From NCBI GenBank assembly GCA_050015255.1, contig JBEKBT010000004.1, positions 3,551 through 67,550 of the forward strand: a stretch of 64,000 bases of DNA, read 5' to 3'. Numbering within the stretch: position 1 is the first letter of the stretch; the number at the start of each line of letters is the position of its first letter. This document shows, in pieces, positions 1 through 64,000 of the stretch. The notes under the pieces were generated by a model. The model did no database searches and was not told the origin of the DNA. It saw nothing but the letters and a program-made list of their open reading frames with translations. This stretch comes from Acidimicrobiales bacterium (GTDB lineage: Bacteria > Actinomycetota > Acidimicrobiia > Acidimicrobiales > Bog-793). Made by a program: the position numbers and the translations under genes.

Positions 1-32
1 GGCGCCGGCGGCAATGAGGTGCCGGCCGGCGG

Positions 33-2186
33 TCAAAGACTGACTGCTCGGCTCCCTGGAGCGCCGGATCTGCAGACGACCAGCGAACGGGGGTCGACGG
101 TCAGCGGGGCTCCGGCGGTGAGCGGGCCCGCCTTCGCTGGCCGCAGGGAATCCGAGGTGTCCAGTTCGACGGTCCATACCTGGCTGGGCCGCAGCTGCGG
201 GATGCAGAAGCTGACCGCCTCCCACCAGCTATTCACGAAGATCAGGAAGTCGTCATCGACGAGGTACGTGCCGTCTGCGCCGCGATCGGGGTCGTCGCTC
301 CCGTCGAGGTAGACACCTAGGCAGCGACCGTCAGGGTCCGTCCAGTCTTCGACGGTCATGGCCGTACCCGCGGGCGTGAACCACTCGATCTCGGAGGCTT
401 CGACGCCAGCGAGAAACCTCTTCCGCCGGAACACAGGATGCTCTCTCCGCAGCGTCACCAGCTGCCTGACGAAGGACAGAAGCTCCGCGTCAGTGCGTCC
501 CCAGTCGTACCAGGAGATTGGGTTGTCCTGGCAGTATCCGTTGTTGTTACCCTGCTGCGTCCGGCCGAGCTCGTCGCCGCCGAGCAGCAACGGCACGCCG
601 AACGACAAGAAGAGCGTGGCGAGCAGCACCCGACACTGGCGCAGCCGAAGGGCAACGACAGCCGGGTCGTCGGTCGGGCCCTCGGCGCCGCAGTTCCACG
701 ATCGGTTGTCGTCCGAGCCGTCCCTGTTGTTGTCGCCGTTCGCTTCGTTGTGCTTACAGTCGTAGGACACAAGATCGGCCAAGGTGAACCCGTCGTGCGT
801 CGTGACGAGGTTCACAGATGCCGTGGGCCGTCGTCTGCCGGGTCGGTAGAGGTCGGCGGACCCGGTCAGCCGATTGGCGAACTCGCCGAGGAGGCCGCTC
901 CGGCTCCGCCAGAAGTCGCGCATGGTGTCGCGGTACTGACCGTTCCACTCTCGCCACAACGGCGGGAAGTCGCCAAGGTCGTAGCTGTCCGCCTGGCCCA
1001 CGTCCCAGGGTTCTGCGATGAGCTTCACTCGCGAGACGACCGGGTCCTGTGCGACGAGGTCAAAGAAAGCCGCCCGGCGATCGAAGTCTGCCTGCTGGCG
1101 CGCGAGCGTGGCGGCGAGGTCGAATCGGAAGCCGTCAACCTGCATCTCGGTTGCCCAGTACCGCAGGGAATCCATAATCAGTATCAGGGTCAGCGGGTCG
1201 GCCGCGTTGAGGGAGTTGCCGCACCCGGTCGTGTCGACATAATGGCCGGGATCGCCCGGCGCCAACCGGTAGTAGGCGGGGTTGTCGAGTCCGCGGTAGC
1301 AAAGTGTGGGGCCGAGCTCATCGCCTTCGGCAGTGTGGTTGAACACTACGTCGAGCAGGACTTCGAGGCCGGCAGAGTGCAGAGCGTCCACCATGGCCTT
1401 GAACTCGTGCACTTGTCCACCCTCCTGGCCAGCCCTGACGAGTGCCGAGTAGCCGTCGTGCGGAGCGAAAAAGCCGATCGTGCTGTATCCCCAGTAGTTG
1501 GTGAGACCGCGGTCGAAGAGGAACGACTCCGTCATGAACTGGTGGACGGGCAGCAGCTCGACCGCGGTGACCCCGAGCTCGACGAGATGGGCGACGGCCG
1601 CCTCGTGCCCCAGTCCGGCATATGTCCCCCGTAGCTCAGGCGGTATGTCGGGATGGGTAATCGTGAAACCCCTGACGTGAACCTCGTAGATGACGGTGTC
1701 CTCATAGCTGTGCGCGGGGCGGGGGTGGTTGCCCCAGGCGAACTCCGGGTTCACGACGAGGCTGCGAGGGACGTGCCCTGCCGAATCAAGCCCGCTCGGC
1801 AGGTCCGGGTTACCGGCCGAGTAGCCGAGCACCTCGGCGCCGTATCGGAACGCTCCCGAGGTGGCCCGGGCGTACGGATCGAGGAGCAGCTTGGCAGGGT
1901 TGCAACGGATCCCCCGTGCCGGGTCGTAGGGTCCGTTTACCCGGTAGCCGTATGCCTGGCCCGGTCCGACGCCGGGGAGGAACCCGTGCCAGACACCGGC
2001 GTCGTACTCGAGCAGCGGGATCTGGGTCTCGCTGCCAGATTCGTCGAACAGGCAGAGCGTGACCGCGTCGGCAACGAAGGAAGCGACCGCAAAGTTCGTT
2101 CCCGCATCGCACGGCGTGGCACCGAGCGGGAACGGCTGGCCGGGCAGCGAGCCGGCTGACGTCTGGACGGGTCTCGCGGTGGTCAT
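33..2186 (-). CDS. glgX: glycogen debranching enzyme, GlgX-type isoamylase (GH13)
   Basis: From ORF 33..2243. Motifs VIYEVHVRGFT, NYWGYSTIGFFAP, DGFRFDLA, LIAEPWD and VTTHDGFTL are typical of GlgX/TreX. I trimmed the start to ATG 2186 (MTTARPV), which lies directly downstream of AAGGAGGAGG on the minus strand. Confidence 0.9.
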   Translation of the reverse strand: MTTARPVQTSAGSLPGQPFPLGATPCDAGTNFAVASFVADAVTLCLFDESGSETQIPLLEYDAGVWHGFLPGVGPGQAYGYRVNGPYDPARGIRCNPAKLLLDPYARATSGAFRYGAEVLGYSAGNPDLPSGLDSAGHVPRSLVVNPEFAWGNHPRPAHSYEDTVIYEVHVRGFTITHPDIPPELRGTYAGLGHEAAVAHLVELGVTAVELLPVHQFMTESFLFDRGLTNYWGYSTIGFFAPHDGYSALVRAGQEGGQVHEFKAMVDALHSAGLEVLLDVVFNHTAEGDELGPTLCYRGLDNPAYYRLAPGDPGHYVDTTGCGNSLNAADPLTLILIMDSLRYWATEMQVDGFRFDLAATLARQQADFDRRAAFFDLVAQDPVVSRVKLIAEPWDVGQADSYDLGDFPPLWREWNGQYRDTMRDFWRSRSGLLGEFANRLTGSADLYRPGRRRPTASVNLVTTHDGFTLADLVSYDCKHNEANGDNNRDGSDDNRSWNCGAEGPTDDPAVVALRLRQCRVLLATLFLSFGVPLLLGGDELGRTQQGNNNGYCQDNPISWYDWGRTDAELLSFVRQLVTLRREHPVFRRKRFLAGVEASEIEWFTPAGTAMTVEDWTDPDGRCLGVYLDGSDDPDRGADGTYLVDDDFLIFVNSWWEAVSFCIPQLRPSQVWTVELDTSDSLRPAKAGPLTAGAPLTVDPRSLVVCRSGAPGSRAVSL

Positions 2187-2497
2187 GACCTCCTCCTTCC
2201 CCTCGCCGTGTGGATCGTGGTTCTTCGACTCCTCGAGGCGCATCCCGCGGACTCATAGTGCGCGCCGGTTGTGTCTGTGGGTGCTTGGATTGGTGGCCGA
2301 GCTACGCAAGAGCGGGATTCGACGCATCCGGGAGGAACTGTAGCCTCGGCCCGTCGGGCCGCCCACGGCGAGCGCGGGGGACATTCGAGGAACGAGCCGT
2401 CCATGAACGAAGTTGCCATCCGATCGGTCCAGGCCATGCGGGCTCCGGCTGTCCTGATAACGGCGGGAGCAATTCTCGCCGGTGGGCGGTTGGACCC

Positions 2498-5297
2498 ATG
2501 AGCGCCGAGCGGGAGCGGGTTCGGAGTTTCGGGAGGCTCGAAGACGGGTTGCGCCAAGCGAGCGATTGGTACTTGTGGGGCCCCTATGTCAGCGAGCGCC
2601 AGTGGGGGACGGTCCGCGAGGACTACAGCGACGACGGCGACGCCTGGAACTACCTACCCCATGACCATGTCCGCTCCAGGGCGTACCGATGGGGCGAAGA
2701 CGGCCTAGCGGGCTTCAGTGACATCGAGCAACGGCTCTGTCTCAGTGTGGCGTTATGGAATGGCCGCGACTCCGTCCTCAAAGAACGCGCCTTCGGGCTG
2801 ACCGGACCCCAGGGGAACCATGGCGAAGACGTGAAGGAGTACTGGTGGTACTTGGATGCTCTTCCTAGTCATGCCTGGAACCGGTGGCGCTACCACTACC
2901 CGCAAGACCCGTTCCCGTACGAGGACTTGGAATGGGGAGGCTGTCGCACGAACCAGCATTCGTGCATATTCATGCGGCAATGGGTCAAGGCTGCATATCT
3001 GACGAGGGCTTCCGTCACTAGAACGCATGAATACGCGTTCCGGAAGACTTCATGCGACCAGCCTCTGGGAAAACGCCATCAGGGGAGCACGGGAAAGGGA
3101 ATACGAGCTGGTTGACACAGGAGCGTTCGACGACGACCGGTACTGGATTGTCGAGGTTCGCTACGCCAAAGCCGACCCTCACGACCTCCTTATGGAGGTG
3201 CAAGTGACGAACGCCGGACGGGCTGCCGCTCAGTTGCACGTGTTGCCCACCGTGTGGTTTCGAAACACGTGGGCATGGGACCTTGCGCAACCCCGGCCAC
3301 ATCTCGAGCAAACAGGCCCGGCGACCGTCGGACTGTCGCATCCCTTCCTCGGAAGACTCGAGTTGGTCGGAGGCGCGGCTCCCGGTGGGCTCGAGCCAGA
3401 GCTGCTGTTTTGTGACAACGAAACCAACTGCGGGCGCCTCTTCGGTGCAGCGTCGACAACCGCGTATCCGAAGGACGGCATAAACGACCACGTCACTGCC
3501 GGCGCGGCCACGGTCAATCCCGACCACTGCGGCACGAGATGCTCCTTCTGGTATCAGCTGACCGTGCCGGGAGGCGACACCACCGCGGTCCGTCTGCGAC
3601 TGCGGCCCGAAGGGTTGCATCCTGACGGCTCGCTCGGGGCCGACTTTGATGAGGTGATCCGCGCTCGTCGGGCCGAGGCCGACGAGTTCTACGGGGAGCT
3701 CCGCCCGACGGGCATCTCGGCGGACGAGGCCGCGGTCATGCGTCAGGCCTTCGCCAGCTTGCTTTGGAGCAAATAATTTTACTACTACGACGTCGCCCGC
3801 TGGCTGGACGGTGACCCTGCCCAGCCCAAGCCGCCGGACTCGCGACAGGACGGGCGCAACGCCCGCTGGCGCAACTTTGAAGCCTTCGACATCATCTCGG
3901 TTCCCGACAAATGGGAGTATCCCTGGTTTGCTGCATGGGACCTGGCTTTCCATTGCGTCGCCCTCGCCCATGTGGATCCGGCCTTCGCCAAGTATCAGCT
4001 GGCCATGCTTTGCCGAGAGTGGTTCCAGCATCCCAATGGCGCGCTCCCCGCCTACGAGTGGGATTTCGGTGACGTCAACCCGCCGGTGCAGGCGTGGGCC
4101 GCCCTCGAGGTGTTCGTGATCGATGGCGAGCGTGATACCGACTTTCTCACCCGGATCTTCAACAAGTTGCTCGTCAATTTCACGTGGTGGGTCAATCGAG
4201 AGGACGCCAGCGGCTCGAATTTGTTCGAGGGTGGCTTCCTCGGCCTTGACAACATCGGTCCCATCGATCGCTCCCACCTCCCGCCAGGCACGACCCTGCA
4301 GCAATCGGACGCCACCGGTTGGATGGCGTTCTACTCGCTCGCAATGGCGAACATCGCCTACAGGTTGCACCGCAGGGGCAACGGCCCCGCCATCGACCTT
4401 GTCGTCAAGTTCCTCGAGCACTTTGCGGCCATCCGGCACGCGATCGACGGCGAGGCCATGTGGGACGAGACGGCCGGACTGTTCTTCGACAGGCTCATCC
4501 TCGCAGACGGAACCGCCGTGCCGATCGAGGTGCGATCGATGGTCAGCATCATCCCACTCCTCGCGGCTGGCGTCATCGACGAGGAGGTGCTCCAGCAGGC
4601 CGTACAGCTCGGCAAGCAGTTCTCTCAGTTCGTGGAGCGACTGGACACCGAAGGCGGCCTCACGACACTGGGTCTGTTGCAGGGTGAGCCGGGGAGTCAG
4701 CGTCTGCTGCTCGGAATCTTGGGGATAGACCGCCTGCAGCGCCTGCTCAGCAGGCTATTCGATGAGGCAGAATTCCTCTCGCCACACGGCCTCCGTTCGC
4801 TCTCGGCATTTCACCGCGATCATCCCTACCAGCTGACAGTGGCGGGAACGCCGTCGACGATCGACTACGAGCCGGCGGAGTCCACGACTCCGATGTTCGG
4901 CGGCAACTCGAACTGGCGTGGTCCTGTCTGGTTCCCGCTGAACTGCCTGGTGATCAGTGTCCTTGAGCGTTACCACCAGTTCTTTGGCGCAGAGCTGACC
5001 CTCGAGTATCCCACTCGCTCGGGCCAGCGGGTGTCTCTCGACGTCATCGCCCAGGATCTGCGCCAACGTCTGATCTCGCTCTTCCTGCGAGGGTCCGACG
5101 GGCGACGGCCGTGCTTCGGGCAGACCGAGAAGTTGCAACACGATCCGCGCTGGAGCGACAACATCCTGTTCCACGAGTACTTCCATGGTGACGATGGTTC
5201 TGGTCTCGGCGCGTCCCATCAAACGGGCTGGACAGCCATGGTCGCCGATGCGATTCGCCGACGTTCGGTCGTGCGACCAAGTCCTGAGCAAAGCTGA
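2498..5297 (+). pseudogene. disrupted MGH1/GH63-like glucosidase
   Basis: Three collinear ORF pieces (2498-2931 in one frame; 3071-3773 and 3777-5297 in another) read together as one protein of about 890 aa. Motifs: [88 protein letters not shown]. It is broken by a 139-nt insertion at 2932-3070 (frameshift) and by an in-frame TAA at 3774-3776 (LLWSK*FYYYDV). Confidence 0.8.
2932..3070. mobile_element. 139-nt MITE-like palindromic insertion inside the GH63-like gene
   Basis: Deleting 2932-3070 restores GAG GAC TTG GAA AAC GCC (EDLENA) and joins the two reading frames. The insert is visibly lower in GC than its flanks. It has imperfect terminal inverted repeats GAGGCTGTCGCA (2937-2948) and TGCGACCAGCCTC (3053-3065), plus an inner pair GCATATTCATGCG (2964-2976) and CGCATGAATACGC (3024-3036). 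TGGA/TGGGA occurs on both edges and may be a target-site duplication, so the ends are uncertain by a few nt. It carries no ORF. Confidence 0.6.
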
Positions 5298-5400
5298 CCC
5301 AAGAGTCTCCCCGCTCGCAGGGTTACCAGACTTCCCAGAACTTCCAGGGACCCTCCGGACGGTTACCGGGCTTCCCGAGGGCTTTCGAGATCGGGGGCGA

Positions 5401-8400
5401 TCAGCCGACGGTCTCCTCGATGAGAGAGGGGTTAGCGAGCCAAACAGCCTCCACCGGAGTCTCGACCAGCGAGTTCCGGGAGAGAAACTCGTCTATTTCG
5501 CTGGCCTGTAGTCCTTTGGTGAAGTAGAAGCCTTGCCCAAGCTGGCATCCCAAGGCACGTAGTGCCTCGAGTTGGGGGGCGTGCTCGATGCCCTCGGCGA
5601 GAGTCTGAAGATGCAGGTTCTTCCCGAGCTGGACGATCGTCTCGGCGAGCGCGCCGTCCTCGGCGGAGACGGCCACGTTGTCCACGAACGACTTGTCCAG
5701 CTTCAAGATGTCAATGGGGAAACGCCTCAAGTAGCTCAGCGACGAGTAACCGGTGCCGAAATCGTCGATGGCGAAGCTGACGCCGAGCCCTTTGAGCTCC
5801 AGCATCCGCTCGATGACGGACTCGGCCTCCTGGAGGAACACGCCCTCGGTGATCTCCAGCACCAAGAACCGAGGATCGAGACCCGACTCCCGCAGTGCTG
5901 TCGAGACGTCTTCCACCAGACCCTCGTGTTGGAAATGCTTGGCCGAGATGTTGACGCTGACCCACATCTGACGGGCGCCCGAGTGACAGAATTGCCACTC
6001 GCGCGTCTGGAAGCACGCCTCTTTGAGCACCAAGCGATCAAGCGGCACGACAAGGCCGGTCTCCTCGGCGAGGGCGATGAACTCGTCGGGAAGCAGCAGT
6101 CCATGCTCTGGATGACGCCAGCGCACCAAGGCTTCCAGCCCGACTGTATAGCCGCCGTCGAGGCTCACGATCGGCTGGTAGTGCACGACGAACTCCCGGC
6201 TCTCGATGGCACGCTGGAGATCGGCGGTCCTATCCAGACGCCGCACGATGGCTGTCTGAAGGTCGGGTTGGTACACCTCGTAACAGCCCTTGCCGTGAGC
6301 TTTTGCCGCGTACATGGCCACGTCTGCCGCCTGCATCAACTCGGTCGGGTCCTTGCGCCCCGCCTGGCTGAGGGCGATCCCGACGCTGGCGCGCACTTGG
6401 ATCTCGTGATCGTCGATGACGATTGGCGCGCGCAGGGCGGAGATGAGGCGTTCGGCGGCCAGACAGGCCTCCTCCCGGCCAGTGGTCTCCTCGAGCAGGA
6501 TCGCGAACTCGTCGCCGCCAAAGCGGGCCGCCGTGTCGCCGCTCCGGAGGGACTGTAGGAGGCGCCCGGCGACCGCCACCAGGAGAGCGTCGCCGGCCGT
6601 GTGTCCCAAGGTGTCGTTGACCAGCTTGAAATCGTCCAGGTCGAGGAACAGGACGGCCAGGGACGTCTTCGACCGGGCTGCCCGCGCCAAGGCATGTTCG
6701 AGGCGGTCGCGGAAAAGGGCGCGATTGGCGAGCCCGCTCAACGCATCGTGGAAGGCCTGATGCTTCAGCTCCTCCTCGAGATCCGTGCGCTCGCTCACGT
6801 CCCGAAGTGTGAGGACGATACCCTCGAGAGTCGGTTCGCTCAGCAGGTTGGTCGTCGTCACCTCGACATAACGCCACGATCCGTCGAAGTGTTGGATCCG
6901 CCATTTCGCCGAGATCGATGCTCCCGCTCGAAACGCCACGCTTGTGTACCCGGCCAACGCCTGCTCGACGTCGTCGGGGTGAAGCAGGGTGGTGAACTGC
7001 CTCCCCTCGAGGGAGCCGTCCGGGTAACCGAGGATCCTGTTGGCTGAGGGAGTGCAATAGGTGATCGTCGTGTCCGGGCGGACGATCAGGATGACGTCCG
7101 ACGCGTTCTGCACGAGAGTCTGGAAGCGAGCTTCACCGCGGCGCGCGTGGAAAGCCTCGGTCATCGTCTCGCGGCCGATCGCCATCGCCGCCTGAGCAGC
7201 GAGAATCTCGATCGAGCTCCGAAGCTCGAAGGGAAGCTTGGTGGCACTCGCGACAACTATCAGCCCCTGCAGCTGGTCCTTGGCGACAAAGGGGCACACG
7301 AGCTGTTCAGACAACTCGTGTGCTGCTGAGCCGCTCGGTCGGGTGTCCGTCTCGATGACATAGCTCTCCACCCCGCCGTCGGCCAGGCTTTGTCGGGCCC
7401 TGGCCCATAGAGCAGTCAAGCTCTGCGGTCCCTCTGTCGGGCCATCGCCCGACTTCGTGACGACCACCGGTTCACCCTCCGTGTTCGTCACCGCGAAGGT
7501 CATCCCGAAGTCGTCTCCGTCGTGCGAGACGAGCTCCCTGACGCCCGCGATCGTGGCCTGGTAGATGACATCGCGGTCCGACGCCGCCACGAGGTTCGCG
7601 ACCGACCTGCGCAGAGCTTGCTCTCGCGCCACAGCTTGCCCATGCGCCTGGACAAAACCATTCATCCTGGCGATCACGAGAAGGAACATGAGCCCGGCGA
7701 CCACGGCGATGACTGGGGCGTCGACGGTATCGCCGCGCAAGGTCTCGGCGAGCAGCACCGCCGGCGCGATGAGCGAGACAATGGCGAGCAGCCTTGTCCG
7801 TGTGTGGCTTGTACGTGGTGGTGAGACTGACCTCGGCAAAGACAACGCCCGCATCGACGGGTGCAGTGCCGCCACGCCCCAGCACGCGTAGAACAGGATC
7901 CAGCCAAGATCAACCACGTTGCCGTCGTGCCAATTCCAGCTCGGGTGGAGGTTGGCCAGTCCGTACACCGAGTCGGAGACGAGCGTCCCCAGCGCTCCTA
8001 TGGCCAGCAACCGTCCGGCGGTGTGGCGAATGCCACCAGCGGTCCAAAGGTGCGCCAGCATCGCCAGGACGAGGACATCCCCAAATGGGCGCCCGGCAGC
8101 GTTCAATCGCACCAGCAGCCCACCGGGCGCACGAAAGTTCGGGCCGATGAGGAAGATCCAAGAAAGCAGGCCGACGGCGAGGGTGATGGTGAGCGCATCG
8201 AGCAGGCTGGCCCGATCGCCGCCGGGAACGCGCGCTCGGGCAAGAAGCAGCAGCCCGACTGCGAGCATCGGGTACATCGGGATGTAGATCGCGTCGATCA
8301 TCGACGGGAACGGGATGTGCTGCTGGCCGAGGATCTGGTGCCAGAACTTGTAGGTCGTGTCGCCAGTGATGCAAAGGAACAAACCGCCCCCGAGGAACCA

Positions 8401-8742
8401 CCAGGCTACTTCGGCGTTCGGTCGGTTGTGCCTCACGCCGAGGGCAATCGCCACGACTGCTGACAATCCCAGCAGTGCCCATGCCGGGACCTGGCCGGCC
8501 CACTCCATCCACGGAAGCCAACCGAAGATCAGAGGCTTCTCAGGCGGCAGCCCGAACGGAAAGTAGACGAGAGCGAGAACGGCCTCGAGGGCGAGGAACC
8601 ACCGCCAAGCGCGTTGGGGCGTGGTTTTAGCACCAGACGGCTGGGGTCTGGTGACAGCACTCGCGTCATTTGCCCGGAGCAGTGACATGACACAGGTCCC
8701 CCAGACCTCATATCCGCTCCCTCTAGTTTCGGCGCGAGTCAC
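5401..8742 (-). CDS. membrane-anchored PAS-GGDEF-EAL c-di-GMP signalling protein
   Basis: 1113-aa ORF with an N-terminal polytopic membrane region. It has a PAS-like segment (FQTLVQNASDVILIVRPDTTITYCTPSANRILGY), a GGDEF domain (RFGGDEFAILL) and an EAL domain (LEALVRW, DDFGTGYSSLSYL, KLDKSF). The start could instead be ATG 8688 (MSLLRAND). Confidence 0.88.
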   Translation of the reverse strand: MTRAETRGSGYEVWGTCVMSLLRANDASAVTRPQPSGAKTTPQRAWRWFLALEAVLALVYFPFGLPPEKPLIFGWLPWMEWAGQVPAWALLGLSAVVAIALGVRHNRPNAEVAWWFLGGGLFLCITGDTTYKFWHQILGQQHIPFPSMIDAIYIPMYPMLAVGLLLLARARVPGGDRASLLDALTITLAVGLLSWIFLIGPNFRAPGGLLVRLNAAGRPFGDVLVLAMLAHLWTAGGIRHTAGRLLAIGALGTLVSDSVYGLANLHPSWNWHDGNVVDLGWILFYACWGVAALHPSMRALSLPRSVSPPRTSHTRTRLLAIVSLIAPAVLLAETLRGDTVDAPVIAVVAGLMFLLVIARMNGFVQAHGQAVAREQALRRSVANLVAASDRDVIYQATIAGVRELVSHDGDDFGMTFAVTNTEGEPVVVTKSGDGPTEGPQSLTALWARARQSLADGGVESYVIETDTRPSGSAAHELSEQLVCPFVAKDQLQGLIVVASATKLPFELRSSIEILAAQAAMAIGRETMTEAFHARRGEARFQTLVQNASDVILIVRPDTTITYCTPSANRILGYPDGSLEGRQFTTLLHPDDVEQALAGYTSVAFRAGASISAKWRIQHFDGSWRYVEVTTTNLLSEPTLEGIVLTLRDVSERTDLEEELKHQAFHDALSGLANRALFRDRLEHALARAARSKTSLAVLFLDLDDFKLVNDTLGHTAGDALLVAVAGRLLQSLRSGDTAARFGGDEFAILLEETTGREEACLAAERLISALRAPIVIDDHEIQVRASVGIALSQAGRKDPTELMQAADVAMYAAKAHGKGCYEVYQPDLQTAIVRRLDRTADLQRAIESREFVVHYQPIVSLDGGYTVGLEALVRWRHPEHGLLLPDEFIALAEETGLVVPLDRLVLKEACFQTREWQFCHSGARQMWVSVNISAKHFQHEGLVEDVSTALRESGLDPRFLVLEITEGVFLQEAESVIERMLELKGLGVSFAIDDFGTGYSSLSYLRRFPIDILKLDKSFVDNVAVSAEDGALAETIVQLGKNLHLQTLAEGIEHAPQLEALRALGCQLGQGFYFTKGLQASEIDEFLSRNSLVETPVEAVWLANPSLIEETVG

Positions 8743-8913
8743 CGGTCACTTGAGGAACTTCCCCTGGACGCGGTGCCGGTCCTGAACGCGGAAAGGACCC
8801 TCCCACCAGGGTCAACTTCGGGCGTTTGGCAGCGGATACACCCGCATGTGAAGCGAAGAGCAGACCGGCGGGCCCGCTGGCCAGCAGCCGGCTCGGAGGT
8901 TACCGAGGGCCCC

Positions 8914-9321
8914 TCAGGCTCCTGGGAAGGCGGCTGCGGCTGCCTCGGCCACAATCACGTCCTCATCCACCTTTCCACCGCTCGAGCCCACAGCTCCTAC
9001 CAACTTTCCGCTCGCATGGAGGGGGATGCCGCCCCCGAAGACGACGATTCTGCCATGGTGCGTCGCCTGCAGGCCGTACAGCGGCTCACCGGGCTGGCAA
9101 AGCTGGGCGAGAGTGGCCGTGGAAGTGTCGGTCGCGGCTGCCGCAAACGCCTTGCTCAGTGAGACTTCAATGGCCGCGAGAGATGCACCATCCATTCGGT
9201 GCTCGGCCTTCAGGTTGCCGCCGTCGTCTACGACCGCGATCGCCGATGGGACGCCGATCTCTGCAGCCCGCCTCTCGCCCGACGCCAGCACCGCCATCGC
9301 TTGATCCAAGGTGATAGCCAT
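8914..9321 (-). CDS. GlcG/HbpS-like (DUF336) heme-binding family protein
   Basis: 135 aa. AIAVVDDGGNLKA...SLSKAFAAA...GGGIPL...GAVGSSGG matches the GlcG/DUF336 pattern. Confidence 0.7.
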   Translation of the reverse strand: MAITLDQAMAVLASGERRAAEIGVPSAIAVVDDGGNLKAEHRMDGASLAAIEVSLSKAFAAAATDTSTATLAQLCQPGEPLYGLQATHHGRIVVFGGGIPLHASGKLVGAVGSSGGKVDEDVIVAEAAAAAFPGA

Positions 9322-9374
9322 CTCTCGCCCCTTTCATGGTCTTGATCGTGTCAGATCCGCTGCCGGCTCACTCT

Positions 9375-10157
9375 CTACCAGAGCGTGTAGCCTCCGTCGA
9401 CCACCAGGGTCTCTCCGGTCACGAAGCTGGCGGCGTCCGAGGCCAGGAAGATCACAGTGTTGGCGATCTCGTCGGGCGAGCCCATTCTCCTGAGCGGCGT
9501 GCCGCCGATCCAGTAGTCGCGGACCATGTCGCTCCCGAGGAGGTGCTCGACAAGGTCGGTGCGGGTGTAGCCGGGCGCGACGGCGTTCACACGCACCCCA
9601 TAGGGCGCCCACTCGGCGGCGAGTGACTTCGTCAGCATGATCACACCCGCCTTGGAGACGTTGTAGGCCACCTGAGGCTGCGGGCGGTTGACGATGAGCC
9701 CAGACATCGAGGCGATGCTGACGATGACGCCCCCGCGCGCCTCGATCATCGGAAGGCCGAAGATCTGGCTGCAGAAGAAGACGCCCGACAGGTTCACCTG
9801 CAACATCCGGTCCCACTCCGCCACGCTCATCGACTCCGCGGCGACGTGGTGGGCGATCCCGGCGTTGTTGACGAGGGTATCTGTCCTGCCCCAGCGCGCC
9901 TCGAGAGCCTGCCTTGTGGACTGCACCTGCTCGTAGGAGGTGACGTCACAGACATGTGTCAGCACCTCGGCGCCTTTGACTTCGCTCCGCAGCCTCGTGG
10001 CCGCCTCTTCCAGGCTTGCCTGCTCGAGGTCGAGCAGCGCCACCGCCGCGCCAGCTCTGGCCGCCGCCCGGCCGATGGCAAAGCCGATGCCGCGGGCTCC
10101 GCCCGTGATCACAACCTTGCGCCCGTCCAACCTGAAGCTGTTGCTGTCGTCGCTCAC
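9375..10157 (-). CDS. short-chain dehydrogenase/reductase (SDR) family oxidoreductase
   Basis: Shows the Rossmann motif VVITGGARGIGFAIG, NNAGI, and the catalytic YNVSKAG. I trimmed the start to GTG 10157 (VSDDSNSF), which follows GGAAAGGGA. The upstream part of ORF 9375..10316 is low-complexity. Confidence 0.85.
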   Translation of the reverse strand: MSDDSNSFRLDGRKVVITGGARGIGFAIGRAAARAGAAVALLDLEQASLEEAATRLRSEVKGAEVLTHVCDVTSYEQVQSTRQALEARWGRTDTLVNNAGIAHHVAAESMSVAEWDRMLQVNLSGVFFCSQIFGLPMIEARGGVIVSIASMSGLIVNRPQPQVAYNVSKAGVIMLTKSLAAEWAPYGVRVNAVAPGYTRTDLVEHLLGSDMVRDYWIGGTPLRRMGSPDEIANTVIFLASDAASFVTGETLVVDGGYTLW

Positions 10158-10233
10158 GATTCGTCCCTTTCCCTGTTCCTGTCTCCGTTGGGGTTGCTCG
10201 ATCCACGGTCCCCGCTTTGGAGCTTCACCATGA

Positions 10234-11349
10234 TCATCGCCCAGACGCGCCGCCGAGGGCGGCCGGCTGTTGCTGGGTGATGCAGTGCACATTGCCACCG
10301 CCGAGGACGATCTCACGTCCAGGCACGGTCACGACCCGGCGGTCTTCGAACACGGCTTCCAGGTTCGCTTTGGCCACGGCGTCGTTGGGGTCGTCGAAGA
10401 CTGGCATGATCACGCCGCCGTTCACGATCAGAAAGTTGAGGTACGAAGCGGCCGTCTTGTCGCCCGCCCGCCGGGGGATCGAACCCTCGGCGCTGTCGAT
10501 GCCGGCAACCTCCTCCTCGGTGAGCTCCATGATCGCCGGCATGGGTAGGGTCTCGACGCGCAAATGGCGCCCCCTGGCGTCGGTGGCCTCCTCCAGCAGG
10601 CGCAGGTTCGCCTGCAGGAGCTCGTAGCGCCAGTCGTCGGTGTCGTCGGTGATGCCGGCGAGGACCAGGCCCGGGCGCACGAAGCAGGCGACGTCGTCGA
10701 CGTGGCCGTTGGTCTCGTCGGGATCGATGCCGCGGGCCAACCAGAGGACCTTTTCGACGTTCAGGTAGTCACGCAGATAGCGCTCGATCTCCTCGCGCGA
10801 GAGCTCTGGGTTGCGTCCAGGCGAGAGCAAGCACTCCTCTGTGGTGACGACCGTGCCCTCGCCGTCGACGTGGAACGAGCCGCCCTCCATCACGAGCAGT
10901 GCCCGGTAGCGGTCGACCCGTTCGAGCTCCGCGATCTTCCGTGGCACCATCTCGTCCTTGTCCCAGGGGAAGTAGAGGCCGTCGACGAGGCCGCCCCAGG
11001 CGTTGAACCGCCAATGGACGAGACGCACGCCGCCCCTGTCGTCGACGACAAAGGTCGGACCGCAATCTCGCACCCAGGCGTCATTGCTGGAAAGCTCTAC
11101 GACCCGCACGGCCTCTGGCAGGAGATTGCGCGCGTTCTCGAACTGGTCGTCGTTGACTCCGACCGTCACCGGCTCGAATTGGGCGATGGCAGAGGCGACC
11201 TCGACCCAGGCGCGCTGCGCCGGCTTGGCGCCCAGGCGCCAGTTGTCGGGGCGTTCCGGCCAGAGCATCCAGGTCTGGGCGTGCGGCTCGAACTCGCCAG
11301 GCATGCGGAATCCGTCGGCACGGGGCGTGCTCGGGATTGTCCTGCTCAC
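10234..11349 (-). CDS. aguA: agmatine deiminase (peptidyl-arginine deiminase-like fold)
   Basis: Motifs [28 protein letters not shown] and C-terminal [13 protein letters not shown] (catalytic Cys). I set the start to GTG 11349, which is preceded by CAGGAGG. Confidence 0.85.
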
Positions 11350-11578
11350 TGTCTGCCTCCTGTGACGAAGACCTTCTGGAGACGCGGGCCCGGGTTGTTC
11401 CTCCGGTTCGGCACGGTCTCCGTGCCATCGGAAGTGCTGGTCGTCCCCTTGATTTGTTTGTCCGGACGGACAAACTGACCGTAGCATCAGGGTCGAGGAG
11501 GCCGGCGAGCGCATCGTCTCGAACGCCACGTCTCCTCGATCCGGCCAGGCGATGAGCTCGCCTCACGAAGACTTCGGT

Positions 11579-13258
11579 TCAGGAATCTGTGAGGCTCGAC
11601 AGGGCGAGCGAGGAGACGTCGCGACCCTGCGAGGTGAATGGCGCGGACAGCGGGCCCTGGAGAATCTCGAGTGTGCCGGTGGTCGTGACGTAGCCGAGGA
11701 CAGGCAAGGCGCCCGCGGCCGTGCCCGCGGCGACCGCCATCTGGACGACCCCGGTTGCCTCCTGGACCCAGTTGGTGGGAGTAAGGCCCTCGGCGGCGAA
11801 GAAGCTGTTTCCCGACAGGTAGCCGAGAAGAGGCGTGCCGGCAGGCCCGACAACCGCCACCGACATGGAGCTCACCGCGGTCGCCTCCTCGATCCAGCGG
11901 CCTTGTGGTGACCCGCGTCCAGCGAAGAAGGTCCCTTTGTCGGACAGATATCCCAAGAGCTCACTCGAGGGGTTACTCCCCTCGGCGAGAGCGATGGAGC
12001 GCACGTCTGAGCTCTGGGCGACGACCCAGTTTTGCCCCTCCACGCCTGACTTCACGAGGAAGGCACCGCTCGGGTGCTGAAGGCAGCCGAGCAGCGGGGG
12101 AGCAGTGCCGGCACCGCCGGCGAGCGCGATCGAGGTGACACCGCGTGCCTCGAGGGTGAAGGCGCCGTCGAGCGAGCCCTGTTCGGCGTAGAAGTTGCCG
12201 CCCGTGCTGAGATAGGCCAGGACCGGGGTTCCCGTCCCCGTCGTCGCCACGGCCATCGACTGCGCGTGCTTGGCGGCCAGAGTCCAGCTGGTGGACGAAG
12301 CCGGCTTCACGAAGAAGTTGCCGTCCTTGTCGATGTAGCCGTAGATCGCATCGCCGTTGGTTCCGATCGCCCCCGCGCCGCCGGCCGTCGCGATGGGGCC
12401 TGCACCGGTCGCGACGAGCTCGTAGGCGTTGCCGGGCGCGGCGATCCGTGCCTCGAAGCCGGCGGGACCGGTGAAGCCGACCAGCGGCCGCTGGAAGGTC
12501 CAGGCGGGGTTGTGGAGCCAGCCGCTCACACCGTCGCCGACCACCCAGTCGTTGACGGGATAAGTTGCCCATCCGTCGTTGCCGGACCCGCCGTTCTGCT
12601 GGATGATGGTGATCGTCCCGTTGCCCTGAGCGTCCACGGCGTTCGCCGTCACAACAGCCGTGTGCCCGTAGATGTTCTCTGGGGTGCGGGCGACGGATAT
12701 GACGTCGCCTGGCTGTGGGACAGCTCCGAGCGTGCCGTTCTCGACGACTACGAGTTGAGGTCCGTTCGGGTTGTACTCGGCTCCGTTGTCGCCGAGGTCG
12801 TAGTTGCGCACGACGTCCCAACCATTGGCCGGGTAGGGGTTCACGCCCCATGCGAGGTACATCCAACGCATGGACAGCTCGACGCACTCCCATTCGAGCT
12901 CGCCCCAGGCTCCGGGGAAGAAGGACACCGGATGGTCGCTGCCGCCTTGGGTCGGCCCGGGGCCGCAGGCCACGAGACCGTGCCAGGAGGCGCCGAGAGG
13001 ATGCGAACCTGGGTAGTTGGTCGGGTCGCAGGTGCCACCCTGCCACCAACCGGGTGTTCCGACGACTCTCCTGGTGGTGAGATGAGCAGACGTGACCTTT
13101 GCAAGTGGGACGGGCTGTCTGCCGGCGGCGCCGGCCTTGGTCGGGCCCAGCGGGCCGAGGAACTCAAGGGCGATGAGCAGCGCCACGGACATGGCGAGGA
13201 GAGGTGGGACCCATCGGACCCGAGTTCTCGTCGCTTGTGTGGGCACGCCTGCGGCCAT
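11579..13258 (-). CDS. secreted CHAP-domain peptidoglycan amidase/peptidase fused to a repeat (beta-propeller-like) domain
   Basis: N-terminal hydrophobic signal/anchor (VPPLLAMSVALLIALEFLG). CHAP-like core with Cys (WECVELSMRW) and His (IYGHTAVV). The C-terminal half has about 6-7 repeats of roughly 45 aa containing GYL(S/T)xxGxFF. Confidence 0.75.
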   Translation of the reverse strand: MAAGVPTQATRTRVRWVPPLLAMSVALLIALEFLGPLGPTKAGAAGRQPVPLAKVTSAHLTTRRVVGTPGWWQGGTCDPTNYPGSHPLGASWHGLVACGPGPTQGGSDHPVSFFPGAWGELEWECVELSMRWMYLAWGVNPYPANGWDVVRNYDLGDNGAEYNPNGPQLVVVENGTLGAVPQPGDVISVARTPENIYGHTAVVTANAVDAQGNGTITIIQQNGGSGNDGWATYPVNDWVVGDGVSGWLHNPAWTFQRPLVGFTGPAGFEARIAAPGNAYELVATGAGPIATAGGAGAIGTNGDAIYGYIDKDGNFFVKPASSTSWTLAAKHAQSMAVATTGTGTPVLAYLSTGGNFYAEQGSLDGAFTLEARGVTSIALAGGAGTAPPLLGCLQHPSGAFLVKSGVEGQNWVVAQSSDVRSIALAEGSNPSSELLGYLSDKGTFFAGRGSPQGRWIEEATAVSSMSVAVVGPAGTPLLGYLSGNSFFAAEGLTPTNWVQEATGVVQMAVAAGTAAGALPVLGYVTTTGTLEILQGPLSAPFTSQGRDVSSLALSSLTDS

Positions 13259-13407
13259 CGTTCCCTCGCTCCCGCATGGTCCTCAGGTGGAAAAAGCTGT
13301 TCCGTAACCATCGGCACCGGTGGGAACGACATTTAGGAACAGGGCGCTGGGCCGTCTGCGACATCGGTGGGGTGTGGCGCGCTCAGTTCCAGAGCCCGGG
13401 ACAGGAT

Positions 13408-14949
13408 CTAGAGCTTCGCCGTGTCCTCAGAGGTCCGTTCCCACCTCCTCGAACGCTCGAGCGCCGCCCGCCAGGCCGCGTAGTCTGCGTCCGCCCGAGC
13501 GCGCCTCGGCGTCGGTTCGAATACCTCGCCGCCGGCTGTCAAGCCGCGCAGCTCCTCGAGCGAGCTCCAGACGCCCTCGGCGAGCCCGGCGAGCATGGCG
13601 GCGCCCAGGGCGGTGACCTCGGTGGTGCGGGGCCTGGCGACAGGCACCCCGCACTGATCTGCCTGGATCTCCAACAGCAGGTCCATCGCCGAGGCTCCGC
13701 CGTCGGCACGCAGCTGGCGCGAGGATCGACCCGCGGCGTGGTCCATTGCCACGAGAACGTCACGGCACTGGTAGGCGGCAGCCTCGACTGCGGCCCGGGC
13801 AAGATGCGCTCGCCCGGTTCCCCTCGATATGCCCACGATCGTGCCCCGCGCCTGTGCGTCCCACCAGGGGCTGCCAAGGCCTGTGAACGCGGGGACGAGG
13901 TACACGCCGCCGTTGTCGGGGATCTCGTGGGCGAGGAATCCCGCCTCTGCAACCTCGCCTATCAAGCCGAGGCCGTCGCGCAGCCACTGGATCGTGGCCC
14001 CGGAAGAGAAGATGGCACCTTCGAGCGCGTAGGTGAAGCTTTCGCAGCCGCCCGAAGGCGCGTGATCTCCGAGGTCCCAGGCGACCGTGGTCAGAAGGCC
14101 TTCGGCCGGTCGAGGTTTGCGCGAGCCGATGTTCATGAGGATGAAGCTTCCGGTCCCATAGGTGACCTTGGTGTCCCCGGGCGAATAGCAGCCGTGCCCG
14201 AACAGGGCCGCCTGCTGGTCGCCTGCCATCCCGCTCACCGGCACGCCGCGCAGAGTGCCGCCGGCTACGCCGGCCGCCACGGTGCCGTACCTGCAGGCGG
14301 AGGGGCGGACTTCCCCAAGCGCCTGGAGCGGCACGCGGAGGATCTCGCACAACTCCGTTGACCACGATCGCCGCTCGATGTCGTAACAAAGTGTGCGACT
14401 GGCATTGGAAGGGTCGGTGACGTGCGCGCCAGCCCCGGCTCCTCCAGTCAGGTTCCAGCAGATCCAGTCGTCGACCGTCCCGAGGGCGAGCGAACCACTC
14501 AGCTCGACCCCACCCTGCTCGAGCATCCAGGACCACTTCGTGCCCGAGAAGTAGGGGTCGAGCACGAGCCCGGTGCGTTCCCGTACGAGCGGGAGGAGGC
14601 CCGCTTCGACGAGCTCGGCACATCGTCGCGTCGTCCGGCGGTCTTGCCAGACGATGGCCCGATGAGACGGCCGCCCCGTGGAGCGGTCCCAGGCCACCGC
14701 CGTCTCACGTTGGTTGGCAATCCCGATCGCGGCCGGGGTGAGAGAACGATCGGCCAGCTCTGAGCACAGTTCCGCCAGCGTCGTCTCGACGAGGCGCCAG
14801 ATCTCGCCGGCGTCGTGCTCGACAAGTCCGGGGGCGGGGAAGTACTGAGGTAGCTCGCGATAAGAGGTGGCCAGCACGTCGCAGTTCTCGTCGATTGCAA
14901 GCGCTCGCACTCCGGAGGTACCGGCATCGATCGCGATGACCACAGCCAC
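13408..14949 (-). CDS. glpK: glycerol kinase (FGGY family)
   Basis: 513 aa. Motifs IAIDAGTSGVRA, IGIANQRETAVAWD, GDQQAALFGHGC and TYGTGSF. The start codon is GTG. Confidence 0.92.
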   Translation of the reverse strand: MAVVIAIDAGTSGVRALAIDENCDVLATSYRELPQYFPAPGLVEHDAGEIWRLVETTLAELCSELADRSLTPAAIGIANQRETAVAWDRSTGRPSHRAIVWQDRRTTRRCAELVEAGLLPLVRERTGLVLDPYFSGTKWSWMLEQGGVELSGSLALGTVDDWICWNLTGGAGAGAHVTDPSNASRTLCYDIERRSWSTELCEILRVPLQALGEVRPSACRYGTVAAGVAGGTLRGVPVSGMAGDQQAALFGHGCYSPGDTKVTYGTGSFILMNIGSRKPRPAEGLLTTVAWDLGDHAPSGGCESFTYALEGAIFSSGATIQWLRDGLGLIGEVAEAGFLAHEIPDNGGVYLVPAFTGLGSPWWDAQARGTIVGISRGTGRAHLARAAVEAAAYQCRDVLVAMDHAAGRSSRQLRADGGASAMDLLLEIQADQCGVPVARPRTTEVTALGAAMLAGLAEGVWSSLEELRGLTAGGEVFEPTPRRARADADYAAWRAALERSRRWERTSEDTAKL

Positions 14950-15064
14950 AGCGGCACAGTAGCCGCCAGGCTACGCGCTTTGCGGTGACTTCTGGTTGCG
15001 CTTGCAAGCAACTGAGAACCTTCGCGAGCGGCCCGTGAGCAGGGACGACGAGGCCCGCCGTCCA

Positions 15065-15094
15065 TTGACACGGCGGTAACTACGGTGTTGTAAT
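15065..15094 (+). promoter_or_regulatory. candidate sigma-70-type promoter for nrdJ
   Basis: TTGACA (15065-15070), an 18-nt spacer, then TGTAAT (15089-15094), in an AT-richer patch about 125 nt upstream of the nrdJ start. Identified by eye only. Confidence 0.4.
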
Positions 15095-15126
15095 TATCAC
15101 CTATCTGGTAGCCGGCTTAGTCGGCA

Positions 15127-15142
15127 CCACAAGATATTGTGG
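15127..15142. promoter_or_regulatory. NrdR box
   Basis: CCACAAGATATTGTGG is a near-perfect 16-bp palindrome. It matches the NrdR-box pattern acaCwAtATaTwGtgt at about 13/16 positions and sits between the candidate promoter and the nrdJ start. Confidence 0.65.
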
Positions 15143-15217
15143 TATGAACGGATCCGGCGCGTGCCGGCAAACGATCGCAGGTGGCAGGCAAGTTCCGCCA
15201 AGGAGGGAAGCATTCAA

Positions 15218-18200
15218 ATGGCCGTCGCAGGAGAGTGCCTCGGAATCGGCATCAACCGGCACTTCACCACGGAGAGGCAGCATCCTTACGACGAGGTCGT
15301 CTGGGAGCGGCGTGACTCGCGGATCACCGACTACCGCACTGGTGCGGTCGCCTTCGAGCAGCCGGGCGTGGAAGTGCCCTCGACGTGGAGCCTCAATGCG
15401 ACCAACATCCTCGCTCAGAAGTACTTCAGGGGCACCGTCGGCAGCGTCGAACGGGAGTTCTCGCTCCGCCAGGTGGTGGACCGCGTCGTCGACACGATCA
15501 CTGCCTGGGGCCTGAAGGACGGCTATTTCGTGGATGCTGCCGAAGCGGCCACGTTCAGCGACGAGCTCAAGCACCTCATCGTGCAGCAGAAGGCGGCGTT
15601 CAACTCCCCTGTCTGGTTCAACATCGGCGTGGACGGCGTACCCCAGCAGGCCGCCGCGTGCCAGCCGTACGACTCCCTCGTGTCGACGCCTGATGGGCTT
15701 GTTCCGATTGGGCGTCTCGTCGAGGACGCTGAGATTGGCAGGAAAGTGTTCGATTCCAATGGAGTGACGCGGATCGTGGCGGTTAAGGCCAATGGGCGCA
15801 AGCACGTGGTACGCATAACCACGAAGTCCGGTCACCAGCTTGACGTCACTGGTGACCACCTCGTGTGGCGGGCAAGTGGAGAGGGCGCCGGCCGGTTCGT
15901 TCCTGCCGCGGAGCTCAAGGTCGGAGACCAGCTGAGCTGGCATCGGACCGATGACTCGGGTGAGGGAGAAATATCGAGGCGTTGCATCGCTGAGGCTGCG
16001 CTTGCCGGTTGGCTTCAGTCTGATGGGTTCTGCGGCCGGTACGACGGAACGAATCGATCGCTCACGATTGGGGCAATGACAGTGACGCCCGCTGAACTCG
16101 ACTGGGTGACACAGCTTCTCGACGTTGTTTTCCCCGACGTGCATCGTCACGAGCGGCTCGTGAGGACAAGGGATGAGACTCTCGATTGTCGGCGAACGCG
16201 ACTCTACGGACGTGCACTCGAGGACTTCGTGGGCCGCTGGGAACTCGAGGAGCGCGGGGCTGAGATGTCAGTTCCCTCTCAGCTGTACTCGGCGCCGCTG
16301 GTTGTGGTGGCTGCGTACTTGAGGAGCCTGTTCCAAGCCGAAGGATCCGTGTCGGTGCGCGACAAGGCTGCGGTAATCAGTCTGAGCATGATTTCCGAGC
16401 GGATCGTACGTGGCGTGCAGGCGCTGTTGGCTCGTTTCGGCATATTCGCCCGCGTGTCCTTCAGGCCAGATCGTCGTTCAGACAGGCATGGGTGCTTCAA
16501 TCTCTCCATTCGATCATTAGGTGACCGATACACCTTTGCGAATGAAATTGGTTTTGTCGATTCACGCAAGGCCGACAAGCTAGCTGCCTCTCTTGAGCTT
16601 CCCGGGCTCGTGGCTCACCCGTCAAAGCGTCTCGAGATCGGGTCCATTGAGGACATCGGTGAGATGGATGTCTATGACATCCAGACTGAGAGCGGTGAAT
16701 ACCTGAGTACTGGGCTTCGTGTCCACAACTGTTTCATCCTCGGCGTCGAGGACTCGATGGCGTCGATTCTGAACTGGTACGTAGAGGAGGGCACCATCTT
16801 CAAAGGTGGATCAGGCGCGGGCGTCAACCTCTCGAACATCCGCTCCTCGCGGGAGCTTCTCAACGGCGGTGGGACGGCGTCGGGGCCAGTGAGCTTCATG
16901 CGTGGAGCAGACGCCTCGGCCGGGACGATCAAGTCCGGGGGGAAGACCCGTCGTGCCGCGAAGATGGTGATCCTGGATGTCGATCATCCCGATATCAAGG
17001 AGTTCATCTGGTGCAAGGCGCGCGAGGAGCGCAAGGCGCGTGTGTTGGCCCAGGCCGGTTTCGACATGGATCTCGACGGGCGCGACAGTCAGTCGGTTCA
17101 GTACCAGAACGCCAACAACTCGGTCCGGGTGAGCGACGAGTTCATGCGGGCGGTGCTCGACGACAGGGACTGGGACCTCATGGGGCGCACCACGGGTCAG
17201 ACCGTCGAGACGGTGAGGGCACGGGACCTGTTTCGCCAGATCGCTGAGGCCGCGTGGGAGTGCGCCGATCCGGGGCTGCAGTTCGACACGACGATCAACA
17301 AGTGGCACACGGCACCCAACACGGGCCGTATCTCGGCGAGCAACCCGTGCTCGGAATACGTGCACCTCGACAACAGCAGCTGCAACCTCGCCAGCTTGAA
17401 TCTCCTGAGGTTCCTGAACGACGACGACAGCTTCGACGTCGAGGGGTTCCAGGCCGCGGTGGCGGTGGTGTTCACGGCTCAGGAGATCCTCGTCGGCAAC
17501 GCCGACTACCCGACCGAGAAGATCGCCGAGACGACACGACGATTCCGAGAGCTCGGGCTCGGTTACGCCAACCTCGGGGCGCTGCTCATGGCCCTCGGCG
17601 TGCCGTACGACTCCGACGAAGGTCGCGCCATGACGGCGTCGATCACGGCGCTGATGACGGGCGCGGCATATGTGACCTCGGCTCGCACGGCAGCGCGGAT
17701 GGGACCATTCGCCGGCTTCCACGAGAACTCAGGCCCGATGCTGGACGTGTTGAGGATGCACCGGCGCGAGGTGGCCAAGATCGACGAGGAACAGGTGCCC
17801 ACGGAGCTTCTCTGCGCGGCCCAAGAGGCCTGGGACACCGCAGTCGAGCTGGCCGAGGTGCACGCCGTTCGCAATTCGCAGGCGACGGTGCTCGCGCCCA
17901 CCGGCACGATCTCGTTCCTGATGGACTGCGACACGACGGGCATCGAACCTGACCTCGGGCTCGTGAAGACGAAGAAGCTCGTCGGTGGGGGGACGATGTC
18001 GATTGTCAACCAGACCGTTCCCCGGGCTCTGAGGCGGCTGGGCTACAGCCCGGACGAGGTCGCGGAGATCGTCGCCTACATCGACGAGCGCAAGACGATC
18101 GTGGGCGCGCCGAATCTCCGCTCGGAGCATCTGCCGGTATTTGCCTGTTCGATGGGCGACAACACGATCCACTATCTGGGCCACGTGAAGATGATGGCGG

Positions 18201-19165
18201 CGGCACAGCCGTTCATCTCGGGTGCGATCTCCAAGACGGTGAACCTCCCCGAGGAGGTCACGGTCGAAGATATCGAGCAGTTGCACATCGACGCCTGGGA
18301 GACGGGTCTGAAGGCGGTCGCCATCTACCGCGACAACTGCAAGGTCGCGCAACCGATTGCAACGACGAAACGGGTGGGAGCCGAAGCACCGCTCGGGGCT
18401 GACGAGGAGGACGACATGGCCGGCAGTGGCGGGACGGGAGAGATGCACGTTCGTGAGGCTGCGCTGCTCGAGCGCGTGGCCGAGCTCGAGGGTGCACTGC
18501 AGGCGAGGCACGTGACGGCCCCCGCCACGACGACGCGCACGAGGTTGCCCCGCAAGCGTCGCTCCAACACCTTCGCCTTCCGGGTCGCCGACTGCGAGGG
18601 CTACGTCACCGTCGGCGAGTACGAGGACGGACGGCCCGGTGAAGTCTTCATGAAGGTGTCCAAGCAGGGCTCGACCTTGTCGGGTGTCATGGATGCCTTC
18701 TCCATTGCCGTCAGCCTCGGGCTCCAGCACGGCGTGCCTTTGTCGACCTTCGTCCGCAAGTACACGAACATTCGTTTCGAGCCGGCGGGGATCACCGACG
18801 ACCCGGAGCTGCGGTTGGCTTCGAGCCTCGTCGACTACATATTCCGGCGCCTTGCCCTCGACTACCTGAGCTTCGACGAGAGGCTCGAGCTGGGGGTGCT
18901 CTCGACGGGGGAGCGGACCCAACCGACGCTGCCAGGTCTGGAGGATGTCGACAACGGTCAGGCGGCCAGGACCGACCGGGAGCGCTTTGGCGCCGGGGGT
19001 GACGCCGCCTCCGCCCGCCACCTGGGTGATGCCGAGGTGCTGCGCCCGGCGGGGCAGATGGAGACGAAGGATGCTCCCTTCTGTTACGCCTGCGGCAACG
19101 TCATGCAGCGTGCCGGCTCGTGCTATGCGTGCCCGAGCTGTGGAGCGACGAGCGGCTGCTCATAA
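15218..19165 (+). CDS. nrdJ: adenosylcobalamin-dependent (class II) ribonucleotide reductase, intein-containing
   Basis: Extein motifs NATNILAQKYFRG, FNSPVWFNIGV, CFILGVEDSMASI and ASNPCSEYVHLDNSSCNLASLNL. The C-terminal tail is Cys-rich (CYACGNVMQRAGSCYACPSCG). ATG 15218 is preceded by AAGGAGGG. One 357-aa intein interrupts the ...QQAAA/CFILGVED junction. Confidence 0.92.
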   Translation: MAVAGECLGIGINRHFTTERQHPYDEVVWERRDSRITDYRTGAVAFEQPGVEVPSTWSLNATNILAQKYFRGTVGSVEREFSLRQVVDRVVDTITAWGLKDGYFVDAAEAATFSDELKHLIVQQKAAFNSPVWFNIGVDGVPQQAAACQPYDSLVSTPDGLVPIGRLVEDAEIGRKVFDSNGVTRIVAVKANGRKHVVRITTKSGHQLDVTGDHLVWRASGEGAGRFVPAAELKVGDQLSWHRTDDSGEGEISRRCIAEAALAGWLQSDGFCGRYDGTNRSLTIGAMTVTPAELDWVTQLLDVVFPDVHRHERLVRTRDETLDCRRTRLYGRALEDFVGRWELEERGAEMSVPSQLYSAPLVVVAAYLRSLFQAEGSVSVRDKAAVISLSMISERIVRGVQALLARFGIFARVSFRPDRRSDRHGCFNLSIRSLGDRYTFANEIGFVDSRKADKLAASLELPGLVAHPSKRLEIGSIEDIGEMDVYDIQTESGEYLSTGLRVHNCFILGVEDSMASILNWYVEEGTIFKGGSGAGVNLSNIRSSRELLNGGGTASGPVSFMRGADASAGTIKSGGKTRRAAKMVILDVDHPDIKEFIWCKAREERKARVLAQAGFDMDLDGRDSQSVQYQNANNSVRVSDEFMRAVLDDRDWDLMGRTTGQTVETVRARDLFRQIAEAAWECADPGLQFDTTINKWHTAPNTGRISASNPCSEYVHLDNSSCNLASLNLLRFLNDDDSFDVEGFQAAVAVVFTAQEILVGNADYPTEKIAETTRRFRELGLGYANLGALLMALGVPYDSDEGRAMTASITALMTGAAYVTSARTAARMGPFAGFHENSGPMLDVLRMHRREVAKIDEEQVPTELLCAAQEAWDTAVELAEVHAVRNSQATVLAPTGTISFLMDCDTTGIEPDLGLVKTKKLVGGGTMSIVNQTVPRALRRLGYSPDEVAEIVAYIDERKTIVGAPNLRSEHLPVFACSMGDNTIHYLGHVKMMAAAQPFISGAISKTVNLPEEVTVEDIEQLHIDAWETGLKAVAIYRDNCKVAQPIATTKRVGAEAPLGADEEDDMAGSGGTGEMHVREAALLERVAELEGALQARHVTAPATTTRTRLPRKRRSNTFAFRVADCEGYVTVGEYEDGRPGEVFMKVSKQGSTLSGVMDAFSIAVSLGLQHGVPLSTFVRKYTNIRFEPAGITDDPELRLASSLVDYIFRRLALDYLSFDERLELGVLSTGERTQPTLPGLEDVDNGQAARTDRERFGAGGDAASARHLGDAEVLRPAGQMETKDAPFCYACGNVMQRAGSCYACPSCGATSGCS
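15659..16729 (+). mobile_element. intein (357 aa) with LAGLIDADG homing-endonuclease domain in nrdJ
   Basis: The intein starts with Cys (CQPYDSLVSTPDG). Block B is VTGDHLVW. The two LAGLIDADG-like motifs are LAGWLQSDGF and VAAYLRSLFQAEGS. It ends MDVYDIQTESGEYLSTGLRVHN and is followed by the +1 Cys of CFILGVED. Length is 1071 nt, in frame. Confidence 0.9.
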
Positions 19166-19174
19166 CGCACTGAG

Positions 19175-19211
19175 AACGCTCGGTGATCGACGAGGTCGAT
19201 CACCGAGCGTT
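19175..19211. terminator. bidirectional intrinsic-terminator-like hairpin between convergent nrdJ and the acetyltransferase gene
   Basis: Perfect 17-bp inverted repeat AACGCTCGGTGATCGAC / GTCGATCACCGAGCGTT with a 3-nt loop (GAG). It starts 10 nt after the nrdJ stop and overlaps the stop codon of the minus-strand gene. It has no clear U-tract. Confidence 0.6.
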
Positions 19212-21954
19212 ACCCGCGTGAGCGCAAGGCGCGAAACAGCGGTCCGGGACCGACAGGGCGCGGGGCAAGGCGCGCCTTGCAGTCAACGGCGAAGGCGCCG
19301 GTCGCAGAGACGACGATGGGGTTGAGATCGAGCTCGATCAGTTCGGGAACCTGTTCGGCGATCCATGCGACCCGGTCGAGGATCTCGACAAGCGTCCCAC
19401 GATCGACCGGCTGGGAGCCGCGGTAACCACTCAGCAAGGGAGCGGCACGAAGCGAGGCGATCATGGCGTCCGCAGCTCCGGGATCAAGTGGCGGCACCGC
19501 GAAGACGCGGTCGCCGAGCAGGTCGGTCAGCACACCGCCGAGCCCGACCATGACTACGGGACCGAAGTCAGGGTCCGAGGCGAGTCCGGCGATCGCCTCG
19601 ACGCCTGGTGGCGCCATCGGCTGGATCACCGCTCCACCCATCTCGGCTCCAAGGCGAGTCGACATCGTCTCGAACGCCGTGCGCACCGCCTCGGAGCTGT
19701 CCAGCCCGACCACAACTCCGCCGACCTCGGACTTGTGGACGACTTCGCCCGAACGCGCCTTCAGCACGACGGGAAAGCCGATCGACGCCGCGACCGAAGC
19801 GGCCTCTTCGGCGCTCGTCGCTGCCTTGGTCGTCAAGACGGGCAGGCCACATGCCTCGAGCAGGCGTGCCGCCTCGTCGAGCTCGAGCCAGCCGCCCGCC
19901 TCGCTCGTTTGAAGCTTCGCCGTGACGATCTCGCGGACGGCCGAGCCGTCGAAGCGTTCCACGGGCTCCTTGCTCGAGGGCAAGGGCCGCCGGCGCCACT
20001 CGGCGTACCGGCAGACGTGATCGAGGGCCGCCGCCGCGCGCTCCGGAGAGGGCACTTCGGCAGCAGCGCCGGCGTTGTTCGTCGTGGACGGGGGACCACC
20101 CCCGAGGATGCAGGCGACAACGGGCTTGGCCGCGTGCTGCGCCACCCGGGCGGCGGTCGTCCGAGCGTCAGCGGCAGAAAGGGCGACGAGCTCGGTGGTG
20201 ACGATGATCACGGCGTCCACTGCGTCGTCGTTAAGGACCGTCTCGAGCACCTTCTCGAGAGTCGCCGCCGTCCCGTCGGCAGTCATGTCGATCGGGTTCC
20301 CCATCGCCGCGGCGGGGACGAGCACCTCCTTGAGGGCAGCCTTCGTCGTCTCAGCGAGCTCTGGGACGAGGAGCCCGCCCTCTTCGCAAGCGTCGGCGGC
20401 GAGAATGAGAGGACCGCCGGAGTTGCCCACGAGCGCGACTCGCCGCCCCGCGGGAAGCGGCGAAGCGAGGAGGATGGCCGAGACGTCGAGCAGTTCCTCG
20501 AGACGATCGACCTTGATGACGCCCGCTCCGCGAAGAAGCGCCGACACGGTGACCTCCGGGGTTGCCGCGGCCGCGGTGTGCGAACGCGCCCCTCTCGCTC
20601 CTGCCGCGGTTCTCCCGGCTTTCAAGGCCACAATCGGCTTGTGCTCGCCGACGTGTCGGGCGATGCGAGCGAACTTGCGCGGGTTGCCGAGTGATTCGAG
20701 GTACAGCGCCACCACCGAGGTCCGCTTGTCGCGCTCGAAGAAACAGAGCAGATCGTTCGAGCTCACGTCCAGCTTGTTCCCGACCGAGACGAAGTTCGAG
20801 AGTCCGAGACCTGCTGCGCTGGCCTGCTCGGCGAGGACGATTCCAACCGCGCCGGACTGCGAGACGAGGGCGAGTCGACCGGGAAGCGGATCGAGACCGG
20901 TGAAGGTCCCGTTCATGCGAACCTCCGGATCGGTATTGACGACGCCCAAGCAGTTCGGACCGACGATGCGCATCCCGTGGCCGCGGGCGATGCCGAGCAG
21001 CTCCGCTTCGACCTCGGCGCCTGAGCGGCCGGTCTCCGCGAACCCTGCGGTGATGACCGTCACCGCACGCACCTTGCTCGAAGCCGCTTCCTTGAGGACC
21101 TCGGGGACGCCGGTTGCCGGAATCGCCACGAAGGCGAGGTCGATCTGCTCGGGAAGCGAGGAGAGCGCCGGGAACGCCGGCACGCCGCAGATTGCCCGTG
21201 CCGATGGGTTGACGGGATAGACGGTGCCGGAGAAGTCACCGGCGAGGAGCGAGCGCACGAGCTCGTGCCCGAGGCCTCCTCGGTGGCGTCCCGCCCCGAC
21301 GACCGCGATCGAGCGTGGCCGCAGGATCGCGGTGATGCTCGCCACCTCAGCGGTCGCCTCTCGTTCGTCGCAGGAAGCTCGGTACTGCGGTGTCGGCCGG
21401 ATGTCGATCTCGACTCGGACGGTGCCCGCGTTGTCGACCTGGGTGGAGTGAAGGCCGGTTGCCCCGAAGACCTTCAGCATGTCGGTGTTCTCGGCCGGGA
21501 CGTCCGCGAGGAAGCGATCGATCCCCACGCTGCGGGCGTACTCGGCAAGGCTCTCGAAGAGCAACGTCCCGAGGCCATGGTGCTGGTAGGCGCTCGCGAC
21601 GACGAAGGCGACCTCTGCGGCTCGTTGACGAGGACCGAGGCGGTCGTAGGTGGCCAGTGCGACAAGCTCTTCTGAGACGACGGCTACGAAAGCCATCCGA
21701 GAGTGGTAGTCCACCACCCCCGCGGCCTGCGGTGCCTCTCCGGGGCTCATGCCCGCATGGATGCCCAAGCAGTGCCCGTGGATCGTGTCGGGCGTCAGGT
21801 TCGCCTGAAGGGCGCTGAGCAGACCCGCGTCGGCTGGCTCGATCGGACGGACGTGGACCGCCTCGCCGGTTGTGAGCAACCCGTCGAACTCCCAGGACGA
21901 CGGGTATCCGGGTGGCTGCGGGTTCGTTTGCGCGGGATCACTTGAGGTTGGCAT
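19210..21954 (-). CDS. GNAT acetyltransferase fused to ADP-forming acyl-CoA synthetase-like domains (Pat-type protein acetyltransferase)
   Basis: N-terminal GNAT domain (VASAYQHHGLGTLLFESL). This is followed by CoA-binding (IAVVGAG...VYPVNP), succinyl-CoA-ligase-like and C-terminal ATP-grasp regions. I set the start to ATG 21954, which follows GAGGAGG. Confidence 0.85.
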   Translation of the reverse strand: MPTSSDPAQTNPQPPGYPSSWEFDGLLTTGEAVHVRPIEPADAGLLSALQANLTPDTIHGHCLGIHAGMSPGEAPQAAGVVDYHSRMAFVAVVSEELVALATYDRLGPRQRAAEVAFVVASAYQHHGLGTLLFESLAEYARSVGIDRFLADVPAENTDMLKVFGATGLHSTQVDNAGTVRVEIDIRPTPQYRASCDEREATAEVASITAILRPRSIAVVGAGRHRGGLGHELVRSLLAGDFSGTVYPVNPSARAICGVPAFPALSSLPEQIDLAFVAIPATGVPEVLKEAASSKVRAVTVITAGFAETGRSGAEVEAELLGIARGHGMRIVGPNCLGVVNTDPEVRMNGTFTGLDPLPGRLALVSQSGAVGIVLAEQASAAGLGLSNFVSVGNKLDVSSNDLLCFFERDKRTSVVALYLESLGNPRKFARIARHVGEHKPIVALKAGRTAAGARGARSHTAAAATPEVTVSALLRGAGVIKVDRLEELLDVSAILLASPLPAGRRVALVGNSGGPLILAADACEEGGLLVPELAETTKAALKEVLVPAAAMGNPIDMTADGTAATLEKVLETVLNDDAVDAVIIVTTELVALSAADARTTAARVAQHAAKPVVACILGGGPPSTTNNAGAAAEVPSPERAAAALDHVCRYAEWRRRPLPSSKEPVERFDGSAVREIVTAKLQTSEAGGWLELDEAARLLEACGLPVLTTKAATSAEEAASVAASIGFPVVLKARSGEVVHKSEVGGVVVGLDSSEAVRTAFETMSTRLGAEMGGAVIQPMAPPGVEAIAGLASDPDFGPVVMVGLGGVLTDLLGDRVFAVPPLDPGAADAMIASLRAAPLLSGYRGSQPVDRGTLVEILDRVAWIAEQVPELIELDLNPIVVSATGAFAVDCKARLAPRPVGPGPLFRALRSRG

Positions 21955-22103
21955 GGCCGCCTCCTCTTCGACCGCGAGCATGGCGGCGATAAAGGCCTGC
22001 TGCTAGGGCCGAACGACCCGAGAAGGGAGTTCCGGAATGCCGATCAGGACCTTTGCCCCTGGTGCGTTGTGCTGGCGCGGGCCACGCTGGTGGGAGGCCC
22101 CGT

Positions 22104-22143
22104 TCGGATAGGGGGACAATTCGGATAGGGGGACAATGCGGAT
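22104..22143 (+). repeat. 17-bp tandem duplication spanning the pfkA ribosome-binding site and start codon
   Basis: TCGGATAGGGGGACAAT occurs at 22104-22120 and 22121-22137, followed by a partial third copy GCGGAT. The second copy supplies the AT of the ATG at 22136. The first copy has ATT at the equivalent position. Confidence 0.9.
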
Positions 22144-23128
22144 CGGCGTGATGACAGGTGGCGGTGATTGCCCGGGGCTGAACGCCGCCATCCGGGCGGT
22201 CGTGCGGACCGCGGGCGCTGCCGGGGACGAGATCATCGGCTTCCATCATGGGTGGCTGGGTCTCGCGCAAGGAGAGGCTTCACCGCTGACGCCAGCGGAC
22301 ACGAAGGGGCTTCTCCAAAGTGGGGGCACGATCCTTCGTACGGCGCGCTACCACCCTGACGAACACGAGGGAGGCGTCCCGGCGGTGCTGGCGACACTCG
22401 AGCGTGAGCGGCTGGACGCGCTCATCGTGATCGGGGGCGACGGGACCCTCGGCTCGGCGAGCCGCATCGCGGAGCTCGGTGTGCCGATCGTCGGCATCCC
22501 GAAGACGATCGACAACGACGTGTTCGGAACGAAACGCTGCATCGGCTTCGACACCGCCGTCGCCACCGCGGCTGACGCGATCGACCGGGTGCAGACGACC
22601 GGAGAGAGCCACGATCGGTTGATGGTCGTCGAGGTGATGGGACGATCGACGGGGTGGTTGGCGGTCTGCGCCGGGATCTCCGCGGGCGCCGACGCCCTCT
22701 GCCTGCCCGAGGAGAAGACCGATCTCGACCAGCTCGCTGCGGCGATCCGGAGACGTCACGACGCGGGATCGTCCTCCTCGGTTGTCGTCGTGGCGGAAGG
22801 CGCGAAATTAGTTGGCTCGAGGCGCAGTTCCGAGGGTACGGCCGGATCGCGGGCCTCGACGGGGCTGGCCGAGCGCACCGGCTACGAGACCCGTCTCACC
22901 GTGCTCGGGCACATCCAGCGCGGTGGCCCGCCGTCGGCCGCCGACCGGCTGCTCGCCACGACCTGCGGAGTGGGCGCGATCAACGCGATCCATGCGAGTC
23001 AGTTCGGCTCGTTGGTCTCTGTAGCCGACGACGCCATCAACCTCGTGCCGCTCGAGCTCGTGGCCGAGTCCCGGCGCCCAGTGCCCGAGTTGCTGCTCGA
23101 TGTGGCGCGCAAGCTGACCGTCCGGTGA
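22136..23128 (+). CDS. pfkA: 6-phosphofructokinase (ATP- or PPi-dependent)
   Basis: Motifs MRIGVMTGGGDCPGLNAAIR, GGDGTLG, IPKTIDND and EVMGRSTGW. Confidence 0.92.
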   Translation: MRIGVMTGGGDCPGLNAAIRAVVRTAGAAGDEIIGFHHGWLGLAQGEASPLTPADTKGLLQSGGTILRTARYHPDEHEGGVPAVLATLERERLDALIVIGGDGTLGSASRIAELGVPIVGIPKTIDNDVFGTKRCIGFDTAVATAADAIDRVQTTGESHDRLMVVEVMGRSTGWLAVCAGISAGADALCLPEEKTDLDQLAAAIRRRHDAGSSSSVVVVAEGAKLVGSRRSSEGTAGSRASTGLAERTGYETRLTVLGHIQRGGPPSAADRLLATTCGVGAINAIHASQFGSLVSVADDAINLVPLELVAESRRPVPELLLDVARKLTVR

Positions 23129-23165
23129 GCCTCGCCTGGATCGGCGCGGCCCCAGGCTCGGAGGC

Positions 23166-23408
23166 CTACTGCTCGTAGCCCTCGACGATCTCCGGAGGCC
23201 GCGTGCTCGTGCTCGAAGCGTCCTGATTGAACTCCCGGCGTGCCCGCCTTTGGCGCAGCAGGTCCCACGCCTGGTCGAGAGCGACCTGGACCTCTCTCAA
23301 GCGCTGCTCCTGCTCGACGGTGGCGCGCGACCCGATATGGCCCTCCTCGAGCTCGCGTTCTTCGGCGACGAGCCTCGCGATGCGGGTGTGCAGGTCTTTG
23401 TCGTCCAT
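23166..23408 (-). CDS. DUF2630 family protein
   Basis: 80-aa charged helical protein (DLHTRIARLVAEERELE...LREVQVALDQAWDLLRQRRA). This is the typical actinobacterial DUF2630 pattern as I recall it. Confidence 0.65.
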   Translation of the reverse strand: MDDKDLHTRIARLVAEERELEEGHIGSRATVEQEQRLREVQVALDQAWDLLRQRRARREFNQDASSTSTRPPEIVEGYEQ

Positions 23409-23463
23409 CTAGTGCCTCCGTTGCCCGTGACGATGACAATGTCGGAAACCCATCACAACAACC

Positions 23464-24576
23464 TCAGTCGAGGACGCGCACGCACAAGATGGGCGGCAGG
23501 TAGGAGGCGACAAGGCGCCACGACTCGCCGCTGTCCATCGAGGCGAAGACGTGCCCGGACTTGGAGCCGAACACGAGCGGGTAGGGCGGTTCCGACCCGA
23601 TGGCGAACGCGTCGCGGAGAACGGTCAGGTAAGCGTTGGTGCCCGGCAGGCCATCGGCCAGCGCCTCCCAGCTGAACCCGCCGTCTGTGGTCCGGTACAC
23701 GCAGCAACGGCCTTGCGGCGTGCAGCGGAAGATGTCTGATTCGAGGGGCACCACGTAGGCGGTCTCGGGCTCGGCGGGGTGCGAGAGGACCGGGAAGCCG
23801 AAGTCCGACGGCAGGCCGTTGGCCTCGCCGACGTGGCCGGCGGGCTCCCAGTGCTCGCCGGCGTCAGCGGTCCTGTAGACGCCCGAATGGGTCTGGGCCC
23901 ACAAGACGTCGGGATTGAGGGCGTCCACGGCGAGCTTGTGCACGCACCGGCCGACTCCAGGCGAAGGGTCGGGCGGAGCTTGGGCCTCGATCCCGTCGTT
24001 TGACGCCACCCAGTTGTCCCCGCCGTCGTCGGAGCGGTAGATGCCCGCCGCGGAGATCGCCACGACGACACGCGCGGGGCGCTGCGGATGGGTGAGGACG
24101 CTGTGCAGAGCGAGCCCACAGCGGCCAGGCTCCCAAGTTGGCCGGTCAGGATGTTCGAAGAGCCCTCGAACGAGCTCGAAGCTGTCACCGCGGTCGTCGG
24201 AGCGCAAGAGCGCAGCCGGGTCCAGACCTGCCCAGATGGTGCCCTCGGCATCCGGCCTCCGGTCGACGTGAAGCTGCCACACCGCGACAGGTGCGGTTCC
24301 GCCGTCTGCCGGCAGGGTCGCCGGAATGGCGCCGAGCTCGTCCCAGCTGACGCCCCCGTCGTCGCTCCCTCGCACGGTCGGCCCGGACCCGGTGCCGGTC
24401 GAGCCTGCAAGGAAACGGCCGGGGAGCTGTGCAAAGGCACCGACGGCCTCACCGGCCAGGAGGGGCCCGTCGACCGCGCTGTCGCTGACGAAGAAGAGTC
24501 CCTTGGTGGTGCCGACTGCCAGGGCGAGATGGTCGACGGCTCTTGCACGGAACTTCGAAGCAGTCACAAAAGTCAC
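23464..24576 (-). CDS. BNR/Asp-box repeat beta-propeller protein (sialidase-like / Ycf48-like fold)
   Basis: Six SxDxGxxW-type boxes: SDDGGVSW, SDDRGDSF, SDDGGDNW, TADAGEHW, TTDGGFSW and SMDSGESW. The ORF extends to 24948, but that part overlaps the opposite-strand riboflavin kinase gene. The likely start is GTG 24576 or 24567. Confidence 0.75.
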   Translation of the reverse strand: MTFVTASKFRARAVDHLALAVGTTKGLFFVSDSAVDGPLLAGEAVGAFAQLPGRFLAGSTGTGSGPTVRGSDDGGVSWDELGAIPATLPADGGTAPVAVWQLHVDRRPDAEGTIWAGLDPAALLRSDDRGDSFELVRGLFEHPDRPTWEPGRCGLALHSVLTHPQRPARVVVAISAAGIYRSDDGGDNWVASNDGIEAQAPPDPSPGVGRCVHKLAVDALNPDVLWAQTHSGVYRTADAGEHWEPAGHVGEANGLPSDFGFPVLSHPAEPETAYVVPLESDIFRCTPQGRCCVYRTTDGGFSWEALADGLPGTNAYLTVLRDAFAIGSEPPYPLVFGSKSGHVFASMDSGESWRLVASYLPPILCVRVLD

Positions 24577-24654
24577 GGGGAGAGTATGTACCGCGTGAGC
24601 TGGCTCGCGTGGGATTGACCCGAGAGGTTGCTCGGCAGGCTTTAGGTTTGGGGT

Positions 24655-25032
24655 GTGGATTCTTCCGTCGAGGGGACCGTCGTGACGGGTGATCGGCGCG
24701 GCCGCAAGCTCGGTTTCCCCACCGCGAATGTGAGGATCGGTGCCGGCGTCGATCTTCCGGACGGGGTTTACGCAGGTACCGTCGAGCTCGAGGACGGGAC
24801 CAGGCACACAGCCGCGGTCTCGGTGGGTCGCCGCCCGCAGTACTACGAGGCCGGCGAGCGGCTCGTCGAGGCTTACCTGCTCGAGTTCGACCGCGACCTT
24901 TACGGCCAGAAGATCCGCGTCGAGATCGGCCCGCTCCTGCGCGGCCAACGCGTCTATGCGAGCGAGGACGAGTTGGCCGCTCAGATAGCGAGCGATGTGG
25001 AGGCCGTCCGGGCCCTCGACCGCCGAGGCTGA
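24655..25032 (+). CDS. monofunctional riboflavin kinase (RibF C-terminal domain type)
   Basis: 125 aa with GTVVTGDRRGRKLGFPTANV, GVYAG, EAYLLEFDRDLYG and a GTG start. It lacks the FAD-synthetase N-terminal domain. Confidence 0.8.
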   Translation: MDSSVEGTVVTGDRRGRKLGFPTANVRIGAGVDLPDGVYAGTVELEDGTRHTAAVSVGRRPQYYEAGERLVEAYLLEFDRDLYGQKIRVEIGPLLRGQRVYASEDELAAQIASDVEAVRALDRRG

Positions 25033-25055
25033 GCTCGACCGCCGAGGCTGAGCTC
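25015..25055 (+). repeat. 19-bp perfect tandem duplication across the riboflavin-kinase stop codon
   Basis: CTCGACCGCCGAGGCTGAG occurs at 25015-25033 and 25034-25052, then a partial CTC. The second copy runs into the 14-bp palindrome GGCTGAGCTCAGCC. Confidence 0.9.
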
Positions 25056-25267
25056 AGCCCCCGAGCCCGGCACTGGCGCTCGTACTGACAGAAGTTGGCG
25101 CTGGAGGCGGTGACCTCTTCCTGCGACCTGTTCAGCCACCTTGCCGGTGAGTGCGAGCCGACAGGTACGCTTGCCGAGGCGGCCGCGATCGAGAGGTCGG
25201 CGTACCCGGTCTGTCGGCAGCGCCGTGAAGGTGGAGCACCGTATCACGAGGAGGAGCGCTCGGGCAG

Positions 25268-25492
25268 ATGGACTTGGACTCCGGTGGGCTAGGCGAGGAC
25301 GCCGTCGGCAAGATCGGACGCGTCTCTGTGCCGATTTCCCAGGGCGTCCCCGGCGAGGTGATCATCCAAATCCGCGGGGGATCGGAGGCCTACACGGCGT
25401 ACACTGAGAGCGAAGAGCCGCTCACGGTGAACACGCGTGTCGTCGTCGTGGAGCAGCTGTCGTCGCGGACGCTGCTTGTGACGAGCTGCTGA
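25268..25492 (+). CDS. short NfeD-like OB-fold protein
   Basis: 74 aa (GKIGRVSVPISQGVPGEVIIQIRGGSEAYTAYTE...RVVVVEQLSSRTLLV), resembling the soluble C-terminal domain of NfeD. GAGGAGGAG lies upstream. An in-frame stop at 25226-25228 excludes a longer membrane N-terminus. It lies immediately upstream of the flotillin gene. Confidence 0.65.
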   Translation: MDLDSGGLGEDAVGKIGRVSVPISQGVPGEVIIQIRGGSEAYTAYTESEEPLTVNTRVVVVEQLSSRTLLVTSC

Positions 25493-25514
25493 TCCGCCGA
25501 GAGAAAGAGGGCGG

Positions 25515-26675
25515 ATGTTCTTCTACAAAATCCCAGCGCCGAACGAGGCCATGGTGGTCTCCGGGTCCAAGCGCGGCAGCGACGGTAGCCAGTTCCGCAT
25601 TGTGACGGGCAAGGGGGCCTTCGTTCTACCTTGGACGAACAAGGCCCGTTGGCTCTCGCTCGACCTCAGGGAAGCGCTCATCTCCGAGACTTGTGTGACC
25701 AAGCTGCGCATCCCGCTCACTGTCGAGGCAGTGGCGGTCTTCAAGGTCGGAGACGACAACGCTTCGATCGCCAACGCGGCGCGTCGTTTCCTCGACCAGC
25801 AGCAGGGGATGGAGAAGCTCACCGCCCAGGTGCTCGCGGGGCATCTCCGCTCGATCGTCGGCGGCCTCACGGTCGAGGAGATCATCGGTGACCGCAACCG
25901 GGTGGCCCAAGAGGTCAAGGCTGCCTCGACCGACGAGATGGAAAAGCTCGGGCTCGTGATCGACGCCTTCCAGATCCAAGAGATCAAGGACTCCACCGGT
26001 TACATCAACAATCTCGCGGCTCCGCACGCGGCGGCAGTCGCTCGTGACGCGCGCATCGCTGCCGCGCAAGCCGACCAAGCGGCCACGGAGAAGGAGCAGG
26101 AGGCCAACGCCTTGAAGGCCGGCTTCGTGCGTGAGGCCGAGATCAAGCAGGCGGGCTACCGGGCCGAGATCGAGCAGGCCCAGGCCGCTGCGAACCAGGC
26201 CGGCCCGCTGGCACAAGCCAAGGCGAGCCAACAGGTGACCCAAGAGCAGACGAGGCTTGCCGCCCTGCAGGCGGAAAAGCGCGAGAAGGACCTCATCGCT
26301 GAGGTCGAGAAGCCTGCCGACGCCGACGCCTACCGCACGATCCGCCTCGCCGAGGCCGACAGGGACGCCATCAAGGCGAGGGCCGAGGCGCTCGCCGGCG
26401 GCAACCAGAGCCTCATCGCGGCCAACAGGATCGTCGAGCAGCTTCCGGCCCTCGTGGAGGCCGCGGCCAAGGGGCTCGCCGGGGCGAACATAGTTCTCGT
26501 CAACGGCACCGAGGGCGTGACGGACCTGATCACCAATCTCGTCACTCAGGGATACTCGATCTACGAGGCGGTCAAGGGGGGTGTTCCCCAGACGTCGACG
26601 AAGCTGTTCGAGGTGCCTGTCGGCAACGGCGCCGTGCCGGTGGTGACAGGCGATCAGAACCCTGCCGAGACGTAG
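25515..26675 (+). CDS. flotillin / SPFH (band 7) domain protein
   Basis: 386 aa. SPFH core (LRIPLTVEAVAVFKVGDD..., LRSIVGGLTVEEI) followed by a long Ala/Glu/Gln-rich coiled-coil flotillin repeat region. Confidence 0.85.
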   Translation: MFFYKIPAPNEAMVVSGSKRGSDGSQFRIVTGKGAFVLPWTNKARWLSLDLREALISETCVTKLRIPLTVEAVAVFKVGDDNASIANAARRFLDQQQGMEKLTAQVLAGHLRSIVGGLTVEEIIGDRNRVAQEVKAASTDEMEKLGLVIDAFQIQEIKDSTGYINNLAAPHAAAVARDARIAAAQADQAATEKEQEANALKAGFVREAEIKQAGYRAEIEQAQAAANQAGPLAQAKASQQVTQEQTRLAALQAEKREKDLIAEVEKPADADAYRTIRLAEADRDAIKARAEALAGGNQSLIAANRIVEQLPALVEAAAKGLAGANIVLVNGTEGVTDLITNLVTQGYSIYEAVKGGVPQTSTKLFEVPVGNGAVPVVTGDQNPAET

Positions 26676-27422
26676 GTGTTCGAGCGGTTCACCGATCGGG
26701 CACGGAGGGTACTGGTCCTCGCCCAGGAGGAGGCCCGCCTCCTCAACCACGGCTTCATCGGGACCGAGCACATCCTCCTTGGTCTCATCCACGAGGGCGA
26801 CGGGATCGCGGCTCAAGCGCTCGAGTCGCTCGCGATCTCCCTCGAGGCGGTGCGGGACAGGGTCGAGGAGGCCGTCGGGCCCGCCGGGTCGACGGCCCCG
26901 ACCGGATCGCCGCCGTTCACGCCCCGGGCCAAGAAGGTCCTCGAGCTGTCGCTCCGGGAGGCGCTCCAGCTCGGTCACAACTACATCGGCACCGAGCACA
27001 TCCTGCTCGGGCTCGTCCGGGAGGGCGAGGGCGTCGCCGCCCAGGTCCTCGTCAGCCTCGGCGCCGACCTGCTCCGGGTCCGCGCGACTGTCATCGAGCT
27101 GCTTGCGGATTATCCGCGCTCTCCTGGCGAGGCGAGGGGGAGCCTTGCGCAGCTTCAACGCCGCCGGTACAGGCCGGGGGCGGTGTCGGTCGGAAAGGAA
27201 TGGTCAGCCCAGGTGACGCGAGCGGGGCGGAGGCCGGAGGACTACGCGCAAGCCTACGCGGAGCTCGCGGAGCTGGTCGACACCTTCGGCTTCGACCTCG
27301 AGGAGATGGACGGCAAGGAGATCACCTGTATCTCGGTCGAGACCAGCGAGGGCCCCGGCTTCACGGTGAGCCTGCGTCACCGGATGGAGGACGGACCGCC
27401 TGAGAACGTTTCAGCTACCTGA
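26676..27422 (+). CDS. orphan Clp N-terminal (Clp R) repeat-domain protein
   Basis: Two Clp_N repeats (FTDRARRVLVLAQEEARLLNHGFIGTEHILLGLI and FTPRAKKVLELSLREALQLGHNYIGTEHILLGLV) with no AAA+ module. The GTG start directly abuts the flotillin TAG. Confidence 0.8.
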   Translation: MFERFTDRARRVLVLAQEEARLLNHGFIGTEHILLGLIHEGDGIAAQALESLAISLEAVRDRVEEAVGPAGSTAPTGSPPFTPRAKKVLELSLREALQLGHNYIGTEHILLGLVREGEGVAAQVLVSLGADLLRVRATVIELLADYPRSPGEARGSLAQLQRRRYRPGAVSVGKEWSAQVTRAGRRPEDYAQAYAELAELVDTFGFDLEEMDGKEITCISVETSEGPGFTVSLRHRMEDGPPENVSAT

Positions 27423-28251
27423 CTCCCGGGCTCTCCAACGGGTGAGCCGTGATCTCGACCGGGGCTCCGAAGGCGGCCCGGTGGCTTGCCCGACGCAAGG
27501 CGGCGAGCACGGGGCGACCGGCGACGAGAATGAGGCTGGCGTTCAGCGCGGCACGGGGCAGGTCGAAGCCGAACGAGCTCGAGAGGTGGAACAAGAGGAA
27601 ACGGACCAGGTTGTGCGCCACCGAGGCCCCGGATCGGAACGATAGGGTCGAGGAGGTGCCGGTGCCGAAGGGCCAGAACCACAGGTCCATCAGCAGGCCG
27701 TAGGCAAGGCAGGCAAGGGCCGCGTAGGCCGCCAGGACGACGAGCTCGCGACGGCCCCTCAAGTGCGGCAGGCAGCCGGCGCCATAGCCCATCCAGGCGG
27801 CCGCCATCATCTGGAACGGCAACCACGGGCCGACGCCTCCGGTGACGAGCGCCGAGGTGAAAAGCGTCAGTGCTCCGAGCAGGAAGCCGAAGTGGCGCCC
27901 GAGGACATAGCCGGCCGGGAACAACAAGAAGAAGACCGGTTCGAACCCGGCCGCACCACCGGAGGGGAGCCGCAGCGCCGCCCCGCAAGCCCCCAGCACA
28001 CCGAGCATGGCGACGCCTTTTGCGTCCATGCCGCCGGAGCTGAACTCGCCGAGCACCGCGACGAGCAAGAGGGGGAGAAGGACCGCCACGATCCAGGGGG
28101 CGTCGCCGGCGTGGGCCTGGTTCATCGCCGCGTGCGCCGGGATGAAAAGCGGCCATAGAAACGAGACGGCCCCGAGCACCGAGGCGATCGCGATCGCGAG
28201 ACCCCCGACCCGGTCGAGACCGACCGGGCGGCCGGTGCGCGCGGTGCTCAT
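27415..28251 (-). CDS. ECF transporter substrate-specific (S) component
   Basis: Polytopic membrane protein of about 278 aa. ATG 28251 overlaps the upstream ATPase stop (ATGA). It is the last gene of the riboswitch-controlled operon. Confidence 0.7.
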   Translation of the reverse strand: MSTARTGRPVGLDRVGGLAIAIASVLGAVSFLWPLFIPAHAAMNQAHAGDAPWIVAVLLPLLLVAVLGEFSSGGMDAKGVAMLGVLGACGAALRLPSGGAAGFEPVFFLLFPAGYVLGRHFGFLLGALTLFTSALVTGGVGPWLPFQMMAAAWMGYGAGCLPHLRGRRELVVLAAYAALACLAYGLLMDLWFWPFGTGTSSTLSFRSGASVAHNLVRFLLFHLSSSFGFDLPRAALNASLILVAGRPVLAALRRASHRAAFGAPVEITAHPLESPGVR

Positions 28252-29903
28252 CGCGCGCTCTCGTTTCTCGGCTCCGGCGAAAGCGTTGGTGCCGGTGCCG
28301 ACGCGGCGAGTGCCGACGCGACCTCCTCGACGGTGAGCCACTCGGCCGGAGCGAGGATGCGGGCGACCTGGGAGGCAAGACCGGCCGAATGGCAAACGAC
28401 GGAGCGGGCCGGGCCGTCGGTGATCACCTCACCGTCCGCGAGCACGACGACTCGATCAGCGACCTCGGCGACCAGCTCCACGTCATGGGTGGCGACGACG
28501 ACGCAGTGGCCGCGCGCCGCCAGCTGGCGGAGCTGGAGGGACAACCGCTCCTTGGCGCCGTAGTCGAGACCGCGCGTCGGCTCGTCCAGCAACAACAGCG
28601 GCGGCTCGGGCGCCAGCACCAGCGCCAGCGCCAACGCGAGCCGCTGGCCCTCGGAGAGGTCCTTCGGATGGGCGCTGTCGGAGATGCCGCTCACGAGCGA
28701 CTCGAGGACCGCACGTGTCGCCCCCTCGGCGAGTCCCCCGTCCCGGTCGCCGTCCCGGCATTCTGCCGCCACGGTCTCGGCGCAAAGGAGGGCGCCGGGG
28801 TCCTGGGGGACGAGACCGACGAGCCGGATCGCCTCGGTTGCGCTGAGCGTGGCGGGCGCGCGGCCGAGGACCTCCACCGAGCCCCGCTGGGCCCGGCGGA
28901 GTCCGACGAGGTGGTTGAGGAGCGTTGACTTGCCGGACCCGTTTCGTCCCATGAGGGCCACGACCTCGCCTTGGTGGAGATCGAGGGTGACCTCCGCGAG
29001 GGCAGGGATCGGCCCGTAGGAGGCGCTGAGAGCCTTCACCTTGGCCACGCGGTCACCTCGAGGCGCGGTGACGACAGGGCGCCGGACCGCCTCCAGGCGC
29101 CGGCGCAGCTCTGGTGCCAGGCGGCGGGCGTCCCGGACCGAGAGCGGGACAGGTGACCATCCGGCGACACGGGCGAGACGGACGACCGGTGGCGCCAGCT
29201 CTGCGGTGGCGAAGATCTCTGCCGGCACGCCACTTCGCACCTCGCCCGGGGCAGCACCGAGCGCGACCACGACATCGGCGAACTGCACGATGCGCTCGAG
29301 GCGGTGCTCGGCGACGAGGATGGTGGTGCCCTGGTCATGGACGAGGCGCGCCAGCGAGGCCAGCACCTCCTCGGCTGAGACGGGATCGAGCGATGACGTC
29401 GGCTCGTCGAGCACGAGCGCGCGGGGCGAGGCGGTGAAGGCGGCACCGATGGCGACGCGCTGGCGCTGGCCGCCGGAAAGGGTCGTGATGGCCCGCTGAC
29501 GCAGCGCGTGCAGGTTCAAGGTGTCCAGCACTTCTTCGACGCGCCGGCGCATCGTCGCCGCGTCCACGCCCAGGTTCTCCATGGCATAGCCGAGCTCGTC
29601 CTCGACCGTGTCCGCGACGAAGGTGGCGTCGGCGTCCTGGCCCACATAGCCGACGGCGTCGGCGAGGTCACGAGGTCGGTACTTCTCGGTGCTGCGCCCG
29701 TCGACGCTGACCGTGCCGTTGAGCCGGCCGCCGGAAAAGTGCGGGACGAGGCCGTTCACACAGCGCAGCAGCGTCGACTTCCCAGCGCCGGTGGCGCCGA
29801 TGACGAGGGCGAAATGACCTTCTTCGATCGTCAGGCTGACGTTGTCGATCACCGGTGCCGGAGCATCGGGATAGGTGACCGTGACTCGGTCGAAGCTGAT
29901 CAC
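28248..29903 (-). CDS. ECF transporter ATPase, fused EcfA1-EcfA2 (two ABC domains)
   Basis: Two Walker A motifs (GATGAGKST, GRNGSGKST) and two ABC signatures (LSGGQRQR, LSEGQRLAL). Confidence 0.9.
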   Translation of the reverse strand: MISFDRVTVTYPDAPAPVIDNVSLTIEEGHFALVIGATGAGKSTLLRCVNGLVPHFSGGRLNGTVSVDGRSTEKYRPRDLADAVGYVGQDADATFVADTVEDELGYAMENLGVDAATMRRRVEEVLDTLNLHALRQRAITTLSGGQRQRVAIGAAFTASPRALVLDEPTSSLDPVSAEEVLASLARLVHDQGTTILVAEHRLERIVQFADVVVALGAAPGEVRSGVPAEIFATAELAPPVVRLARVAGWSPVPLSVRDARRLAPELRRRLEAVRRPVVTAPRGDRVAKVKALSASYGPIPALAEVTLDLHQGEVVALMGRNGSGKSTLLNHLVGLRRAQRGSVEVLGRAPATLSATEAIRLVGLVPQDPGALLCAETVAAECRDGDRDGGLAEGATRAVLESLVSGISDSAHPKDLSEGQRLALALALVLAPEPPLLLLDEPTRGLDYGAKERLSLQLRQLAARGHCVVVATHDVELVAEVADRVVVLADGEVITDGPARSVVCHSAGLASQVARILAPAEWLTVEEVASALAASAPAPTLSPEPRNESAR

Positions 29904-30994
29904 GCCGCGACCTCCTGCAGCTGGGCGCGCACCGGTGCCGGTGCCGGTGCGACGACCGACGGCAAGGTGGCGATGAGGATGCCGGCCAGCGCGGCGAGGG
30001 GGACAGCTGGCAGCCCGAGGGGGTAGAGCGGCTGGGTGAGCGAGCTCGGGTCGCTGCCGGCTGCCACAACAGCGCCAGCCGCGAGCAGCCCGCTACCGAC
30101 GACGAGCCACTCGGCTGCGCGCCAGCGGTCGGGTCGGTAGCGGCTCCGTGAACCGTGGGATGCGCCTGCCATCCCACCGATGACCAGGGCGCCGCCGAGG
30201 ATGATGACGGCCAGGCCGATTCCCGACGCCGAGCCGGAGTCGAGCACCTCGAACAGGCCGACGCCGAGCCCGACGAGGCCCGCGAGCGTCGCTGCCGCGG
30301 TGAGACGGCGCCGCTTCGGAGAGCTGGAGCGACGACCGAACCCGCGGGCGTCCATCGACGCCGCCAGCGCAACCGAGCGCTCGAGGGCACCATCGAGGAC
30401 CGGGATCGCCAGGCCGCGCCATCCTCTCAAGCCGGTCGTCGCGCGGCCCCTCAGGCGGCGGGCGTCTCGGACCCGGGCGATCGAGAGCACGACCTGTGGG
30501 GTGAACGAGATCGCCACGGTCACAGCCACCGCCACCTCGTAAAGACCGGCCGGCACGCATCGCAAGAGCCGGAAAGAGCTCGCCAGGGAGTTGGCCGCGC
30601 CAAAGCACGCCAGGATCACGGCGATCTGCAGTCCCTGGCAGAACGCCCCGATGGCGGCTTGGGCGGTTACCGGGCCGCCGATCGTCACACCGGCGGCCCA
30701 GTGGGGGAGCGGGACCGAGGGAAGGGTGAACCACGTGTCCCCGGGGACCCGGTCACCGAAGAGGACTTGGACGGCGACCCGGATGGCGATGACGAAAAGG
30801 CCGAGCCGCAGCAGGGCGCCGAAAGACCTGGCCCAAGGGCTGTTTCCTCGCCTCGTGGACACGACCCAGGCGACGACCGCCAAGATGAGGCCGAGCAGGA
30901 GCAGGTTCGTCGTGCGGCTGGCCGCGACCGCCAGCGTCCCCGCCCAGCACCACCAGGCGATCGGGTGCAACGGCTGCAGGCGGCGGCGCAGCAT
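29900..30994 (-). CDS. ECF transporter transmembrane (T) component, CbiQ/EcfT family
   Basis: 364-aa polytopic protein with the EcfT-type ARG coupling motifs (VRDARRLRG, MDARGFG). It overlaps the ATPase gene by 4 nt. Confidence 0.8.
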   Translation of the reverse strand: MLRRRLQPLHPIAWWCWAGTLAVAASRTTNLLLLGLILAVVAWVVSTRRGNSPWARSFGALLRLGLFVIAIRVAVQVLFGDRVPGDTWFTLPSVPLPHWAAGVTIGGPVTAQAAIGAFCQGLQIAVILACFGAANSLASSFRLLRCVPAGLYEVAVAVTVAISFTPQVVLSIARVRDARRLRGRATTGLRGWRGLAIPVLDGALERSVALAASMDARGFGRRSSSPKRRRLTAAATLAGLVGLGVGLFEVLDSGSASGIGLAVIILGGALVIGGMAGASHGSRSRYRPDRWRAAEWLVVGSGLLAAGAVVAAGSDPSSLTQPLYPLGLPAVPLAALAGILIATLPSVVAPAPAPVRAQLQEVAA

Positions 30995-31930
30995 CTAGCT
31001 GGCGTGACTACTCTTGCGACGAGAGCGGCCGTAGGCCCCGGCGCCGATGAGAACGATGAGGGCGACACAGAGGATGACAAGGCCCTTTCTCGTTCTCGTT
31101 CCGCTCCTGCTGTCGGCGGACTGGCGGACCGGACCGGCCGCGTTGGCGCCAAGAGTGGTGTTCCCCTTGCCGCCGCCACCGGCGTTCGACCGAGACGAGG
31201 AAGAAGACTTGCCGGCCGTCCCCGGTGGCCGCGTCGTGGCCGTCGCTGTCCCCATCGTTGTTGCAGGCATTTCCAGCTCCGTCGGGTTCGAGGGAGCTCG
31301 CGGCGGCGGATCGGCGGGAGTGGCGCTCCCGTCGGGCTCGAAACGCCACCCCTCGACGTCGCCTTTGGAGACCGTCCATTCCCCGGGTCCGTCGCTCGCG
31401 TACTGCCAGCGCTTGCCACCGCCGTGCCAATAGGCCCAGTAGGCGTAGTGGTTCCCCGACTCGGTCCCGCACTCGCTCGCCGGGTAACCGTCTATGGCGC
31501 AGAGCAGGCCGGAGCCGGACGCGTCGTAGCGGGGTACTGAGTACCCGAGCAGTGGTGCCTGGGCTTGGAGGACCTGGGCGCCCGTGTCGCCGGGCCTGGT
31601 CACGATGCAGGTGACGAGCACCTTGGCATCGCGCCCGCCGAAGTCGACGACGATCGGGACAACGATCTGACCCTTGGCGAGATGCGCCGGGACCGCGCAT
31701 CTCTGCCAAGAGCTCTGGTCCTCTAGCCGTGCGCTCGACGCCGCAGGCGCCGCCCGCGCCGCACGAGCCGCAGGCCGCAGCGCCGTCGCGGCCGCAGGCC
31801 GCAGCACGGCCGTCACTGCCAGGCTGATCGTCGCGGCGAGGAGCGCAGCTGCGACTACTGCGGCGGCCGCAGCCGATCTCGGCTCAGGCCGCACCACAGC
31901 TGAGCCGGGGCTCAGCGACCGACAGCTCAC
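30995..31930 (-). CDS. SCO2322-like secreted/anchored protein with DUF4430 (transcobalamin beta-domain-like) core
   Basis: N-terminal signal-like segment. The core is VVPIVVDFGG...LCAIDGYP...YWAYWHGGGKRWQYASDGPGEWTVSKGDVEGWRF. A Pro-rich linker and a C-terminal TM anchor (LVILCVALIVLIGAGAY) follow. The start may instead be GTG 31897 or 31894. Confidence 0.65.
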   Translation of the reverse strand: MSCRSLSPGSAVVRPEPRSAAAAAVVAAALLAATISLAVTAVLRPAAATALRPAARAARAAPAASSARLEDQSSWQRCAVPAHLAKGQIVVPIVVDFGGRDAKVLVTCIVTRPGDTGAQVLQAQAPLLGYSVPRYDASGSGLLCAIDGYPASECGTESGNHYAYWAYWHGGGKRWQYASDGPGEWTVSKGDVEGWRFEPDGSATPADPPPRAPSNPTELEMPATTMGTATATTRPPGTAGKSSSSSRSNAGGGGKGNTTLGANAAGPVRQSADSRSGTRTRKGLVILCVALIVLIGAGAYGRSRRKSSHAS

Positions 31931-33032
31931 GGGGAGACATGGGCAACGCCACGCCAGCAGCGGCCGGGACTGCCTGCAGAGTGGCCAACTGGCTGGGGCT
32001 CCCGAAGTAGGAGAACTCGCCGCGCTCGCTCAGCGGCGCTTTGCAGCCGTACTGGAACCGCTCGAGGGCCTGTTCGGGCGTGGCGCCCTTGCGCATGAAC
32101 TGCTTGTCGTTGATGGCACGCAATGCGATCAGGGCCTGGATGACATACGCGGTCGAGTCAGGATCGCCCTGCTGTCCGTCGCCCGCAACGCCGAAGAAGC
32201 CGAACGACCCGTTGGTCTCCTGCGAGTTCTTGAAGAAACTCACCGCGCTGTAGGGGAACCGCCCGCCCACTGCCGCGACCGCCATGACAGCCAGCGCAGT
32301 CGTGTTCGTGTCGGGACTGGCGTAGTTCTTCGGGTTCGGCCTGGTGCACGCGGTAGCAGTCGTGACCCGGCTGTACTCCCAGCCCCCGTCGGCACACTGC
32401 AAGCTGGCCAGGTAGGCCGCGGCGAGGCGGGTCTCCTGTCCGGTGTCCTTCACCGTTGCCAACGCGAGCAGCGCGAGAGACTCATAGAACGCGTTCAGCG
32501 AGGTCCCGGTGCCGAAGGCTCCAGCCGACGACCCGCTCAGCTGCTCGGTGTTCTCGAGCCTGGCGACGAGGTCGTCCGACCTGGCCTGGCCATCGAAGTG
32601 GACCGGGTCGGCGCCCGCCGCGACGCCGGCAAGAATGACAAGCCCGAGCCTTCCCGGGTTGTCCACGCCGCTCGAAGAAACGTAGGAGGCGAAGTTGTGC
32701 TCGAGCCAGTTGGTGGCGGCCTTTACCTGGTTGGCACCCTCGCCCGCGGCGACGAGGGCCAAGATGGCATTCGCCGTGTCACCGGCACTGGGCTGGTGTG
32801 ATTCGGCGTCGACGAGCGCTCCGCTCGCGCTCATGTCGCGAGCGATCCAGCCTGCCCCGGCGCCAGCCGCGGTCACACTCGCGGCGCTGGTTGCTCGAGA
32901 CCCAGGCCCGGCGCCAGCCGCCGAGGCGACCGGCCTGGCGCCAGCCGCCGAGGCGACCGGCACGATGGCCCCGAGGCCGAGCAACGATGCCACAAGGCAG
33001 GCTCGGGCCGCCCGACCGGCGGAAGTTGGCAT
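31884..33032 (-). CDS. secreted prenyltransferase/squalene-oxidase-repeat (alpha/alpha-toroid) protein
   Basis: Signal peptide (ACLVASLLGLGAIVPVASA). Repeated aromatic/Gly motifs typical of the terpenoid-cyclase/prenyltransferase repeat (CADGGWEYS, ETNGSFGFF). ATG 33032 follows GGGAGAGG. A 27-bp in-frame tandem repeat lies at 32910-32963. Confidence 0.7.
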   Translation of the reverse strand: MPTSAGRAARACLVASLLGLGAIVPVASAAGARPVASAAGAGPGSRATSAASVTAAGAGAGWIARDMSASGALVDAESHQPSAGDTANAILALVAAGEGANQVKAATNWLEHNFASYVSSSGVDNPGRLGLVILAGVAAGADPVHFDGQARSDDLVARLENTEQLSGSSAGAFGTGTSLNAFYESLALLALATVKDTGQETRLAAAYLASLQCADGGWEYSRVTTATACTRPNPKNYASPDTNTTALAVMAVAAVGGRFPYSAVSFFKNSQETNGSFGFFGVAGDGQQGDPDSTAYVIQALIALRAINDKQFMRKGATPEQALERFQYGCKAPLSERGEFSYFGSPSQLATLQAVPAAAGVALPMSPRELSVAEPRLSCGAA

Positions 33033-33039
33033 GAAGGTC

Positions 33040-33224
33040 CTCTCCCGGCTACTGGATCCCGGAGAGGGCTGAGAGACCGCTGCCGTACCGGTTCCCAGTC
33101 CCCGCGTTCCTCGACGGTTAGTAGGACTCACCACCAGCAGGTTTCCCGGCTTGCGAGGAAGCACCTCGCCTACGGTTGCGGGCCAGCGCCGGACTTCACC
33201 GGACTTCCCCTACCTGGCAGTGAG
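33040..33224 (-). promoter_or_regulatory. cobalamin (B12) riboswitch with RBS-sequestering expression platform
   Basis: The minus-strand RNA reads CUCACUGCCAGGUAGGGGAAGUCCGGUGAAGUCCGGCGCUGGCCCGCAACCGUAGGCGAGGUGCUUCCUCGCAAGCCGGGAAACCUGCUGGUGGUGAG (aptamer 33127-33224). It has the GGGAA...CCGGUGAA.UCCGG...CCCGCAACCGUA core and a B12-box-like AAGCCGGGAAACCUGCUGG. CUCAC/GUGAG closes P1. Downstream, CUCUCC can pair with GGAGAG of the RBS just before ATG 33032. Confidence 0.85.
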
Positions 33225-33306
33225 ACGGCCGAAGCCGCCGAGACGAAGGGTAGCAGAGCCGCCCCTCGGCCCACTCGTCGTGCGCAGGGCGCCGCGGAGC
33301 TGGGGA

Positions 33307-34708
33307 TCAGGGTGGGTCGCTCCAGGCAAGGCCGGCAATTGCAACCGCAACCGGTGTCAGAGGGGCTTTGAGACCACGGGGCGCGGCCGACTTCGCAAGG
33401 CACCGGAGCGTGAGGGTGAGCTTCGTGCCTCCGTTCACCCAGCTCAGGCCGATCTGGTACCAGTGAAAGCCGGGACGCAGCAAGAGGGTCCGGGCCACGG
33501 TGGCGTCGGGGCTGCGCACAACGATGCGCTGCCTCCCCCCCGGGCAGCCGATCGGCTCCAGCTCGAGCGCAACAACGGTCCTGCCACCCCGGAGTCGTAA
33601 CGTGGACATCAGGCCTCGCGTCTGCTCCCAGGCCTGGGGTCCAGAGCGCTGGCCGGCCTCGGCTGCGTGCTGGATCTTGCCTGTCCAACCCGCCCCGAGC
33701 AGGTCGAGCTGACCGTGCAGGCGCCGCACCGCAGCCCCGGTCCGGAGGGCGGGGGCCAGCGTCCACGACAATGGGACGAGGCTCGTCGCTATCACCCAGG
33801 CGCCGAGCCCCGCCTGGACAAGGTGGGGGAACCGGCACCGACCACCCCTTGGTCGCCTGGTAGAAGGCGATGGGGTCGCGGAAGGCGACGAGGAGATAGA
33901 GGGCGTAGCCGAGCAGTCCAGATACCGAGACAAGCGCCTGGCTGGCGAGCATCGCCAAAGACCGCCAGCTGATCGACCTGGTCGAGACGAGGCGGTTCAG
34001 CTCCCACACGACAAAACCAACGGCAAACGCGACGCCGAGGGGGTTCGCCCCGCTGGCGAGCCCCACGACGAGGGCGACGAGCCACGGCCGGTGACGTTGC
34101 GCGAAGAAGAGGGCGAGGAAGCACAGCACGCAGAACAGAGCGCTGTAGTAGCCCATGATGTCGACCACCACCGGGGGGCTCACGAGAAACATCGTCAGCC
34201 ACGCCAGCGCCTCGCGCCCGCTTGCGCCCTGCCCGCGGGCGACCAGGACGAGCAGCGCGGCCGCAACTGCCTGGAACACGATGCTCGAGCCGACGGCGAT
34301 GCGACTTATCGGCAGGCCGGTGAGCAGGTGCGCTGCCCGTTCGAAAAGCGGGTAGAGCGGGAAGAAGTTCGGGTTCTGCTGGAGGGGGCTGTGCGGGTTC
34401 CACGAATAGCCGTGGAGCGCGATGTTGCGATACCAGGAGGCGTCCCACCTCATGAGGACGCGCCAGAGGCTGGCGTGGGGAGGAAGAAGGATCGCGACGA
34501 CGAGCAGGCAGACGCTGCTCGAGACGAGGCTCAGCGCGACGGCGGTGAAGAGAAGCTGGCGGGTCTCAGAGCTGGGACGCGGTCCGGAACGGATGCCCCA
34601 GGCAAGAGCTGTCCCCACCGGTTCCTCAGCGGGCGGTCGCGGTTGCGACGGCGTCGTGAGCACCAAGGCGAATCTAAGTCGATTGGCACCGGCAGTGGCG
34701 AGGGACAC
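33307..34708 (-). pseudogene. mannosyltransferase-like polytopic membrane protein with an apparent +1 frameshift
   Basis: The N-terminal frame (34708 down to about 33827) is a convincing multi-TM protein (RWDASWYRNIALHGYSW, NFFPLYPLF). After ATKGWSVPVP that frame becomes Pro/Arg/Gly junk and runs through the riboswitch. A second frame (33307..33933) continues sensibly (HLVQAGLGAWVIATSLVPLSW...RIVVRSPDATVARTLLLRPGFHWYQIGLSWVNGG) and stops at 33307. Removing one base of the G5 run at 33825-33829 joins the two frames. Confidence 0.6.
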
Positions 34709-34749
34709 GGCGAGCAGGAACTGGCGTCGTCGACCACCTGAATCCGCAG

Positions 34750-34783
34750 CCGAACTAACACACCGTCCGAATTAACACACCGT
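34750..34783. repeat. 17-bp tandem repeat adjacent to the tRNA-Lys 3' end
   Basis: CCGAACTAACACACCGT (34750-34766) is followed by CCGAATTAACACACCGT (34767-34783), with one mismatch. It lies 2 nt from the CCA end of tRNA-Lys. Confidence 0.85.
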
Positions 34784-34785
34784 CG

Positions 34786-34862
34786 TGGTGCGCCCCCCGG
34801 GACTCGAACCCGGAACCTGCGGATTAAGAGTCCGTTGCTCTGCCAAATTGAGCTAGAGGCGC
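34786..34862 (-). tRNA. tRNA-Lys (anticodon CUU), CCA encoded
   Basis: The reverse complement folds as a cloverleaf. Acceptor GCGCCUC/GGGGCGC, D arm GCUC..GAGC, anticodon loop CUCUUAA, T arm CCGGG-UUCGAGU-CCCGG, then A-CCA. Length 77 nt. Confidence 0.93.
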
Positions 34863-34913
34863 GTTCGGCCGGTCAGCCTAGCCGGTCTCCCGGCCAGACG
34901 CCGCTTGAAAGAG

Positions 34914-34988
34914 GGTGACCGAGGGGACTTGAACCCCCGACCTCCAGGGCCACAACCTGGCGCTCTAACCAACTGAGCTACGGCCACC
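34914..34988 (-). tRNA. tRNA-His (anticodon GUG) with encoded G-1
   Basis: Reverse complement: G-1, acceptor GUGGCCG/CGGUCAC, anticodon stem CCAGG/CCUGG with loop UUGUGGC, T arm GGGGG-UUCAAGU-CCCCU, discriminator C. CCA is not encoded. Confidence 0.93.
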
Positions 34989-35076
34989 ACGACCGTGAGG
35001 CACGCTGCCTCTCGGTGCCCCTCAAGCATGGCACAGCGGGTGCGGTCAACCGAAGTCGCCACGGCCACGCTCACGG

Positions 35077-35436
35077 CTAGTCGACCTCGCAGACGCAGAA
35101 CTCGTTGCCCTCGGGATCGGCCATCACCTGCCACCAGCCCCCTTCGCTCCCGGTCATGGGGGTCCCCACTCGCTTGGCGCCCAGCGAGACGAGCCGTTCG
35201 ATCGTTCTCTCGGGCTCGCCGGTCATGAGGTCGAGATGCATCCTGTTCTTCATCGTCTTCGTTTCCGGGACTCGCTGCAGGTAGACGACGGGCATGCCCG
35301 GCTCCGGCGGCACAAGGTCGAGATAGGTTCCGGCCTGGTCCATGTCGCCGACGGTGTACCCGAGAGCCTCTGCCCAGAACGGCGCGAGTAGCTCCGGCGT
35401 CATACTGTCGATCCCGATCTCGATTCGGACAGCCAC
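35077..35436 (-). CDS. VOC (glyoxalase/bleomycin-resistance-like) family protein
   Basis: 119 aa. FWAEALGY...MHLDL...[17 protein letters not shown] matches the glyoxalase-like domain pattern. Confidence 0.7.
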
Positions 35437-35565
35437 GACCGGCCTCCTTTCCTCGGCGAGCGCGGAGCCGAGGCGCCGCGTTCCGCCCAGGCAGCGGTGA
35501 CCAGCCTTCCACCGGCGCAGGTTCCGAGATCACCTACGCTTGCAGGAGCCACCGGCCCAAGCAAG

Positions 35566-35639
35566 GCCCCCGTAGCTCAGCGGAATAGAGCAGCTGCCTT
35601 CTAAGCAGACGGTCGCAGGTTCGAGTCCTGCCGGGGGTG
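35566..35639 (+). tRNA. tRNA-Arg (anticodon UCU)
   Basis: Acceptor GCCCCCG/CGGGGGU, D arm GCUC..GAGC, anticodon loop CUUCUAA, T arm GCAGG-UUCGAGU-CCUGC, discriminator G. Length 74 nt, no CCA. Confidence 0.9.
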
Positions 35640-35737
35640 CTGGCGACGACGAGGAGGAGGGGGGAACGGACCGTCAGGCCGGCTCGCCGGGCGCGCCCGG
35701 CAGACCGGCGCCTGGTTGGAGTTGACTCGGCCTGGGC

Positions 35738-35784
35738 ATGCGATGTATTGCATGATTGTGATGGAATTGATTTCAAGGTAGGCT
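35738..35784 (+). promoter_or_regulatory. candidate operator palindrome plus promoter upstream of cysK
   Basis: AT-rich patch in a GC-rich intergenic region. It holds the imperfect palindrome ATGCGAT-GT-ATTGCAT (35738-35753), a possible -35 TTGTGA (35756-35761) and a -10 TAGGCT (35779-35784) with a 17-nt spacer. By eye only. Confidence 0.3.
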
Positions 35785-35810
35785 CAGGACTCGAGAAAGG
35801 CGTGGCGACC

Positions 35811-36743
35811 ATGCAGATCGCGGACGACATCACCCAGCTCATCGGCAACACACCCCTCGTCCGGCTTCGCCGCCTGAACGAGGGCGGCGAGGCCCAGGTC
35901 GTGGCCAAGCTCGAATTTTTCAACCCCGCTCACAGCGTGAAGGACCGCATCGGGGTGGCAATGATCGACGCGGCCGAAGAGGCCGGCTTGATCGGGCCCG
36001 ACACGATCATCCTCGAGCCCACGAGTGGCAACACCGGTATCGCGCTGGCGATGGTGTGTGCAGCCCGTGGCTACAAGTGCGCCTTCACGATGCCCGAGAC
36101 CATGAGCAAGGAGCGGAGGGCGCTGCTGCGGGCCTACGGGGCCGAGCTGATCCTTACCCCGGGGCCCGAGGGCATGCCCGGGGCGATCGCCAAGGCGGAG
36201 GAGCTCGCCAAGAGCGACCTGCGGTATTTCATCCCACAGCAATTCGAAAATCCGGCCAATCCGGCTATCCACCGGGCCACCACCGCGAAGGAGATCTGGG
36301 ACGACACCGATGGCGAGGTCGACGTCGTCGTCTCCGGTGTCGGCACCGGAGGGACCATCACGGGCGTCGGCCAGGTTCTCAAGGCCCGCAAGCCGTCGGT
36401 GAAGATGATCGCCGTCGAGCCAGCGGCTTCTCCGGTCCTCTCGGGCGGCCAGAAGGGGCCTCATCCGATCCAGGGCATCGGCGCCGGCTTCGTCCCGGCG
36501 ATCCTGGACACTGGCATCGTGGACGAGATCATCACCGTCGAGAACGCGGACGCGTTCGACATCGCCCGGCGCGCGGCCCGCGAGGAAGGGCTGCTTGTTG
36601 GCATCTCGTCGGGTGCAGCGATCTGGGCGGCACTGCAGGTGGCGGCGCGTCCCGAGAGCTCAGGCAAGCTGATCGTGGTGATCATCCCGTCCTTCGGCGA
36701 GCGCTACCTCTCCACGGCGTTGTTCGAGGGCCTCACCGAGTGA
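35811..36743 (+). CDS. cysK: cysteine synthase A (O-acetylserine sulfhydrylase)
   Basis: Motifs [18 protein letters not shown] (PLP Lys), [12 protein letters not shown] and [10 protein letters not shown]. About 310 aa from ATG 35811. The upstream part of ORF 35637.. overlaps tRNA-Arg and is not coding. Confidence 0.92.
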
Positions 36744-36745
36744 GC

Positions 36746-37447
36746 ATGCTTGCGACCCTGCGGCGGGATCTGCTCTCGGCACGCGACCGCGACCCGGCGG
36801 CTCGGTCTTCGATCGAGATCGCGTTGTGCTATTCGGGCGTGCACGCCCTTTGGAGCCACCGCGTCTGTCACTCGTTGTGGCAGAACGACTTCAAGCTCCT
36901 GGCACGGGTGGGCTCGGCGCTGGCGCGCTGGCTTACCGGGGTCGAGATCCACCCCGCTGCCATCCTCGGCGAGGGCGTGTTCATCGACCATGCTAGTGGC
37001 GTGGTCATCGGCGAGACGGCTGAGGTTGGTGACGACGTGACCATCTACCAGGGCGTCACCCTTGGCGGCACGAGCCTCGACCGGGTGAAGCGTCACCCGA
37101 CGGTGGGCAACCGGGTCACCATCGGCGCCGGAGCCAAGGTTCTCGGCGCGATCACCATCGGTGACGACAGCCGCATCGGGGCCAACGCCGTCGTCGTGAA
37201 GTCGGTGCCCCCCAACTCGGTGGTGGTCGGCGTGCCGGGTCAGATAATCGCCCGCAGCCGACCCCATCGGGTCACGGACCGGCCTGACCTGGAGTCCGCC
37301 TTCATGCCAGACCTCCTCGGTTCCAGCCTGCAGTCGCTGCTGTCGCGTGTCGACGAGCTGGAGACGATCGTTGAGGGCCACAGGGACCATCACGACGTTC
37401 GCCCGTCCAAAGCCGGCGTGTGGTCCGGGGAAGACTTCTCGATCTAG
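36746..37447 (+). CDS. cysE: serine O-acetyltransferase
   Basis: [26 protein letters not shown], then hexapeptide repeats ([44 protein letters not shown]). ATG 36746 lies 2 nt after the cysK stop. Confidence 0.9.
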
Positions 37448-37468
37448 AAGCCAAAGGAGGATGATGTT

Positions 37469-37717
37469 GTGTCTGAGCCCACGGCTCCACCCGCGGACGA
37501 GGTTCTCGACTGCACCGGGTTGGCGTGCCCGCTGCCGGTCGTGAAGACCGCGCAGGCGATCAAGAATCTCTCGCCGGGGCAAGTTCTCGAGCTCCTCGCC
37601 ACTGACCCGGGCGTCGAGCCCGACATGCGCGCATGGAGCAGCCGCACAGGCAACGAACTGCTGGGCATCAGCAAGCAGGCTGACGTCTTCCATATCCTCA
37701 TCCGCCGGGTGAAGTGA
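37469..37717 (+). CDS. tusA: TusA-like sulfur carrier (SirA/YedF/YeeD family)
   Basis: 82 aa with LDCTGLACPLPVVK (the CPxP active-site Cys motif). GTG start lies 8 nt after AAGGAGG. Confidence 0.88.
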   Translation: MSEPTAPPADEVLDCTGLACPLPVVKTAQAIKNLSPGQVLELLATDPGVEPDMRAWSSRTGNELLGISKQADVFHILIRRVK

Positions 37718-37720
37718 CAG

Positions 37721-38113
37721 ATGGCGACGACGTGGGCCGACGACTCTGAGACCAAGATCCTCTACGTGCAGACGCACGGGGCGGACGACCCGGGGCGCAG
37801 CGCGACACCCTTCTTTCTTGCCGCCTCCGCGGCTGCGATGGAGTTCGAGGTCAAGATCTACTTCACGATGTACGGCCCTACCCTGCTGCGCAAGGACGTC
37901 GTGGACAAGATCGGCCCGAAGGGCGACCAGGGCCAGCCGTTGCGCTACTTCATCGAACAGGCGACCAGCCTCGGCGTCCGGCTTCTGGTCTGCCAGCCGT
38001 CGCTGGACCTCAACGACCTGGTGCTCGACGACCTGATCGACGGAGTCGAGGTCATCGGTGGCGCAGCCTTCAACGACCTCGCCGCCTCCGCCGATGCCGT
38101 GATCAGCTTCTAG
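37721..38113 (+). CDS. DsrE/DsrF-family sulfurtransferase
   Basis: 130 aa. ILYVQTHGADDPGRSATPFFLAASAAAM, a conserved Cys in RLLVCQPSL, and GAAFNDL. It starts 3 nt after the tusA stop. Confidence 0.8.
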   Translation: MATTWADDSETKILYVQTHGADDPGRSATPFFLAASAAAMEFEVKIYFTMYGPTLLRKDVVDKIGPKGDQGQPLRYFIEQATSLGVRLLVCQPSLDLNDLVLDDLIDGVEVIGGAAFNDLAASADAVISF

Positions 38114-38121
38114 GCCCGGCG

Positions 38122-38856
38122 ATGACCCTGACAGCCGGCCGGGAAGCCGAGACGGACGCCCACTACAAGGCCCCGGATGTCGCCGGCTACGCCGATGTGT
38201 CCTACGAAGTGAAGTTGCGGCTGTTCGACCAGGTGAAGGGCGATATGCGGTTCGGCGATTACCTGTACGGCTGCTATGAGTGCGGCATCTGCGTCGCCGC
38301 TTGCCCGTCGGCCAAGTTCTACGACTTCAGCCCGCGGCGCATCGCGCAGGCGGCCGCGCGCGAGGACGTGGACCTTTTCTACCAGCAGATGCAGGAGGAC
38401 ATCTGGGAGTGTTCCCAGTGCTTTTCCTGCCTGCGGTGCCCGCGCGGCAACAACCCGGGCGGGATCATCACGATCATGCGGGAGGTGGCCGTCCGCAACG
38501 GGCTGGCTTCGGCCAAGCAAGCCCTCGTCGGCTACTCGCGGATCATCTATAAGATCATGTCCACCGGCACGCAGGTCTCGCCGGACATGCTGCGGCCGGA
38601 CGCGTTCCCCGACTGGGGCCCCGAGACCGGCGACGTGGCGGACAACCTGGACCTGTGGCGCCGGGCCCTGCCTCCCGAGACGATGCACACGACCTCCTCC
38701 GGGTGGTCCGTCGCCGACAGGACGCTGGTCGAGCTCTACGTCATCTGGTTGGAGACCGGCGCCCTGGACATGATCGCGGAGGTCGATCGCGGCCTGCACT
38801 CGATCCTCCGGGAGCTGATGGAGGAACGCCTCGAGGAAGAAGGCATAGAGCTATGA
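38122..38856 (+). CDS. hdrC1: sHdrC1-like heterodisulfide reductase subunit C (2x[4Fe-4S])
   Basis: Carries CYECGICVAACP and CSQCFSCLRCP ferredoxin-type motifs. About 244 aa, as in sulfur-oxidiser hdrC1. Confidence 0.85.
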   Translation: MTLTAGREAETDAHYKAPDVAGYADVSYEVKLRLFDQVKGDMRFGDYLYGCYECGICVAACPSAKFYDFSPRRIAQAAAREDVDLFYQQMQEDIWECSQCFSCLRCPRGNNPGGIITIMREVAVRNGLASAKQALVGYSRIIYKIMSTGTQVSPDMLRPDAFPDWGPETGDVADNLDLWRRALPPETMHTTSSGWSVADRTLVELYVIWLETGALDMIAEVDRGLHSILRELMEERLEEEGIEL

Positions 38857-40106
38857 CAACCCCCATTGCGGCTCCGATCACCCTCAGGCGCGCCAAGGCG
38901 GCCGAGGAACCGGTCGCCGACCGCAGGTCGCTGGAAGATCCCCGCGCCGAGCTGCTCGAGCTGGAGCGGCAGGGAGAGCTGATCGTGCAGAAGATCGACC
39001 GGGAAGCGGTCACGGTGTCCACCAAATTCGGGCGCGAGAAGCGGATCCAGAAGGCGCACCTGTGGCACCACAAGTCCTGCGGCCAGTGCGGCCACATCCC
39101 CGGCTACTCCACCTCGATCTTCTGGGTGATGCGCAAGCTCGGCTACGACTACCACGACCCGCATGACCAGACGTCCTGCACGGCCTGGAATTATTACGCG
39201 AGCGCGACGTCCAACTCGGCTGCCCAGGCCGCCGTCGCCGTCCGCAACTTCGCGGCCGCGTACGAGAGCGGCTACTTCCCGCTCATCCACTGCGGCACCT
39301 CCTACGGTCACTACAAAGAGGTGAGGGAGGAGCTGATACGCCACCCAGAGCTCCGGGCCCAGGTCCGCGGCATCATGGCCAAACTGGGTAAGCCTCTGGT
39401 GCTGCCGGAGGAGATCGTGCACTACTCGGAGTGGTTCCACGCCTTGCGCGACGAGATCGCTGCGAAACAGGTCCGCGACGTGTCGAAAATCATCGTGACC
39501 GTCCATCCCGCGTGCCACTACTACAAGATCGTCTCCGGCGACGCGATCTACGACCCGGACATCTACGGCGGCCAGCGCACGGCCGTGGTGACCGGCTTGG
39601 CCGAGGCGCTCGGTGCCGAGGTGCGCAACTACTCGACCTGGTTCGACTGCTGTGGCTTCGGTTTCCGGCACATCTTGGTGCAGCGGGACTTCACGCGCTC
39701 GTTCGCCACACTGCGCAAGATCGAGGTGATGAAGGAGGAGGCCAACCCCGATGTCGTGCTGACTCACGACACCGGGTGCGTCACGACGCTGGACAAGAGC
39801 CAGTTCGCGGCCAGGGCGCACGGACGCAACGTCGGGCTCGCGGTGCTCAGCGAGGCGCAGTTCGCCGCCCTGGCGATGGGGGCCCACCCCTTCCGGGTGT
39901 GCCAGCTGCATTGGCATTCCGCCGATTACCGGCCGTTGCTCGAGAAGATGGGCATCGACTGGGAGCAGGCGTGGGCCGAGTTCCAGGGCGATCTGCGCCG
40001 ACTCGAGAGCGGCGAGAAGCGCTATCTCGACTGGGATGATGCCGATGGTACGCACGACGAGGGCGCGCCCCGGGTCTCGCCCGCCGGTCACGAACACGAA
40101 AATTGA
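38853..40106 (+). CDS. hdrB1: sHdrB1-like heterodisulfide reductase subunit B (CCG domains)
   Basis: ATGA overlap with hdrC1. CCG-type Cys motifs (HPACHYY, WFDCCGFGF, HDTGCVTT). Confidence 0.85.
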   Translation: MTTPIAAPITLRRAKAAEEPVADRRSLEDPRAELLELERQGELIVQKIDREAVTVSTKFGREKRIQKAHLWHHKSCGQCGHIPGYSTSIFWVMRKLGYDYHDPHDQTSCTAWNYYASATSNSAAQAAVAVRNFAAAYESGYFPLIHCGTSYGHYKEVREELIRHPELRAQVRGIMAKLGKPLVLPEEIVHYSEWFHALRDEIAAKQVRDVSKIIVTVHPACHYYKIVSGDAIYDPDIYGGQRTAVVTGLAEALGAEVRNYSTWFDCCGFGFRHILVQRDFTRSFATLRKIEVMKEEANPDVVLTHDTGCVTTLDKSQFAARAHGRNVGLAVLSEAQFAALAMGAHPFRVCQLHWHSADYRPLLEKMGIDWEQAWAEFQGDLRRLESGEKRYLDWDDADGTHDEGAPRVSPAGHEHEN

Positions 40107-40114
40107 GGTTACGA

Positions 40115-41233
40115 ATGTCCTCGGAAACGATTGTGGTCATCGGCGGGGGACCCGGTGGGCTGCGTGCGGCGCAAGGGATCGCAGAGATTGGTCGCAGGGC
40201 GGTGCTGATCGAGCAGCGCGAGTTCCTGGGCGGCACGCCGGTCGCGGAGAACTATTCCGGCCTGACTCCGCGAGGTGAGCCTGCTCAGCCACAGATCCGG
40301 CAGATGATCGATCAGGTCACTGCCGACCCGCTCATCGAAGTCCGGCTCGGTACCGAGCTTGTCGGGGTGTCCGGGGAGCCCGGGGCGTTCACCCTTAGGC
40401 TGCGTGGCGCGCAGACACTCGAGATGCCGGCGGCCGGTGGGCAAGAGGCCGAGGCGCCGGCGGCCGGCGACAACCAGACGGTCGAGTGCGGCGCGATCAT
40501 CATCGCCACCGGGTTCGGACATTTCGACCCTGGCCGGTCGACCCAGATGTACGGGTATTACGAGTTCCCCGACGTCATCACTCAGCCCGAGCTCGAGGCG
40601 ATGCTGTCCGAGCACCGGGTCCGGCGCCCGTCCAACGGCCAGCCACCGGAGCGGATCTGCTTCGTCCAGTGTGTGGGCAGCCGTGACCGTCAGATCGGCA
40701 ACGAGTACTGCTCGAAGGTGTGCTGCGGCGTGGCCTCCAAGGAGGCCATCGAGCTCCGGGAGCTGTTGCCGGATTCGAAGGTGCTCATCTTCTACATCGA
40801 CATGAGGATGTACGGCTACTGGGAGAACGAGATCTACTGGCCGGCCCAGGAACAGCACCATGTCCAGTATGTAAAGGGGCTGATCACCGAGGTGCTTCCG
40901 AAGGGTGACCGCTTGTTGGTGCGCGGCGAGGACACCACGATGGGCCGGCCGATGGAGGTGCCTATGGACCTGGTCGTGCTGTCGGTCGGCATGGAGCCGT
41001 CGCCCGGCACCCGCGAGCTGGCGAGGCTGCTCGGGGTGAAGCAGAACAAGTACGGGTTCATCGAGGCCGCCGGGGTGCCGCTCGACCCGGTCAGCACCGA
41101 CCGGGAGGGGATCTTCGCCTGTGGCGCGGCGCTCGGACCGGCAGATCTCGAGGACACGGTCTCCTCGGCGGCCGGTGCGGCCATGAGGGCGGTCGGCTAT
41201 TTACGGTCGCGTGCCGTCGCGGCTGTGAACTGA
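40115..41233 (+). CDS. hdrA: sHdrA-like FAD/[4Fe-4S] flavoprotein
   Basis: Dinucleotide fold IVVIGGGPGGLRAA and an HdrA-type Cys cluster FVQCVGSRDRQIGNEYCSKVCCG. ATG 40115 follows GAGG. Confidence 0.85.
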   Translation: MSSETIVVIGGGPGGLRAAQGIAEIGRRAVLIEQREFLGGTPVAENYSGLTPRGEPAQPQIRQMIDQVTADPLIEVRLGTELVGVSGEPGAFTLRLRGAQTLEMPAAGGQEAEAPAAGDNQTVECGAIIIATGFGHFDPGRSTQMYGYYEFPDVITQPELEAMLSEHRVRRPSNGQPPERICFVQCVGSRDRQIGNEYCSKVCCGVASKEAIELRELLPDSKVLIFYIDMRMYGYWENEIYWPAQEQHHVQYVKGLITEVLPKGDRLLVRGEDTTMGRPMEVPMDLVVLSVGMEPSPGTRELARLLGVKQNKYGFIEAAGVPLDPVSTDREGIFACGAALGPADLEDTVSSAAGAAMRAVGYLRSRAVAAVN

Positions 41234-41242
41234 GGCGGCCAC

Positions 41243-41998
41243 TTGCTGATGGCCGGTCCTGTAGTCGACACGGAGAGCGCGCTGGAGTTCCAACGCGAGA
41301 TCATGGAACAGGTAAGCGAGGCGGAATTAAAGGCCATCGCCGCTGATCTCGACCGCAAGTCGGCGGCGTTGCGAGAGCTCTTGTCCGGCGAGCCGTCCCT
41401 CTTGGGCCGCGCCGCTCTGCGGCAGGTGCTGCGTTGGGTGTTCGCTACCCGGCGGCGCGCCGACCGGATCCTGGACTCGCTCGGCCCGCAGCCGCTGGCG
41501 GCGGCCATCGCCGGGCTTCTGGCCGGTGACGAGCCCGTGGCGGACCGGATCGATCGCTTCGACGCCGCCTTCAGCGGGCGCGCCGCCCAGGTCGCACTGG
41601 CAGGCTCCGGCTTCGATCTCCCCACGGAACTGCTGCATTTCACCTCGCCCGAGCGGTACTGGCTGTGGACCAGGTGGATATTCGATCCCGATGCCCGGAC
41701 CGGTGCCTTGGCTCTGGTCACGACCGATGACGTGGATCTGGGCGCGGGAGCCACCAGGGGCGCGGTCTACCTCACCGTCGGGCGGGCAACGGCCTTTGTC
41801 GACGAGACCGGAAAGGCCGCCGGCTTTACCGTGGCGGGTCCCGGTCTGTTCGGCGTCGATGTCCTGCTGGCCGCGGTCTACGGGGTCTACATGTACACAG
41901 TCCTGCGGATGCGGATGACCCGTGAGTTCAACCGGGTGATCCCGCCGCTGCCCGATCTCATTCGCCGCCTGCTCGGCGTCTATCACCTGGAGGGCTAG
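41243..41998 (+). CDS. conserved hypothetical protein of sHdr clusters (hyp)
   Basis: About 250 aa with no recognisable cofactor motif. It occupies the hyp position between hdrA and the hdrC2/B2-type gene. The start is TTG 41243 or ATG 41249. Confidence 0.7.
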   Translation: MLMAGPVVDTESALEFQREIMEQVSEAELKAIAADLDRKSAALRELLSGEPSLLGRAALRQVLRWVFATRRRADRILDSLGPQPLAAAIAGLLAGDEPVADRIDRFDAAFSGRAAQVALAGSGFDLPTELLHFTSPERYWLWTRWIFDPDARTGALALVTTDDVDLGAGATRGAVYLTVGRATAFVDETGKAAGFTVAGPGLFGVDVLLAAVYGVYMYTVLRMRMTREFNRVIPPLPDLIRRLLGVYHLEG

Positions 41999-42002
41999 GA
42001 CC

Positions 42003-43310
42003 GTGCCTGTAGGTGGCCGGAAGATCCCGCCGGTCGCAGTGGAAAAGGAGCTGGCGACGGTCGCCTCCACCATCTCGGGGCGCGAGGTGGAGCTACCGGC
42101 GATGTGGAACCGGATGTTCGAGCCGCGGGTCCTCACCGACTACGGCCCGGATGGATTCGCCGCGATCTCGACCCTGCCCGGTGGTGAGTCGCTGGAATGG
42201 TGTTACGGCTGCGGCAAGTGCGTGCCGGTCTGCCCGGTCGACATGGTGGGCGACTATGGCCCGCGCAAGATCCACCGCAAGGTCCAGACCGGAACTCAGC
42301 TGCTGGCCGACGCCGATCTGTGGCTGTGCACCACTTGCGCCAACTGCCTGCGGGTCTGTCCGAAACAGGTCGACATGACCGCCATCATGCCGGCCGTGCG
42401 CGAGGCCGCGCTCAGCAGTGCGGAGGTGCCGGCGGAGCTGCAGGACGTCTTCGAGAAGACCTTCCGGCACGGCAACGCGCTCGGGCAGAGTCAGCGGCGC
42501 CGGGCGCAGTGGGCAGACAGCGCCGGGGTCCCCGTGCGGGTGCTGGCCAAGGATCCGGCACCCGTCGACGTGCTTTTCTACGTGGAGGACTACTGGAGCT
42601 TCCACCCCCGCGGCCAGGACGCGGCCCGCGCCTTCGCCAGGGTGGCCTCGGCGCTCGGCATCGACTGGGCGATTCTCGGCCCGGAGGAGAAGACGCTCGG
42701 TGACTCTCAGCGTCTTGCCGGCGAGAAGGGCCTGTTCGACGCGCTGGTCGAAGATGTCACCACGGTCCTGGCGAAATACGAGTTCGCCCGGATCGTGACG
42801 CCTGACCCGCATGCTTTCAACGCCCTGGTCAGGGAGTACCCGCGGCGCGGGCACACCTTCGATGCGCTGCACTACACACAGCTCCTCGCGCCCCTGGTCG
42901 GTCAGATCGACTGGGCCAGGGAGCTGAACTTGCGGGTGACCTTTCACGATCCGTGCTATTTGGGAAGGCAGCACGGCGAGTACGACGCCCCCCGGACGCT
43001 GCTCGAGGCGATTCCCGGCGTCGAAGTTGTCGAGATGGGCCGCTGCCGGGAGAACGCCTACTGCTGCGGTGGTGGCGGCGGCGGCATGTGGCTGGACGGT
43101 TTCACGAGAGATCACACGACCGAGCGCCTTTCCGAGCGCCGGGTTCGCGAGGCCGCCCAGACCGGGGCCGACGTGCTGGCGGTCTGCTGTCCTTATGAGG
43201 TGTCCAGGTTCACCGACGCCGCCAAGGCGACCGGTCACGAGGACCTGCGTGTGTGCGACGTCATCGAGCTGATGGACGAGGCGATGCGGGACGAGGCGCA
43301 AGGTGGTTGA
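42003..43310 (+). CDS. fused HdrC2-HdrB2-like Fe-S/CCG protein (HdrB3/HdrD-like)
   Basis: The N-terminal part has two ferredoxin motifs (CYGCGKCVPVCP, CTTCANCLRVCP). The C-terminal part has two CCG domains (HDPCYLGR, YCCGGGGG, VCCPYE). The exact start is uncertain. Confidence 0.82.
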   Translation: MPVGGRKIPPVAVEKELATVASTISGREVELPAMWNRMFEPRVLTDYGPDGFAAISTLPGGESLEWCYGCGKCVPVCPVDMVGDYGPRKIHRKVQTGTQLLADADLWLCTTCANCLRVCPKQVDMTAIMPAVREAALSSAEVPAELQDVFEKTFRHGNALGQSQRRRAQWADSAGVPVRVLAKDPAPVDVLFYVEDYWSFHPRGQDAARAFARVASALGIDWAILGPEEKTLGDSQRLAGEKGLFDALVEDVTTVLAKYEFARIVTPDPHAFNALVREYPRRGHTFDALHYTQLLAPLVGQIDWARELNLRVTFHDPCYLGRQHGEYDAPRTLLEAIPGVEVVEMGRCRENAYCCGGGGGGMWLDGFTRDHTTERLSERRVREAAQTGADVLAVCCPYEVSRFTDAAKATGHEDLRVCDVIELMDEAMRDEAQGG

Positions 43311-44331
43311 GCCGCTGCGAGTCGTCGACTCCGGTCTCAGCTCGCCGTTGCGTTCCCAGACCCTGTGGCATGCGATCGCCTACGGGGTGTCCGCCGGGGG
43401 ACGGGCGACTCTCTCTTTTTGCCGCCCGGCCGAGCCGTACGTCTGCCTCGGCTACCACCGGGGGATCGACGAGGTGGACCGCGACTACTGCCGGGAGAAC
43501 GGCCTGCCCCTCTTGCGGCGGATGGTGGGCGGCGGTCCGGTCTACCTGGACTCGGACCAGCTGTTCTTCCAGATCTGCCTGCCGGCCCGGGCGGTGCCAG
43601 CGGCCCGTCGCCAGGCCCTGCGCGTGCTGCTCGAGCCCGTCGTGACCGCTTTCCGCGCGGTCGGGGTGCCAGCGGCACTCGATGACGACCTGGAGATCTG
43701 CCTCGACGATCGCAAGATCTGCGGGCACGGGGCGGGCCAGATCGAGGACGCCGTGGTGGTCTGCGGCAACCTGATCCAGCGGTTCGACCACGAGCGGGCG
43801 GCCCGGGTGCTCGCCCTGGCCGATCCCGCCCAGAGGGACCAGACGCTCGCGCTGATGCACCGCTTCGTCGCCGCGACCCCGCTCGACCCGGCTGCCTTCC
43901 AGGCGGCCATGATCAGTGCCTACGCCACTGCGCTCGGGCTCGGTGCGCAAGGCGGTGCGTTGACCGGGACCGAGCGGACGGTGCTCGAGGGCCTTGACGA
44001 AAGATTCACCAGCGATACCTGGTTGGCCGGACCGGTCCGGCCCGCGACGGCAAGAGCCGGGAGACCCAGTGCTCGCCAGGTCAAGGTGCGAGCCGGGGTG
44101 TGGACGCTCGGCGCGACATACGACGGGGCACAGGTCGCCGCTGGCGTGGTCCGGGGGACGGTCGAGAAGGTGCGGCTGCACGACCGCGGACTGAACGGGT
44201 CGACAGAGCAGGCGGAAGAGGCCCTCCAGGGCATCCCGTTGCATTCGGTCGCTCGAGTGCTGACGGGCTTTGGTGATCCAGGGCGCCGGCTGGCTGCGGC
44301 CTTCGCGACAGCCGATCCCGGGAGGCTCTGA
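43303..44331 (+). CDS. lipoate-protein ligase family protein (LplA-like, copy 1)
   Basis: Motifs LRRMVGGGPVYLD and DDRKICGHGAGQ (LplA-type RRxxGGGxV and catalytic Lys context). GTG start overlaps the preceding gene by 8 nt. Confidence 0.78.
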   Translation: MVEPLRVVDSGLSSPLRSQTLWHAIAYGVSAGGRATLSFCRPAEPYVCLGYHRGIDEVDRDYCRENGLPLLRRMVGGGPVYLDSDQLFFQICLPARAVPAARRQALRVLLEPVVTAFRAVGVPAALDDDLEICLDDRKICGHGAGQIEDAVVVCGNLIQRFDHERAARVLALADPAQRDQTLALMHRFVAATPLDPAAFQAAMISAYATALGLGAQGGALTGTERTVLEGLDERFTSDTWLAGPVRPATARAGRPSARQVKVRAGVWTLGATYDGAQVAAGVVRGTVEKVRLHDRGLNGSTEQAEEALQGIPLHSVARVLTGFGDPGRRLAAAFATADPGRL

Positions 44332-44795
44332 TGGAAGAAACTGCGCTCGTCATCGTGTCCGGCTTCCCGCTCGCTCTCGACCGGCGCTACCAAGCGGAGA
44401 CGCACATGTGGGTGCTGGATACCGGACCGGGCCGGGTGAGGATCGGGATGGACCCGCTCGGGATCGAGACCAGCGGAACCCTGGCTCAGCTGTCGTTTCT
44501 GCCGACAGGGACCGAGCTCACAGCAGGCCGGCCGTTCGGCCAGCTGGAGGCGGCCAAGTTCGTGGGCCCGCTCCTCAGCCCCGTCTCAGGCGCCATGCTG
44601 GCCGTGAACGACGCGGTCGCCCGTGACCCGGGCCTGGCAGAGCGGGACCCGTACGGGGCCGGCTGGCTGATCGAGGCGAGCGTGAGCGAAACCGCCGGCG
44701 AGCTGTCGGGGCTTCTCGCCGAGCCGGCCGAGATCACCGCCTGGTTCGCGGCCAGGATCGCCCACTACCGGCTGAACGGGCTGCTCGCGCAATGA
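44331..44795 (+). CDS. lbpA: GcvH-like lipoate-binding protein LbpA (copy 1)
   Basis: 154 aa. THMWVL...VRIGMDP, the lipoyl-Lys context GQLEAAKFVGPLLSPVSGAMLAVN, and DPYGAGWL. Confidence 0.85.
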   Translation: MEETALVIVSGFPLALDRRYQAETHMWVLDTGPGRVRIGMDPLGIETSGTLAQLSFLPTGTELTAGRPFGQLEAAKFVGPLLSPVSGAMLAVNDAVARDPGLAERDPYGAGWLIEASVSETAGELSGLLAEPAEITAWFAARIAHYRLNGLLAQ

Positions 44796-45781
44796 CCACG
44801 GCGCAAGCGCTGTCGCGCCCCGCCGCGGTGCGGCGGGCGAACTTCCCTGACGTGATGGATTTTTACGCGCCGGGCCTGAAGCGCTGGCAAACCTCGGAGT
44901 GGGTCCCGACCACTCCCCGACGGTTCCTGCCCGTATCGGTCACCGGCTCGGCGTGCGCTCTGTCCTGCGACCACTGCCAGGCGAAGGTGCTCGACGGCAT
45001 GGTGTCGGTCCGCGCAGGTCAGGACCTGTTCACACTCGCAGCTCGCCTCCGCGAGGAGGGGAGCGAGGGGCTGCTCGTATCGGGCGGTTCCACCCGCGCC
45101 GGCGGGGTGCCGTTGTTGGCGCATCTGCGCCACATCGCGCGGATCCGCAGCGAGCTCGGGATGAAGGTCGTCGTGCACTCGGGCCTGGTGTCGCCCGAGC
45201 TCGCGGCCGGCCTGGCAGCATCGGGCGTGGACGGTGTGATGCTCGATGTCATCGGGTCCGACGAGACACTGCGCGACGTCTACCACCTCGACCTGACCGT
45301 GGCCGACGTGGACCGTTCGCTGCGGCTGCTGTCCGAGGCCGGGCTGCGGATCATCCCGCACATCGTCCTCGGTCTGCACTACGGCCGTTTCCTGGGCGAG
45401 CACCGGGCGCTGGAGATGGTCACCCGATACCCGGTCTCGACACTGATCCTGGTGCTGCTCGTGCCGCTCGTCGGCACGCCGATGGCGCATGTGCCGCCGC
45501 CCCCCGTCGATCAGGTGGCGGAGTTTTTCGCCACCGCCCGCTTGGCCGCTCCGTCGACGACGATCAATCTCGGCTGCGCCCGCCCGTTCGGTGCGCTGAA
45601 AGGGGAGCTCGACCGGGCGGCGATCGACCTCGGGCTGAACGGCATCGCCTATCCGGCGGACGGCGCAATCGAGTACGCGAGGTCGCGCGGGCTTGCACCG
45701 CGGCTGTTCGAGTACTGCTGCTCGCTCACCTGGAACGGGGCACAGGACAGCGGCTTGGCCGCCGTGCAGGTGACCAGGTGA
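44792..45781 (+). CDS. radical SAM protein (LipS1/LipS2-type lipoyl synthase component)
   Basis: CX3CX2C motif in VTGSACALSCDHCQA. ATGA overlap with lbpA. Confidence 0.8.
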   Translation: MTTAQALSRPAAVRRANFPDVMDFYAPGLKRWQTSEWVPTTPRRFLPVSVTGSACALSCDHCQAKVLDGMVSVRAGQDLFTLAARLREEGSEGLLVSGGSTRAGGVPLLAHLRHIARIRSELGMKVVVHSGLVSPELAAGLAASGVDGVMLDVIGSDETLRDVYHLDLTVADVDRSLRLLSEAGLRIIPHIVLGLHYGRFLGEHRALEMVTRYPVSTLILVLLVPLVGTPMAHVPPPPVDQVAEFFATARLAAPSTTINLGCARPFGALKGELDRAAIDLGLNGIAYPADGAIEYARSRGLAPRLFEYCCSLTWNGAQDSGLAAVQVTR

Positions 45782-46926
45782 GCGAGACGTGGCGGCTACT
45801 GGCCGACGACGGCGCCGGGGCAGCCGAGGGACTCGCCCTGGACGAAGCGCTGATGAGCCGGTACGCACGGGACGAACCGGACTGTCCGCCGACGTTGCGG
45901 CTCTACAGCTATCGCGATCACTGCGCCCTGATCGGCCGCTACCAGAACCTCGAGGCCGAGGTCGACCTGGCCGCCTGCCGTCGCACCGGCACCGAGGTCA
46001 GCCGCAGGCTCACGGGCGGAGGTGCCATCGTCATGGGATCTGGCCAGTTGGGAATTGCCTACGTCGACCGGGCACGGACCGACCAGCGTCCGCGGGAGAC
46101 CATCGAGGAACTCTCGGCCGCGCTCGTCGCCGGCTGCGCTCGACTGGGCATCCCTGCGAGCTTCGGTGGCAAGAACGACCTGGAGGTCGGCAGCCGGAAG
46201 ATCGCCGGCCTCGGGCTCTATGTCGACTCGGCCGGCGCGATGCTCTTCCACGCGAGTGTCCTGGCCGACCTCGACGTCGCGTTCATGCTTCAAGTGCTGC
46301 AGATACCCGCAGCGAAAATGGCCGACCGGGCCACGGCCGCGGTGACCGAGCGGATCACGACTGTCTCTGCCGAGACCGGCGCCCGGCACGACGCCGCGAC
46401 TCTTAGACCGGTCATCGCCGACAGCTTCGCGACGACCTTCGGGGTGTCCCTGGAGCCTGCGATGCCTAACCGGCAGGAGCAGGCTCACGCCGTTGCCCTC
46501 GCTGCCAGCAGGTACCGGTCGCAGGCCTGGCTGAGCGAGCGGAGCGTCGCGGCGGATGCCAGCGGGTCGTCGCTGTTGAAGACGCCGGCAGGGCTGGCCA
46601 GGATCTATCTCGCCACCCATGGTGACCTGGTCAAGAGTGTGATGGTCGCCGGGGACTTCAACGAGCTGCCACCCGCCCTGGCGGCTATGGAGTCCGGCCT
46701 TCGCTGGCGACGCCTGGAGCACGACGCCATCCTCGCCGTTGTTGCCCGCTCGCAGGCGGCCGACGCGCTGGGCGTCGCACCCGAGCGACTCGCCGCCGCC
46801 GTGATGGAGGCAGGCCGCCAGGCGGGCGAAAAAGACGCGGCCAGGGCGGTCCGGGCCACGGACTCCTGTTTGTTGCCTGAGCCGGTCGACGCCGCGGATC
46901 GGCGCTGTTGCCCCGAGCCGGGCTGA
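45778..46926 (+). CDS. lipoate-protein ligase A family protein (LplA-like, copy 2)
   Basis: Motifs LRLYSY, SRRLTGGGAIVM and GSRKIAGLGLY, with a C-terminal accessory domain. GTGA overlap with the preceding gene. The first ~293 codons of track ORF 44899..46926 are an out-of-frame shadow. Confidence 0.82.
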   Translation: MSETWRLLADDGAGAAEGLALDEALMSRYARDEPDCPPTLRLYSYRDHCALIGRYQNLEAEVDLAACRRTGTEVSRRLTGGGAIVMGSGQLGIAYVDRARTDQRPRETIEELSAALVAGCARLGIPASFGGKNDLEVGSRKIAGLGLYVDSAGAMLFHASVLADLDVAFMLQVLQIPAAKMADRATAAVTERITTVSAETGARHDAATLRPVIADSFATTFGVSLEPAMPNRQEQAHAVALAASRYRSQAWLSERSVAADASGSSLLKTPAGLARIYLATHGDLVKSVMVAGDFNELPPALAAMESGLRWRRLEHDAILAVVARSQAADALGVAPERLAAAVMEAGRQAGEKDAARAVRATDSCLLPEPVDAADRRCCPEPG

Positions 46927-46937
46927 AGAGAGACGCC

Positions 46938-48023
46938 ATGGTGGTCACCCAGCTTCTTCCACTGCCTGCAGCCGGCCTGCCGACCAAGGACAGCCCGGAG
47001 TACGTGCGCATCTCCATGGCGAGCGCGATCGCGCTACGGATGCGCTCGGGCCAGTTCAGCCGGGACTTCGGCTTCGGTGGCATCAACCTGTTGCTCAACT
47101 ACGAGCAAGGGTGCCGGTCCGACTGCGGCTACTGCGGGCTCGCCCGTACCCGCCCGGGCAGTTACGAGGACAAGTCGTTCATAAGGGTGGAGTGGCCGCT
47201 CGTGCGAACCGATGATCTCGTGGAGCGGGTGGCGCTTTTCGAGCCGGGGCTGACACGGCTCTGCATCTCGATGGTGACTCACGGCCGCGCGTACCGAGAT
47301 ACCTGCGATATCGCGCGGAGGATCGCCGAACGCGTCCGGACTCCGGTATCCGTCCTCGTCGCGCCGCCGACGCTGAGGCGCGAGCGCCTCGAGACCTTCA
47401 GGTCGATCGGTGTCGACATGATCGGGATCGGGCTCGACGCCGTCACCGAGAAGCTTTTCCGGAGCATTCGCACCGAGGTTCCTGCAGGTGGCCTGAAGTG
47501 GGAGAAGTACTGGGAGGTCGTGACCGACGCCCGCGACATCTTCGGGCCGTGGAAGGTGAACGTGCACACTCTGGTCGGGCTCGGTGAGTCGGACCAGGAC
47601 CTGCTCGCTCTGTTCGTCGCGCTGCGGGACCGGCAGATCTTCTCCTACCTGTTCTGCTTCAACCCGGAGCCTGACTCGCGCATGGCCGCCCAGCCGCAGC
47701 CCTCGCTCAGGCGCTGGCGCCGGGTACAGCTGGCCAGGCACCTGATCGAGGTTGAAGGCTACGGATTGGAGCAGTTCGGCTTCGACAGCGGCGGCGGGAT
47801 TGCCCGCGTGCGGGCGGACCGCTCCGCCATCGAAGAAGTCGTCGCGGACGGCAGGGCGTTCATGACCAACGGCTGCCCGGGCGAGAAGGGTGAACCTGGA
47901 TGCACGAGGCCGTACGGTTCGTACCGGCCCGGAGAATCGTTCCGCGACTACCCATTTCTGCCGGCGGCGAGCGATCTCGAGGAGATCGGCCGCCAGCTGG
48001 GGTTGGATGATGTCGTCGGATGA
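46938..48023 (+). CDS. radical SAM protein (biotin/lipoyl-synthase-like, LipS1/LipS2-type)
   Basis: CX3CX2C motif in YEQGCRSDCGYCGLA. About 361 aa from ATG 46938. Confidence 0.8.
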   Translation: MVVTQLLPLPAAGLPTKDSPEYVRISMASAIALRMRSGQFSRDFGFGGINLLLNYEQGCRSDCGYCGLARTRPGSYEDKSFIRVEWPLVRTDDLVERVALFEPGLTRLCISMVTHGRAYRDTCDIARRIAERVRTPVSVLVAPPTLRRERLETFRSIGVDMIGIGLDAVTEKLFRSIRTEVPAGGLKWEKYWEVVTDARDIFGPWKVNVHTLVGLGESDQDLLALFVALRDRQIFSYLFCFNPEPDSRMAAQPQPSLRRWRRVQLARHLIEVEGYGLEQFGFDSGGGIARVRADRSAIEEVVADGRAFMTNGCPGEKGEPGCTRPYGSYRPGESFRDYPFLPAASDLEEIGRQLGLDDVVG

Positions 48024-48041
48024 ACAGAGAGGTGGGCTGAG

Positions 48042-48833
48042 GTGCGAATCGTCGTGCCAGTGAAGGCGGTGCCCGATCTCGTCGAGGAGATCGATCTCAC
48101 CGCGGACGAGACCGGCATCGACCGGGAGTACCTGACGTTCGTGCTCGGCGAGTGGGACGCTCAGGCTCTCGAAGAGGCGCTGCTGTTGAAGGACGCCAGC
48201 GGGGCCGAGGTCGTGGCCGTCGGCCTGGCCGGTGACCCCGAGATCGACCAGATCCTCTACACCGCGCTCGCCAAGGGCGCGGACGCGGCCGTGAAGCTCG
48301 CTGACGCGAGTGGCGCGGTGTCGCCCGGACCGGCCGGGATCAGGATCGCCGACCGGGCCGCGCTCGTGGCAGGGTACCTCGAGGCTCAGCCTGCCGATCT
48401 GGTGATCTCCGGCGTGCAGGCCGCTGACGATCTGGACGGCCAACTGCCGCCCACGCTCGCTGCGCTCCTCGACCTGCCGCACGTCTCGGTGGCAGTCAGC
48501 GTCGAGGCCGAGGACGGCTCGGTCATCGTCCGCCAGGAGTTCGCCGGCGGGCGGTCACACGAGCTGCAGGTGCAAATGCCCGCCGTGATCGGTGTCCAGT
48601 CGGCCCGCCAGCCCCCTCGCTACGCCCCGATCACCCGGATCAAACAGGCCATGCAGGCGGGAGGGCTGACCGAGCTGGCGGTGTCGTCGCCGGCGATGCG
48701 AAGAGGCGTGGTCGTGCGCCGGATGCACCGCCCGGAGACGAGCGGCCAGGCCGAGATGCTCGAGGGCAGTCCCGGCGAGGTGGCGGATCAGATCGTGGGC
48801 CTGCTTCGCGCACGTGGCCTGATGAAAGGGTGA
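48042..48833 (+). CDS. etfB: electron transfer flavoprotein beta subunit
   Basis: MRIVVPVKAVPD... and EWDAQALEEALLLKD. GTG start follows GAGAGGTGGG. Confidence 0.88.
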   Translation: MRIVVPVKAVPDLVEEIDLTADETGIDREYLTFVLGEWDAQALEEALLLKDASGAEVVAVGLAGDPEIDQILYTALAKGADAAVKLADASGAVSPGPAGIRIADRAALVAGYLEAQPADLVISGVQAADDLDGQLPPTLAALLDLPHVSVAVSVEAEDGSVIVRQEFAGGRSHELQVQMPAVIGVQSARQPPRYAPITRIKQAMQAGGLTELAVSSPAMRRGVVVRRMHRPETSGQAEMLEGSPGEVADQIVGLLRARGLMKG

Positions 48834-48840
48834 ACGACAA

Positions 48841-49803
48841 GTGAGCGGCAATGTGATGGTGCTCGCCGAGCACACCGGCATGCAGGTCTCCGAGGGGACC
48901 TACGAGCTGATCGGCAAGGCGCACGAGCTGGCATCCGCGCTGGGCGGCCTGACCGAGGTGGCCCTGCTCGGACCCGCCGAACTGGCAGGCCAGCTCGGCG
49001 GCGCCGACGTCGTGGTCTCCGTCGATCACCCGGCCCTTGCGGAGTACCTGCCGGAGGCCTACGAGCGGGCGCTGTTGGAGGTGCTGGCACAGCGATCCCC
49101 GCGGCTGTTGCTGATCTCGAACGGGACTGTCGGCCTGGACCTGGCGGCCGCGCTCTCGGTGCGCTGGGACGCGCCACTGGCCGCTTATGTCAGCGCGCTC
49201 GAGATCGACGACGGCGTCGTGACCGCCACTGCGCAGATCCTCGGCGGGAAGGTGCTCGCGGAGCTCGAGCTGCCCGGTGAGCGCGCGATCGCCACCGTGC
49301 TCGGAGGCGCCTTAAGCGTGGAGACGGGCCGCGGCGCCCTCGGCGCGCAGGTGGTGCCCATCACGCCGCCGGCCGGGCTCGACGCGCTGCGGATGTCGCT
49401 TCGACAGGTCGTCGAAGCCGACGGGGGAGACCTCGACATCAGCTCGGCCGAGATGCTGGTCTCGGTCGGCCGCGGGATCGAGTCGCAGGAGAACATGGAG
49501 ATCGTGGCTGAGCTCGCCGACGCTCTCGGCGTCCCGCTTTCGGCGTCGCGCCCCGTGGTGGACGCAGGATGGCTGCCGAAGACCCGCCAGGTGGGCCAAT
49601 CGGGCTTGAAAGTCAAGCCCCGGGTGTATCTCGCGCTCGGCATCTCTGGAGCTCCCGAGCACCTGGAGGGCATGCGCAACGCCGAGCTGATCGTGGCCTG
49701 CAACACCGATCCTGGAGCGCCGATCTTCGGCGTCGCCCACTACGGCACGACCGTGGATCTCTTCGATCTGGTTCCGGAGCTCGTGGGCAAGGTCCGCGGC
49801 TGA
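48841..49803 (+). CDS. etfA: electron transfer flavoprotein alpha subunit
   Basis: C-terminal FAD-binding region with VSVGRGI, SRPVVDAGW, QVGQSGLKVKPRVYLALGISGAPEH and IVACNTDPGAPIF. Confidence 0.88.
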   Translation: MSGNVMVLAEHTGMQVSEGTYELIGKAHELASALGGLTEVALLGPAELAGQLGGADVVVSVDHPALAEYLPEAYERALLEVLAQRSPRLLLISNGTVGLDLAAALSVRWDAPLAAYVSALEIDDGVVTATAQILGGKVLAELELPGERAIATVLGGALSVETGRGALGAQVVPITPPAGLDALRMSLRQVVEADGGDLDISSAEMLVSVGRGIESQENMEIVAELADALGVPLSASRPVVDAGWLPKTRQVGQSGLKVKPRVYLALGISGAPEHLEGMRNAELIVACNTDPGAPIFGVAHYGTTVDLFDLVPELVGKVRG

Positions 49804-49805
49804 CC

Positions 49806-51968
49806 ATGACGGGCCAGCTCGGCCTGGTGGGCACGGCGGTGACCCGGCCGGTCTTCGAGGGCATCGGCCCGCTCGGAAAGGCGATCTTCTACGCGGTGGC
49901 CGCTGTGTCGACGGCCGTCTTCGCCTGGGGGGTCTGGCACCGGGTGCGGAAATACCGTATCGGCCGGGCGGCGGGGCGCGGGCCGACGATCCGGGCTGCT
50001 CTCGGCGGCCGGCTGGGCTCTATCGGCAAGGGGGCATCGGTGGCGAGAGGCAACCGCGCGACCGGTGTGGCGCACTTCCTCATCTTCTGGGGCTTCCTGG
50101 TCGCCTTCCTGGCGACGGTCATCCTCACGATCGACACCGACGTCGTCCGGAACCTCTCCCGGCTGATCGCCGGGCACGAGGACAGCTTCTTTCACGGCAC
50201 GTTCTTTATCGTCTACACCTTCGCGGTAGACACGTTGGGATTCGCGTTTCTCCTCGCCCTCGTCTACATGGTGGTCCGTCGAGGCGTGCGCAGACCCTGG
50301 CGTCTCGGCTACAGCCGGGCGGGCACGCCCGCCGGCGGCTACTCCCGCAAGGCCATGGTGGAGGGCGACTGGCTTTTCCTGGGACTGCTCCTGGCCGTCC
50401 TCGTCACCGCTTATGTGCTGACCGGCCTGCGGATCCTCGGCCAGCACATGCCGTGGTTCACCGTGTTCAGCCCGTTCGCCAGGGTCTTCGCCGAGGCCTT
50501 TTCCGGCCTCGGCATGACGGCGGCCCAGGCCGTGAGCGCCCACACCGTCTTGTGGTGGGTGCACGCCGGCCTCGCGCTGAGCTTCATCGCCTACATCCCC
50601 TACTCCAAGGCCATGCACATGCTCCTCGACGGGGTGAACCTGGTCGCCACGGACCGGTCGGCGACGCTCGCGCTACCCGCGCCGGTGGCGGACCACCCGG
50701 GCTATCAGGAGATCTCCGACTTCACCTGGAAAGAGCTGCTCGACCTCGACGCGTGCACGAGATGCGGCCGCTGCCACGAGGTGTGCCCGGCACGCGCCGG
50801 CGGGGCGCCGCTCTCGCCGCGCGACCTGATCCTCGACCTGCGCCAGTGGGTGGACACTTCGACAGGGGGGATCACGCTGCTGGACCGCGAGCGGAGGCCT
50901 GAGCGCACGGGCCCGCTCGCGAAGCCCGACGGAGTCAGGATCGCCGGGGACGTGATCGATGCCGGCGCGTTGTGGTCCTGCACGACGTGCATGCATTGCA
51001 TTGACGTCTGCCCGGTGGGCGTCGAGCACGTGCCCACGATCGTCCAATTACGGCGCAGCCTGGTCGACGAGGGAACCATGGACGCCACCTTGCAGCAGGC
51101 CCTGCAGAACCTGGCCACACAGGGCAACTCGCTCGGGAAGTCGGCCCGGATGCGAGGCCGTTGGACCCGTGAGCTGGACTTCGAGATCCCAGACGCCCGC
51201 AAGCACCCGGTTAAGTACCTATGGTTCGTTGGCGACTTCGCCAGTTTCGACGAGCGGCTGCAGGAGAGTTCCCGCATCCTCGCCAGGATCCTGCACGACG
51301 CGGGCGTCGATTTCGGCCTGTTGTACGAGGCGGAGCGCAACGCGGGCAACGACGTGCGCCGGGTCGGCGAGGAGGGCCTGTTCGAGGTGCTCGCCGAGCA
51401 CAACCTCGAGGCCCTACGCGAGGCCAGCTTCGACGAGATCTTCACGACCGACCCGCACACGCTCAACGCCCTGCGCAACGAGTACCCCGCGCTGGGGGCG
51501 AGCTACCCGGTCTGGCACTACACCGAGCTGCTCGCCCAGTTGTTAGAGGGCGGCGCCATCGGCGTCGGGCCGCTTGGCTACCGGGTCACCTACCACGATC
51601 CGTGCTATCTGGCCCGTTACAACGGCGTGGTCGAGGCGCCCCGGCGGATCCTGCGGGCGCTCGGCTGCGAACTGATCGAGATGCCCCGCAACGGCGCGGA
51701 CACCTTCTGCTGCGGCGCAGGCGGCGGCCGGATCTGGATGGAGGACAGCCTCCTCAAGGAGCGGCCGAGCGAGAACCGGATCGGCGAGGCACTGCGCCTG
51801 GGCGTGGGACAGTTCGTCGTTGCCTGCCCGAAGGACGTGACCATGTTCTCCGATGCGGTCAAGACTGTCCGGGCTGATGATCGGCTCGCCGTCCGCGACA
51901 TCACGTTGCTGGTACAGGAGGCCATCGCAAGGCTTGCCGAGCCCGGCGTCGTCGGAGAGACGGTGTGA
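49806..51968 (+). CDS. membrane-anchored Fe-S oxidoreductase (NarI/DsrM-like TM module fused to an HdrD/DsrK-like module; EMO-type Etf:quinone oxidoreductase candidate)
   Basis: About 5 N-terminal TM helices with conserved His (VAHFLIFWGF, HTVLWWVHAGL). Then CTRCGRCHEVCP and CTTCMHCIDVCP, then CCG domains (HDPCYLARYNG, FCCGAGGG, VACPKD). ATG 49806 lies 2 nt after the etfA stop. Confidence 0.8.
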   Translation: MTGQLGLVGTAVTRPVFEGIGPLGKAIFYAVAAVSTAVFAWGVWHRVRKYRIGRAAGRGPTIRAALGGRLGSIGKGASVARGNRATGVAHFLIFWGFLVAFLATVILTIDTDVVRNLSRLIAGHEDSFFHGTFFIVYTFAVDTLGFAFLLALVYMVVRRGVRRPWRLGYSRAGTPAGGYSRKAMVEGDWLFLGLLLAVLVTAYVLTGLRILGQHMPWFTVFSPFARVFAEAFSGLGMTAAQAVSAHTVLWWVHAGLALSFIAYIPYSKAMHMLLDGVNLVATDRSATLALPAPVADHPGYQEISDFTWKELLDLDACTRCGRCHEVCPARAGGAPLSPRDLILDLRQWVDTSTGGITLLDRERRPERTGPLAKPDGVRIAGDVIDAGALWSCTTCMHCIDVCPVGVEHVPTIVQLRRSLVDEGTMDATLQQALQNLATQGNSLGKSARMRGRWTRELDFEIPDARKHPVKYLWFVGDFASFDERLQESSRILARILHDAGVDFGLLYEAERNAGNDVRRVGEEGLFEVLAEHNLEALREASFDEIFTTDPHTLNALRNEYPALGASYPVWHYTELLAQLLEGGAIGVGPLGYRVTYHDPCYLARYNGVVEAPRRILRALGCELIEMPRNGADTFCCGAGGGRIWMEDSLLKERPSENRIGEALRLGVGQFVVACPKDVTMFSDAVKTVRADDRLAVRDITLLVQEAIARLAEPGVVGETV

Positions 51969-52017
51969 TGGCCGGCCACGATCAGAACAACGCCGGAACC
52001 GGACGGGAGACGAAGCG

Positions 52018-52452
52018 ATGACCATCGTCAACAAATGCAACCTACCCGAGGACCTGTACTACGTGGTGGGCAAGCACGTTTGGGCGCGCCGTGACGGCGA
52101 TCTGGTGACAGTCGGGATGACCGACGTCGCGCAGAACATGGCGAAGACCATCGTCGCGGTGACACCGAAGGCCGCGGGCAAATCAGTCGAGAAAGGTCGG
52201 AACATCGCCACCGTGGAGAGCGGCAAGTGGGTCGGCCCGGTCTCCGCGCCGATAAGCGGCGAGATCGTGGCGGTCAACGACGCTCTCGTCGCCTCGCCGA
52301 GCCTGGTCAACTCCGATCCCTATGGCGCCGGCTGGGTCGCCCGGTTGCGCCCGTCCGACTGGGAAAGCGATGTCGCCGACCTTGTCACCGGGCCGGAGGG
52401 CATCGAGGCTTACCGCCAGTTCCTCGATGCTGAGGGGATCACCTGCGGCTGA
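52018..52452 (+). CDS. lbpA: GcvH-like lipoate-binding protein LbpA (copy 2)
   Basis: 144 aa. KHVWAR...VTVGMTD, the lipoyl-Lys context IATVESGKWVGPVSAPISGEIVAVN, and DPYGAGWV. Confidence 0.85.
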   Translation: MTIVNKCNLPEDLYYVVGKHVWARRDGDLVTVGMTDVAQNMAKTIVAVTPKAAGKSVEKGRNIATVESGKWVGPVSAPISGEIVAVNDALVASPSLVNSDPYGAGWVARLRPSDWESDVADLVTGPEGIEAYRQFLDAEGITCG

Positions 52453-52537
52453 GCCGTCGAGCCCGTGAGACGCGACTGGGGACGGCATCGGCGCCCCTCG
52501 GGCATACGACGACTCCGAGTCGGTGCCAACCAACTGC

Positions 52538-52571
52538 AGATTAGCCATGTAATCTAGCAGGAAGATAGGAT
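52538..52571 (+). promoter_or_regulatory. candidate operator palindrome and promoter upstream of the dsrE3-like / encapsulin / desulfurase genes
   Basis: AGATTAGCCATGTAATCT (52538-52555; GATTA-N6-TAATC) lies in a locally AT-rich stretch of the 222-nt gap. Possible -35 TTAGCC and -10 TAGGAT (52566-52571). A related GATTA-N8-TAATC occurs upstream of the Rrf2 gene at 58919-58936. Confidence 0.3.
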
Positions 52572-52674
52572 ATCGCAGGTCGCTGATCTCGCTCATCAGC
52601 CCTGGACCGCAGCACCGTCACGCGGCGCCCGGCCTCCCCTCGGGAAGCCGCCGCCGAGTTAGGAGGGAAGTGAC

Positions 52675-53205
52675 ATGGACGACACTGACACCGGAGCCGT
52701 TGCCTCGGCGGCGGCCTCCGGCGCGGACGAGCCCAAGCGAATGGCGATCATCTGCTGGAGCAACGACCTCGACCGGGTATGGCCGGTGATGATCCTGGCC
52801 ACTACGGGCGCCGCCTCCGGTCTCGAGGTGGATGTCTTCTTCACGTTCTGGGGGTTGCGGGTGCTGCAGAAGAACGAGAAGAGGGTCACGGGCCAGAACT
52901 GGATGCAAAAAGGAGAGTCGCTGTTCGACCGCGGTGGCAGCGAGCACCTCAAGCTGAGCAAGGTGCACTTCGCAGGAATGGGGACCTCCATGATCAAGAC
53001 GCTGGCCAAGCAGCACAAGGTCGCCAGCGTGACCGAGATGATGGAGATGGCCATCGACGTCGGCGTGCGGCTGCACCCGTGCCAGATGACCATGGACCTT
53101 TACGGGCTGTCGACGTCGGACTTCATCGACGGGTTGCAGCCCTCCCTTGGCGCTGCCAGCTTCATCGACATGGCCGCCAAGGCCGACATCCAGCTGTTCA
53201 TCTGA
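52675..53205 (+). CDS. DsrE/DsrF/DrsH-like family protein (DsrE3-type sulfurtransferase candidate)
   Basis: 176 aa. MAIICWSNDLDRVWPVMILATTGAASG, a conserved Cys in RLHPCQMTMDL, and GAASFIDMA. A strong AGGAGGGAAG lies upstream of ATG 52675. Confidence 0.78.
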   Translation: MDDTDTGAVASAAASGADEPKRMAIICWSNDLDRVWPVMILATTGAASGLEVDVFFTFWGLRVLQKNEKRVTGQNWMQKGESLFDRGGSEHLKLSKVHFAGMGTSMIKTLAKQHKVASVTEMMEMAIDVGVRLHPCQMTMDLYGLSTSDFIDGLQPSLGAASFIDMAAKADIQLFI

Positions 53206-53366
53206 CATCACCACAGAGCCCCGCGACACGAGAAGGGCTCGATTCGGAGGCCAATTGGAGAGACAGTCCACGTCGAAATGCCCGATCCCGCTAATACTTG
53301 ACGGCTTTGTCCGACCCGCATCTGCGGTTACGTGGTACGGGGCAGTCCACAACGAAAGGTTCAGCA

Positions 53367-54305
53367 ATGCCCAAAGCAGCCAGTGACCAGCCGACAAATC
53401 TCGCGCTGACCGACGACGCAGCGCGCCAACTCACCAATGCCACCAAAAGCACCGCACAGCTCGAGACGATCACGCCCCGCTGGCTGGTTCAGATGCTGCA
53501 GTGGGTCCCGGTCGAGGCAGGTATCTACCGGCTCAACCGGGTCAAGGATCCGAGGTCGGTCACTGTGGCCACCCCGCCCCGAGACGAGTCGGAGCTGCCG
53601 ACGACCTACGTCGGCTACTACGAGAAGCCACGTGAGTACTTCCTGAACACGGTGGCCACCATCGTCGACATCCACACCCGCATCTCCGATCTCTACAGCA
53701 GCCCGTTCGACCAGATCGCCGAGCAGATCAGGCTCACGATCGAGACGGTCAAAGAGCGCCAGGAGAGCGAGCTCATCAACAACCCGGACTACGGGCTGCT
53801 CGCGGTCGCCGATGCCGGTCAGCACCTCTCCACCCTCACCGGCCCGCCCACGCCCGATGACTTCGACGAGCTGATCACGAAGGTCTGGAAAGAGCCGGCG
53901 TTCTTTCTTGCCCACCCGCTCGCCATCGCCGCCTTCGGCCGTGAATGCACGCGCCGCGGCGTCCCGCCCGCGACCGTGAGCATCCACGGATCGCAATTCA
54001 TCACCTGGCGCGGCCTGCCCATCGTCCCCTCCGACAAGGTGCAGATCGACCACGGTAAGACCAAGGTGCTCCTGCTGCGCGTCGGTGAGCGGCGCCAGGG
54101 CGTGATCGGCCTGTACCAGCCCGGCCTGACCGGGGAGCAGTCGCCGGGGCTCTCGGTGCGGTTCATGGGCATCAGCCGCAACGCCATCGCCTCCTATCTG
54201 ATCTCGCTGTACTACTCGCTCGCCGTGCTCACGCCCGATGCGCTCGCAGTTCTCGACGACGTCGAGATCGGCAAGTTCCATGACTACTCACACACCTACC
54301 GGTGA
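53367..54305 (+). CDS. Family 2A encapsulin shell protein (MMP-I / SrpI-like, HK97 fold, no cNMP domain)
   Basis: 312 aa. LTDDAARQLTNATKSTAQLETITPRWLVQMLQWVPVEAGIYRLNRV, DIHTRISDLYSSPFDQIAEQIRLTIETVKERQESELINNPDYGLL, FFLAHPLAIAAFGRECTRRGVPP, GLSVRFMGISRNAIASYL. As I recall it, this is close to collinear with the Mycobacterium leprae major membrane protein I family. ATG 53367 follows GAAAGG. Confidence 0.9.
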   Translation: MPKAASDQPTNLALTDDAARQLTNATKSTAQLETITPRWLVQMLQWVPVEAGIYRLNRVKDPRSVTVATPPRDESELPTTYVGYYEKPREYFLNTVATIVDIHTRISDLYSSPFDQIAEQIRLTIETVKERQESELINNPDYGLLAVADAGQHLSTLTGPPTPDDFDELITKVWKEPAFFLAHPLAIAAFGRECTRRGVPPATVSIHGSQFITWRGLPIVPSDKVQIDHGKTKVLLLRVGERRQGVIGLYQPGLTGEQSPGLSVRFMGISRNAIASYLISLYYSLAVLTPDALAVLDDVEIGKFHDYSHTYR

Positions 54306-56040
54306 CGGTGTGAGCGCCGCTCCTCCGTGGTTGCCGGACGAGGCGACGCTGACCCGGTTGGCCACCGAGTTCTTCGGCCCCATGCCGGGTCACGAGACAG
54401 GACCGGCCCTCCCGGCCGATCCGACAGCGGCCCTGCACGTGCCACAGCCGTCGGCTGAACCGGCCGACTACCAGGCGCCCGCCGTGGTCTCTGGTTACCC
54501 GCCTGCGGCCGACGTGCCGGGGTACCAGCCGCCCGATCTGCTCTCGAGCTACCACCGGGCCGCATCGGTCCCGGGCCGACTGGCGGCTCTCGCCTCTCAG
54601 CCGCCGGCCCTCTCCGTACCGGGCGTGCCGGCTGCCAGCGCCGCCGCGATCGGGGGCGCCACGAGGTCGGATCAGCTGGAGCGGGCATTGAATCTGCCTG
54701 GCGCCGCCCAGGCTGGTACGCCCTCGTTCTACTTCATCGAGGAACGCCAGCCGCCAGCTGGACTGCTGACCACTCCCGGCCCTCGGACCGCGGCGCCAGT
54801 GGATGCCTATCCGGCCTTTCACGTCGAGGCGGTGCGGCGGGACTTCCCGATCCTGCACGAGCGGATCCACGGACGACAGCTCGTCTGGCTCGACAACGGC
54901 GCCACGACCCAGAAGCCGCAGGTGGTCATCGACCGGTTGGCGTCCTTCTACTCGCATGAGAACTCGAACATCCACCGCTCCGCGCATTCTCTTGCGGCGC
55001 GATCCTCCGATGCCTACGAAGGCGCCCGGAAGAAGGTCGCGGACTTCCTCGGCGCGCCGTCGGCCGCGGACGTCGTGTTCACCCGCGGCACGACCGAGGC
55101 GATCAACCTGGTCGCCCAGGCCTGGGGCCGCCAGCACGTCGGCCGGGACGACGAGATCGTGATCTCGCACCTCGAGCATCACGCCAACATCGTCCCGTGG
55201 CAGCAGCTGGCCGCCGAGACCGGGGCGAAGCTGAAGGTCATCCCCGTCGACGATGACGGCCGGCTGCTCCTCGACGCCTACGGCGACCTGCTGAGCGAGC
55301 GGACCAGGCTGGTCTCGGTCGCGCACGTCTCCAATGTGCTGGGCACGATCGTCCCGGTGAAAGAGGTGATAGACGCGGCGCACCGCGTCGGCGCCAGGGT
55401 GCTGATCGACGGGGCGCAGGCCGTCGCGCACATGGTCGTCGACGTTCAGGACATGGACGCGGACTTCTATGTGTTCTCCGGGCACAAGATATTCGGTCCC
55501 ACCGGCATCGGCGCCCTGTACGGCAAGTCCGACCTCCTCGAGGAGATGCCGCCGTGGCAGGGCGGCGGGAACATGATCTCCGACGTCACTTTGGAGCGGA
55601 CCATCTACCAACGCCCGCCGGCCAAGTTCGAGGCGGGGACGGGCAACATCGCCGACGCCGTCGGGCTGGGCACCGCCCTCGACTACCTGAGCCGGCTCGG
55701 GCGGAGCATCATCGAGCGCTACGAGCACGAATTGCTCCAGTACGCCATCGCCGAGATCCGCAGCGTCCCCGGACTTCGCCTGATCGGGACCGCTCCGGAG
55801 AAGGCGAGCGTTCTCACCTTCGTGCTGGACGGTTACCGACCGGAGGAGGTGGGCTCAGCGCTGGATAGCGAGGGCATCGCCGTGCGCGCCGGTCACCACT
55901 GCGCCCAGCCGATCCTGCGCCGCTACGGGTTGGAGTCGGCCGTGCGCCCATCGCTGGCGATGTACAACACCTACGCCGAGGTCGACCTGCTCGTCGCCGC
56001 GCTGCGCAGACTTTCCGCGGACGCCGGCAACCGCCGCTGA
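54280..56040 (+). CDS. SufS/CsdA-type cysteine desulfurase with a ~190-aa disordered N-terminal encapsulin cargo-loading domain
   Basis: The N-terminus is Pro/Ala-rich and carries LTRLATEFF, like the conserved LARLANEFF-type loading motif of Family 2A cargo. The catalytic domain has FPILHERIHGRQLVWLDNGATTQKP, HHANIVPW, SGHK (PLP Lys) and RAGHHCAQP (catalytic Cys). ATG 54280 overlaps the shell gene by 26 nt. An alternative GTG at 54310 lies 4 nt after the shell stop. Confidence 0.9.
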   Translation: MTTHTPTGDGVSAAPPWLPDEATLTRLATEFFGPMPGHETGPALPADPTAALHVPQPSAEPADYQAPAVVSGYPPAADVPGYQPPDLLSSYHRAASVPGRLAALASQPPALSVPGVPAASAAAIGGATRSDQLERALNLPGAAQAGTPSFYFIEERQPPAGLLTTPGPRTAAPVDAYPAFHVEAVRRDFPILHERIHGRQLVWLDNGATTQKPQVVIDRLASFYSHENSNIHRSAHSLAARSSDAYEGARKKVADFLGAPSAADVVFTRGTTEAINLVAQAWGRQHVGRDDEIVISHLEHHANIVPWQQLAAETGAKLKVIPVDDDGRLLLDAYGDLLSERTRLVSVAHVSNVLGTIVPVKEVIDAAHRVGARVLIDGAQAVAHMVVDVQDMDADFYVFSGHKIFGPTGIGALYGKSDLLEEMPPWQGGGNMISDVTLERTIYQRPPAKFEAGTGNIADAVGLGTALDYLSRLGRSIIERYEHELLQYAIAEIRSVPGLRLIGTAPEKASVLTFVLDGYRPEEVGSALDSEGIAVRAGHHCAQPILRRYGLESAVRPSLAMYNTYAEVDLLVAALRRLSADAGNRR

Positions 56041-56158
56041 GCGACACCGGGGTGCGGGCGGCGACGAGCACCGGGTGGGACGCCACCCCGGGGCATCGCC
56101 GCCCACCCCGGGGCTGTCGGATGCCCACTTGGTCCGGTCTGCTACCTTCCCATAGAGC

Positions 56159-57688
56159 ATGACCTCACAAGGCGACCGCCGGCCCGCGCACCTCTGGGCC
56201 CTTCGTTCCACACTCGCGGTAGTGATCCTCGCCTACCTGGTGCTTCCCGTCATTGAAGCCCGGTTCATCCTGAGGTCCAGCGCGAACATACCGATCTCCG
56301 ACACCTGGAACTTCATCCCCGTGATCGCAGGGTTCGTCAGGACCGGGCACATACCATGGGCGGTGATCTTCAAATTCTACGGTGCTGGTCGACCGGTACT
56401 CGAGCGGCTCGGACTGCTGCTGGACGCGAAGTACTTCGCGATGAATGTTCAACTGGTGAAGCTGTCGTCGGTCCCGGTCGGGATCCTGGAGACGGCGTGC
56501 GCCATTTGTGCCTTCCGCTTCGCCCTTCCGCGGGCGCGACTGGTGGTGGTGCTGCTCGCAGCATATCCAGTGGCGCTCGTCATATTTTGTTGGAACAACT
56601 GGCAGAACCTTCTCGATGAGTGGAACCTCATGAATCTGGCTGCCGTCGCGCTTGGGTTTCTCGCGATCGTGCTGACCGGGCAGCTCCGTTCTGGAAGTCG
56701 AAAGAGTACATACCTTTTGCTTCTGGTGATGCTTACTTGCGCCGTGGCGTCATTCACGGGAGAGTCGGGGACTCTGTCCTGGATCGCGTGCGCACTGGTC
56801 TTGTGGCTCCCGTTCTCGCGTTCTCACCTGGCCGAAAAGCTTGCCTTCTCGGCGGTAGCCGTCGTGTTCCTTGTGCTCTACTTCGTCGGCAGCTCCGGGG
56901 TGGTTTCAGGACACCCGCTGCACCATATGGGGACAGTGGTGGAGTTCGCGCTGATATGCCTGGGCAACGGCGTGGTAGGTGGCGGCGTCAAGGAGCTGGC
57001 GTTGGCAAGGGCGATCGGGGTCGCAGAAGTGGCGATAGCCCTGATCGTGTTGGGAATGTGGTATGTCGACCGAAGGCTGAGGGAGGATCGGGCTATGCAC
57101 GTCGCCGTGGGTTTGATGGCCTTCGGCGCCATGGCTGCGGTTTCGACGGCGCTGAGCCGTTTACAGATCGGAATCGACACGGCGATGTCTTCGAGATATG
57201 TTGTGTTGACCGCCCCGGTGGTGATCGGGATCTATCTGGTCCTGGTTCGGTTGTTCAGCCTGCGTGAAGCTGGCGAGGGGAGGGTTGCGTTCGGGTTGAG
57301 GACCGCAGGTGTGCTGGCCCTGCCATGTCTGCTGGCGGCGGTGCTTTCTGCCGTCGCTGTCACTTCCGATATCAAGCTGAACAAGACATCTTCGAGCAGG
57401 AGGGCGTATTACGTCGCACTGAAGCACATGACCTGCGATCCGGACGCCTACTCGAATCTTGATCTTTCGAGGTTCGACCATTTCGGGAGTTTGAACTCGC
57501 GGGAAAAGGCGGAGTTGCTGGCCCAGATCGCGGACCTCCGGCGCGCGAAGTTGAGTGTGTTCTCCGGAGGTCTCTGCTGGGCTTACGCCCGTGCCGCGGC
57601 GCGCGGCCCGAGGCCGGAGAGTTCGCGTCATGCGGACAAAAGCGCGCGGGAAGCGCGCACGGGGCACCGGGTTCCGACAGCTCTCTGA
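56159..57688 (+). CDS. polytopic membrane protein of unknown function (lower-GC gene)
   Basis: 509 aa with about 11-13 hydrophobic helices and a soluble C-terminal tail. It has visibly more A/T-ending codons than its neighbours. I recognised no diagnostic motif. It may be glycosyltransferase- or polymerase-like. Confidence 0.6.
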   Translation: MTSQGDRRPAHLWALRSTLAVVILAYLVLPVIEARFILRSSANIPISDTWNFIPVIAGFVRTGHIPWAVIFKFYGAGRPVLERLGLLLDAKYFAMNVQLVKLSSVPVGILETACAICAFRFALPRARLVVVLLAAYPVALVIFCWNNWQNLLDEWNLMNLAAVALGFLAIVLTGQLRSGSRKSTYLLLLVMLTCAVASFTGESGTLSWIACALVLWLPFSRSHLAEKLAFSAVAVVFLVLYFVGSSGVVSGHPLHHMGTVVEFALICLGNGVVGGGVKELALARAIGVAEVAIALIVLGMWYVDRRLREDRAMHVAVGLMAFGAMAAVSTALSRLQIGIDTAMSSRYVVLTAPVVIGIYLVLVRLFSLREAGEGRVAFGLRTAGVLALPCLLAAVLSAVAVTSDIKLNKTSSSRRAYYVALKHMTCDPDAYSNLDLSRFDHFGSLNSREKAELLAQIADLRRAKLSVFSGGLCWAYARAAARGPRPESSRHADKSAREARTGHRVPTAL

Positions 57689-57907
57689 AGTTCTCCGACC
57701 CGGCTTGGCACGAACGCGCCTGCGAGCTCGAACGGGCGATGGTCTCGCGGCCACCTCCGCCAGGTCGCGGCCGATGTCCGGCGATGATCCACTGCCGACG
57801 CGGCCCGGCCACGTAGCATCGTGTGAGGCGTGGCCTGAGGGCAGGCACCCATATGCCGGCAAACGGCGTGGACGCGACGAACGAGGGCACGGAATGGTCA
57901 GGCACCG

Positions 57908-58327
57908 ATGAGCGACGAGACAGGGGGCGAGAGGCTCGAGGACTTCGATTTCGAAATCGAGTTGGATCCGGCTGAGCCCGGTCCCGAGGACGAGGAATGG
58001 CCGGAAGTCGAGGAAATTCGAAACGACCTTCTCGCGGCCATCGAGGAGCTGGGCCTCTCGCCCGGTGGCGCCGCGGACACCGGACCGGCTGTTGGCTGTT
58101 ACCTGTCGACCGTCGCCGTGGACCGGGACGGGCAGGGGAGCCTCGTCGTACGCTGGCAGCTGCGTGACCGGCCCGGTCCTGGCGAGACAGCGCCGTTGCG
58201 CGAGGTCGAGTCGATGGACATCCTCAACGAGGCGCTCGGGCCGCTGCTCTTGGCCCTGGGGTTCCCGACCGAGCCGTACGCTGTCGACGGCCGCTGGATC
58301 GTCACGGGACCTCGAAGCGAGAGCTGA
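57908..58327 (+). CDS. hypothetical acidic protein
   Basis: 139 aa. Very acidic N-terminus (EDFDFEIELDPAEPGPEDEEWPEVEE), then a plausible globular part. The RBS is weak and I recognised no family. Confidence 0.45.
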   Translation: MSDETGGERLEDFDFEIELDPAEPGPEDEEWPEVEEIRNDLLAAIEELGLSPGGAADTGPAVGCYLSTVAVDRDGQGSLVVRWQLRDRPGPGETAPLREVESMDILNEALGPLLLALGFPTEPYAVDGRWIVTGPRSES

Positions 58328-58388
58328 CAGGCTGGAACGCTCGAGAGCAAGGGGTCGTGTCCGATGTCTCGGCTCTTCGTAGCCTTGC

Positions 58389-58844
58389 TCAGTGCGGCTC
58401 CCACGCACCCGGGCGTGTGACGAGGCGAGCCACTTGGCTGGGGAGCTTGCCGGTCACGACCTGCTCGAGCGTGACCTCGTCGAGCACGCCGCGCAGGCAC
58501 GCTCGGACGGCGACCCAGACTTTTTGCAGGTGGACCGCGGCGTCTTCGTAGCTGGCCGACTCGGGGCGCATGCCGCGCACCTCGGCCAGCGGGCCCTCCA
58601 GCCTGCGGAACACGTCGCCGATGGTGATCTCCGATGCGGGACGGGCGAGCTTGTACCCGCCTTCGTTGCCGCGCTGGCTCGTGACGATCCCGACTCGGCG
58701 AAGATCGTTCAGGATCGCGCGGAGGAAGCGGACGGGAAGCCCTTGAGCTTCGGCGAGCTCCTCGGCGGTGAGTGGCTCGCCGTCGCGGGCGGCCAAAGTA
58801 CACAGCGCCCGCAGCGCGTACTCGATTCTGGCTGAGATGTGCAT
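58389..58844 (-). CDS. Rrf2-family transcriptional regulator (CymR/NsrR/IscR-like)
   Basis: MHISARIEYALRALCTLA, a wHTH segment (LTAEELAEAQGLPVRFLRAILNDLRRVGIVTSQRGNEGGYKLA) and ITIGDVFRRLEG. It lacks the three-Cys cluster-binding motif in the C-terminal half, so it resembles a cluster-less CymR-type regulator. Confidence 0.85.
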   Translation of the reverse strand: MHISARIEYALRALCTLAARDGEPLTAEELAEAQGLPVRFLRAILNDLRRVGIVTSQRGNEGGYKLARPASEITIGDVFRRLEGPLAEVRGMRPESASYEDAAVHLQKVWVAVRACLRGVLDEVTLEQVVTGKLPSQVARLVTRPGAWEPH

Positions 58845-58901
58845 TACCGCGTCCAGTCGCCCAAGGGCCGCCGCCCTACGCGAAAGCCCGTCCTACCCGT
58901 T

Positions 58902-58936
58902 AGTCGATCTTTTGAGTCGATTAAGCAGGGATAATC
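58902..58936. promoter_or_regulatory. candidate operator repeats upstream of the Rrf2 gene
   Basis: Direct repeat AGTCGAT-N6-AGTCGAT (58902-58921) overlaps the inverted repeat GATTAAGCAGGGATAATC (58919-36). It lies 58-92 nt upstream of the Rrf2 start in an AT-richer patch. Confidence 0.3.
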
Positions 58937-58969
58937 TACCAGCGGCGAGAACAGGCCGCGTCCTTCGAC

Positions 58970-59458
58970 TCAATCCTCGACGAGCAGGCTGGAGTCGACC
59001 GCCTGCAAGTAGCTGGTCCAAGCCGCACGCACGGCATCGCGGTGAGAGTCGAGCTCGCCATCGACGGCTGCCCGGTAAGCCTCCCTCGCGTTGTCCACCG
59101 ACCTCAGATAGTCGTCGCGGGCGATGGCCATGCTCTCGTTGTAGGCCTTGCGGATTTGAGCAGCCAGCTCGTTGTAGGTGGCGCGTGCTTGGGCGACGAT
59201 ATCGCGCCGCATGGTCGTGGGAGCGTTGGCGACGGCCTGCTTGTAGTCGGCCCAAGCGGCATCGATCGCGTTGCCGTGGGCCTCTTCGGCGGCAGCTTGC
59301 GCTTGCTCGTACACCGCGCGCACCGGCTTCAGGTCTTCTTCGTAACCTGCCCACGCGCCCTCGACGGCCTCGCGATAGACCTCCCAAGCGTCGTCGATGA
59401 TGCTCAGGTAGTGGTTGCGTGCCTCCAGGTCAGACGCGCCACTGTCGCCGTTAGGCAT
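58970..59458 (-). CDS. hypothetical helical-repeat protein
   Basis: About 162 aa from ATG 59458, which follows GGAGGAGGG. It has repeated (A/D)AWxxYxxAV-type units (DDAWEVYREAV, GAWAGYEED, DAAWADYKQAV, RAAWTSYLQAV). I recognised no family. Confidence 0.55.
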   Translation of the reverse strand: MPNGDSGASDLEARNHYLSIIDDAWEVYREAVEGAWAGYEEDLKPVRAVYEQAQAAAEEAHGNAIDAAWADYKQAVANAPTTMRRDIVAQARATYNELAAQIRKAYNESMAIARDDYLRSVDNAREAYRAAVDGELDSHRDAVRAAWTSYLQAVDSSLLVED

Positions 59459-59678
59459 CAGCCACCCTCCTCCCAGGCCAACTGTCACGCACTCGCCTGG
59501 CGTCTTGTCTTCTCACGGAAGAGCCCATTACGTGCCGTTCTGTAGCTGTATCCATGGCCACCGTGGCGGCGTGACCTTCTCGGACGGAAAAATGCTAGTG
59601 CGCCTGTAATGGTACTCGGGCGAGCGATCTCCGGGCACGATGCGACCGATTGTGGAACGTGAGCTCCTCACGGTGGCC

Positions 59679-61613
59679 TCACGGCTCACGGCGGGCTCGT
59701 TCCCGGCCGGCCAGAAGGGCCCGCACCTGCCGCTGGGAGGCTTGGGAGCGCTCGGGTGTCACCTCGGCCAACCGGGCAAGGTCACGATGAGTCGCCTCGA
59801 TCGCCGCAAGGTACGGCGACGGCCTGCGGCTAGCGCGACGGCCGCCGAAGGATCTCTCACGAGCCCAGGAGCAACGCAGGTCGTCGATGGCTCGGGTGCA
59901 CGCGACGTAGAGCAGCCTGCGCTCTTCGGCGAGAGCTTCGGCACTGTGGGCGTGGGCGATCGGGACGAGGCCGTCCTCGAGGCCGGTCACGAAGACGACT
60001 CGCCACTCCAGACCCTTTGCGCGGTGAAATGTCACGAGGTCGACCGCGTCTCCGGCCTGACGGGGGGGATCCGAGCGCAGGCTCGCCTCGAGCCAGGACA
60101 CGAACCCGTCCGCGCTCGGGCGCGAGTCACAGCCGAGGTACTCACGGGCGAGATTTGCGAGCTCGGCGAGATCGTCGTCAAGGCACACCGGCTCCGCGAG
60201 GTGGTCGTCGCCGGGCGAGGCGTCGGCACGATCCGCTTCCTCAGTCGGGAGGCCCGGGGTGGCCCCTGGGTCCGGCGCGTTGAGATCCTCGAGCCAGGTG
60301 GGGAAGCCGGACGCGTCCGACGGGCTCGTCAAGCGGTCCAAGGCTCGCCGAACGGAAGGACGAGCGAGAAATGCCCGACCGCCCCCGCTGCGGAAGGGGA
60401 TGCCGGCGGCTTTGAGCTCGCGCTCGAAGAGGGTGAGCTGGGCGTTCGTTCGAGCAAGGATGGCGAGGCTCGACCACGGTGCGCCAGGGCTGCGGGCGTG
60501 CTTCAAGGACCTCACGACGCCGAGTGCCTCGTCGGCATCGGTCTCGTAAGCGACGATCGGCTGTGCCAGCGCGCCTGGGCGCTGGGAGGCCGAGACAAGC
60601 CCCCGGCCGGGCTCGGCTCCCGGCTGGGACGGTCTCGCACCCAGCCGGTCGATGTCCGAGATCGGTCCAGCTCCGAGCACAGATCCAGCTCCGAGGACAG
60701 ATGAGGCAACGGCCAGCACGACCTCGCTCGAGCGGTAGTTCAAGGGGAGGCGCACGACGTGGGAACCGGGATGGCGTAGAGGGAACTCGACGAGCGCCCG
60801 GGGATCGCTCCCGTTCCAGGCATATATCGCCTGATCGGGATCGCCGACCACGCAGAGGTCATCGTTGTCGCCCAGCCAGGCCTCGAGAAGCCTCACCTGG
60901 GCTGGGTTCACGTCCTGGTACTCGTCGACGAACACGTGGCGGAACCGCCACCGGGCGGAGGCGGCGAAGTCGGGGTCGGTCTCGAGTTCGCGCGCGCAGC
61001 GGAGCAAGAGGTCGTCGAAGTCGAGCACGCCATGGCGCTGCTTCTCCCGCTCGTAGCGTCTCCAGACCTCTGTGACGAGCGCAGGATCGCACTGGGTAGC
61101 CCTTGTCGAGGTGCTCACGGCCCGCGAGTAGTCACGAGCCGTGAGGCATTGCGCCTGCGCCCACTCGATCTCGAACGCGAGGTCCGCGAGCACGGCGCGG
61201 TCGTGCCTGATGTCGTGGCCTGCGGCCGCGGCGAGGAGGCGGGCCTTGGAGGCGATGACGACCGGTGCCGGTCGGCCTCGTTCGGCCGCGAGGCGCCGCA
61301 GCTCCCCGAGCGCGATGGCGTGGAACGTCCCGGCTGTCGGGGGCTGGGGGAGCCCGAGGTTGGACAGCCGGCCCCGCAGCTCGGAGGCCGCCTTGCGGGT
61401 GAAGGTGAGAGCGAGCACATAAGGCGCCGAGGCGGTGCCCTCGTTCACCCGCCAGGCGATGCGACGCGTGAGCACGCGGGTCTTGCCCGAACCGGCGGCT
61501 GCCAGGACGCACAAGGGACGCGCCTCGGTCGTGATCGCCTCGCGTTGCTGAGGGTCGCATCCGGCCAGCAGGCGTCCGGCAGTGTCGCTCGACCGAGTCG
61601 CGCTCGACGCCAT
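59679..61613 (-). CDS. UvrD/Rep/PcrA-family (SF1) DNA helicase
   Basis: Walker A in LAAAGSGKTRVL, then TFHAIAL, VFVDEYQDVNPAQ, a helicase C-terminal region (TFHRAKGLEWRVVFV, RLLYVACTRA). There is an 18-bp in-frame tandem duplication at 60667-60702. Confidence 0.85.
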   Translation of the reverse strand: MASSATRSSDTAGRLLAGCDPQQREAITTEARPLCVLAAAGSGKTRVLTRRIAWRVNEGTASAPYVLALTFTRKAASELRGRLSNLGLPQPPTAGTFHAIALGELRRLAAERGRPAPVVIASKARLLAAAAGHDIRHDRAVLADLAFEIEWAQAQCLTARDYSRAVSTSTRATQCDPALVTEVWRRYEREKQRHGVLDFDDLLLRCARELETDPDFAASARWRFRHVFVDEYQDVNPAQVRLLEAWLGDNDDLCVVGDPDQAIYAWNGSDPRALVEFPLRHPGSHVVRLPLNYRSSEVVLAVASSVLGAGSVLGAGPISDIDRLGARPSQPGAEPGRGLVSASQRPGALAQPIVAYETDADEALGVVRSLKHARSPGAPWSSLAILARTNAQLTLFERELKAAGIPFRSGGGRAFLARPSVRRALDRLTSPSDASGFPTWLEDLNAPDPGATPGLPTEEADRADASPGDDHLAEPVCLDDDLAELANLAREYLGCDSRPSADGFVSWLEASLRSDPPRQAGDAVDLVTFHRAKGLEWRVVFVTGLEDGLVPIAHAHSAEALAEERRLLYVACTRAIDDLRCSWARERSFGGRRASRRPSPYLAAIEATHRDLARLAEVTPERSQASQRQVRALLAGRERARREP

Positions 61614-61733
61614 GGACAGACCGTAGCGGCCGGGTGCCTCAGCCCTGAGCCACCGTGAGGTGCCTTCACGGACAGCAGGCCGACGCGCGGCTGTCAGCTT
61701 GGCCGATGGGCCGATGCGTTAGCTTTCTGGTCA

Positions 61734-62471
61734 GTGCTCACCTCCTTCGCCGGCTCGCGCCTGTTCGGGCAGCTGTATGGCACGGGCACGCCGTGGGTCC
61801 TCGCCCTGCACGGTTGGCGGCGGGACCACCGGGACTTCGATCCCGTCTTTGCACCGGGCGGCATCGACGCGATTGCCCTCGACCTGCCTGGCTTCGGAAG
61901 CGCGCCCGCGCCCGCTGCGGTTTGGGGATCTCCCGAGTACGCGGAAGCGGTCGCCGCCGTGCTGGACGAGATGGAGGCGCGCGTCGTAGTGCTCGGGCAC
62001 TCCTTTGGGGGACGCGTCGCGGTGCGCCTGGCCGCGAGCCGTCCAGAGCGGATCGCGGGTCTCGTGCTGAGTGGGGCTCCGCTTCATCGCCCTGGCGGCG
62101 CCCGACCGCAGCCGCGCCTTCGCTTCCGGTTGGCGCGTGGGCTGGCGGCGCACGGGGTGATCAAGAGGGAGAGGATGGAGGCGCTTCGCCAGCGCTACGG
62201 GTCCGACGACTACCGTGCGGCCTCCGGCGTCATGCGCGACATCCTCGTGCGCACGCTTGCGGAGGATTACACCGCCGTGCTCGCAGCGCTGCGGTGCCCG
62301 GTGGAGCTCGTATGGGGCGATGACGACACCTCCGCCCCGCTGGCTGTGGCCGAAAAGCTCGAAGCCGAGCTGTCTGTTGCGCACCTCGTCGTCTGCGCAG
62401 GCGCCGGCCACCTGACTCCTCTCACGGTTCCAGGCGAGCTACGTGCCGCGATCGGACGCCTGAAGCCTTGA
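61734..62471 (+). CDS. alpha/beta-fold hydrolase
   Basis: 245 aa. LALHGWRRDHRDF, the nucleophile elbow LGHSFGG, and a C-terminal GAGHL (His). GTG start. Confidence 0.8.
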   Translation: MLTSFAGSRLFGQLYGTGTPWVLALHGWRRDHRDFDPVFAPGGIDAIALDLPGFGSAPAPAAVWGSPEYAEAVAAVLDEMEARVVVLGHSFGGRVAVRLAASRPERIAGLVLSGAPLHRPGGARPQPRLRFRLARGLAAHGVIKRERMEALRQRYGSDDYRAASGVMRDILVRTLAEDYTAVLAALRCPVELVWGDDDTSAPLAVAEKLEAELSVAHLVVCAGAGHLTPLTVPGELRAAIGRLKP

Positions 62472-62505
62472 ACTGCAAAGGGTCGTCCGAGGGCACGCCC
62501 AGCCT

Positions 62506-64000
62506 GTGACCGCGCTCAGCGCCGTCGCGCTCGGCGCCTCCGCCATCTCGATTCTCTGCGCCGACTTGCGCTGGCTCCGCGTGGCCCAGCGCGAGCACTA
62601 CCTTCCCGGGGCGGCCGTCCGTTTCGCGTGGCGCTGGTGGGTGGGCACGCCGGTCAACATCGGACTCGGTGTCGTGGCCCTTGCCTGTGCGGGAGCGGCG
62701 GCGATCGTTCCCGGCGTGGCCATCGGGGCGGCCGCCGCCGTGGTAGCCGGGCCGGTCCGCCTTGGCCTCAGAGGGCGGACGTCGCGCCTCGCCTGGACGC
62801 GCCGGATGTCACAAGTGGCTCTTGTCACCGTTGCCCTCCAAGTGGCCGCCATCGCCCTCGCCGGCGCCTTTGCTGGCCTGCCGGGCGCCGTGCTGGCAGC
62901 TGTGCTCAGCGCGATCGGCTCTCCCTTGTTCGTCGACGCGGCGCTCTCGGTCCTGCAGCCTTTGGAGAACCTGCTGGCGCAGGGGTATGTGCGGCGCGGG
63001 GAGGCGGTGCTTGCCCGGGTCCAGCCCATCGTGGTGGGTATCACGGGATCGTACGGAAAGACGACGACGAAGAACTACGTCGCCTACCTCCTGGGTGGGG
63101 ATCGCAGCGTCGTGGCGAGTCCCCGCAGTTTCAACAACCGCGCCGGCTTGTCGCGCACGGTCAACGAGCAGCTGACACCGGGCACGGACGTGCTCGTAGC
63201 CGAGATGGGTGCCTACGGTCCGGGGGAGATCGCGGCACTCTGCAGCTGGCTGCGGCCGGAGGTCGCCGTCATCACTTCCATCGGGCCGGCACACATGGAA
63301 CGCTTCGGCTCGCTCGACAGGACGCTCGAGGCCAAGGCGGAGATCACCTCGAACGCACGCGTCGTGGTGCTCAACGTCGATGACGGCCGCCTCGACGGCC
63401 TGGCGAAACGTCTCGATGCGACCCACAAGGTGGTGCGTGCTTCTGGAACCGATGCCGGCGCGGACGTGGCCGTGTTGGCCCACGACGAAGGGCTCGAGCT
63501 ACGAGTCGCCGGCAGGCCGTCGGGGGTCGCGGTGCTCGCGCCGGGGACTTCTGCGCCCATAAGGACGAACGCGGCCTGCGCGGCTGCGGTCGCGCTCGAG
63601 CTCGGCGTCCCTCCTGAAGCGGTGGCACGCCGCCTGGCCTCTTTGCCGAGCGTACCGAACCGCTTGCAGCCCTACCGGGCCGAGGGTGGCTATCTCGTGC
63701 TCGACGACACGTTCAATGCCAACCCGGCCGGTGCCCGCCACGCCCTCGAGGTGCTCGGATGTGAGGCGCCCGCGGGGCGGCGGGTGCTCGTGACGCCCGG
63801 GATGGTGGAGCTTGGCAAGTCGCAGTCGGCGGAGAACGCCGCCTTTGCCGAGACGGCCGCGCGTGTCGCCACCGACGTCGTCATCGTCGGCAGGACGAAC
63901 CGGGCGGCGCTCCTTGCGGGTTGCGGGCGGGAGGGACCGGGGCCGCCGGTGAAGCTCGTCGGCAGGCGAGAAGAGGCGGTCGTGTGGGCGCGTGCCCAGC
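62506..64000 (+). CDS. Mur-ligase family protein (MurF-like) with N-terminal transmembrane region, 3'-partial
   Basis: This frame is not in the ORF track because it runs off the window, but it is open from GTG 62506 to 64000. It starts with about 170 aa of hydrophobic segments. Then come the Mur-ligase P-loop GITGSYGKTTTKNY, VAEMGAYGPGEI, ITSIGPAHMERFGS and DDTFNANP. Confidence 0.8.
   Translation, partial: MTALSAVALGASAISILCADLRWLRVAQREHYLPGAAVRFAWRWWVGTPVNIGLGVVALACAGAAAIVPGVAIGAAAAVVAGPVRLGLRGRTSRLAWTRRMSQVALVTVALQVAAIALAGAFAGLPGAVLAAVLSAIGSPLFVDAALSVLQPLENLLAQGYVRRGEAVLARVQPIVVGITGSYGKTTTKNYVAYLLGGDRSVVASPRSFNNRAGLSRTVNEQLTPGTDVLVAEMGAYGPGEIAALCSWLRPEVAVITSIGPAHMERFGSLDRTLEAKAEITSNARVVVLNVDDGRLDGLAKRLDATHKVVRASGTDAGADVAVLAHDEGLELRVAGRPSGVAVLAPGTSAPIRTNAACAAAVALELGVPPEAVARRLASLPSVPNRLQPYRAEGGYLVLDDTFNANPAGARHALEVLGCEAPAGRRVLVTPGMVELGKSQSAENAAFAETAARVATDVVIVGRTNRAALLAGCGREGPGPPVKLVGRREEAVVWARAQ

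Follow-up and report, generated by a model that had tools for sequence, protein, structure and literature searches.

A type II sHdr cluster joined to a Family 2A encapsulin and its cysteine desulfurase in a clade of uncultured Acidimicrobiales

Organisation of the locus

The window, i.e. the whole 64,000-nucleotide stretch of DNA that was analysed, carried a sulfur gene cluster at positions 35811-56040. On the + strand, to which all genes given below belong, it comprised cysKE, TusA and DsrE genes, a type II sHdr system, lipoate genes, etfBA with an emo-like gene, a DsrE2-like gene, and a Family 2A encapsulin gene followed by that of its cargo. Matches to Pfam and NCBIfam profiles bore out the module identities of the original prediction, each named gene lying at, or very near, the position given there. 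The tight run from cysK to the second lbpA contained 18 genes and not the nineteen first counted. Its junctions, recomputed from the coordinates, were all ≤ 49 nt or overlapping, in keeping with the claim of no gap over 60 nt. The same recomputation reproduced the gaps that follow, 222 nt and then 161 nt. The shell gene overlaps that of the cargo, and the sHdr block of the window is indeed located between cysKE and the shell pair. A tRNA-Arg(TCT) gene (35566..35640, +; ARAGORN, Rfam) marked the left edge of the variable slot holding the cluster. A repeat copy of its 3′ end, sought across the window, was not found, and the cluster displayed no compositional anomaly.

The cysK gene (35811..36743; TIGR01139, 468 bits, cutoff 351) encodes an O-acetylserine sulfhydrylase (cysteine synthase A), and cysE (36740..37447; TIGR01172, 235 bits, cutoff 211), which overlaps the cysK stop codon, encodes a serine O-acetyltransferase. 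A check of its frame and start amended the first reading, placing the cysE start at 36740 (GTG) or 36746 (ATG). That cysK and cysE are common neighbours of Family 2A shells, as the original prediction stated, was true of the loci sampled. As the left neighbour of sHdr, cysKE occurred only in the sub-lineage of the window, the left flank being unrelated elsewhere. Next came a tusA-like sulfur carrier gene (37469..37717; PF01206, E = 6.9e-23), whose sequence shows the cysteine motif CPLP, and a gene for a dsrE-type sulfurtransferase of 130 aa (37721..38113; PF02635, PF13686) with its cysteine in VCQPS.

The sHdr, lipoate and electron-transfer genes

The sHdr core began with shdrC1 (38122..38856), encoding a ferredoxin-like subunit with two [4Fe-4S] motifs that matched Fer4_8 and related domains and, partially, the HdrC models. 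The CCG-domain catalytic subunit was encoded by shdrB1 (38853..40106; PF02754), whose 125 bits against the HdrB model fall short of its cutoff, as would be anticipated for a protein of the sulfur-oxidiser type. The Fe/S flavoprotein encoded by shdrA (40103..41233) matched Pyr_redox_2 and, in part, the HdrA models (213-234 bits). The conserved hypothetical of shdr clusters, shdrH (41243..41998), occupied the same position in all related clusters, and its product had no Pfam or NCBIfam match. In shdrB3 (42003..43310), an HdrC2-HdrB2 fusion, a single protein combined Fer4 (residues 64-123) and CCG (residues 312-397) domains; a fusion of this type is the marker defining type II sHdr (PMC11094781).

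The first LplA-like protein (43303..44331) matched PF21948 (E = 9e-22) at profile positions 22-160 only, so that its ligase catalytic domain was covered only in part. It was followed by lbpA1 (44331..44795; PF01597), a lipoate-binding protein of the GcvH fold with its lysine in EAAKF, a LipS1-like radical-SAM lipoyl synthase (44792..45781; NF053742, 222 bits, cutoff 230), an sLpl(AB)-like lipoate-protein ligase (45778..46926; PF21948, E = 1e-36; TIGR00545, 128 bits), and a LipS2-like radical-SAM lipoyl synthase (46938..48023; NF053743, 193 bits, cutoff 270). Downstream were etfB (48042..48833; PF01012), etfA (48841..49803; PF01012 and PF00766), and a gene for an emo-like ETF:(methyl)menaquinone oxidoreductase of 720 aa (49806..51968; Fer4 and CCG domains), which has an N-terminal membrane anchor and four predicted membrane helices within residues 26-213. 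The run ended with lbpA2 (52018..52452; PF01597, E = 1e-34), the lysine of which lies in ESGKW.

The DsrE2-like gene and the encapsulin pair

The soluble sulfur carrier of 176 aa at the junction (52675..53205; PF13686, E = 9e-45; cysteine in PCQMT) had been labelled DsrE3-like. We found it nearer to DsrE2, although its 106 bits against NF047629 are below the cutoff of 210; the match to PDB 3pnx had E = 2e-16. We rejected this gene as a member of the encapsulin operon: actinobacterial type II sHdr clusters normally have it as their last gene, and it was present without any encapsulin in loci L088, L089, L095 and L096. About 120 nt upstream of it, a conserved AT-rich element contained the perfect palindrome AGATTAGCCATGTAATCT (52538..52555), which occurred once in the window and is a candidate operator or promoter. 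The element was conserved in the window, L009, L087, L090, L092 and L094, and more weakly in L010, L012 and L091. In L093, an IS110 insertion lay between lbpA2 and the DsrE2-like gene.

The shell protein of 312 aa (53367..54305) scored 507 bits against NF041162 (cutoff 380), matched PF19307, and aligned with PDB 8t6r (E = 3e-151) and 6x8m (SrpI; E = 2e-141); it has no cNMP-binding domain. Its cargo, a cysteine desulfurase (54280..56040; NF041166, 833 bits, cutoff 800), consists of a SufS-type core, with SGHK and GHHCAQP motifs, and a proline/alanine-rich N-terminal extension of ~ 190 aa. The segments LTRLATEFFG and AGTPSFYFIEE resemble the motifs LARLANEFFS and AASPYYFLDG. Alignment of the window with L007-L013 and L090 revealed a conserved region of ~ 90 nt upstream of the shell gene (53275..53366, +), kept in L007 and L008 despite the absence of sHdr, that is likely a separate promoter or leader for the shell gene. 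Neither spacer (lbpA2/DsrE2-like or DsrE2-like/shell) contained an intrinsic terminator that we could find.

Conservation and separation of the junction

The linkage between sHdr and the encapsulin was conserved in relatives, in ~ 20 dereplicated lineages, all from one clade of uncultured peat/soil Acidimicrobiales; such recurrence is more than chance. In the metagenome scan, the shell and cargo genes directly followed the DsrE2-like gene in 20-21 of ~ 33 dereplicated clusters of this clade. The span from TusA to the desulfurase was common to five GTDB species representatives (L009-L013) and to L090, L091, L093 and L094. The left flanks were of three kinds (cysKE; Aminotran_3/epimerase; hypotheticals), as were the right flanks (a 509-aa membrane protein; a reversed cysK; Rrf2). 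The spacers of L091 measured only 68 nt and 57 nt. Both L010 and L011 had, close by, another Family 2A shell that was phylogenetically distinct, and the L010 neighbourhood also held a reversed cysK, a Cys/Met PLP enzyme and a metallo-beta-lactamase-rhodanese fusion.

The linkage was found in none of the 11 sister actinobacterial type II sHdr clusters, which end with the DsrE2-like gene and then Rieske, nor in the remaining 73 encapsulin loci sampled. In a neighbour-joining tree, computed without support values, the sHdr-linked shells all fell into one clade, within which those of L007 and L008 were nested. This pattern fits a linkage that arose once, not recurrently.

The two parts also came apart. 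Shell adjacency was lost independently in at least four lineages: L087 and L119 kept all sHdr genes but had just a 3′ remnant, with a frameshift, of the desulfurase gene, and in the L092-type lineages (five clusters), among others, no shell followed the DsrE2-like gene. Conversely, the MAGs L007 and L008 lacked the equivalent of window positions 36989-53274, which truncates cysE, and retained cysK, the shell and the cargo. Breakpoints recurred in the DsrE2-like/shell spacer, at window positions 53219, 53223 and 53275.

Interpretation of the cluster

With moderate confidence, we interpret the locus as a clade-specific cluster of two known, self-sufficient modules that were joined by one ancestral rearrangement and then co-selected or co-inherited, with no obligatory hand-off between them. 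The gene identities, the junction, a tree compatible with one origin, and the separability of the modules were observed directly; for the functions of the modules we follow the literature. Module 1 (37469-53205) is a complete type II sHdr-LbpA system, ending with the DsrE2-like carrier gene. Its TusA and DsrE-type carriers would bring protein-bound sulfane sulfur to sHdrC1B1A-H-B3 for oxidation, the lipoate arm of LbpA would be assembled by the cluster-encoded ligases and LipS1/LipS2-like synthases, and EtfAB with the membrane-bound EMO would route electrons to menaquinone. In module 2 (53367-56040), the desulfurase cargo would take sulfur from cysteine, and S0 would build up within the shell. 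The cysteine would be supplied, in the sub-lineage of the window alone, by cysK-cysE (35811-37447). The modules probably have separate promoters, and each would be able to function alone. Any interaction between them we infer: they most likely stay together because the cysteine and sulfane sulfur on which both act belong to one cytoplasmic pool.

It is also possible, though we hold it the less probable reading, that the cluster encodes one dedicated pathway. The shell would then be a cytoplasmic sulfur store resembling a sulfur globule; its S0, once remobilised, would reach sHdr by way of the DsrE2-like protein, TusA and DsrE, and its oxidation there would yield energy. A rhodanese gene is present in about half of desulfurase-encapsulin operons, and the DsrE2-like protein would stand in for it: the gene of this cysteine-bearing carrier lies immediately upstream of the shell, in the position taken by the rhodanese elsewhere. 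The literature acknowledges that the way in which stored sulfur is mobilised again has yet to be explained (PMC10836720). Among the annotated genes of the window there were none for Sox or for SoxT-type import of sulfur, so that sHdr would need an internal source of sulfane sulfur. Moreover, since the spacers lack detectable terminators and those of L091 are so short, read-through co-transcription is possible and the coupling may be tighter than the two-module interpretation assumes. The second shell of L010 and L011, a generic paralog, hints at a specialised role for the copy linked to sHdr, and the persistence of the junction through flank turnover exceeds what simple hitch-hiking predicts; both count against the two-module interpretation.

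Nevertheless, a dedicated pathway has to contend with a pattern that fits only a single origin, with linkage absent from every other sampled locus of type II sHdr or Family 2A, and with the repeated losses of shell adjacency, beside a single case in which sHdr was lost and the shell stayed. The DsrE2-like gene is normal in shell-less sHdr clusters, each unit has its own conserved upstream element, and L093 tolerates an IS110 element that splits the cluster. We must also note that sulfur starvation induces the desulfurase encapsulins characterised so far, one of which does not respond to sulfide; this is the opposite of what a dissimilatory oxidation pathway would lead one to expect.

A neutral adjacency, in which vertical inheritance alone preserved one chance rearrangement and the modules have no functional relationship, appears unlikely to us. 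It would accommodate the single-origin pattern, the recurrent breakpoints, the loss of either module, and the location of the window block in a variable chromosomal slot, where the relative L177 has unrelated genes between the same backbone markers. However, several sub-lineages have kept the junction through changes of both flanks, each module acts on cysteine or sulfane sulfur, and further sulfur genes gather there (cysKE in the window; cysK, the Cys/Met PLP enzyme and the rhodanese fusion in L010). Least probable is biosynthetic support, with the desulfurase feeding sulfur to the Fe-S clusters of sHdr and EMO and to the sacrificial clusters of the LipS1/LipS2-like synthases: cysteine desulfurases generally provide the sulfur of such cofactors, and the cluster encodes an unusual wealth of Fe-S proteins as well as two radical-SAM lipoyl synthases, but the complete cargo-loading extension and a score above the cargo-specific cutoff imply that this enzyme should be sealed in the shell, away from scaffold proteins, and sHdr clusters of sister lineages work with no linked desulfurase.

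The proposal of one pathway, as first made, therefore stands as to its modules, their order and their conserved linkage, and is weakened by a pattern that fits one origin in a single clade, the repeated separation, the restriction of cysKE to a sub-lineage, and the separate upstream elements. The repeated parting of the modules leaves a single shared pathway plausible but unproven. Among the papers searched, we found none that describes the combined locus or mentions both an encapsulin and sHdr. The sHdr-encapsulin cluster is a new genomic arrangement of two known systems; that sulfur flows directly from shell to sHdr is an attractive hypothesis of lower probability, and one that lends itself to testing.

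The linked sHdr-encapsulin cluster

The type II sHdr-LbpA module and the desulfurase encapsulin are physically joined at window positions 35811-56040. The link is real, confined to one clade, long-lived, and undescribed in the papers searched. Open reading frames were called with GC3 guidance and products were assigned by Pfam and NCBIfam scans. This bore out the gene inventory of the original prediction, with all genes on the plus strand, except that the tight run put at 19 genes holds 18. The run opens with cysK (35811-36743) and cysE (36740-37447), followed by tusA (37469-37717, with a CPLP motif) and dsrE (37721-38113, with the CQ cysteine). Five consecutive genes, shdrC1, B1, A, H and B3, occupy 38122-43310. 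They are followed by a first LplA-like gene (43303-44331), lbpA1 (44331-44795; PF01597, lysine in EAAKF), a LipS1-like gene (44792-45781), an LplAB-like gene (45778-46926) and a LipS2-like gene (46938-48023). The two LipS-like products scored just below their NCBIfam cutoffs (222 vs 230 and 193 vs 270, respectively). The run closes with etfB (48042-48833), etfA (48841-49803), an emo-like gene (49806-51968) and lbpA2 (52018-52452; PF01597, lysine in ESGKW). A DsrE-family gene encoding 176 residues, again with the CQ cysteine, lies 222 nt further on (52675-53205). After a gap of 161 nt come the Family 2A shell gene (53367-54305) and the cargo desulfurase gene that overlaps it (54280-56040).

The operational definition of type II sHdr requires shdrC1, B1, A, H and B3 to be clustered in synteny (PMC11094781). 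The window holds this set with the expected domains, B3 being a fusion of Fer4 and CCG; shdrH matched no family model and is conserved by its position in related clusters. As in the type II sHdr-LbpA cluster of Tanabe et al. 2024 (PMC11094781), the full core lies in one co-directional cluster. The likeness extends to TusA and a DsrE-type carrier upstream of the shdr genes, two LbpA proteins bearing the lysine, two LplA-like ligase genes, LipS1/LipS2-like synthases, and EtfAB with a membrane-anchored EMO, here a 720-residue Fer4 and CCG protein with four predicted N-terminal membrane helices. Type II sHdr is common in the phylum Actinomycetota, and its general role, inferred by the same authors, is oxidation of protein-bound sulfane sulfur (PMC11094781). 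The window differs from sister type II clusters in three respects: cysK-cysE stand directly upstream where the sisters have ArsR-type regulators, one lbpA precedes the terminal DsrE2-like gene instead of two, and the cluster continues with a desulfurase encapsulin operon and not with a Rieske protein. Among relatives, the first LplA-like gene is the least conserved of the cluster (59-83% identity). Its product matched the ligase catalytic domain in part, at profile positions 22-160 of 200, and may be a non-catalytic partner.

The 176-residue protein at the 3′ end of the sHdr module belongs to PF13686 and has no predicted membrane helices. It scored 106 bits against the DsrE2 model NF047629, below the equivalog cutoff of 210. 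The earlier label "DsrE3-like" was thus not established; the protein is DsrE2-like at a sub-threshold score. The gene is the normal end of an sHdr cluster, since the sister clusters L088, L089, L095 and L096 have the same gene without a shell. On two contigs from lineages without the shell (L118, 2236-7339; L133, 6976-7881), the next gene after the DsrE2-like one encodes an EamA-family transporter; on L118 the transporter is followed by an FdhD sulfurtransferase and a formate-dehydrogenase-like molybdoenzyme.

The shell-cargo pair

The 312-residue shell protein is of the SrpI/MMP-I type, lacking the cNMP-binding insertion (NF041162, 507 bits vs a cutoff of 380). The Family 2B model matched its C-terminal half only, and comparison with solved shells in the PDB gave E = 1e-132 to 3e-151. 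The adjoining SufS-type desulfurase (NF041166, 833 bits vs a cutoff of 800) carries the SGHK and GHHCAQP motifs. Its N-terminal extension of ~190 residues contains LTRLATEFFG and AGTPSFYFIEE, the counterparts of two published loading motifs. In shell, cargo, gene overlap and extension with both motifs, the pair resembles the Family 2A desulfurase encapsulins: SrpI/CyD of Synechococcus elongatus, that of Acinetobacter baumannii and the mycobacterial MMP-I.

Four operon layouts have been described for desulfurase encapsulins, which differ in whether a rhodanese and a serine acetyltransferase directly adjoin the shell gene, and none includes sHdr (PMC10836720). The window pair has the minimal shell-cargo layout and fits none of those with a rhodanese and/or serine acetyltransferase beside the shell (PMC10836720): the cluster genes include no rhodanese, and cysE lies 16 kb upstream with the sHdr block in between. 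Unlike in the described Family 2A operons, the shell gene is directly preceded by a DsrE2-like carrier gene and an entire sulfur-oxidation operon.

The original prediction knew of no description of this coupling, and the sHdr-encapsulin link indeed appeared in no paper that our literature search reached. The search returned no paper treating encapsulins and sHdr together; one that paired an encapsulin with heterodisulfide reductase was unrelated. Encapsulins were not mentioned in the listed papers on DsrE, TusA or LbpA, and sHdr with cysteine desulfurase yielded a general review only. The type II sHdr survey gives the associated genes, and encapsulins are not among them (PMC11094781). In the accessible part of the neighbourhood tables of PMC8346489, where the entries were Family 1-type, no Family 2A entries with CCG, GcvH or ETF neighbours were seen.

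Conservation of the junction

We compared the 80 GTDB loci whose shells are most similar to that of the window against all window proteins. Five of them, species representatives from the Acidimicrobiaceae (L009-L013), have the genes from the first LplA-like gene through the cargo in common with the window, at 67-91% protein identity; among these five, only L009 has the right flank of the window as well. The two closest shells (92%) belong to the MAGs L007 and L008, in which cysK and the first 249 nt of cysE run straight into the sequence that starts 92 nt before the shell gene. The segment corresponding to window 36989-53274 is missing and cysE is reduced to an ORF of 113 residues. At the other 73 of the 80 loci, Hdr, Etf and LbpA genes were absent within 10 kb. 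Their layouts (divergent cysE-cysK in other Actinomycetota, cysK-cysE-shell-cargo or cysE-shell-cargo in Proteobacteria, and shell-cargo alone at further loci) agree with the published operon types. MAGs with the label Acidimicrobiales or Acidimicrobiaceae are the nearest genomes; their names point to peat or bog samples, some from the SPRUCE site, and the loci recovered included no cultured relative with the arrangement. At least 24 metagenome contigs encode the exact shell protein of the window within an identical gene order, and these therefore represent one population. Both L010 (12636-20840) and L011 carry more sulfur genes downstream of the linked shell-cargo pair: a cysK paralog in reverse orientation, an additional Family 2A shell of separate phylogenetic position and without an adjacent desulfurase, a Cys/Met-metabolism PLP enzyme, an FAD oxidoreductase, and a metallo-beta-lactamase-rhodanese fusion resembling persulfide dioxygenase.

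The sHdr side was examined through the contexts of LipS1-like homologs with 79-89% identity. The contig L094 repeats the cysK-to-cargo order of the window in full. L090 and L093 have the complete TusA-to-cargo run with a different left flank (Aminotran_3, epimerase), and in L091 the left flank is different again and the spacers measure only 68 nt and 57 nt. L093 also carries an IS110-family transposase (17976-19067) between lbpA2 and the DsrE2-like gene in an otherwise intact cluster. Two contigs have sHdr without the shell. Over window 37451-53219, L087 is 85% identical at the nucleotide level; beyond this point only the final 580 nt of the cargo remain, frameshifted, and a deletion has removed the shell gene together with the 5′ part of the cargo. 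L092 matches window 37288-53223, after which an unrelated aminotransferase gene lies on the opposite strand. The four sister actinobacterial clusters (L088, L089, L095 and L096, of which L089 is labelled Streptosporangiaceae) have ArsR-type regulators upstream and two lbpA genes, and their DsrE2-like gene is followed by Rieske or unrelated genes; none of the four has a shell gene.

We must also note that L094 (2949-17250) carries ~76 frameshifting indels relative to the window, which fall in the TusA, DsrE, sHdr, Lpl, LipS2-like, Etf and EMO genes only; cysK, cysE, lbpA1, the LipS1-like gene, lbpA2, the DsrE2-like gene, shell and cargo have none. These indels were not counted as evidence for real decay of the sHdr genes. 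Assembly error is likely, because the only frameshift open to checking does not occur in L105, a 97.9%-identical contig of a different JGI assembly, though the spread among genes is uneven.

A metagenome scan with the DsrE2-like protein gave 80 loci, which were sorted by the flanking genes, dereplicated at 97% nucleotide identity and placed on a gene tree that, like the shell tree, was built by neighbour joining and carries no support values. In clade A, with two lbpA genes upstream, a Rieske protein follows the DsrE2-like gene and the shell is absent in all 11 informative clusters. In clade B, the Acidimicrobiales clade, shell and cargo lie directly downstream in 20-21 clusters. The remaining clade B clusters comprise five of the L092 type, which form one group in the tree, one with a cargo remnant alone, two with the DsrE2-like gene relocated ahead of tusA, and 3-4 with other neighbours, e.g. 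an EamA transporter. Together with L009-L013, L090, L091, L093 and L094, these counts uphold the expectation that the linkage is conserved in related genomes. The shell-linked state appears ancestral in clade B, as it is spread over the clade including its deepest branches, and the adjacency was lost at least four times within it.

In the shell tree, all sHdr-linked shells group together and those of L007 and L008 branch within this clade, a topology consistent with a single origin; the linkage fits one evolutionary event. Given this nested position and the truncated cysE, L007 and L008 look like a deletion of the entire sHdr block with cysK, shell and cargo kept. The breakpoints concentrate in the spacer between the DsrE2-like and shell genes, at window 53219, 53223 and 53275.

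Upstream elements and probable transcription units

A conserved AT-rich element lies ~120 nt upstream of the DsrE2-like gene and holds a perfect 6-6-6 palindrome, AGATTAGCCATGTAATCT, at 52538-52555, conserved across the Acidimicrobiales clade. A shared operator for the cluster was rejected, as the palindrome occurs nowhere else in the window. The ~90 nt before the shell gene (53275-53366) are conserved in the window, L007-L013 and L090 (e.g. GACCCGCA...GGTACGGGGCAG...GAAAGG), and are thus kept in the L007 and L008 genomes, which have no sHdr block. An Rfam scan of 34500-59000 (E = 0.1 or better) returned three tRNAs only, and the spacers contained neither a riboswitch nor a leader RNA. A consensus search for promoters and terminators over 51900-58500 gave no hit in the two spacers; it does not settle co-transcription because the tool is weak for high-GC actinobacteria. 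Judged from these sequence features, the cluster most likely comprises three units, of which the first runs from cysK to lbpA2, the second is the DsrE2-like gene and the third holds shell and cargo, with read-through possible.

Chromosomal setting

Genes for tRNA-Lys(CTT) and tRNA-His(GTG) on the minus strand and tRNA-Arg(TCT) on the plus strand lie at 34786-35640, ahead of cysK. The three tRNA genes bracket a small Glyoxalase_6 gene (35077-35436, minus strand) immediately upstream of cysK. The cargo gene is followed by genes for a 509-residue membrane protein, a 139-residue protein, Rrf2 and UvrD. The contig L177 has this same backbone with neither sHdr nor encapsulin, and the sHdr-encapsulin block therefore sits in a variable slot. 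An integrative island at tRNA-Arg was rejected: an att-like repeat of the tRNA 3′ end and an integrase among the annotated genes were both absent, and base composition was even over the cluster region, with no GC anomaly. Rrf2 (58389-58844) was likewise rejected as a dedicated regulator, being part of the backbone also present in L177.

The 509-residue protein (56159-57688, plus strand) has ~11 predicted membrane helices and matched no Pfam or NCBIfam model. It appears confined to this clade; only 24 homolog clusters were found, of which the sole one with an organism label is from an Acidimicrobiales MAG, and the gene follows the cargo gene in several relatives. L012 has a different Rrf2 gene (12653-13237), 44% identical to that of the window, in the same orientation as the cargo gene, which ends 21 nt ahead of it. 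Elsewhere in the window, a class II (B12-dependent) ribonucleotide reductase of 1342 residues (15137-19165, plus strand) contains a LAGLIDADG homing-endonuclease domain at residues 390-472, which probably marks an intein.

Functional interpretation of the linkage

An obligate single pathway of shell and sHdr is unlikely, because each module can persist at the locus without the other. We favour, at roughly even probability, two autonomous modules that are loosely associated in function and act on the same cysteine and sulfane-sulfur pool.

A dedicated pathway from the shell as store to sHdr as oxidase, the proposal of the original prediction, is possible and rather doubtful. The conserved adjacency and the DsrE-family carrier at the seam make a concrete hypothesis linking both systems. 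Those desulfurase encapsulins that have been characterised respond to sulfur starvation, and one was not induced by sulfide. In purple sulfur bacteria, the route from sulfur globules to rDsr runs through rhodanese, TusA, DsrE2, DsrEFH and DsrC. The proposed pathway resembles it in concept, in that S0 from a store would reach an oxidising complex in the cytoplasm by way of TusA/DsrE-type carriers. Its sulfur would come from cysteine and be kept in a protein shell within the cytoplasm, in contrast to periplasmic globules fed by sulfide or thiosulfate; the oxidising enzyme would be sHdr in place of rDsr. In the fullest form of this proposal, which we regard as unlikely, the Acidimicrobiales clade would have recruited the Family 2A shell as a cytoplasmic reservoir dedicated to dissimilatory sulfur oxidation. 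The shell would be filled with S0 derived from cysteine, or from sulfide that CysK has fixed, and the DsrE2-like protein, TusA and DsrE would draw on it; type II sHdr would then oxidise the sulfur, with electrons passing through EtfAB and EMO to the quinone pool.

A neutral adjacency of the two modules is improbable. A role in supplying cofactors to the Fe-S and lipoate enzymes that the cluster encodes is a very remote possibility.

The locus is a novel arrangement of already known systems. Retrieval of S0 from desulfurase shells has been raised as a question, with rhodanese as the only suggestion (PMC10836720), and the locus bears on how and why S0 is stored in and retrieved from such shells. 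It also bears on the source of sulfane sulfur for the barely characterised type II sHdr in heterotrophic Actinomycetota without Sox-type import. Close relatives with one module only, L007 and L008 against L087 and the L092 type, provide a natural experiment, and these populations come from metagenomes of the same kind, sampled in peat and bog and in part at the SPRUCE peat site. If the dedicated-reservoir reading is true, it would give an encapsulin a bioenergetic role and supply the long-sought remobilisation route for stored sulfur. If, instead, the link is loose or neutral, the locus would add a fifth genomic context for desulfurase encapsulins and a well-documented case of sulfur gene clusters assembling and coming apart.

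Follow-up and report, generated by a model that had tools for sequence, protein, structure and literature searches.

Positions 38122-43310 of the window, the 64,000-nucleotide stretch of DNA analysed here, very probably encode the catalytic core of a type II sHdr-LbpA system, which would convert protein-bound sulfane sulfur to sulfite in the cytoplasm. All five genes that a preliminary description had listed there are found on the + strand and in that order: shdrC1, shdrB1, shdrA, the conserved gene shdrH and a 435-aa fused Fe-S gene (shdrB3). The type II arrangement that it had recognized is borne out: gene content and order are those of the published working definition, namely shdrC1B1AHB3 and etfAB syntenic within a single cluster and accompanied by emo (PMC11094781). 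The locus is a complete, ordinary case of an already described system, in an uncultured peat actinobacterium; type II in Actinobacteriota, put forward earlier as noteworthy in itself, had already been published, in a survey that reports it from 130 GTDB assemblies, most of them Chloroflexota, Actinobacteriota and Bacillota (PMC11094781). The same paper regards importance for sulfur dissimilation as proven for type I sHdr but not for type II. The one useful addition made here is that the fused subunit resembles a docking module for electron-transfer flavoprotein, not a disulfide reductase.

Gene content, core subunits and likely sulfur source

The sHdr genes belong to a series of about 18 closely packed genes, all on one strand (Table 1), in the order cysK-cysE-tusA-dsrE3A-shdrC1B1AH-B3, lipoate-assembly genes with lbpA, etfBA, emo, lbpA2 and dsrE2, a 222-nt gap separating dsrE2 from the rest. 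The typical partners are thus encoded as well: TusA, a DsrE3A-type transferase, LbpA, LipS1/LipS2 and lipoate ligases. Pfam matches agree with the earlier placement of tusA and dsrE directly upstream of the core, and Pfam and PDB matches with that of etfB, etfA and a membrane Fe-S protein (here 720 aa) downstream. In nearly all of 80 related loci the genes again stand in the order tusA-dsrE-C1-B1-A-H-B3-...-etfBA-emo-lbpA, so the five-gene pattern is not due to chance; its carriers include cultured Amycolatopsis, Streptomyces, Mycolicibacterium, Gordonia and Ferrithrix. The closest relatives are Acidimicrobiales MAGs from peat, in agreement with the high-GC actinobacterial context suggested earlier.

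Table 1. Genes of the sHdr run and the adjoining encapsulin operon.
Gene	Coordinates	Strand	Product and matches
cysK	35811-36743 (start approximate)	+	cysteine synthase; Pfam PALP E 3e-75
cysE	36746-37447	+	serine O-acetyltransferase; Hexapep and SATase_N
tusA	37469-37717	+	sulfur carrier; Pfam TusA E 7e-23
dsrE3A-type	37721-38113	+	sulfur transferase; Pfam DsrE
shdrC1	38122-38856	+	244 aa; Fer4_8 E 3.6e-9; two cubane [4Fe-4S] motifs
shdrB1	38853-40106	+	417 aa; Pfam CCG E 3.9e-10; two CCG-type domains, 4 Cys each
shdrA	40115-41233 (alternative TTG start 40103)	+	short FAD/[4Fe-4S] flavoprotein; Pyr_redox_2 domain
shdrH	41249-41998 (alternative TTG start 41243)	+	conserved protein; in 79 loci
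shdrB3	42003-43310	+	435 aa; Fer4_8 E 4e-10, CCG E 3.5e-17; HdrC2-like ferredoxin head, EtfD/EMO-like CCG body
lplA-like	43303-44331	+	diverged ligase paralogue; LplA-B_cat E 9e-22, partial
lbpA1	44331-44795	+	GcvH-like lipoate-binding protein; Pfam GCV_H E 1.6e-20
lipS1	44792-45781	+	radical-SAM lipoyl synthase; NCBIfam LipS1 E 1e-65
sLpl(AB)-type	45778-46926	+	lipoate-protein ligase; LplA-B_cat E 3e-37; NCBIfam LplAB and lipoyltrans
lipS2	46908-48023	+	radical-SAM lipoyl synthase; NCBIfam LipS2 E 6e-57
etfB	48042-48833	+	Pfam ETF
etfA	48841-49803	+	Pfam ETF_alpha E 3e-32
emo	49806-51968	+	ETF:menaquinone oxidoreductase; 720 aa; EtfD homologue
lbpA2	52018-52452	+	second lipoate-binding protein; Pfam GCV_H E 1e-34
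dsrE2-type	52675-53205	+	sulfur transferase; Pfam DrsE_2 E 1e-44; right-hand end of conserved cluster
encapsulin	53367-54305	+	Family 2A; Pfam SrpI-like E 2e-101
cargo desulfurase	about 54310-56040	+	encapsulin cargo cysteine desulfurase; Aminotran_5 E 6e-147

The cluster-ligating cysteines on which the earlier reading depended are invariant in HdrC1, HdrB1, HdrA and the C-terminal CCG domain of sHdrB3: the eight cysteines of the two sHdrC1 ferredoxin motifs in 68/68 homologues; C76, C79, C109, C147, C221, C266, C267 and C309 of sHdrB1 in 71/71; and the C-x3-C...C-S-K-V-C-C cysteines of sHdrA among its aligned homologues. Compared with an anchor whose type I gene context was verified (locus L117), sHdrC1 shares 45% identity with its type I counterpart (213 bits); for sHdrB1, the proposed catalytic subunit, the figure is 51% with type I sHdrB1 (401 bits) as against 21% with type I HdrB2. 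sHdrA (372 aa in its database copy) best matches 6TJR, sHdrA of H. denitrificans, over its full length (E 7.5e-85); the PDB match to methanogen HdrA is partial (1e-57). In the HdrA tree, short sHdrA (type I anchors plus the type II clade, itself supported at 100/99) are split from 23 long HdrA, one of them from a methanogen, at 100/98, with anchors that are all close alphaproteobacterial relatives and a program warning that long branches meet; the grouping with sHdrA that the preliminary description anticipated is therefore the one recovered. Searches of Pfam and NCBIfam gave zero matches for sHdrH, whose AF2 model is all-alpha (pLDDT 89) and matched none of the PDB folds.

Among the sulfur carriers, TusA keeps the cysteine of its C-P motif in 66/66 homologues and the DsrE3A-type protein its Cys91 in 70/70; the latter protein best matches 3MC3 (E 2.3e-21), DsrE3A of S. 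solfataricus (PMC11094781), and the DsrE2-type protein has 3PNX and 2QS7 as PDB matches (about E 1e-16). LbpA1 retains the lipoyl-Lys context, and lbpA2 is kept after emo in most loci. LipS1 and LipS2 score 222 and 193 bits against NCBIfam cut-offs of 230 and 270, the GTG start of the sLpl(AB)-type ligase overlaps the lipS1 stop, and the diverged LplA-like paralogue scores far under the lipoyltrans cut-off. Upstream, the cysE ATG lies 2 nt past the cysK stop, a tRNA (35566-35639) rules out a longer cysK ORF start, and some species of the genus, but not all, have cysK ahead of tusA. Past dsrE2, synteny varies from species to species; the sulfur-storing encapsulin operon adjoins the cluster downstream, outside the sHdr system as defined, and this linkage is confined to one subclade of the genus.

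SoxB, SoxZ and a YeeE/SoxT-type importer were not found in the 91%-complete genome; a lithotrophic lifestyle is therefore without support, and internal sulfane sulfur (cysteine, persulfides, thiosulfate via rhodaneses) is a likely source. It is possible, if rather doubtful, that the system is real but serves a heterotroph to detoxify or recycle internal sulfane sulfur from cysteine breakdown and persulfides, not to gain energy from external reduced sulfur. Besides the missing Sox and importer genes, this would suit the cysK-cysE head of the gene run, the cysteine-desulfurase encapsulin downstream (two sister species have another desulfurase at that position) and two fusions encoded in the genome, one of metallo-beta-lactamase and rhodanese (persulfide-dioxygenase-like by domain reading) and one of pyridine-nucleotide-disulfide reductase and rhodanese. 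However, species of the genus differ in whether they have cysKE and the encapsulin, and the cultured carriers checked have neither; gene absence from an incomplete MAG is weak evidence; and an EtfAB-EMO link to menaquinone dedicated to the system implies respiratory conservation of the electrons.

The fused subunit and the proposed electron route

The preliminary description gave the fused gene two ferredoxin motifs and two CCG domains; motifs and folds are present, a second cluster site is not. Pfam CCG matches only one of the two folds (residues 312-397), and the first (about 188-275) has zero cysteine in 27/27 aligned homologues, which leaves room in sHdrB3 for one noncubane cluster rather than two, as stated in PMC11094781 (citing Kumpel 2024). 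Cysteines C67/70/73/77, C109/112/115/119 and C318/354/355/395/396 are invariant in 80/80 homologues, and C348 is kept in 79/80. When the protein is split for BLAST, the N-terminal part best matches type I HdrC2 (80 bits) and the C-terminal part the EMO of the same cluster (177 bits) and EtfD (140 bits), versus 24 bits for HdrB2. M. smegmatis EtfD heads the results of a fold search (E 5e-18, TMq 0.58), followed by LutA, HdrB and HdrC. The AF2 model is moderate (pLDDT 70.7), with cluster loops of low confidence. On EtfD numbering (PMC13083937), the D1 ligands are lost and the D2 noncubane ligands, including the histidine, retained; E399 stands at the position of EtfD Cys712 with the invariant C395 adjacent, so the true coordination may differ. 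Organisms fall into largely the same groups in the HdrB3 clade as in the EMO clade.

By sequence, sHdrB3 has a soluble CCG body paralogous to the cytoplasmic portion of EMO/EtfD. From this likeness, the loss of D1 and the retention of D2 with its histidine, that is, from homology and ligand mapping only, we infer that sHdrB3 works in electron transfer and ETF docking, not in disulfide reduction, and that it would pass electrons to EtfAB.

EtfB best matches 1O94_C, the ETF beta subunit of M. methylotrophus (E 5e-31). EMO combines a membrane haem-b domain with two cubane motifs and one noncubane site, and its best PDB match is M. smegmatis EtfD (9ojn, E 6e-78), to which it aligns over the membrane haem-b and Fe-S domains; both haem histidines align, the D1 cysteines are replaced, and the D2 cysteines and histidine are kept (PMC13083937).

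Sulfane sulfur (or thiosulfonate) would reach the complex through TusA and the DsrE3A-type transferase; all genes and carrier cysteines for this step are observed, and the transfer itself is presumed from work on homologues. Lipoylated LbpA, served by the ligases and LipS1/LipS2 of the cluster itself, would act at the sHdrB1 site of an oxidising unit composed of sHdrC1 (two cubane clusters), sHdrB1 (two four-Cys CCG sites) and sHdrA (FAD, [4Fe-4S]), whose presumed chemistry follows type I genetics and the sHdrA structure. Electrons would exit through the HdrC2-like head and EMO/EtfD-like body of sHdrB3, where the retained D2 histidine is the one that makes EtfD D2 non-catalytic; EtfAB would shuttle them to the homologous D2 site of EMO, from which two cubane clusters and haem b would lead to menaquinone.

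An improbable alternative is that EtfAB-EMO receives no electrons from sHdr and reduces LipS1/LipS2 in place of LipT, a possible electron donor to these enzymes (PMC11094781). The position of etfB directly after lipS2 would fit, as would the absence of a LipT-type domain among the Pfam matches of the cluster genes. Yet etfBA-emo still follows hdrB3 directly in loci without lipoate-assembly genes between them (for example Ferrithrix thermotolerans L072, and L056-58, L062-63, L071 and L078-79), EMO retains the haem and quinone-side architecture of EtfD, and sHdrB3 is a paralogue of the ETF-facing module of EMO.

Relation to known systems

Folds are common with methanogen HdrABC (5ODC, 8RVU), namely HdrC-like ferredoxin, HdrB-like CCG and the thioredoxin-reductase-like core of HdrA; the differences are an HdrA without the extra domains of its methanogen counterpart (372 versus about 650 aa), NCBIfam equivalog cut-offs missed widely and a cysteine-free CCG domain in sHdrB3. 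That the complex is a non-sulfur one (Flx-Hdr, LutABC/GlcF-type or methanogen-type heterodisulfide reductase) lying beside sulfur-carrier genes by chance is hardly credible: HdrA shares about 40% identity with long HdrA over residues 125-370 and there are weak matches to NCBIfam models of HdrA/B/C, TfrB, LdhH, GlcF and GlpC, but these score far under curated cut-offs (for example HdrB 126 versus 450 and HdrA 226 versus 1400), HdrA is short and has the tree position of sHdrA, HdrB1 shares 51% identity with type I sHdrB1, and tusA, dsrE, lbpA and lipS1/2 co-occur in nearly all 80 loci.

sHdrB3 aligns with M. smegmatis EtfD over the Fe-S domains (E 2e-46) and is without the membrane domain. EMO and sHdrB3, like B. 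subtilis FadF and P. aeruginosa DgcB, are without D1 ligands and keep D2 with its histidine; unlike EtfD, both are dedicated to the sulfur cluster, and elsewhere in the genome (contig C42) there is a further, separate paralogue, which falls with M. smegmatis EtfD.

With type I sHdr of Hyphomicrobium denitrificans and relatives, HdrC1, HdrB1, HdrA and HdrH are orthologous and the sHdrB3 head resembles HdrC2, whereas type I has separate hdrC2 and hdrB2 genes and is without etfAB-emo, and the sHdrB3 CCG body has almost zero similarity to its HdrB2. From type II sHdr-LbpA (Justice 2014, Cao 2018 and Kumpel 2024, as cited in PMC11094781; Tanabe 2024, PMC11094781) there is no essential difference: genes, order and partners are the same, the single noncubane site of sHdrB3 is alike and the phylum is among those reported, with the cysK-cysE head, two ligase paralogues, second lbpA and encapsulin operon at the tail as local extras.

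Gene order and assignment to type II

The window lies on contig C4 of a metagenome-assembled genome of 3.39 Mb (197 contigs, 91% complete), and its closest relatives are Acidimicrobiales/Acidimicrobiaceae assemblies from peat and soil surveys. Gene content supports the assignment of a tight forward-strand run at about 35.8-52.5 kb to the type II sulfur-oxidising heterodisulfide-reductase-like (sHdr) system, a known published kind whose reported occurrence includes Actinobacteriota. Type II is defined by a syntenic cluster that combines shdrC1B1AHB3 with etfAB and is accompanied by emo, the gene for an ETF:menaquinone oxidoreductase (EMO), and usually has TusA and DsrE3A as partners; it is known from 130 GTDB R207 assemblies of one archaeal and twelve bacterial phyla, mainly Chloroflexota, Actinobacteriota and Bacillota (PMC11094781). 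The run contains the five core genes, etfAB and emo, an sHdrB3 with a single noncubane site, lipoate-binding protein (LbpA) with lipoate assembly genes, TusA, and a DsrE3A-type protein whose best structural match, 3MC3, is itself a DsrE3A (PMC11094781). The function predicted from this gene set is oxidation of sulfane sulfur to sulfite with electrons passing to menaquinone; the part played by type II is established less firmly than that of type I (PMC11094781).

Features of the window and of related contigs of the same genome
Feature	Position	Strand	Properties
Class II (B12-dependent) ribonucleotide reductase	15080-19165		split by intein with LAGLIDADG domain
Cobalamin riboswitch	33119-33254	-	Rfam, 41 bits
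cysK, cysE	head of run, from about 35.8 kb	+	
tusA	37469-37717	+	TusA, E 7e-23
dsrE (DsrE3A-type)	37721-38113	+	130 aa; best PDB match 3MC3, E 2e-21
shdrC1	38122-38856	+	Pfam ferredoxin dicluster domain
shdrB1	38853-40106	+	Pfam CCG
shdrA	40115-41233	+	Pfam pyridine-nucleotide-disulfide oxidoreductase fold
Insertion in HdrA	40400-40470		residues about 101-122
shdrH	41249-41998	+	no Pfam match
shdrB3 (fused Fe-S gene)	42003-43310	+	435 aa; ferredoxin dicluster head and CCG
LplA-like gene, lbpA1, lipS1, second ligase, lipS2	between shdrB3 and etfB, in this order	+	
Two LplA-like ligase paralogues	43303-46926		alternate with lbpA1 and lipS1; first covers only part of catalytic domain
etfB	48042-48833	+	
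etfA	48841-49803	+	
emo	49806-51968	+	720-aa membrane Fe-S protein
lbpA2	after emo, run end about 52.5 kb	+	GCV_H
dsrE2-type gene	222-nt gap after lbpA2		176 aa; closest PDB 3PNX, 2QS7 (DsrE2-type)
Encapsulin and cysteine desulfurase cargo	53367-56040		Family 2A (SrpI-like); N-terminally extended cargo
509-aa ORF	56159-57688		no Pfam match; lower-GC stretch
EtfD homologue (locus L003)	C42:12479-13603		both CCG domains above Pfam cut-off
Second Hdr-like set (locus L126)	C37:13300-23000		adjoins 570-aa fusion
Metallo-beta-lactamase/rhodanese fusion	contig C40, L127:1701-3170	-	490 aa

The core genes are consecutive; neighbours overlap by at most 4 nt or are separated by no more than about 15 nt, and the gene boundaries coincide with the interval, 38122-43310, that a preliminary description had proposed as a type-II-like core; its further observations, that etfBA and a membrane Fe-S protein follow downstream and that tusA and dsrE are tightly coupled upstream, agree with the published definition and with the mapped genes respectively. 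The GCV_H domain occurs twice in the cluster (two LbpA). LipS1 and LipS2 are recognized by their NCBIfam models (E 1e-65 and 6e-57, with scores slightly to clearly below the equivalog cut-offs), and an LplAB-like ligase is also present. No LipT-like gene was noticed among the genes of the cluster. Scanning for promoters and terminators gave nothing exceeding the shuffled expectation. Elsewhere in the window, the cobalamin riboswitch lies upstream of ECF-transporter components, with a prenyltransferase-like repeat protein among the genes.

Relationships of HdrA, HdrB1 and HdrC1

The closest solved structure to the window HdrA is sHdrA of Hyphomicrobium denitrificans (6TJR), which aligns over its full length (E 7.5e-85), versus an alignment of only residues about 125-365 with methanogen HdrA (about 1e-57). 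A phylogeny of 51 proteins over 233 shared columns places every short sHdrA, from type I and from the type II clade, on one side of a branch with support of 100/98, opposite 23 long HdrA proteins that include one methanogen HdrA; the type II clade itself has support of 100/99, with the window HdrA nested among Acidimicrobiaceae, in a tree for which the program warned of long branches meeting and whose type I anchors are without exception close relatives from the Alphaproteobacteria. These anchors were gathered by a search with the 6TJR sequence, and one of them was verified to come from a type I cluster, where hdrC2 (258 aa) and hdrB2 (314 aa) are distinct genes. Among the matches listed for the window HdrA, all are at least 72% identical and none is of type I; in a representative search, type II sHdrA forms about one cluster at 50% identity plus fragments. 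The genome behind locus L073, labelled "Burkholderiales", has contigs and coordinates that match an Actinomycetota sample; a phylum search centred on it yielded long HdrA outgroups and further type II copies, and zero type I HdrA.

HdrB1 and HdrC1 are 51% and 45% identical to their type I counterparts, far above their likeness to HdrB2 and HdrC2. The preliminary description had considered that these subunits might group with non-sulfur Hdr-like complexes, or that cluster-ligating cysteines might be missing. Neither is seen: judged against type I anchors of narrow range, HdrA and HdrB1 belong with the sHdr proteins, by the position of HdrA in the tree and by the identity of HdrB1 to type I sHdrB1, and the cluster cysteines are invariant in HdrC1, HdrB1, HdrA and the second CCG fold of the fused subunit. 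Tabulated over 66-80 homologues from related loci, all 8 cysteines of HdrC1, 8 of HdrB1 and 5 of HdrA (including CSKVCC) are invariant, as are the Cys-Pro motif of TusA and Cys91 of DsrE. A methanogen-type HdrABC is disfavoured by NCBIfam scores that lie far below the equivalog cut-offs (HdrC 74 versus 350 bits, HdrB 126 versus 450, HdrA 226 versus 1400), and identities as TfrB, LdhH, GlcF or GlpC score far under the curated cut-offs in every case.

Compared with 6TJR, the window HdrA has about 20 extra residues, rich in Ala, Gly and Glu; most of its homologues are shorter (354 aa versus 372 aa). For sHdrH, the conserved hypothetical protein common to all sHdr clusters, AF2 predicts an all-alpha structure with high confidence (pLDDT 89, pTM 0.88), and Foldseek found no PDB entry of related fold (best E 0.44).

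The fused subunit and its membrane partner

The preliminary description of the fused gene, as two ferredoxin motifs joined to two CCG domains, holds for the two CxxCxxCxxxCP motifs and for the presence of two CCG folds, but only one of these folds is a cluster site. The first (residues about 188-275) is strongly conserved and has zero cysteines in all 27 aligned sequences, and the Pfam CCG domain covers residues 312-397 only; the second retains C318, C354, C355, C395 and C396. Thirteen cysteines of sHdrB3 are invariant in 80/80 homologues, and C348 is present in 79. A capacity to bind only one noncubane cluster has been reported for sHdrB3 (PMC11094781, citing Kumpel 2024).

The two halves of the protein have different best relatives. 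Residues 1-160 match type I HdrC2 best (80 bits, 29% identity; 52 bits with the cluster's own HdrC1), and residues 161-435 match the cluster's own EMO best (177 bits, 39% identity), followed by EtfD of M. smegmatis (140 bits), with only 24 bits for type I HdrB2. By this comparison and the EtfD mapping below, the label "fusion of HdrC2 and HdrB2" seems to fit the architecture of the gene and not the ancestry of its CCG half. The AF2 model of sHdrB3, of moderate quality (pLDDT 70.7, pTM 0.71; cluster loops of low confidence), has M. smegmatis EtfD (9ojn) as its top structural match (E 5e-18, TMq 0.58), followed by LutA, HdrB and HdrC. EMO itself fits the EtfD/EMO family (9ojn, E 6e-78), with a membrane domain, both haem-b histidines (aligned to His78 and His241 of EtfD), two cubane motifs and the noncubane site D2. 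When analysed in one tree, HdrB3 and EMO separate into two clean clades with largely parallel organism groupings, and a paralogue on contig C42 of the same genome groups with M. smegmatis EtfD rather than with the sHdr-linked EMO.

The cluster sites of EtfD were mapped onto both proteins by HMMER alignments, whose numbering reproduces the cysteine positions published for EtfD (PMC13083937). Site D1 of EtfD is a linear [3Fe-4S] cluster ligated by Cys503, Cys538, Cys581 and Cys584 (PMC13083937), which correspond to D196, T231, D268 and A271 in sHdrB3 and to Asp, Asn, Asp and Thr in EMO. Site D2 is a non-catalytic noncubane [4Fe-4S] cluster ligated by Cys637, Cys672, Cys673, Cys709, Cys712 and His583 (PMC13083937); the first four cysteines align with C318, C354, C355 and C396 of sHdrB3 (with invariant C395 adjacent) and with cysteines of EMO, Cys712 is replaced by E399 and by Asp, and the histidine is kept in both (H270 in sHdrB3). 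Both proteins thus differ from EtfD in the replacement of the D1 ligands, which are also absent from FadF and DgcB; ETF therefore probably gives electrons to D2 (PMC13083937).

From these alignments we infer that sHdrB3 probably serves as an electron exit and ETF-docking module rather than as an HdrB2-like disulfide reductase. EtfAB would then move back and forth between the D2-type site of sHdrB3 and its homologue in EMO. In loci without lipoate genes, hdrB3 directly adjoins etfB-etfA-emo. PDB rankings of EtfAB are ambiguous between bifurcating and non-bifurcating kinds. Mapping the EtfD structure (2026) onto sHdrB3 and EMO provides a concrete, testable model of how type II electrons may reach the quinone pool.

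Sulfur supply, distribution and comparison with known systems

SoxB, SoxZ and a YeeE-type importer were not found in the 91%-complete genome, which carries rhodaneses, three TauE-family proteins, which we read from their domains as sulfite exporters, and two molybdopterin oxidoreductase-domain proteins. By the same kind of reading, a 570-aa pyridine-nucleotide-disulfide-reductase/rhodanese fusion at locus L126 is CoA-persulfide-reductase-like, and the metallo-beta-lactamase/rhodanese fusion at locus L127 is persulfide dioxygenase-rhodanese-like and, if so, would offer another path by which persulfide is turned into sulfite. The Hdr-like set that adjoins the L126 fusion comprises proteins of 734 aa (two ferredoxin dicluster domains), 378 aa (CCG) and 377 aa (Pyr_redox_2). 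From the lack of Sox and YeeE genes, the cysK-cysE pair that opens the run, the encapsulin neighbour and the rhodanese-type genes, we hypothesize that the substrate in these peat heterotrophs is internally generated sulfane sulfur.

The encapsulin and its cargo directly follow dsrE2. Encapsulin is present in 6/20 genomes of the genus, and four genomes, that of the window and those of three sister species, have it on one contig with HdrB3, in every case on the same strand and some 10 kb further downstream. The two linked sister species that were checked have the whole downstream synteny of the window; the linkage is therefore best seen as one inherited arrangement of one subclade of the genus. 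A general association of encapsulin with sHdr is rejected by its absence or lack of linkage in the ten other carriers that were checked (Amycolatopsis, Streptomyces, Mycolicibacterium, Gordonia, Ferrithrix and five metagenome-assembled genomes). Two encapsulin-free sister species have a different, SufS-like desulfurase (32% identity) in place of the encapsulin operon. The adjacent 509-aa ORF is probably a real gene, since it is kept at 62-66% identity in encapsulin-bearing sister species.

It seems unlikely that the encapsulin of this peat lineage holds an internal, respirable sulfur reserve that feeds sHdr. Cysteine made by CysK-CysE would lose its sulfur within the Family 2A encapsulin to form a store of elemental sulfur; the store would be drained via DsrE2, TusA, DsrE3A and LbpA into sHdr; and electrons would pass from sHdrB3, as a soluble copy of the ETF-facing module of EMO, via EtfAB and EMO to menaquinone. 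Such a chain would supply the route of sulfur remobilisation that encapsulin research lacks. Among the papers covered by a literature search, none names an encapsulin alongside both a cysteine desulfurase and a heterodisulfide reductase.

The HdrB3 family is patchy but well populated. The order from tusA to lbpA2 is conserved in nearly all of the 80 loci returned for the fused protein, with HdrB3 identities of 70-97%, and cultured carriers include Amycolatopsis acididurans, A. alkalitolerans, Streptomyces caeni, Mycolicibacterium moriokaense, Gordonia rhizosphera, G. sedimidis and Ferrithrix thermotolerans. HdrB3 occurs in 17 of the 20 other species genomes of the genus, 20 of 36 genomes of the family, none of 24 from other families of the order, and 7 of 400 in an even sample of the phylum; it is common in one uncultured peat genus and rare across the phylum sample. 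The cultured, tractable actinomycetes could be used for genetic work on type II, which has been little studied.

Type I sHdr clusters have separate hdrC2 and hdrB2 genes after shdrH (as in locus L117), whereas the window has a single fused gene at this place. Because type II has already been described in Actinobacteriota, the window adds a member rather than a concept to the known systems; what is added here is the EtfD-based reading of sHdrB3 and EMO, which may overlap with Kumpel 2024, and the lineage-specific neighbours.

Follow-up and report, generated by a model that had tools for sequence, protein, structure and literature searches.

The window, by which we mean the whole 64-kb stretch of DNA analysed here, encodes at 53367-56040 an encapsulin shell protein and, in a second gene that overlaps its 3′-end, a cysteine desulfurase. 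Both genes lie on the forward strand, together with a conserved leader in front of the shell gene, and the features of the locus are as follows:

53299-53366, + strand: conserved leader preceding the shell gene, with an inverted repeat (CCGCA-N-TGCGG) and a ribosome-binding site
53354-53359, + strand: ribosome-binding site GAAAGG, 7 nt upstream of the shell ATG, invariant in eight related loci
53367-54305, + strand: encapsulin shell gene; Family 2A shell of 312 aa with the HK97 fold, SrpI/Mmp1 family; stop codon TGA at 54303-54305
54280-54305, + strand: last 26 nt of the shell gene, shared out of frame with the beginning of the cargo gene; the shell codons CAT-GAC (His-Asp) supply the cargo ATG
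54280-56040, + strand: cargo gene; Family 2A encapsulin cargo, cysteine desulfurase of 586 aa
54280-54819, + strand: disordered N-terminal cargo-loading domain, residues 1-180, from composition, AlphaFold2 and homology
54331-54390, + strand: loading motif 1 in its extended form, LPDEATLTRLATEFFGPMPG, residues 18-37, resembling the published LARLANEFFS
54349-54381, + strand: LTRLATEFFGP, cargo residues 24-34, the core of motif 1
54718-54744, + strand: loading motif 2, TPSFYFIEE, residues 147-155, corresponding to the published AASPYYFLDG
54820-56037, + strand: SufS-type (group II) PLP-dependent cysteine desulfurase domain (NF041166, TIGR01979)
55486-55488, + strand: PLP lysine K403, in an SGHK motif aligned with PDB relatives
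55900-55902, + strand: catalytic cysteine C541, in a GHHCAQP motif aligned with PDB relatives

The shell protein matched the encapsulin model NF041162 (encap_f2a) at 507.6 bits (cut-off 380, E = 8e-153), with residues 14-307 covering profile positions 1-295, and its only Pfam match was the SrpI-like family PF19307 (E = 1.3e-101). The Family 2B model also scored above its cut-off (416.7 against 400 bits), solely via profile positions 211-449, its C-terminal HK97 region, and no match to Pfam cNMP_binding was found in the 312-aa protein at E <= 0.01. The sequence-only reading had assigned the shell to Family 2A rather than 2B, and these results support that assignment. Family 2B encapsulins (PDB 9BJE, 9BHU, 9BIX) have the HK97 core in common with the window shell, but they carry an inserted cNMP-binding domain and reach ~450-477 aa. 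Membership of the SrpI/MMP-I family, which had been proposed in the same reading, was likewise borne out, as the shell aligned end to end with the A. baumannii, S. elongatus SrpI and mycobacterial Mmp1 shells. The alignments with PDB 8t6r, 6x8m, 8wol and 9ksl were full-length and gapless, and the top solved match was 8t6r (506 bits, E = 2.7e-151). Moreover, R192, G194 and P196 of the five-fold pore of SrpI correspond to the identical R196, G198 and P200 in the window, and F262 and Y273 of SrpI, which lie near the cargo density at the three-fold axis, correspond to the identical F266 and Y277.

The product of the downstream gene matched the cargo model NF041166 (f2_encap_cargo1) at 832.9 bits (cut-off 800, E = 2.6e-250) and the SufS model TIGR01979 at 560.5 bits, in agreement with the earlier description of a SufS-like desulfurase encoded by the adjacent, overlapping gene. 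The nearest solved cargo relative was M. smegmatis Enc-CD (PDB 8kg1; 605 bits, E = 1.2e-180), and E. coli SufS aligned with the cargo at 447 bits. H300, K403, C541 and R556 were invariant across 41 homologues and correspond to H276, K379, C517 and R532 of Enc-CD at a constant offset of 24; from its sequence, the cargo is predicted to be active as a cysteine desulfurase. An NCBI entry identical to the 586-aa protein already bears the name of a Family 2A encapsulin cargo desulfurase.

Encapsulin shells have the HK97 capsid fold, and the catalytic domain of the cargo is a normal SufS domain, both of which would also suit a leftover prophage capsid gene standing by chance next to an ordinary SufS that works unencapsulated in iron-sulfur cluster assembly. 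This explanation already fails at several points and is extremely improbable. No phage genes were found in the flanks, and the shell matches encapsulin-specific models and, at ~70% identity, solved encapsulins. No suf partners lie near the desulfurase, whose N-terminal domain is of the encapsulin-specific type and contains both motifs, and shell and desulfurase stay together in 73 of 80 related loci; in the other seven, the contig ends directly past the shell gene or no desulfurase follows immediately downstream. We conclude, at a probability of roughly 90%, that 53367-56040 is a two-gene Family 2A desulfurase encapsulin, consisting of a shell and a cargo that is predicted to be loaded into it, with sulfur storage as the expected outcome. 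Family membership, the motifs, the catalytic and pore residues and the conservation of the overlap were all computed for the present locus. The locus is an ordinary, already auto-annotated example of a known bacterial nanocompartment type, and it enlarges by one uncharacterised member a family of which over 1,400 operons are known and three model systems have been solved. Its less ordinary features are the widely kept 26-nt gene overlap and the sHdr cluster nested alongside. The typical neighbours of Family 2A operons, cysK and cysE, are present in the same gene cluster, and no additional shell or cargo copy was found within the 64-kb window. A 509-aa membrane protein encoded downstream of the cargo matched no Pfam or NCBIfam family.

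The SufS model aligned with the cargo from residue 184, the PDB relatives from residues 175-186 and Pfam Aminotran_5 from residue 202. An N-terminal extension of about 190 residues had been noticed before; the extension itself stands, and its length comes to ~180 aa instead. Alanine makes up 19.4% of it, proline 17.2% and glycine 8.3%, and AlphaFold2 with a 41-sequence alignment gave a pLDDT below 50 at residues 1-19 and 33-176, which fits the description of a Pro/Ala-rich region with no predicted fold. A short helix at residues 21-32, over motif 1, was the sole predicted element. The NF041166 profile alignment began only at residue 142, so that in its N-terminal domain the cargo departs from the consensus of the profile.

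Two loading motifs, LARLANEFFS and AASPYYFLDG, have been defined in S. elongatus CyD (Nichols et al. 2021, PMC8049743). The LTRLATEFF segment, which had been likened to the known loading motif, is indeed identical to the first of these at 7 of 10 positions, and a homologue of motif 1 was found 20-45 residues from the cargo N-terminus in ~66 of 77 related loci by a looser, position-anchored search; a stricter initial pattern had missed about half of the loci. Within motif 1, P19, D20 and L24 were invariant in 41 homologues. The claim that LTRLATEFF is the loading motif was right as to its presence and overstated as to its role, since no single motif sufficed for loading in the homologue experiments (PMC8049743, PMC11659603). 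The second published motif, which had gone unnoticed, is also there as TPSFYFIEE. The [FY]YF[LIV] core of motif 2 was present in 72 of 77 loci, and in the 41 homologues Y151 was invariant and P148, F150 and F152 nearly so.

In S. elongatus (PMC8049743) and M. smegmatis (PMC11659603), loading requires the homologous N-terminal domain, which also suffices for it, and experiments on homologues have established loading through this domain, at most 24 cargo per shell and the storage of elemental sulfur (PMC8049743, PMC10836720, PMC11659603). By analogy with these homologues, the present locus would be expected to show shell assembly, cargo loading, storage of sulfur and coupled translation. Given its ~70% identity to cryo-EM-solved shells and its homology to three studied systems, the shell protein of 312 aa is expected to form, by self-assembly, an icosahedral T=1 particle of 60 subunits and ~24 nm with the HK97 fold. 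Several short conserved motifs in the ~180-residue disordered domain of the cargo, including LPDEATLTRLATEFF (a short predicted helix) and TPSFYFIEE, probably contact separate non-polar patches of the inner shell surface, and the enzyme would therefore be trapped during shell closure. Cysteine may enter via the conserved five-fold pore (RRGVPP), and the desulfurase inside would convert it to alanine and a persulfide. Sulfur would then build up within the shell as elemental sulfur, and the particle may serve as a store or as a sequestering compartment.

We compared the locus with the three studied systems. M. smegmatis Mmp1/Enc-CD (MSMEG_4357-4358; PDB 8WOL, 8WON, 8KG1; Tang et al. 2024, PMC11659603) is likewise an actinobacterial two-gene unit of shell and desulfurase, and Mmp1 aligned full-length with the window shell at 445 bits. 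Enc-CD also has a disordered N-terminus with several short motifs, the first of them near the N-terminus (PMC11659603), although this region spans ~155 aa and is shorter than that of the window cargo. The mycobacterial operon has been described as a stand-alone two-gene unit, whereas the window pair is nested in a cysK-cysE/sHdr cluster. For the A. baumannii 118362 encapsulin (PDB 8T6R; Benisch et al. 2024, PMC10836720), elemental sulfur storage has been demonstrated, and its cargo has a Pro/Gly/Ser-rich loading domain of ~225 aa with five short motifs (PMC10836720). A. baumannii records were 70.9% identical to the window shell by tblastn. The A. baumannii operon comprises four genes (rhodanese, serine acetyltransferase, shell and desulfurase), whereas in the window cysE lies 16 kb upstream and no rhodanese was found across 25.5-62 kb. 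The shell of S. elongatus PCC 7942 SrpI/CyD (PDB 6X8M; Nichols et al. 2021, PMC8049743) was 68.5% identical to that of the window in a gapless alignment. Its neighbourhood, cysK-cysE(epsC)-srpI-cyd with a nearby Rrf2 regulator, resembles the window, where cysK, cysE and an Rrf2 gene likewise occur, but the S. elongatus locus is plasmid-borne, has a rhodanese downstream and lacks an sHdr cluster. Moreover, a gap of 234 nt separates its shell and cargo genes, in contrast to the 26-nt overlap in the window.

The cargo ATG at 54280 had been placed inside the shell gene, and our analysis confirmed this position, 26 nt in and in a different frame, as conserved and as carrying a codon-level signature of selection. 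The identical 26-nt overlap was found in 59 of 77 species-level loci from two phyla (Actinomycetota and Pseudomonadota). The His codon of the overlap was CAT in 45 of 56 GC-rich shell genes, compared with 71 of 263 other His codons (Fisher p = 1e-13, a value that ignores kinship among the loci), and the remaining six His codons of the window shell gene are all CAC. The A. baumannii shell ends in HDY, a sequence able to create an overlapping ATG, while that of S. elongatus ends in HTY, so that no ATG is formed there. We found no report of this overlap in the searchable literature.

Translation of the cargo might instead begin at GTG 54310 or TTG 54331, with no overlap, or at ATG 54238, with an overlap of 68 nt, as the frame is open from each of the four candidate starts to motif 1. 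One JGI gene call does start at TTG 54331 (569 aa), and an ATG at -67 is present in about a third of the loci, the Asp codon that makes it being GAT in 23 of 55 cases versus 17% elsewhere (p = 3e-5). Shine-Dalgarno-like pairing before 54280 is also weak in the window (-3.0 kcal/mol). A start at one of these sites is nonetheless unlikely. The ATG at -25 is much better conserved than the alternatives (59-66 of 77 loci), no other start is possible in the related loci L014, L028 and L030, and most relatives have a Shine-Dalgarno-like sequence before it, with a median pairing of -6.4 against a background of -2.3 kcal/mol. Loci with CAC at the overlap His have a new start 5-16 nt past the shell stop. 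NCBI and the majority of gene callers also give 586 aa.

With the start at 54280, 26 nt inside the shell gene, one mRNA would serve both proteins and their translation would be physically linked. We infer, as did the sequence-only reading, that this coupling of shell and cargo may control their stoichiometry. Since most relatives have their own Shine-Dalgarno-like sequence at the cargo ATG, independent initiation could also take place, and since the S. elongatus pair is functional despite its 234-nt gap, the overlap is dispensable for function. The overlap may offer a simple handle on how the cargo:shell ratio is set (at most 24 cargo per 60 shell subunits), as a synonymous CAT-to-CAC change would abolish the cargo start and leave the shell protein unaltered.

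The ~70-nt leader was conserved in the window and in L007-L013, whether or not an sHdr cluster lies upstream. No known RNA or riboswitch was matched in Rfam upstream of the shell at gathering thresholds, nor at E <= 1 in 53150-53420. A search for sigma-70 consensus promoters around the two genes was likewise negative. The two terminator-like sites detected both fall within dsrE, and their number is about what chance would produce.

A complete type II sHdr/LbpA cluster of 16.3 kb lies between cysK-cysE and the encapsulin genes in the present Acidimicrobiaceae clade, giving the contiguous, single-strand gene order cysK-cysE-tusA-dsrE-shdrC1B1AHB3-lipoate genes-etfAB-emo-lbpA-dsrE-enc-CD. The region 37469-53205 matches the published content and order of type II sHdr-LbpA clusters (shdrC1B1AHB3-etfAB-emo; Tanabe et al. 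2024, PMC11094781), with which it also shares TusA and DsrE carriers, LbpA, sLpl(AB) and LipS1/S2. TusA is encoded at 37469-37717, and the two DsrE proteins at 37721-38113 and 52675-53205. It differs from those clusters in its adjacency to an encapsulin, which we did not find reported in the searchable literature. Four other loci with a DsrE homologue and an sHdr tail all continue into unrelated genes, and we rejected a general sHdr-encapsulin adjacency. The cysK-cysE-tusA head was found elsewhere only in L095, a metagenome contig with a DsrE protein that is also on the contig of L012.

Given this arrangement, the encapsulin might be functionally tied to the adjacent cluster: stored sulfur could pass through DsrE/TusA to sHdr and on to sulfite, or the shell could buffer sulfane sulfur as a protein-bounded counterpart of sulfur globules. 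The run from cysK-cysE through the sHdr cluster to enc-CD is unbroken and on one strand, and five further species of Acidimicrobiaceae retain the cluster followed by enc-CD, with proteins 67-88% identical and a changing downstream flank. The remobilisation of encapsulin sulfur has been described as an open question, with carriers such as rhodanese as the proposed route, and the present locus has DsrE and TusA carriers and lacks a rhodanese in 25.5-62 kb. Encapsulin and sHdr are, moreover, never named together in the searchable literature. However, two loci whose shells are 92% identical to that of the window, L007 and L008, have a clean 16.3-kb deletion of the sHdr cluster, with a truncated cysE beside enc-CD, and the sHdr cluster occurs with no encapsulin behind it in an abundant related lineage, whose DsrE is 89% identical, and in other actinobacteria. 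The leader of enc-CD is kept regardless of the upstream gene, with a gap to dsrE of 157-486 nt, and the DsrE, GCV_H, ETF and CCG families are all missing from the published list of Family 2A shell neighbours.

As close relatives have lost the cluster or carry it elsewhere, a functional link is possible but unproven, and we regard it as improbable. A shade less probable still is the proposal that the encapsulin functions within a supercluster for dissimilatory sulfur oxidation, as a cysteine-filled store of zero-valent sulfur that DsrE/TusA empty into sHdr. If true, this would answer how encapsulin-stored sulfur is remobilised, and sHdr-type oxidisers would gain a counterpart of the sulfur globule. 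No obvious direct repeats, as a signature of a mobile element, were found in the aligned junctions of the 16.3-kb indel, and the truncated cysE in L007 and L008 points to a simple deletion there. An sHdr cluster nested in an otherwise canonical cysK-cysE-enc-CD locus, together with its natural deletion variants, provides a testable lead on sulfur remobilisation.

Both open reading frames proposed by the sequence-only reading were confirmed in the window sequence, where G+C content is 62-72%:

53367-54305, + strand: encapsulin shell gene, ATG 53367 to TGA 54303-54305, 312 aa
54238-56040, + strand: cysteine desulfurase cargo gene, open over this range, with the proposed ATG at 54280 giving a 586-aa product

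A GGAAAGG sequence lies 7-8 nt 5′ of the shell ATG and is invariant in eight related loci, thus fixing the shell start at 53367. The only Pfam match to the shell protein was the SrpI-like family (PF19307, E = 1.3e-101), and the NCBIfam Family 2A equivalog covered the whole protein at 507.6 bits (cut-off 380). The Family 2B model also exceeded its cut-off, through the C-terminal HK97 half only (profile 211-449), and no cNMP-binding domain was found in the Pfam and NCBIfam profile searches, indicating that the shell belongs to Family 2A rather than 2B, as had been proposed. The resemblance to the MMP-I/SrpI shells was borne out by gap-free alignments with four solved structures, namely 8t6r from A. 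baumannii (E = 2.7e-151), 6x8m (S. elongatus SrpI), and 8wol and 9ksl (mycobacterial Mmp1), while solved Family 2B shells aligned from residue ~62 onward only. The residues highlighted in the literature for SrpI are all identical in the window shell: R192, G194 and P196, which belong to the five-fold pore, and F262 and Y273, which lie beside the cargo density. Contigs from peat-bog metagenomes also carry the exact shell protein, and bog-site Acidimicrobiales/Acidimicrobiaceae MAGs are the nearest genomes.

The cargo scored 832.9 (cut-off 800) against the NCBI model [quoted passage not shown] and likewise exceeded the cut-off of the SufS subfamily model. Its best solved relative was 8kg1, the encapsulated enzyme of M. 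smegmatis (605 bits), compared with ~447 bits for ordinary SufS. H300, K403, C541 and R556 were invariant in 41 homologues and, with a constant shift of 24 positions, correspond to H276, K379, C517 and R532 in the active site of the M. smegmatis enzyme. The N-terminal region had been described as Pro/Ala-rich without a predicted fold; consistent with this, residues 1-180 contain 19% Ala, 17% Pro and 8% Gly, and AlphaFold2 with a 41-sequence alignment gave pLDDT <50 at residues 1-19 and 33-176. The exception is the sole short helix of this domain, predicted at residues 21-32 over the first loading motif.

Nichols et al. defined two motifs in this cargo class, LARLANEFFS and AASPYYFLDG (PMC8049743). 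The sequence LTRLATEFFGP, previously put forward as a loading motif, occupies residues 24-34 of the 586-aa product, and its LTRLATEFFG part is identical to the published motif at 7/10 positions; the second motif (TPSFYFIEE, residues 147-155) had been missed. The first motif is part of a more extended conserved stretch, LPDEATLxRLAxEFFxxLPG. Of the 77 related cargos in the genome collection, ~66 have this block at a distance of 20-45 residues from the N-terminus, and the core of the second, [FY]YF[LIV], was present in 72/77 loci. In S. elongatus and M. smegmatis a single motif is insufficient for loading and larger parts of the domain are sufficient (PMC8049743, PMC11659603), and a cryo-EM study of A. 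baumannii proposed several discontiguous cargo-shell contacts (PMC10836720).

Taken together, the window pair is, at the sequence level, a standard Family 2A desulfurase encapsulin showing every defining feature tested. The closest systems are those of M. smegmatis, A. baumannii and S. elongatus, and by analogy with these homologues the pair would assemble, load its cargo and store sulfur. An identical cargo protein in NCBI is already named as a Family 2A encapsulin cysteine desulfurase cargo, and therefore the original finding is correct but ordinary. Two points go beyond the ordinary: a conserved 26-nt gene overlap and a nested sHdr cluster.

The cargo ATG at 54280 does lie within the shell gene, 26 nt inside it and in a different frame. 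The 77 species-level loci compared come from Actinomycetota and Pseudomonadota; 59 of them have a cargo-frame ATG exactly 26 nt before the shell gene end, and in some (L014, L028 and L030) it is the sole possible start upstream of the first motif. This ATG is made by the shell codons His-Asp/Glu (CAT-GAx) within the conserved C-terminus (F/Y)H(D/E)Y. Among shell genes with GC3 >0.8, the overlap-site His is CAT in 45/56, compared with 71/263 for the other His codons (Fisher p = 1e-13, uncorrected for shared ancestry); in the window shell gene the remaining six His codons are all CAC. Where the overlap site is CAC, the cargo starts 5-16 nt past the shell stop instead. In most relatives this ATG is also preceded, within the shell gene, by a Shine-Dalgarno-like sequence (median -6.4 vs background -2.3 kcal/mol), and the pairing is weak in the window (-3.0 kcal/mol). 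These results indicate that the 26-nt overlap is real and selected, and translational coupling that sets cargo stoichiometry through it would be a reasonable reading of the sequences; at most 24 copies of the cargo have been reported per shell of 60 subunits. Not every Family 2A locus has this overlap: the S. elongatus pANL genes are separated by 234 nt, and on an Azospirillum plasmid the genes overlap by 14 nt. A word search of the two main desulfurase-encapsulin papers and a large survey returned no "overlap" in this sense.

A second in-frame ATG, at -67 (54238), falls 68 nt within the shell gene. It arises from an Asp codon that reads GAT in 23/55 GC-rich shell genes vs 17% at other Asp codons, a weaker bias, and 54238 was therefore kept as a candidate; it may be an alternative cargo start or a lineage effect. 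NCBI and most callers give the 586-aa form, and TTG 54331 is the start in one JGI call.

Upstream of the shell gene, we identified the following genes:

35811-36743, + strand: cysK
36758-37447, + strand: cysE
37469-37717, + strand: tusA
37721-38113, + strand: first dsrE
38122-43310, + strand: shdrC1, shdrB1, shdrA, shdrH, shdrB3
43303-48023, + strand: lipoate-protein ligase, lbpA, lipS1, second ligase-like gene, lipS2
48042-51968, + strand: etfB, etfA, membrane Fe-S/CCG protein (emo)
52018-52452, + strand: second lbpA
52675-53205, + strand: second dsrE, followed by the shell gene

The genes from 37469 to 53205 (+) form a complete type II sHdr/LbpA sulfur-oxidation cluster matching the published definition (PMC11094781), with cysK-cysE on one side and the encapsulin genes on the other. 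The same cluster sits directly upstream of the encapsulin pair in five further Acidimicrobiaceae species (L009-L013), and the cysK-cysE-tusA-dsrE head was seen on a metagenome contig (L095) with a DsrE also present on the L012 contig. Immediately 5′ of cysK there are three tRNA genes (34789-34987, -, and 35566-35639, +). The listed long ORF from 35637 is therefore too long for cysK, the conserved part of which begins near 35811.

DNA alignment showed that the nearest two species, L007 and L008 (shell 92% and cysK 90% identical), lack 16.3 kb (window 36989-53298, compared with L008 3909-4083 and L007) and retain a truncated cysE (first ~80 codons) fused to the encapsulin leader, indicating that this lineage lost the sHdr cluster by a clean deletion. 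L008 also carries a group II intron reverse transcriptase/maturase upstream of cysK (215-1597, -). Conversely, in an abundant related lineage and other actinobacteria the sHdr cluster is followed by unrelated genes. In other actinobacteria the lbpA-lbpA-dsrE tail precedes a molybdopterin oxidoreductase set, RuBisCO and phosphoribulokinase, or a Rieske protein and SulP transporter (regions L089/L090 6558-11971, -; L091 9693-12375, +; L093/L094 6546-9061, +), which suggests varied metabolic settings for the cluster. The two modules are thus separable. That the sHdr pathway might draw on the sulfur stored in the shell is an attractive hypothesis, based only on clade-limited synteny. We found no paper in the searchable literature mentioning encapsulin and sHdr together, and sHdr-cluster families do not figure in the published list of Family 2A shell neighbours; the nested cluster offers a lead on sulfur remobilisation.

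The leader of ~70 nt before the shell gene (53299-53366) is kept in eight loci, whatever the upstream gene. It had no Rfam match and contains an inverted repeat, CCGCA-N-TGCGG, which might serve as an operator or form an RNA hairpin.

A 509-aa multi-pass membrane protein (56159-57688, +) lies 119 nt past the cargo gene in a lower-GC stretch (63%); it had no match in Pfam or NCBIfam and is conserved only in L009 (66%). An Rrf2-family regulator (58389-58844, -), CymR/IscR-like and below equivalog cut-offs, is located 2.3 kb beyond the cargo gene; its identity in L009 is 96%, compared with 61-66% for its neighbours there, and S. elongatus pANL similarly has an Rrf2 gene beside the srpI cluster. 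Elsewhere in the window, a cobalamin riboswitch (33119-33254, -; 41.3 bits, gathering score 31.5) precedes a minus-strand gene set at 27415-33164 that includes ECF/CbiQ-type transporter components and an ABC ATPase.
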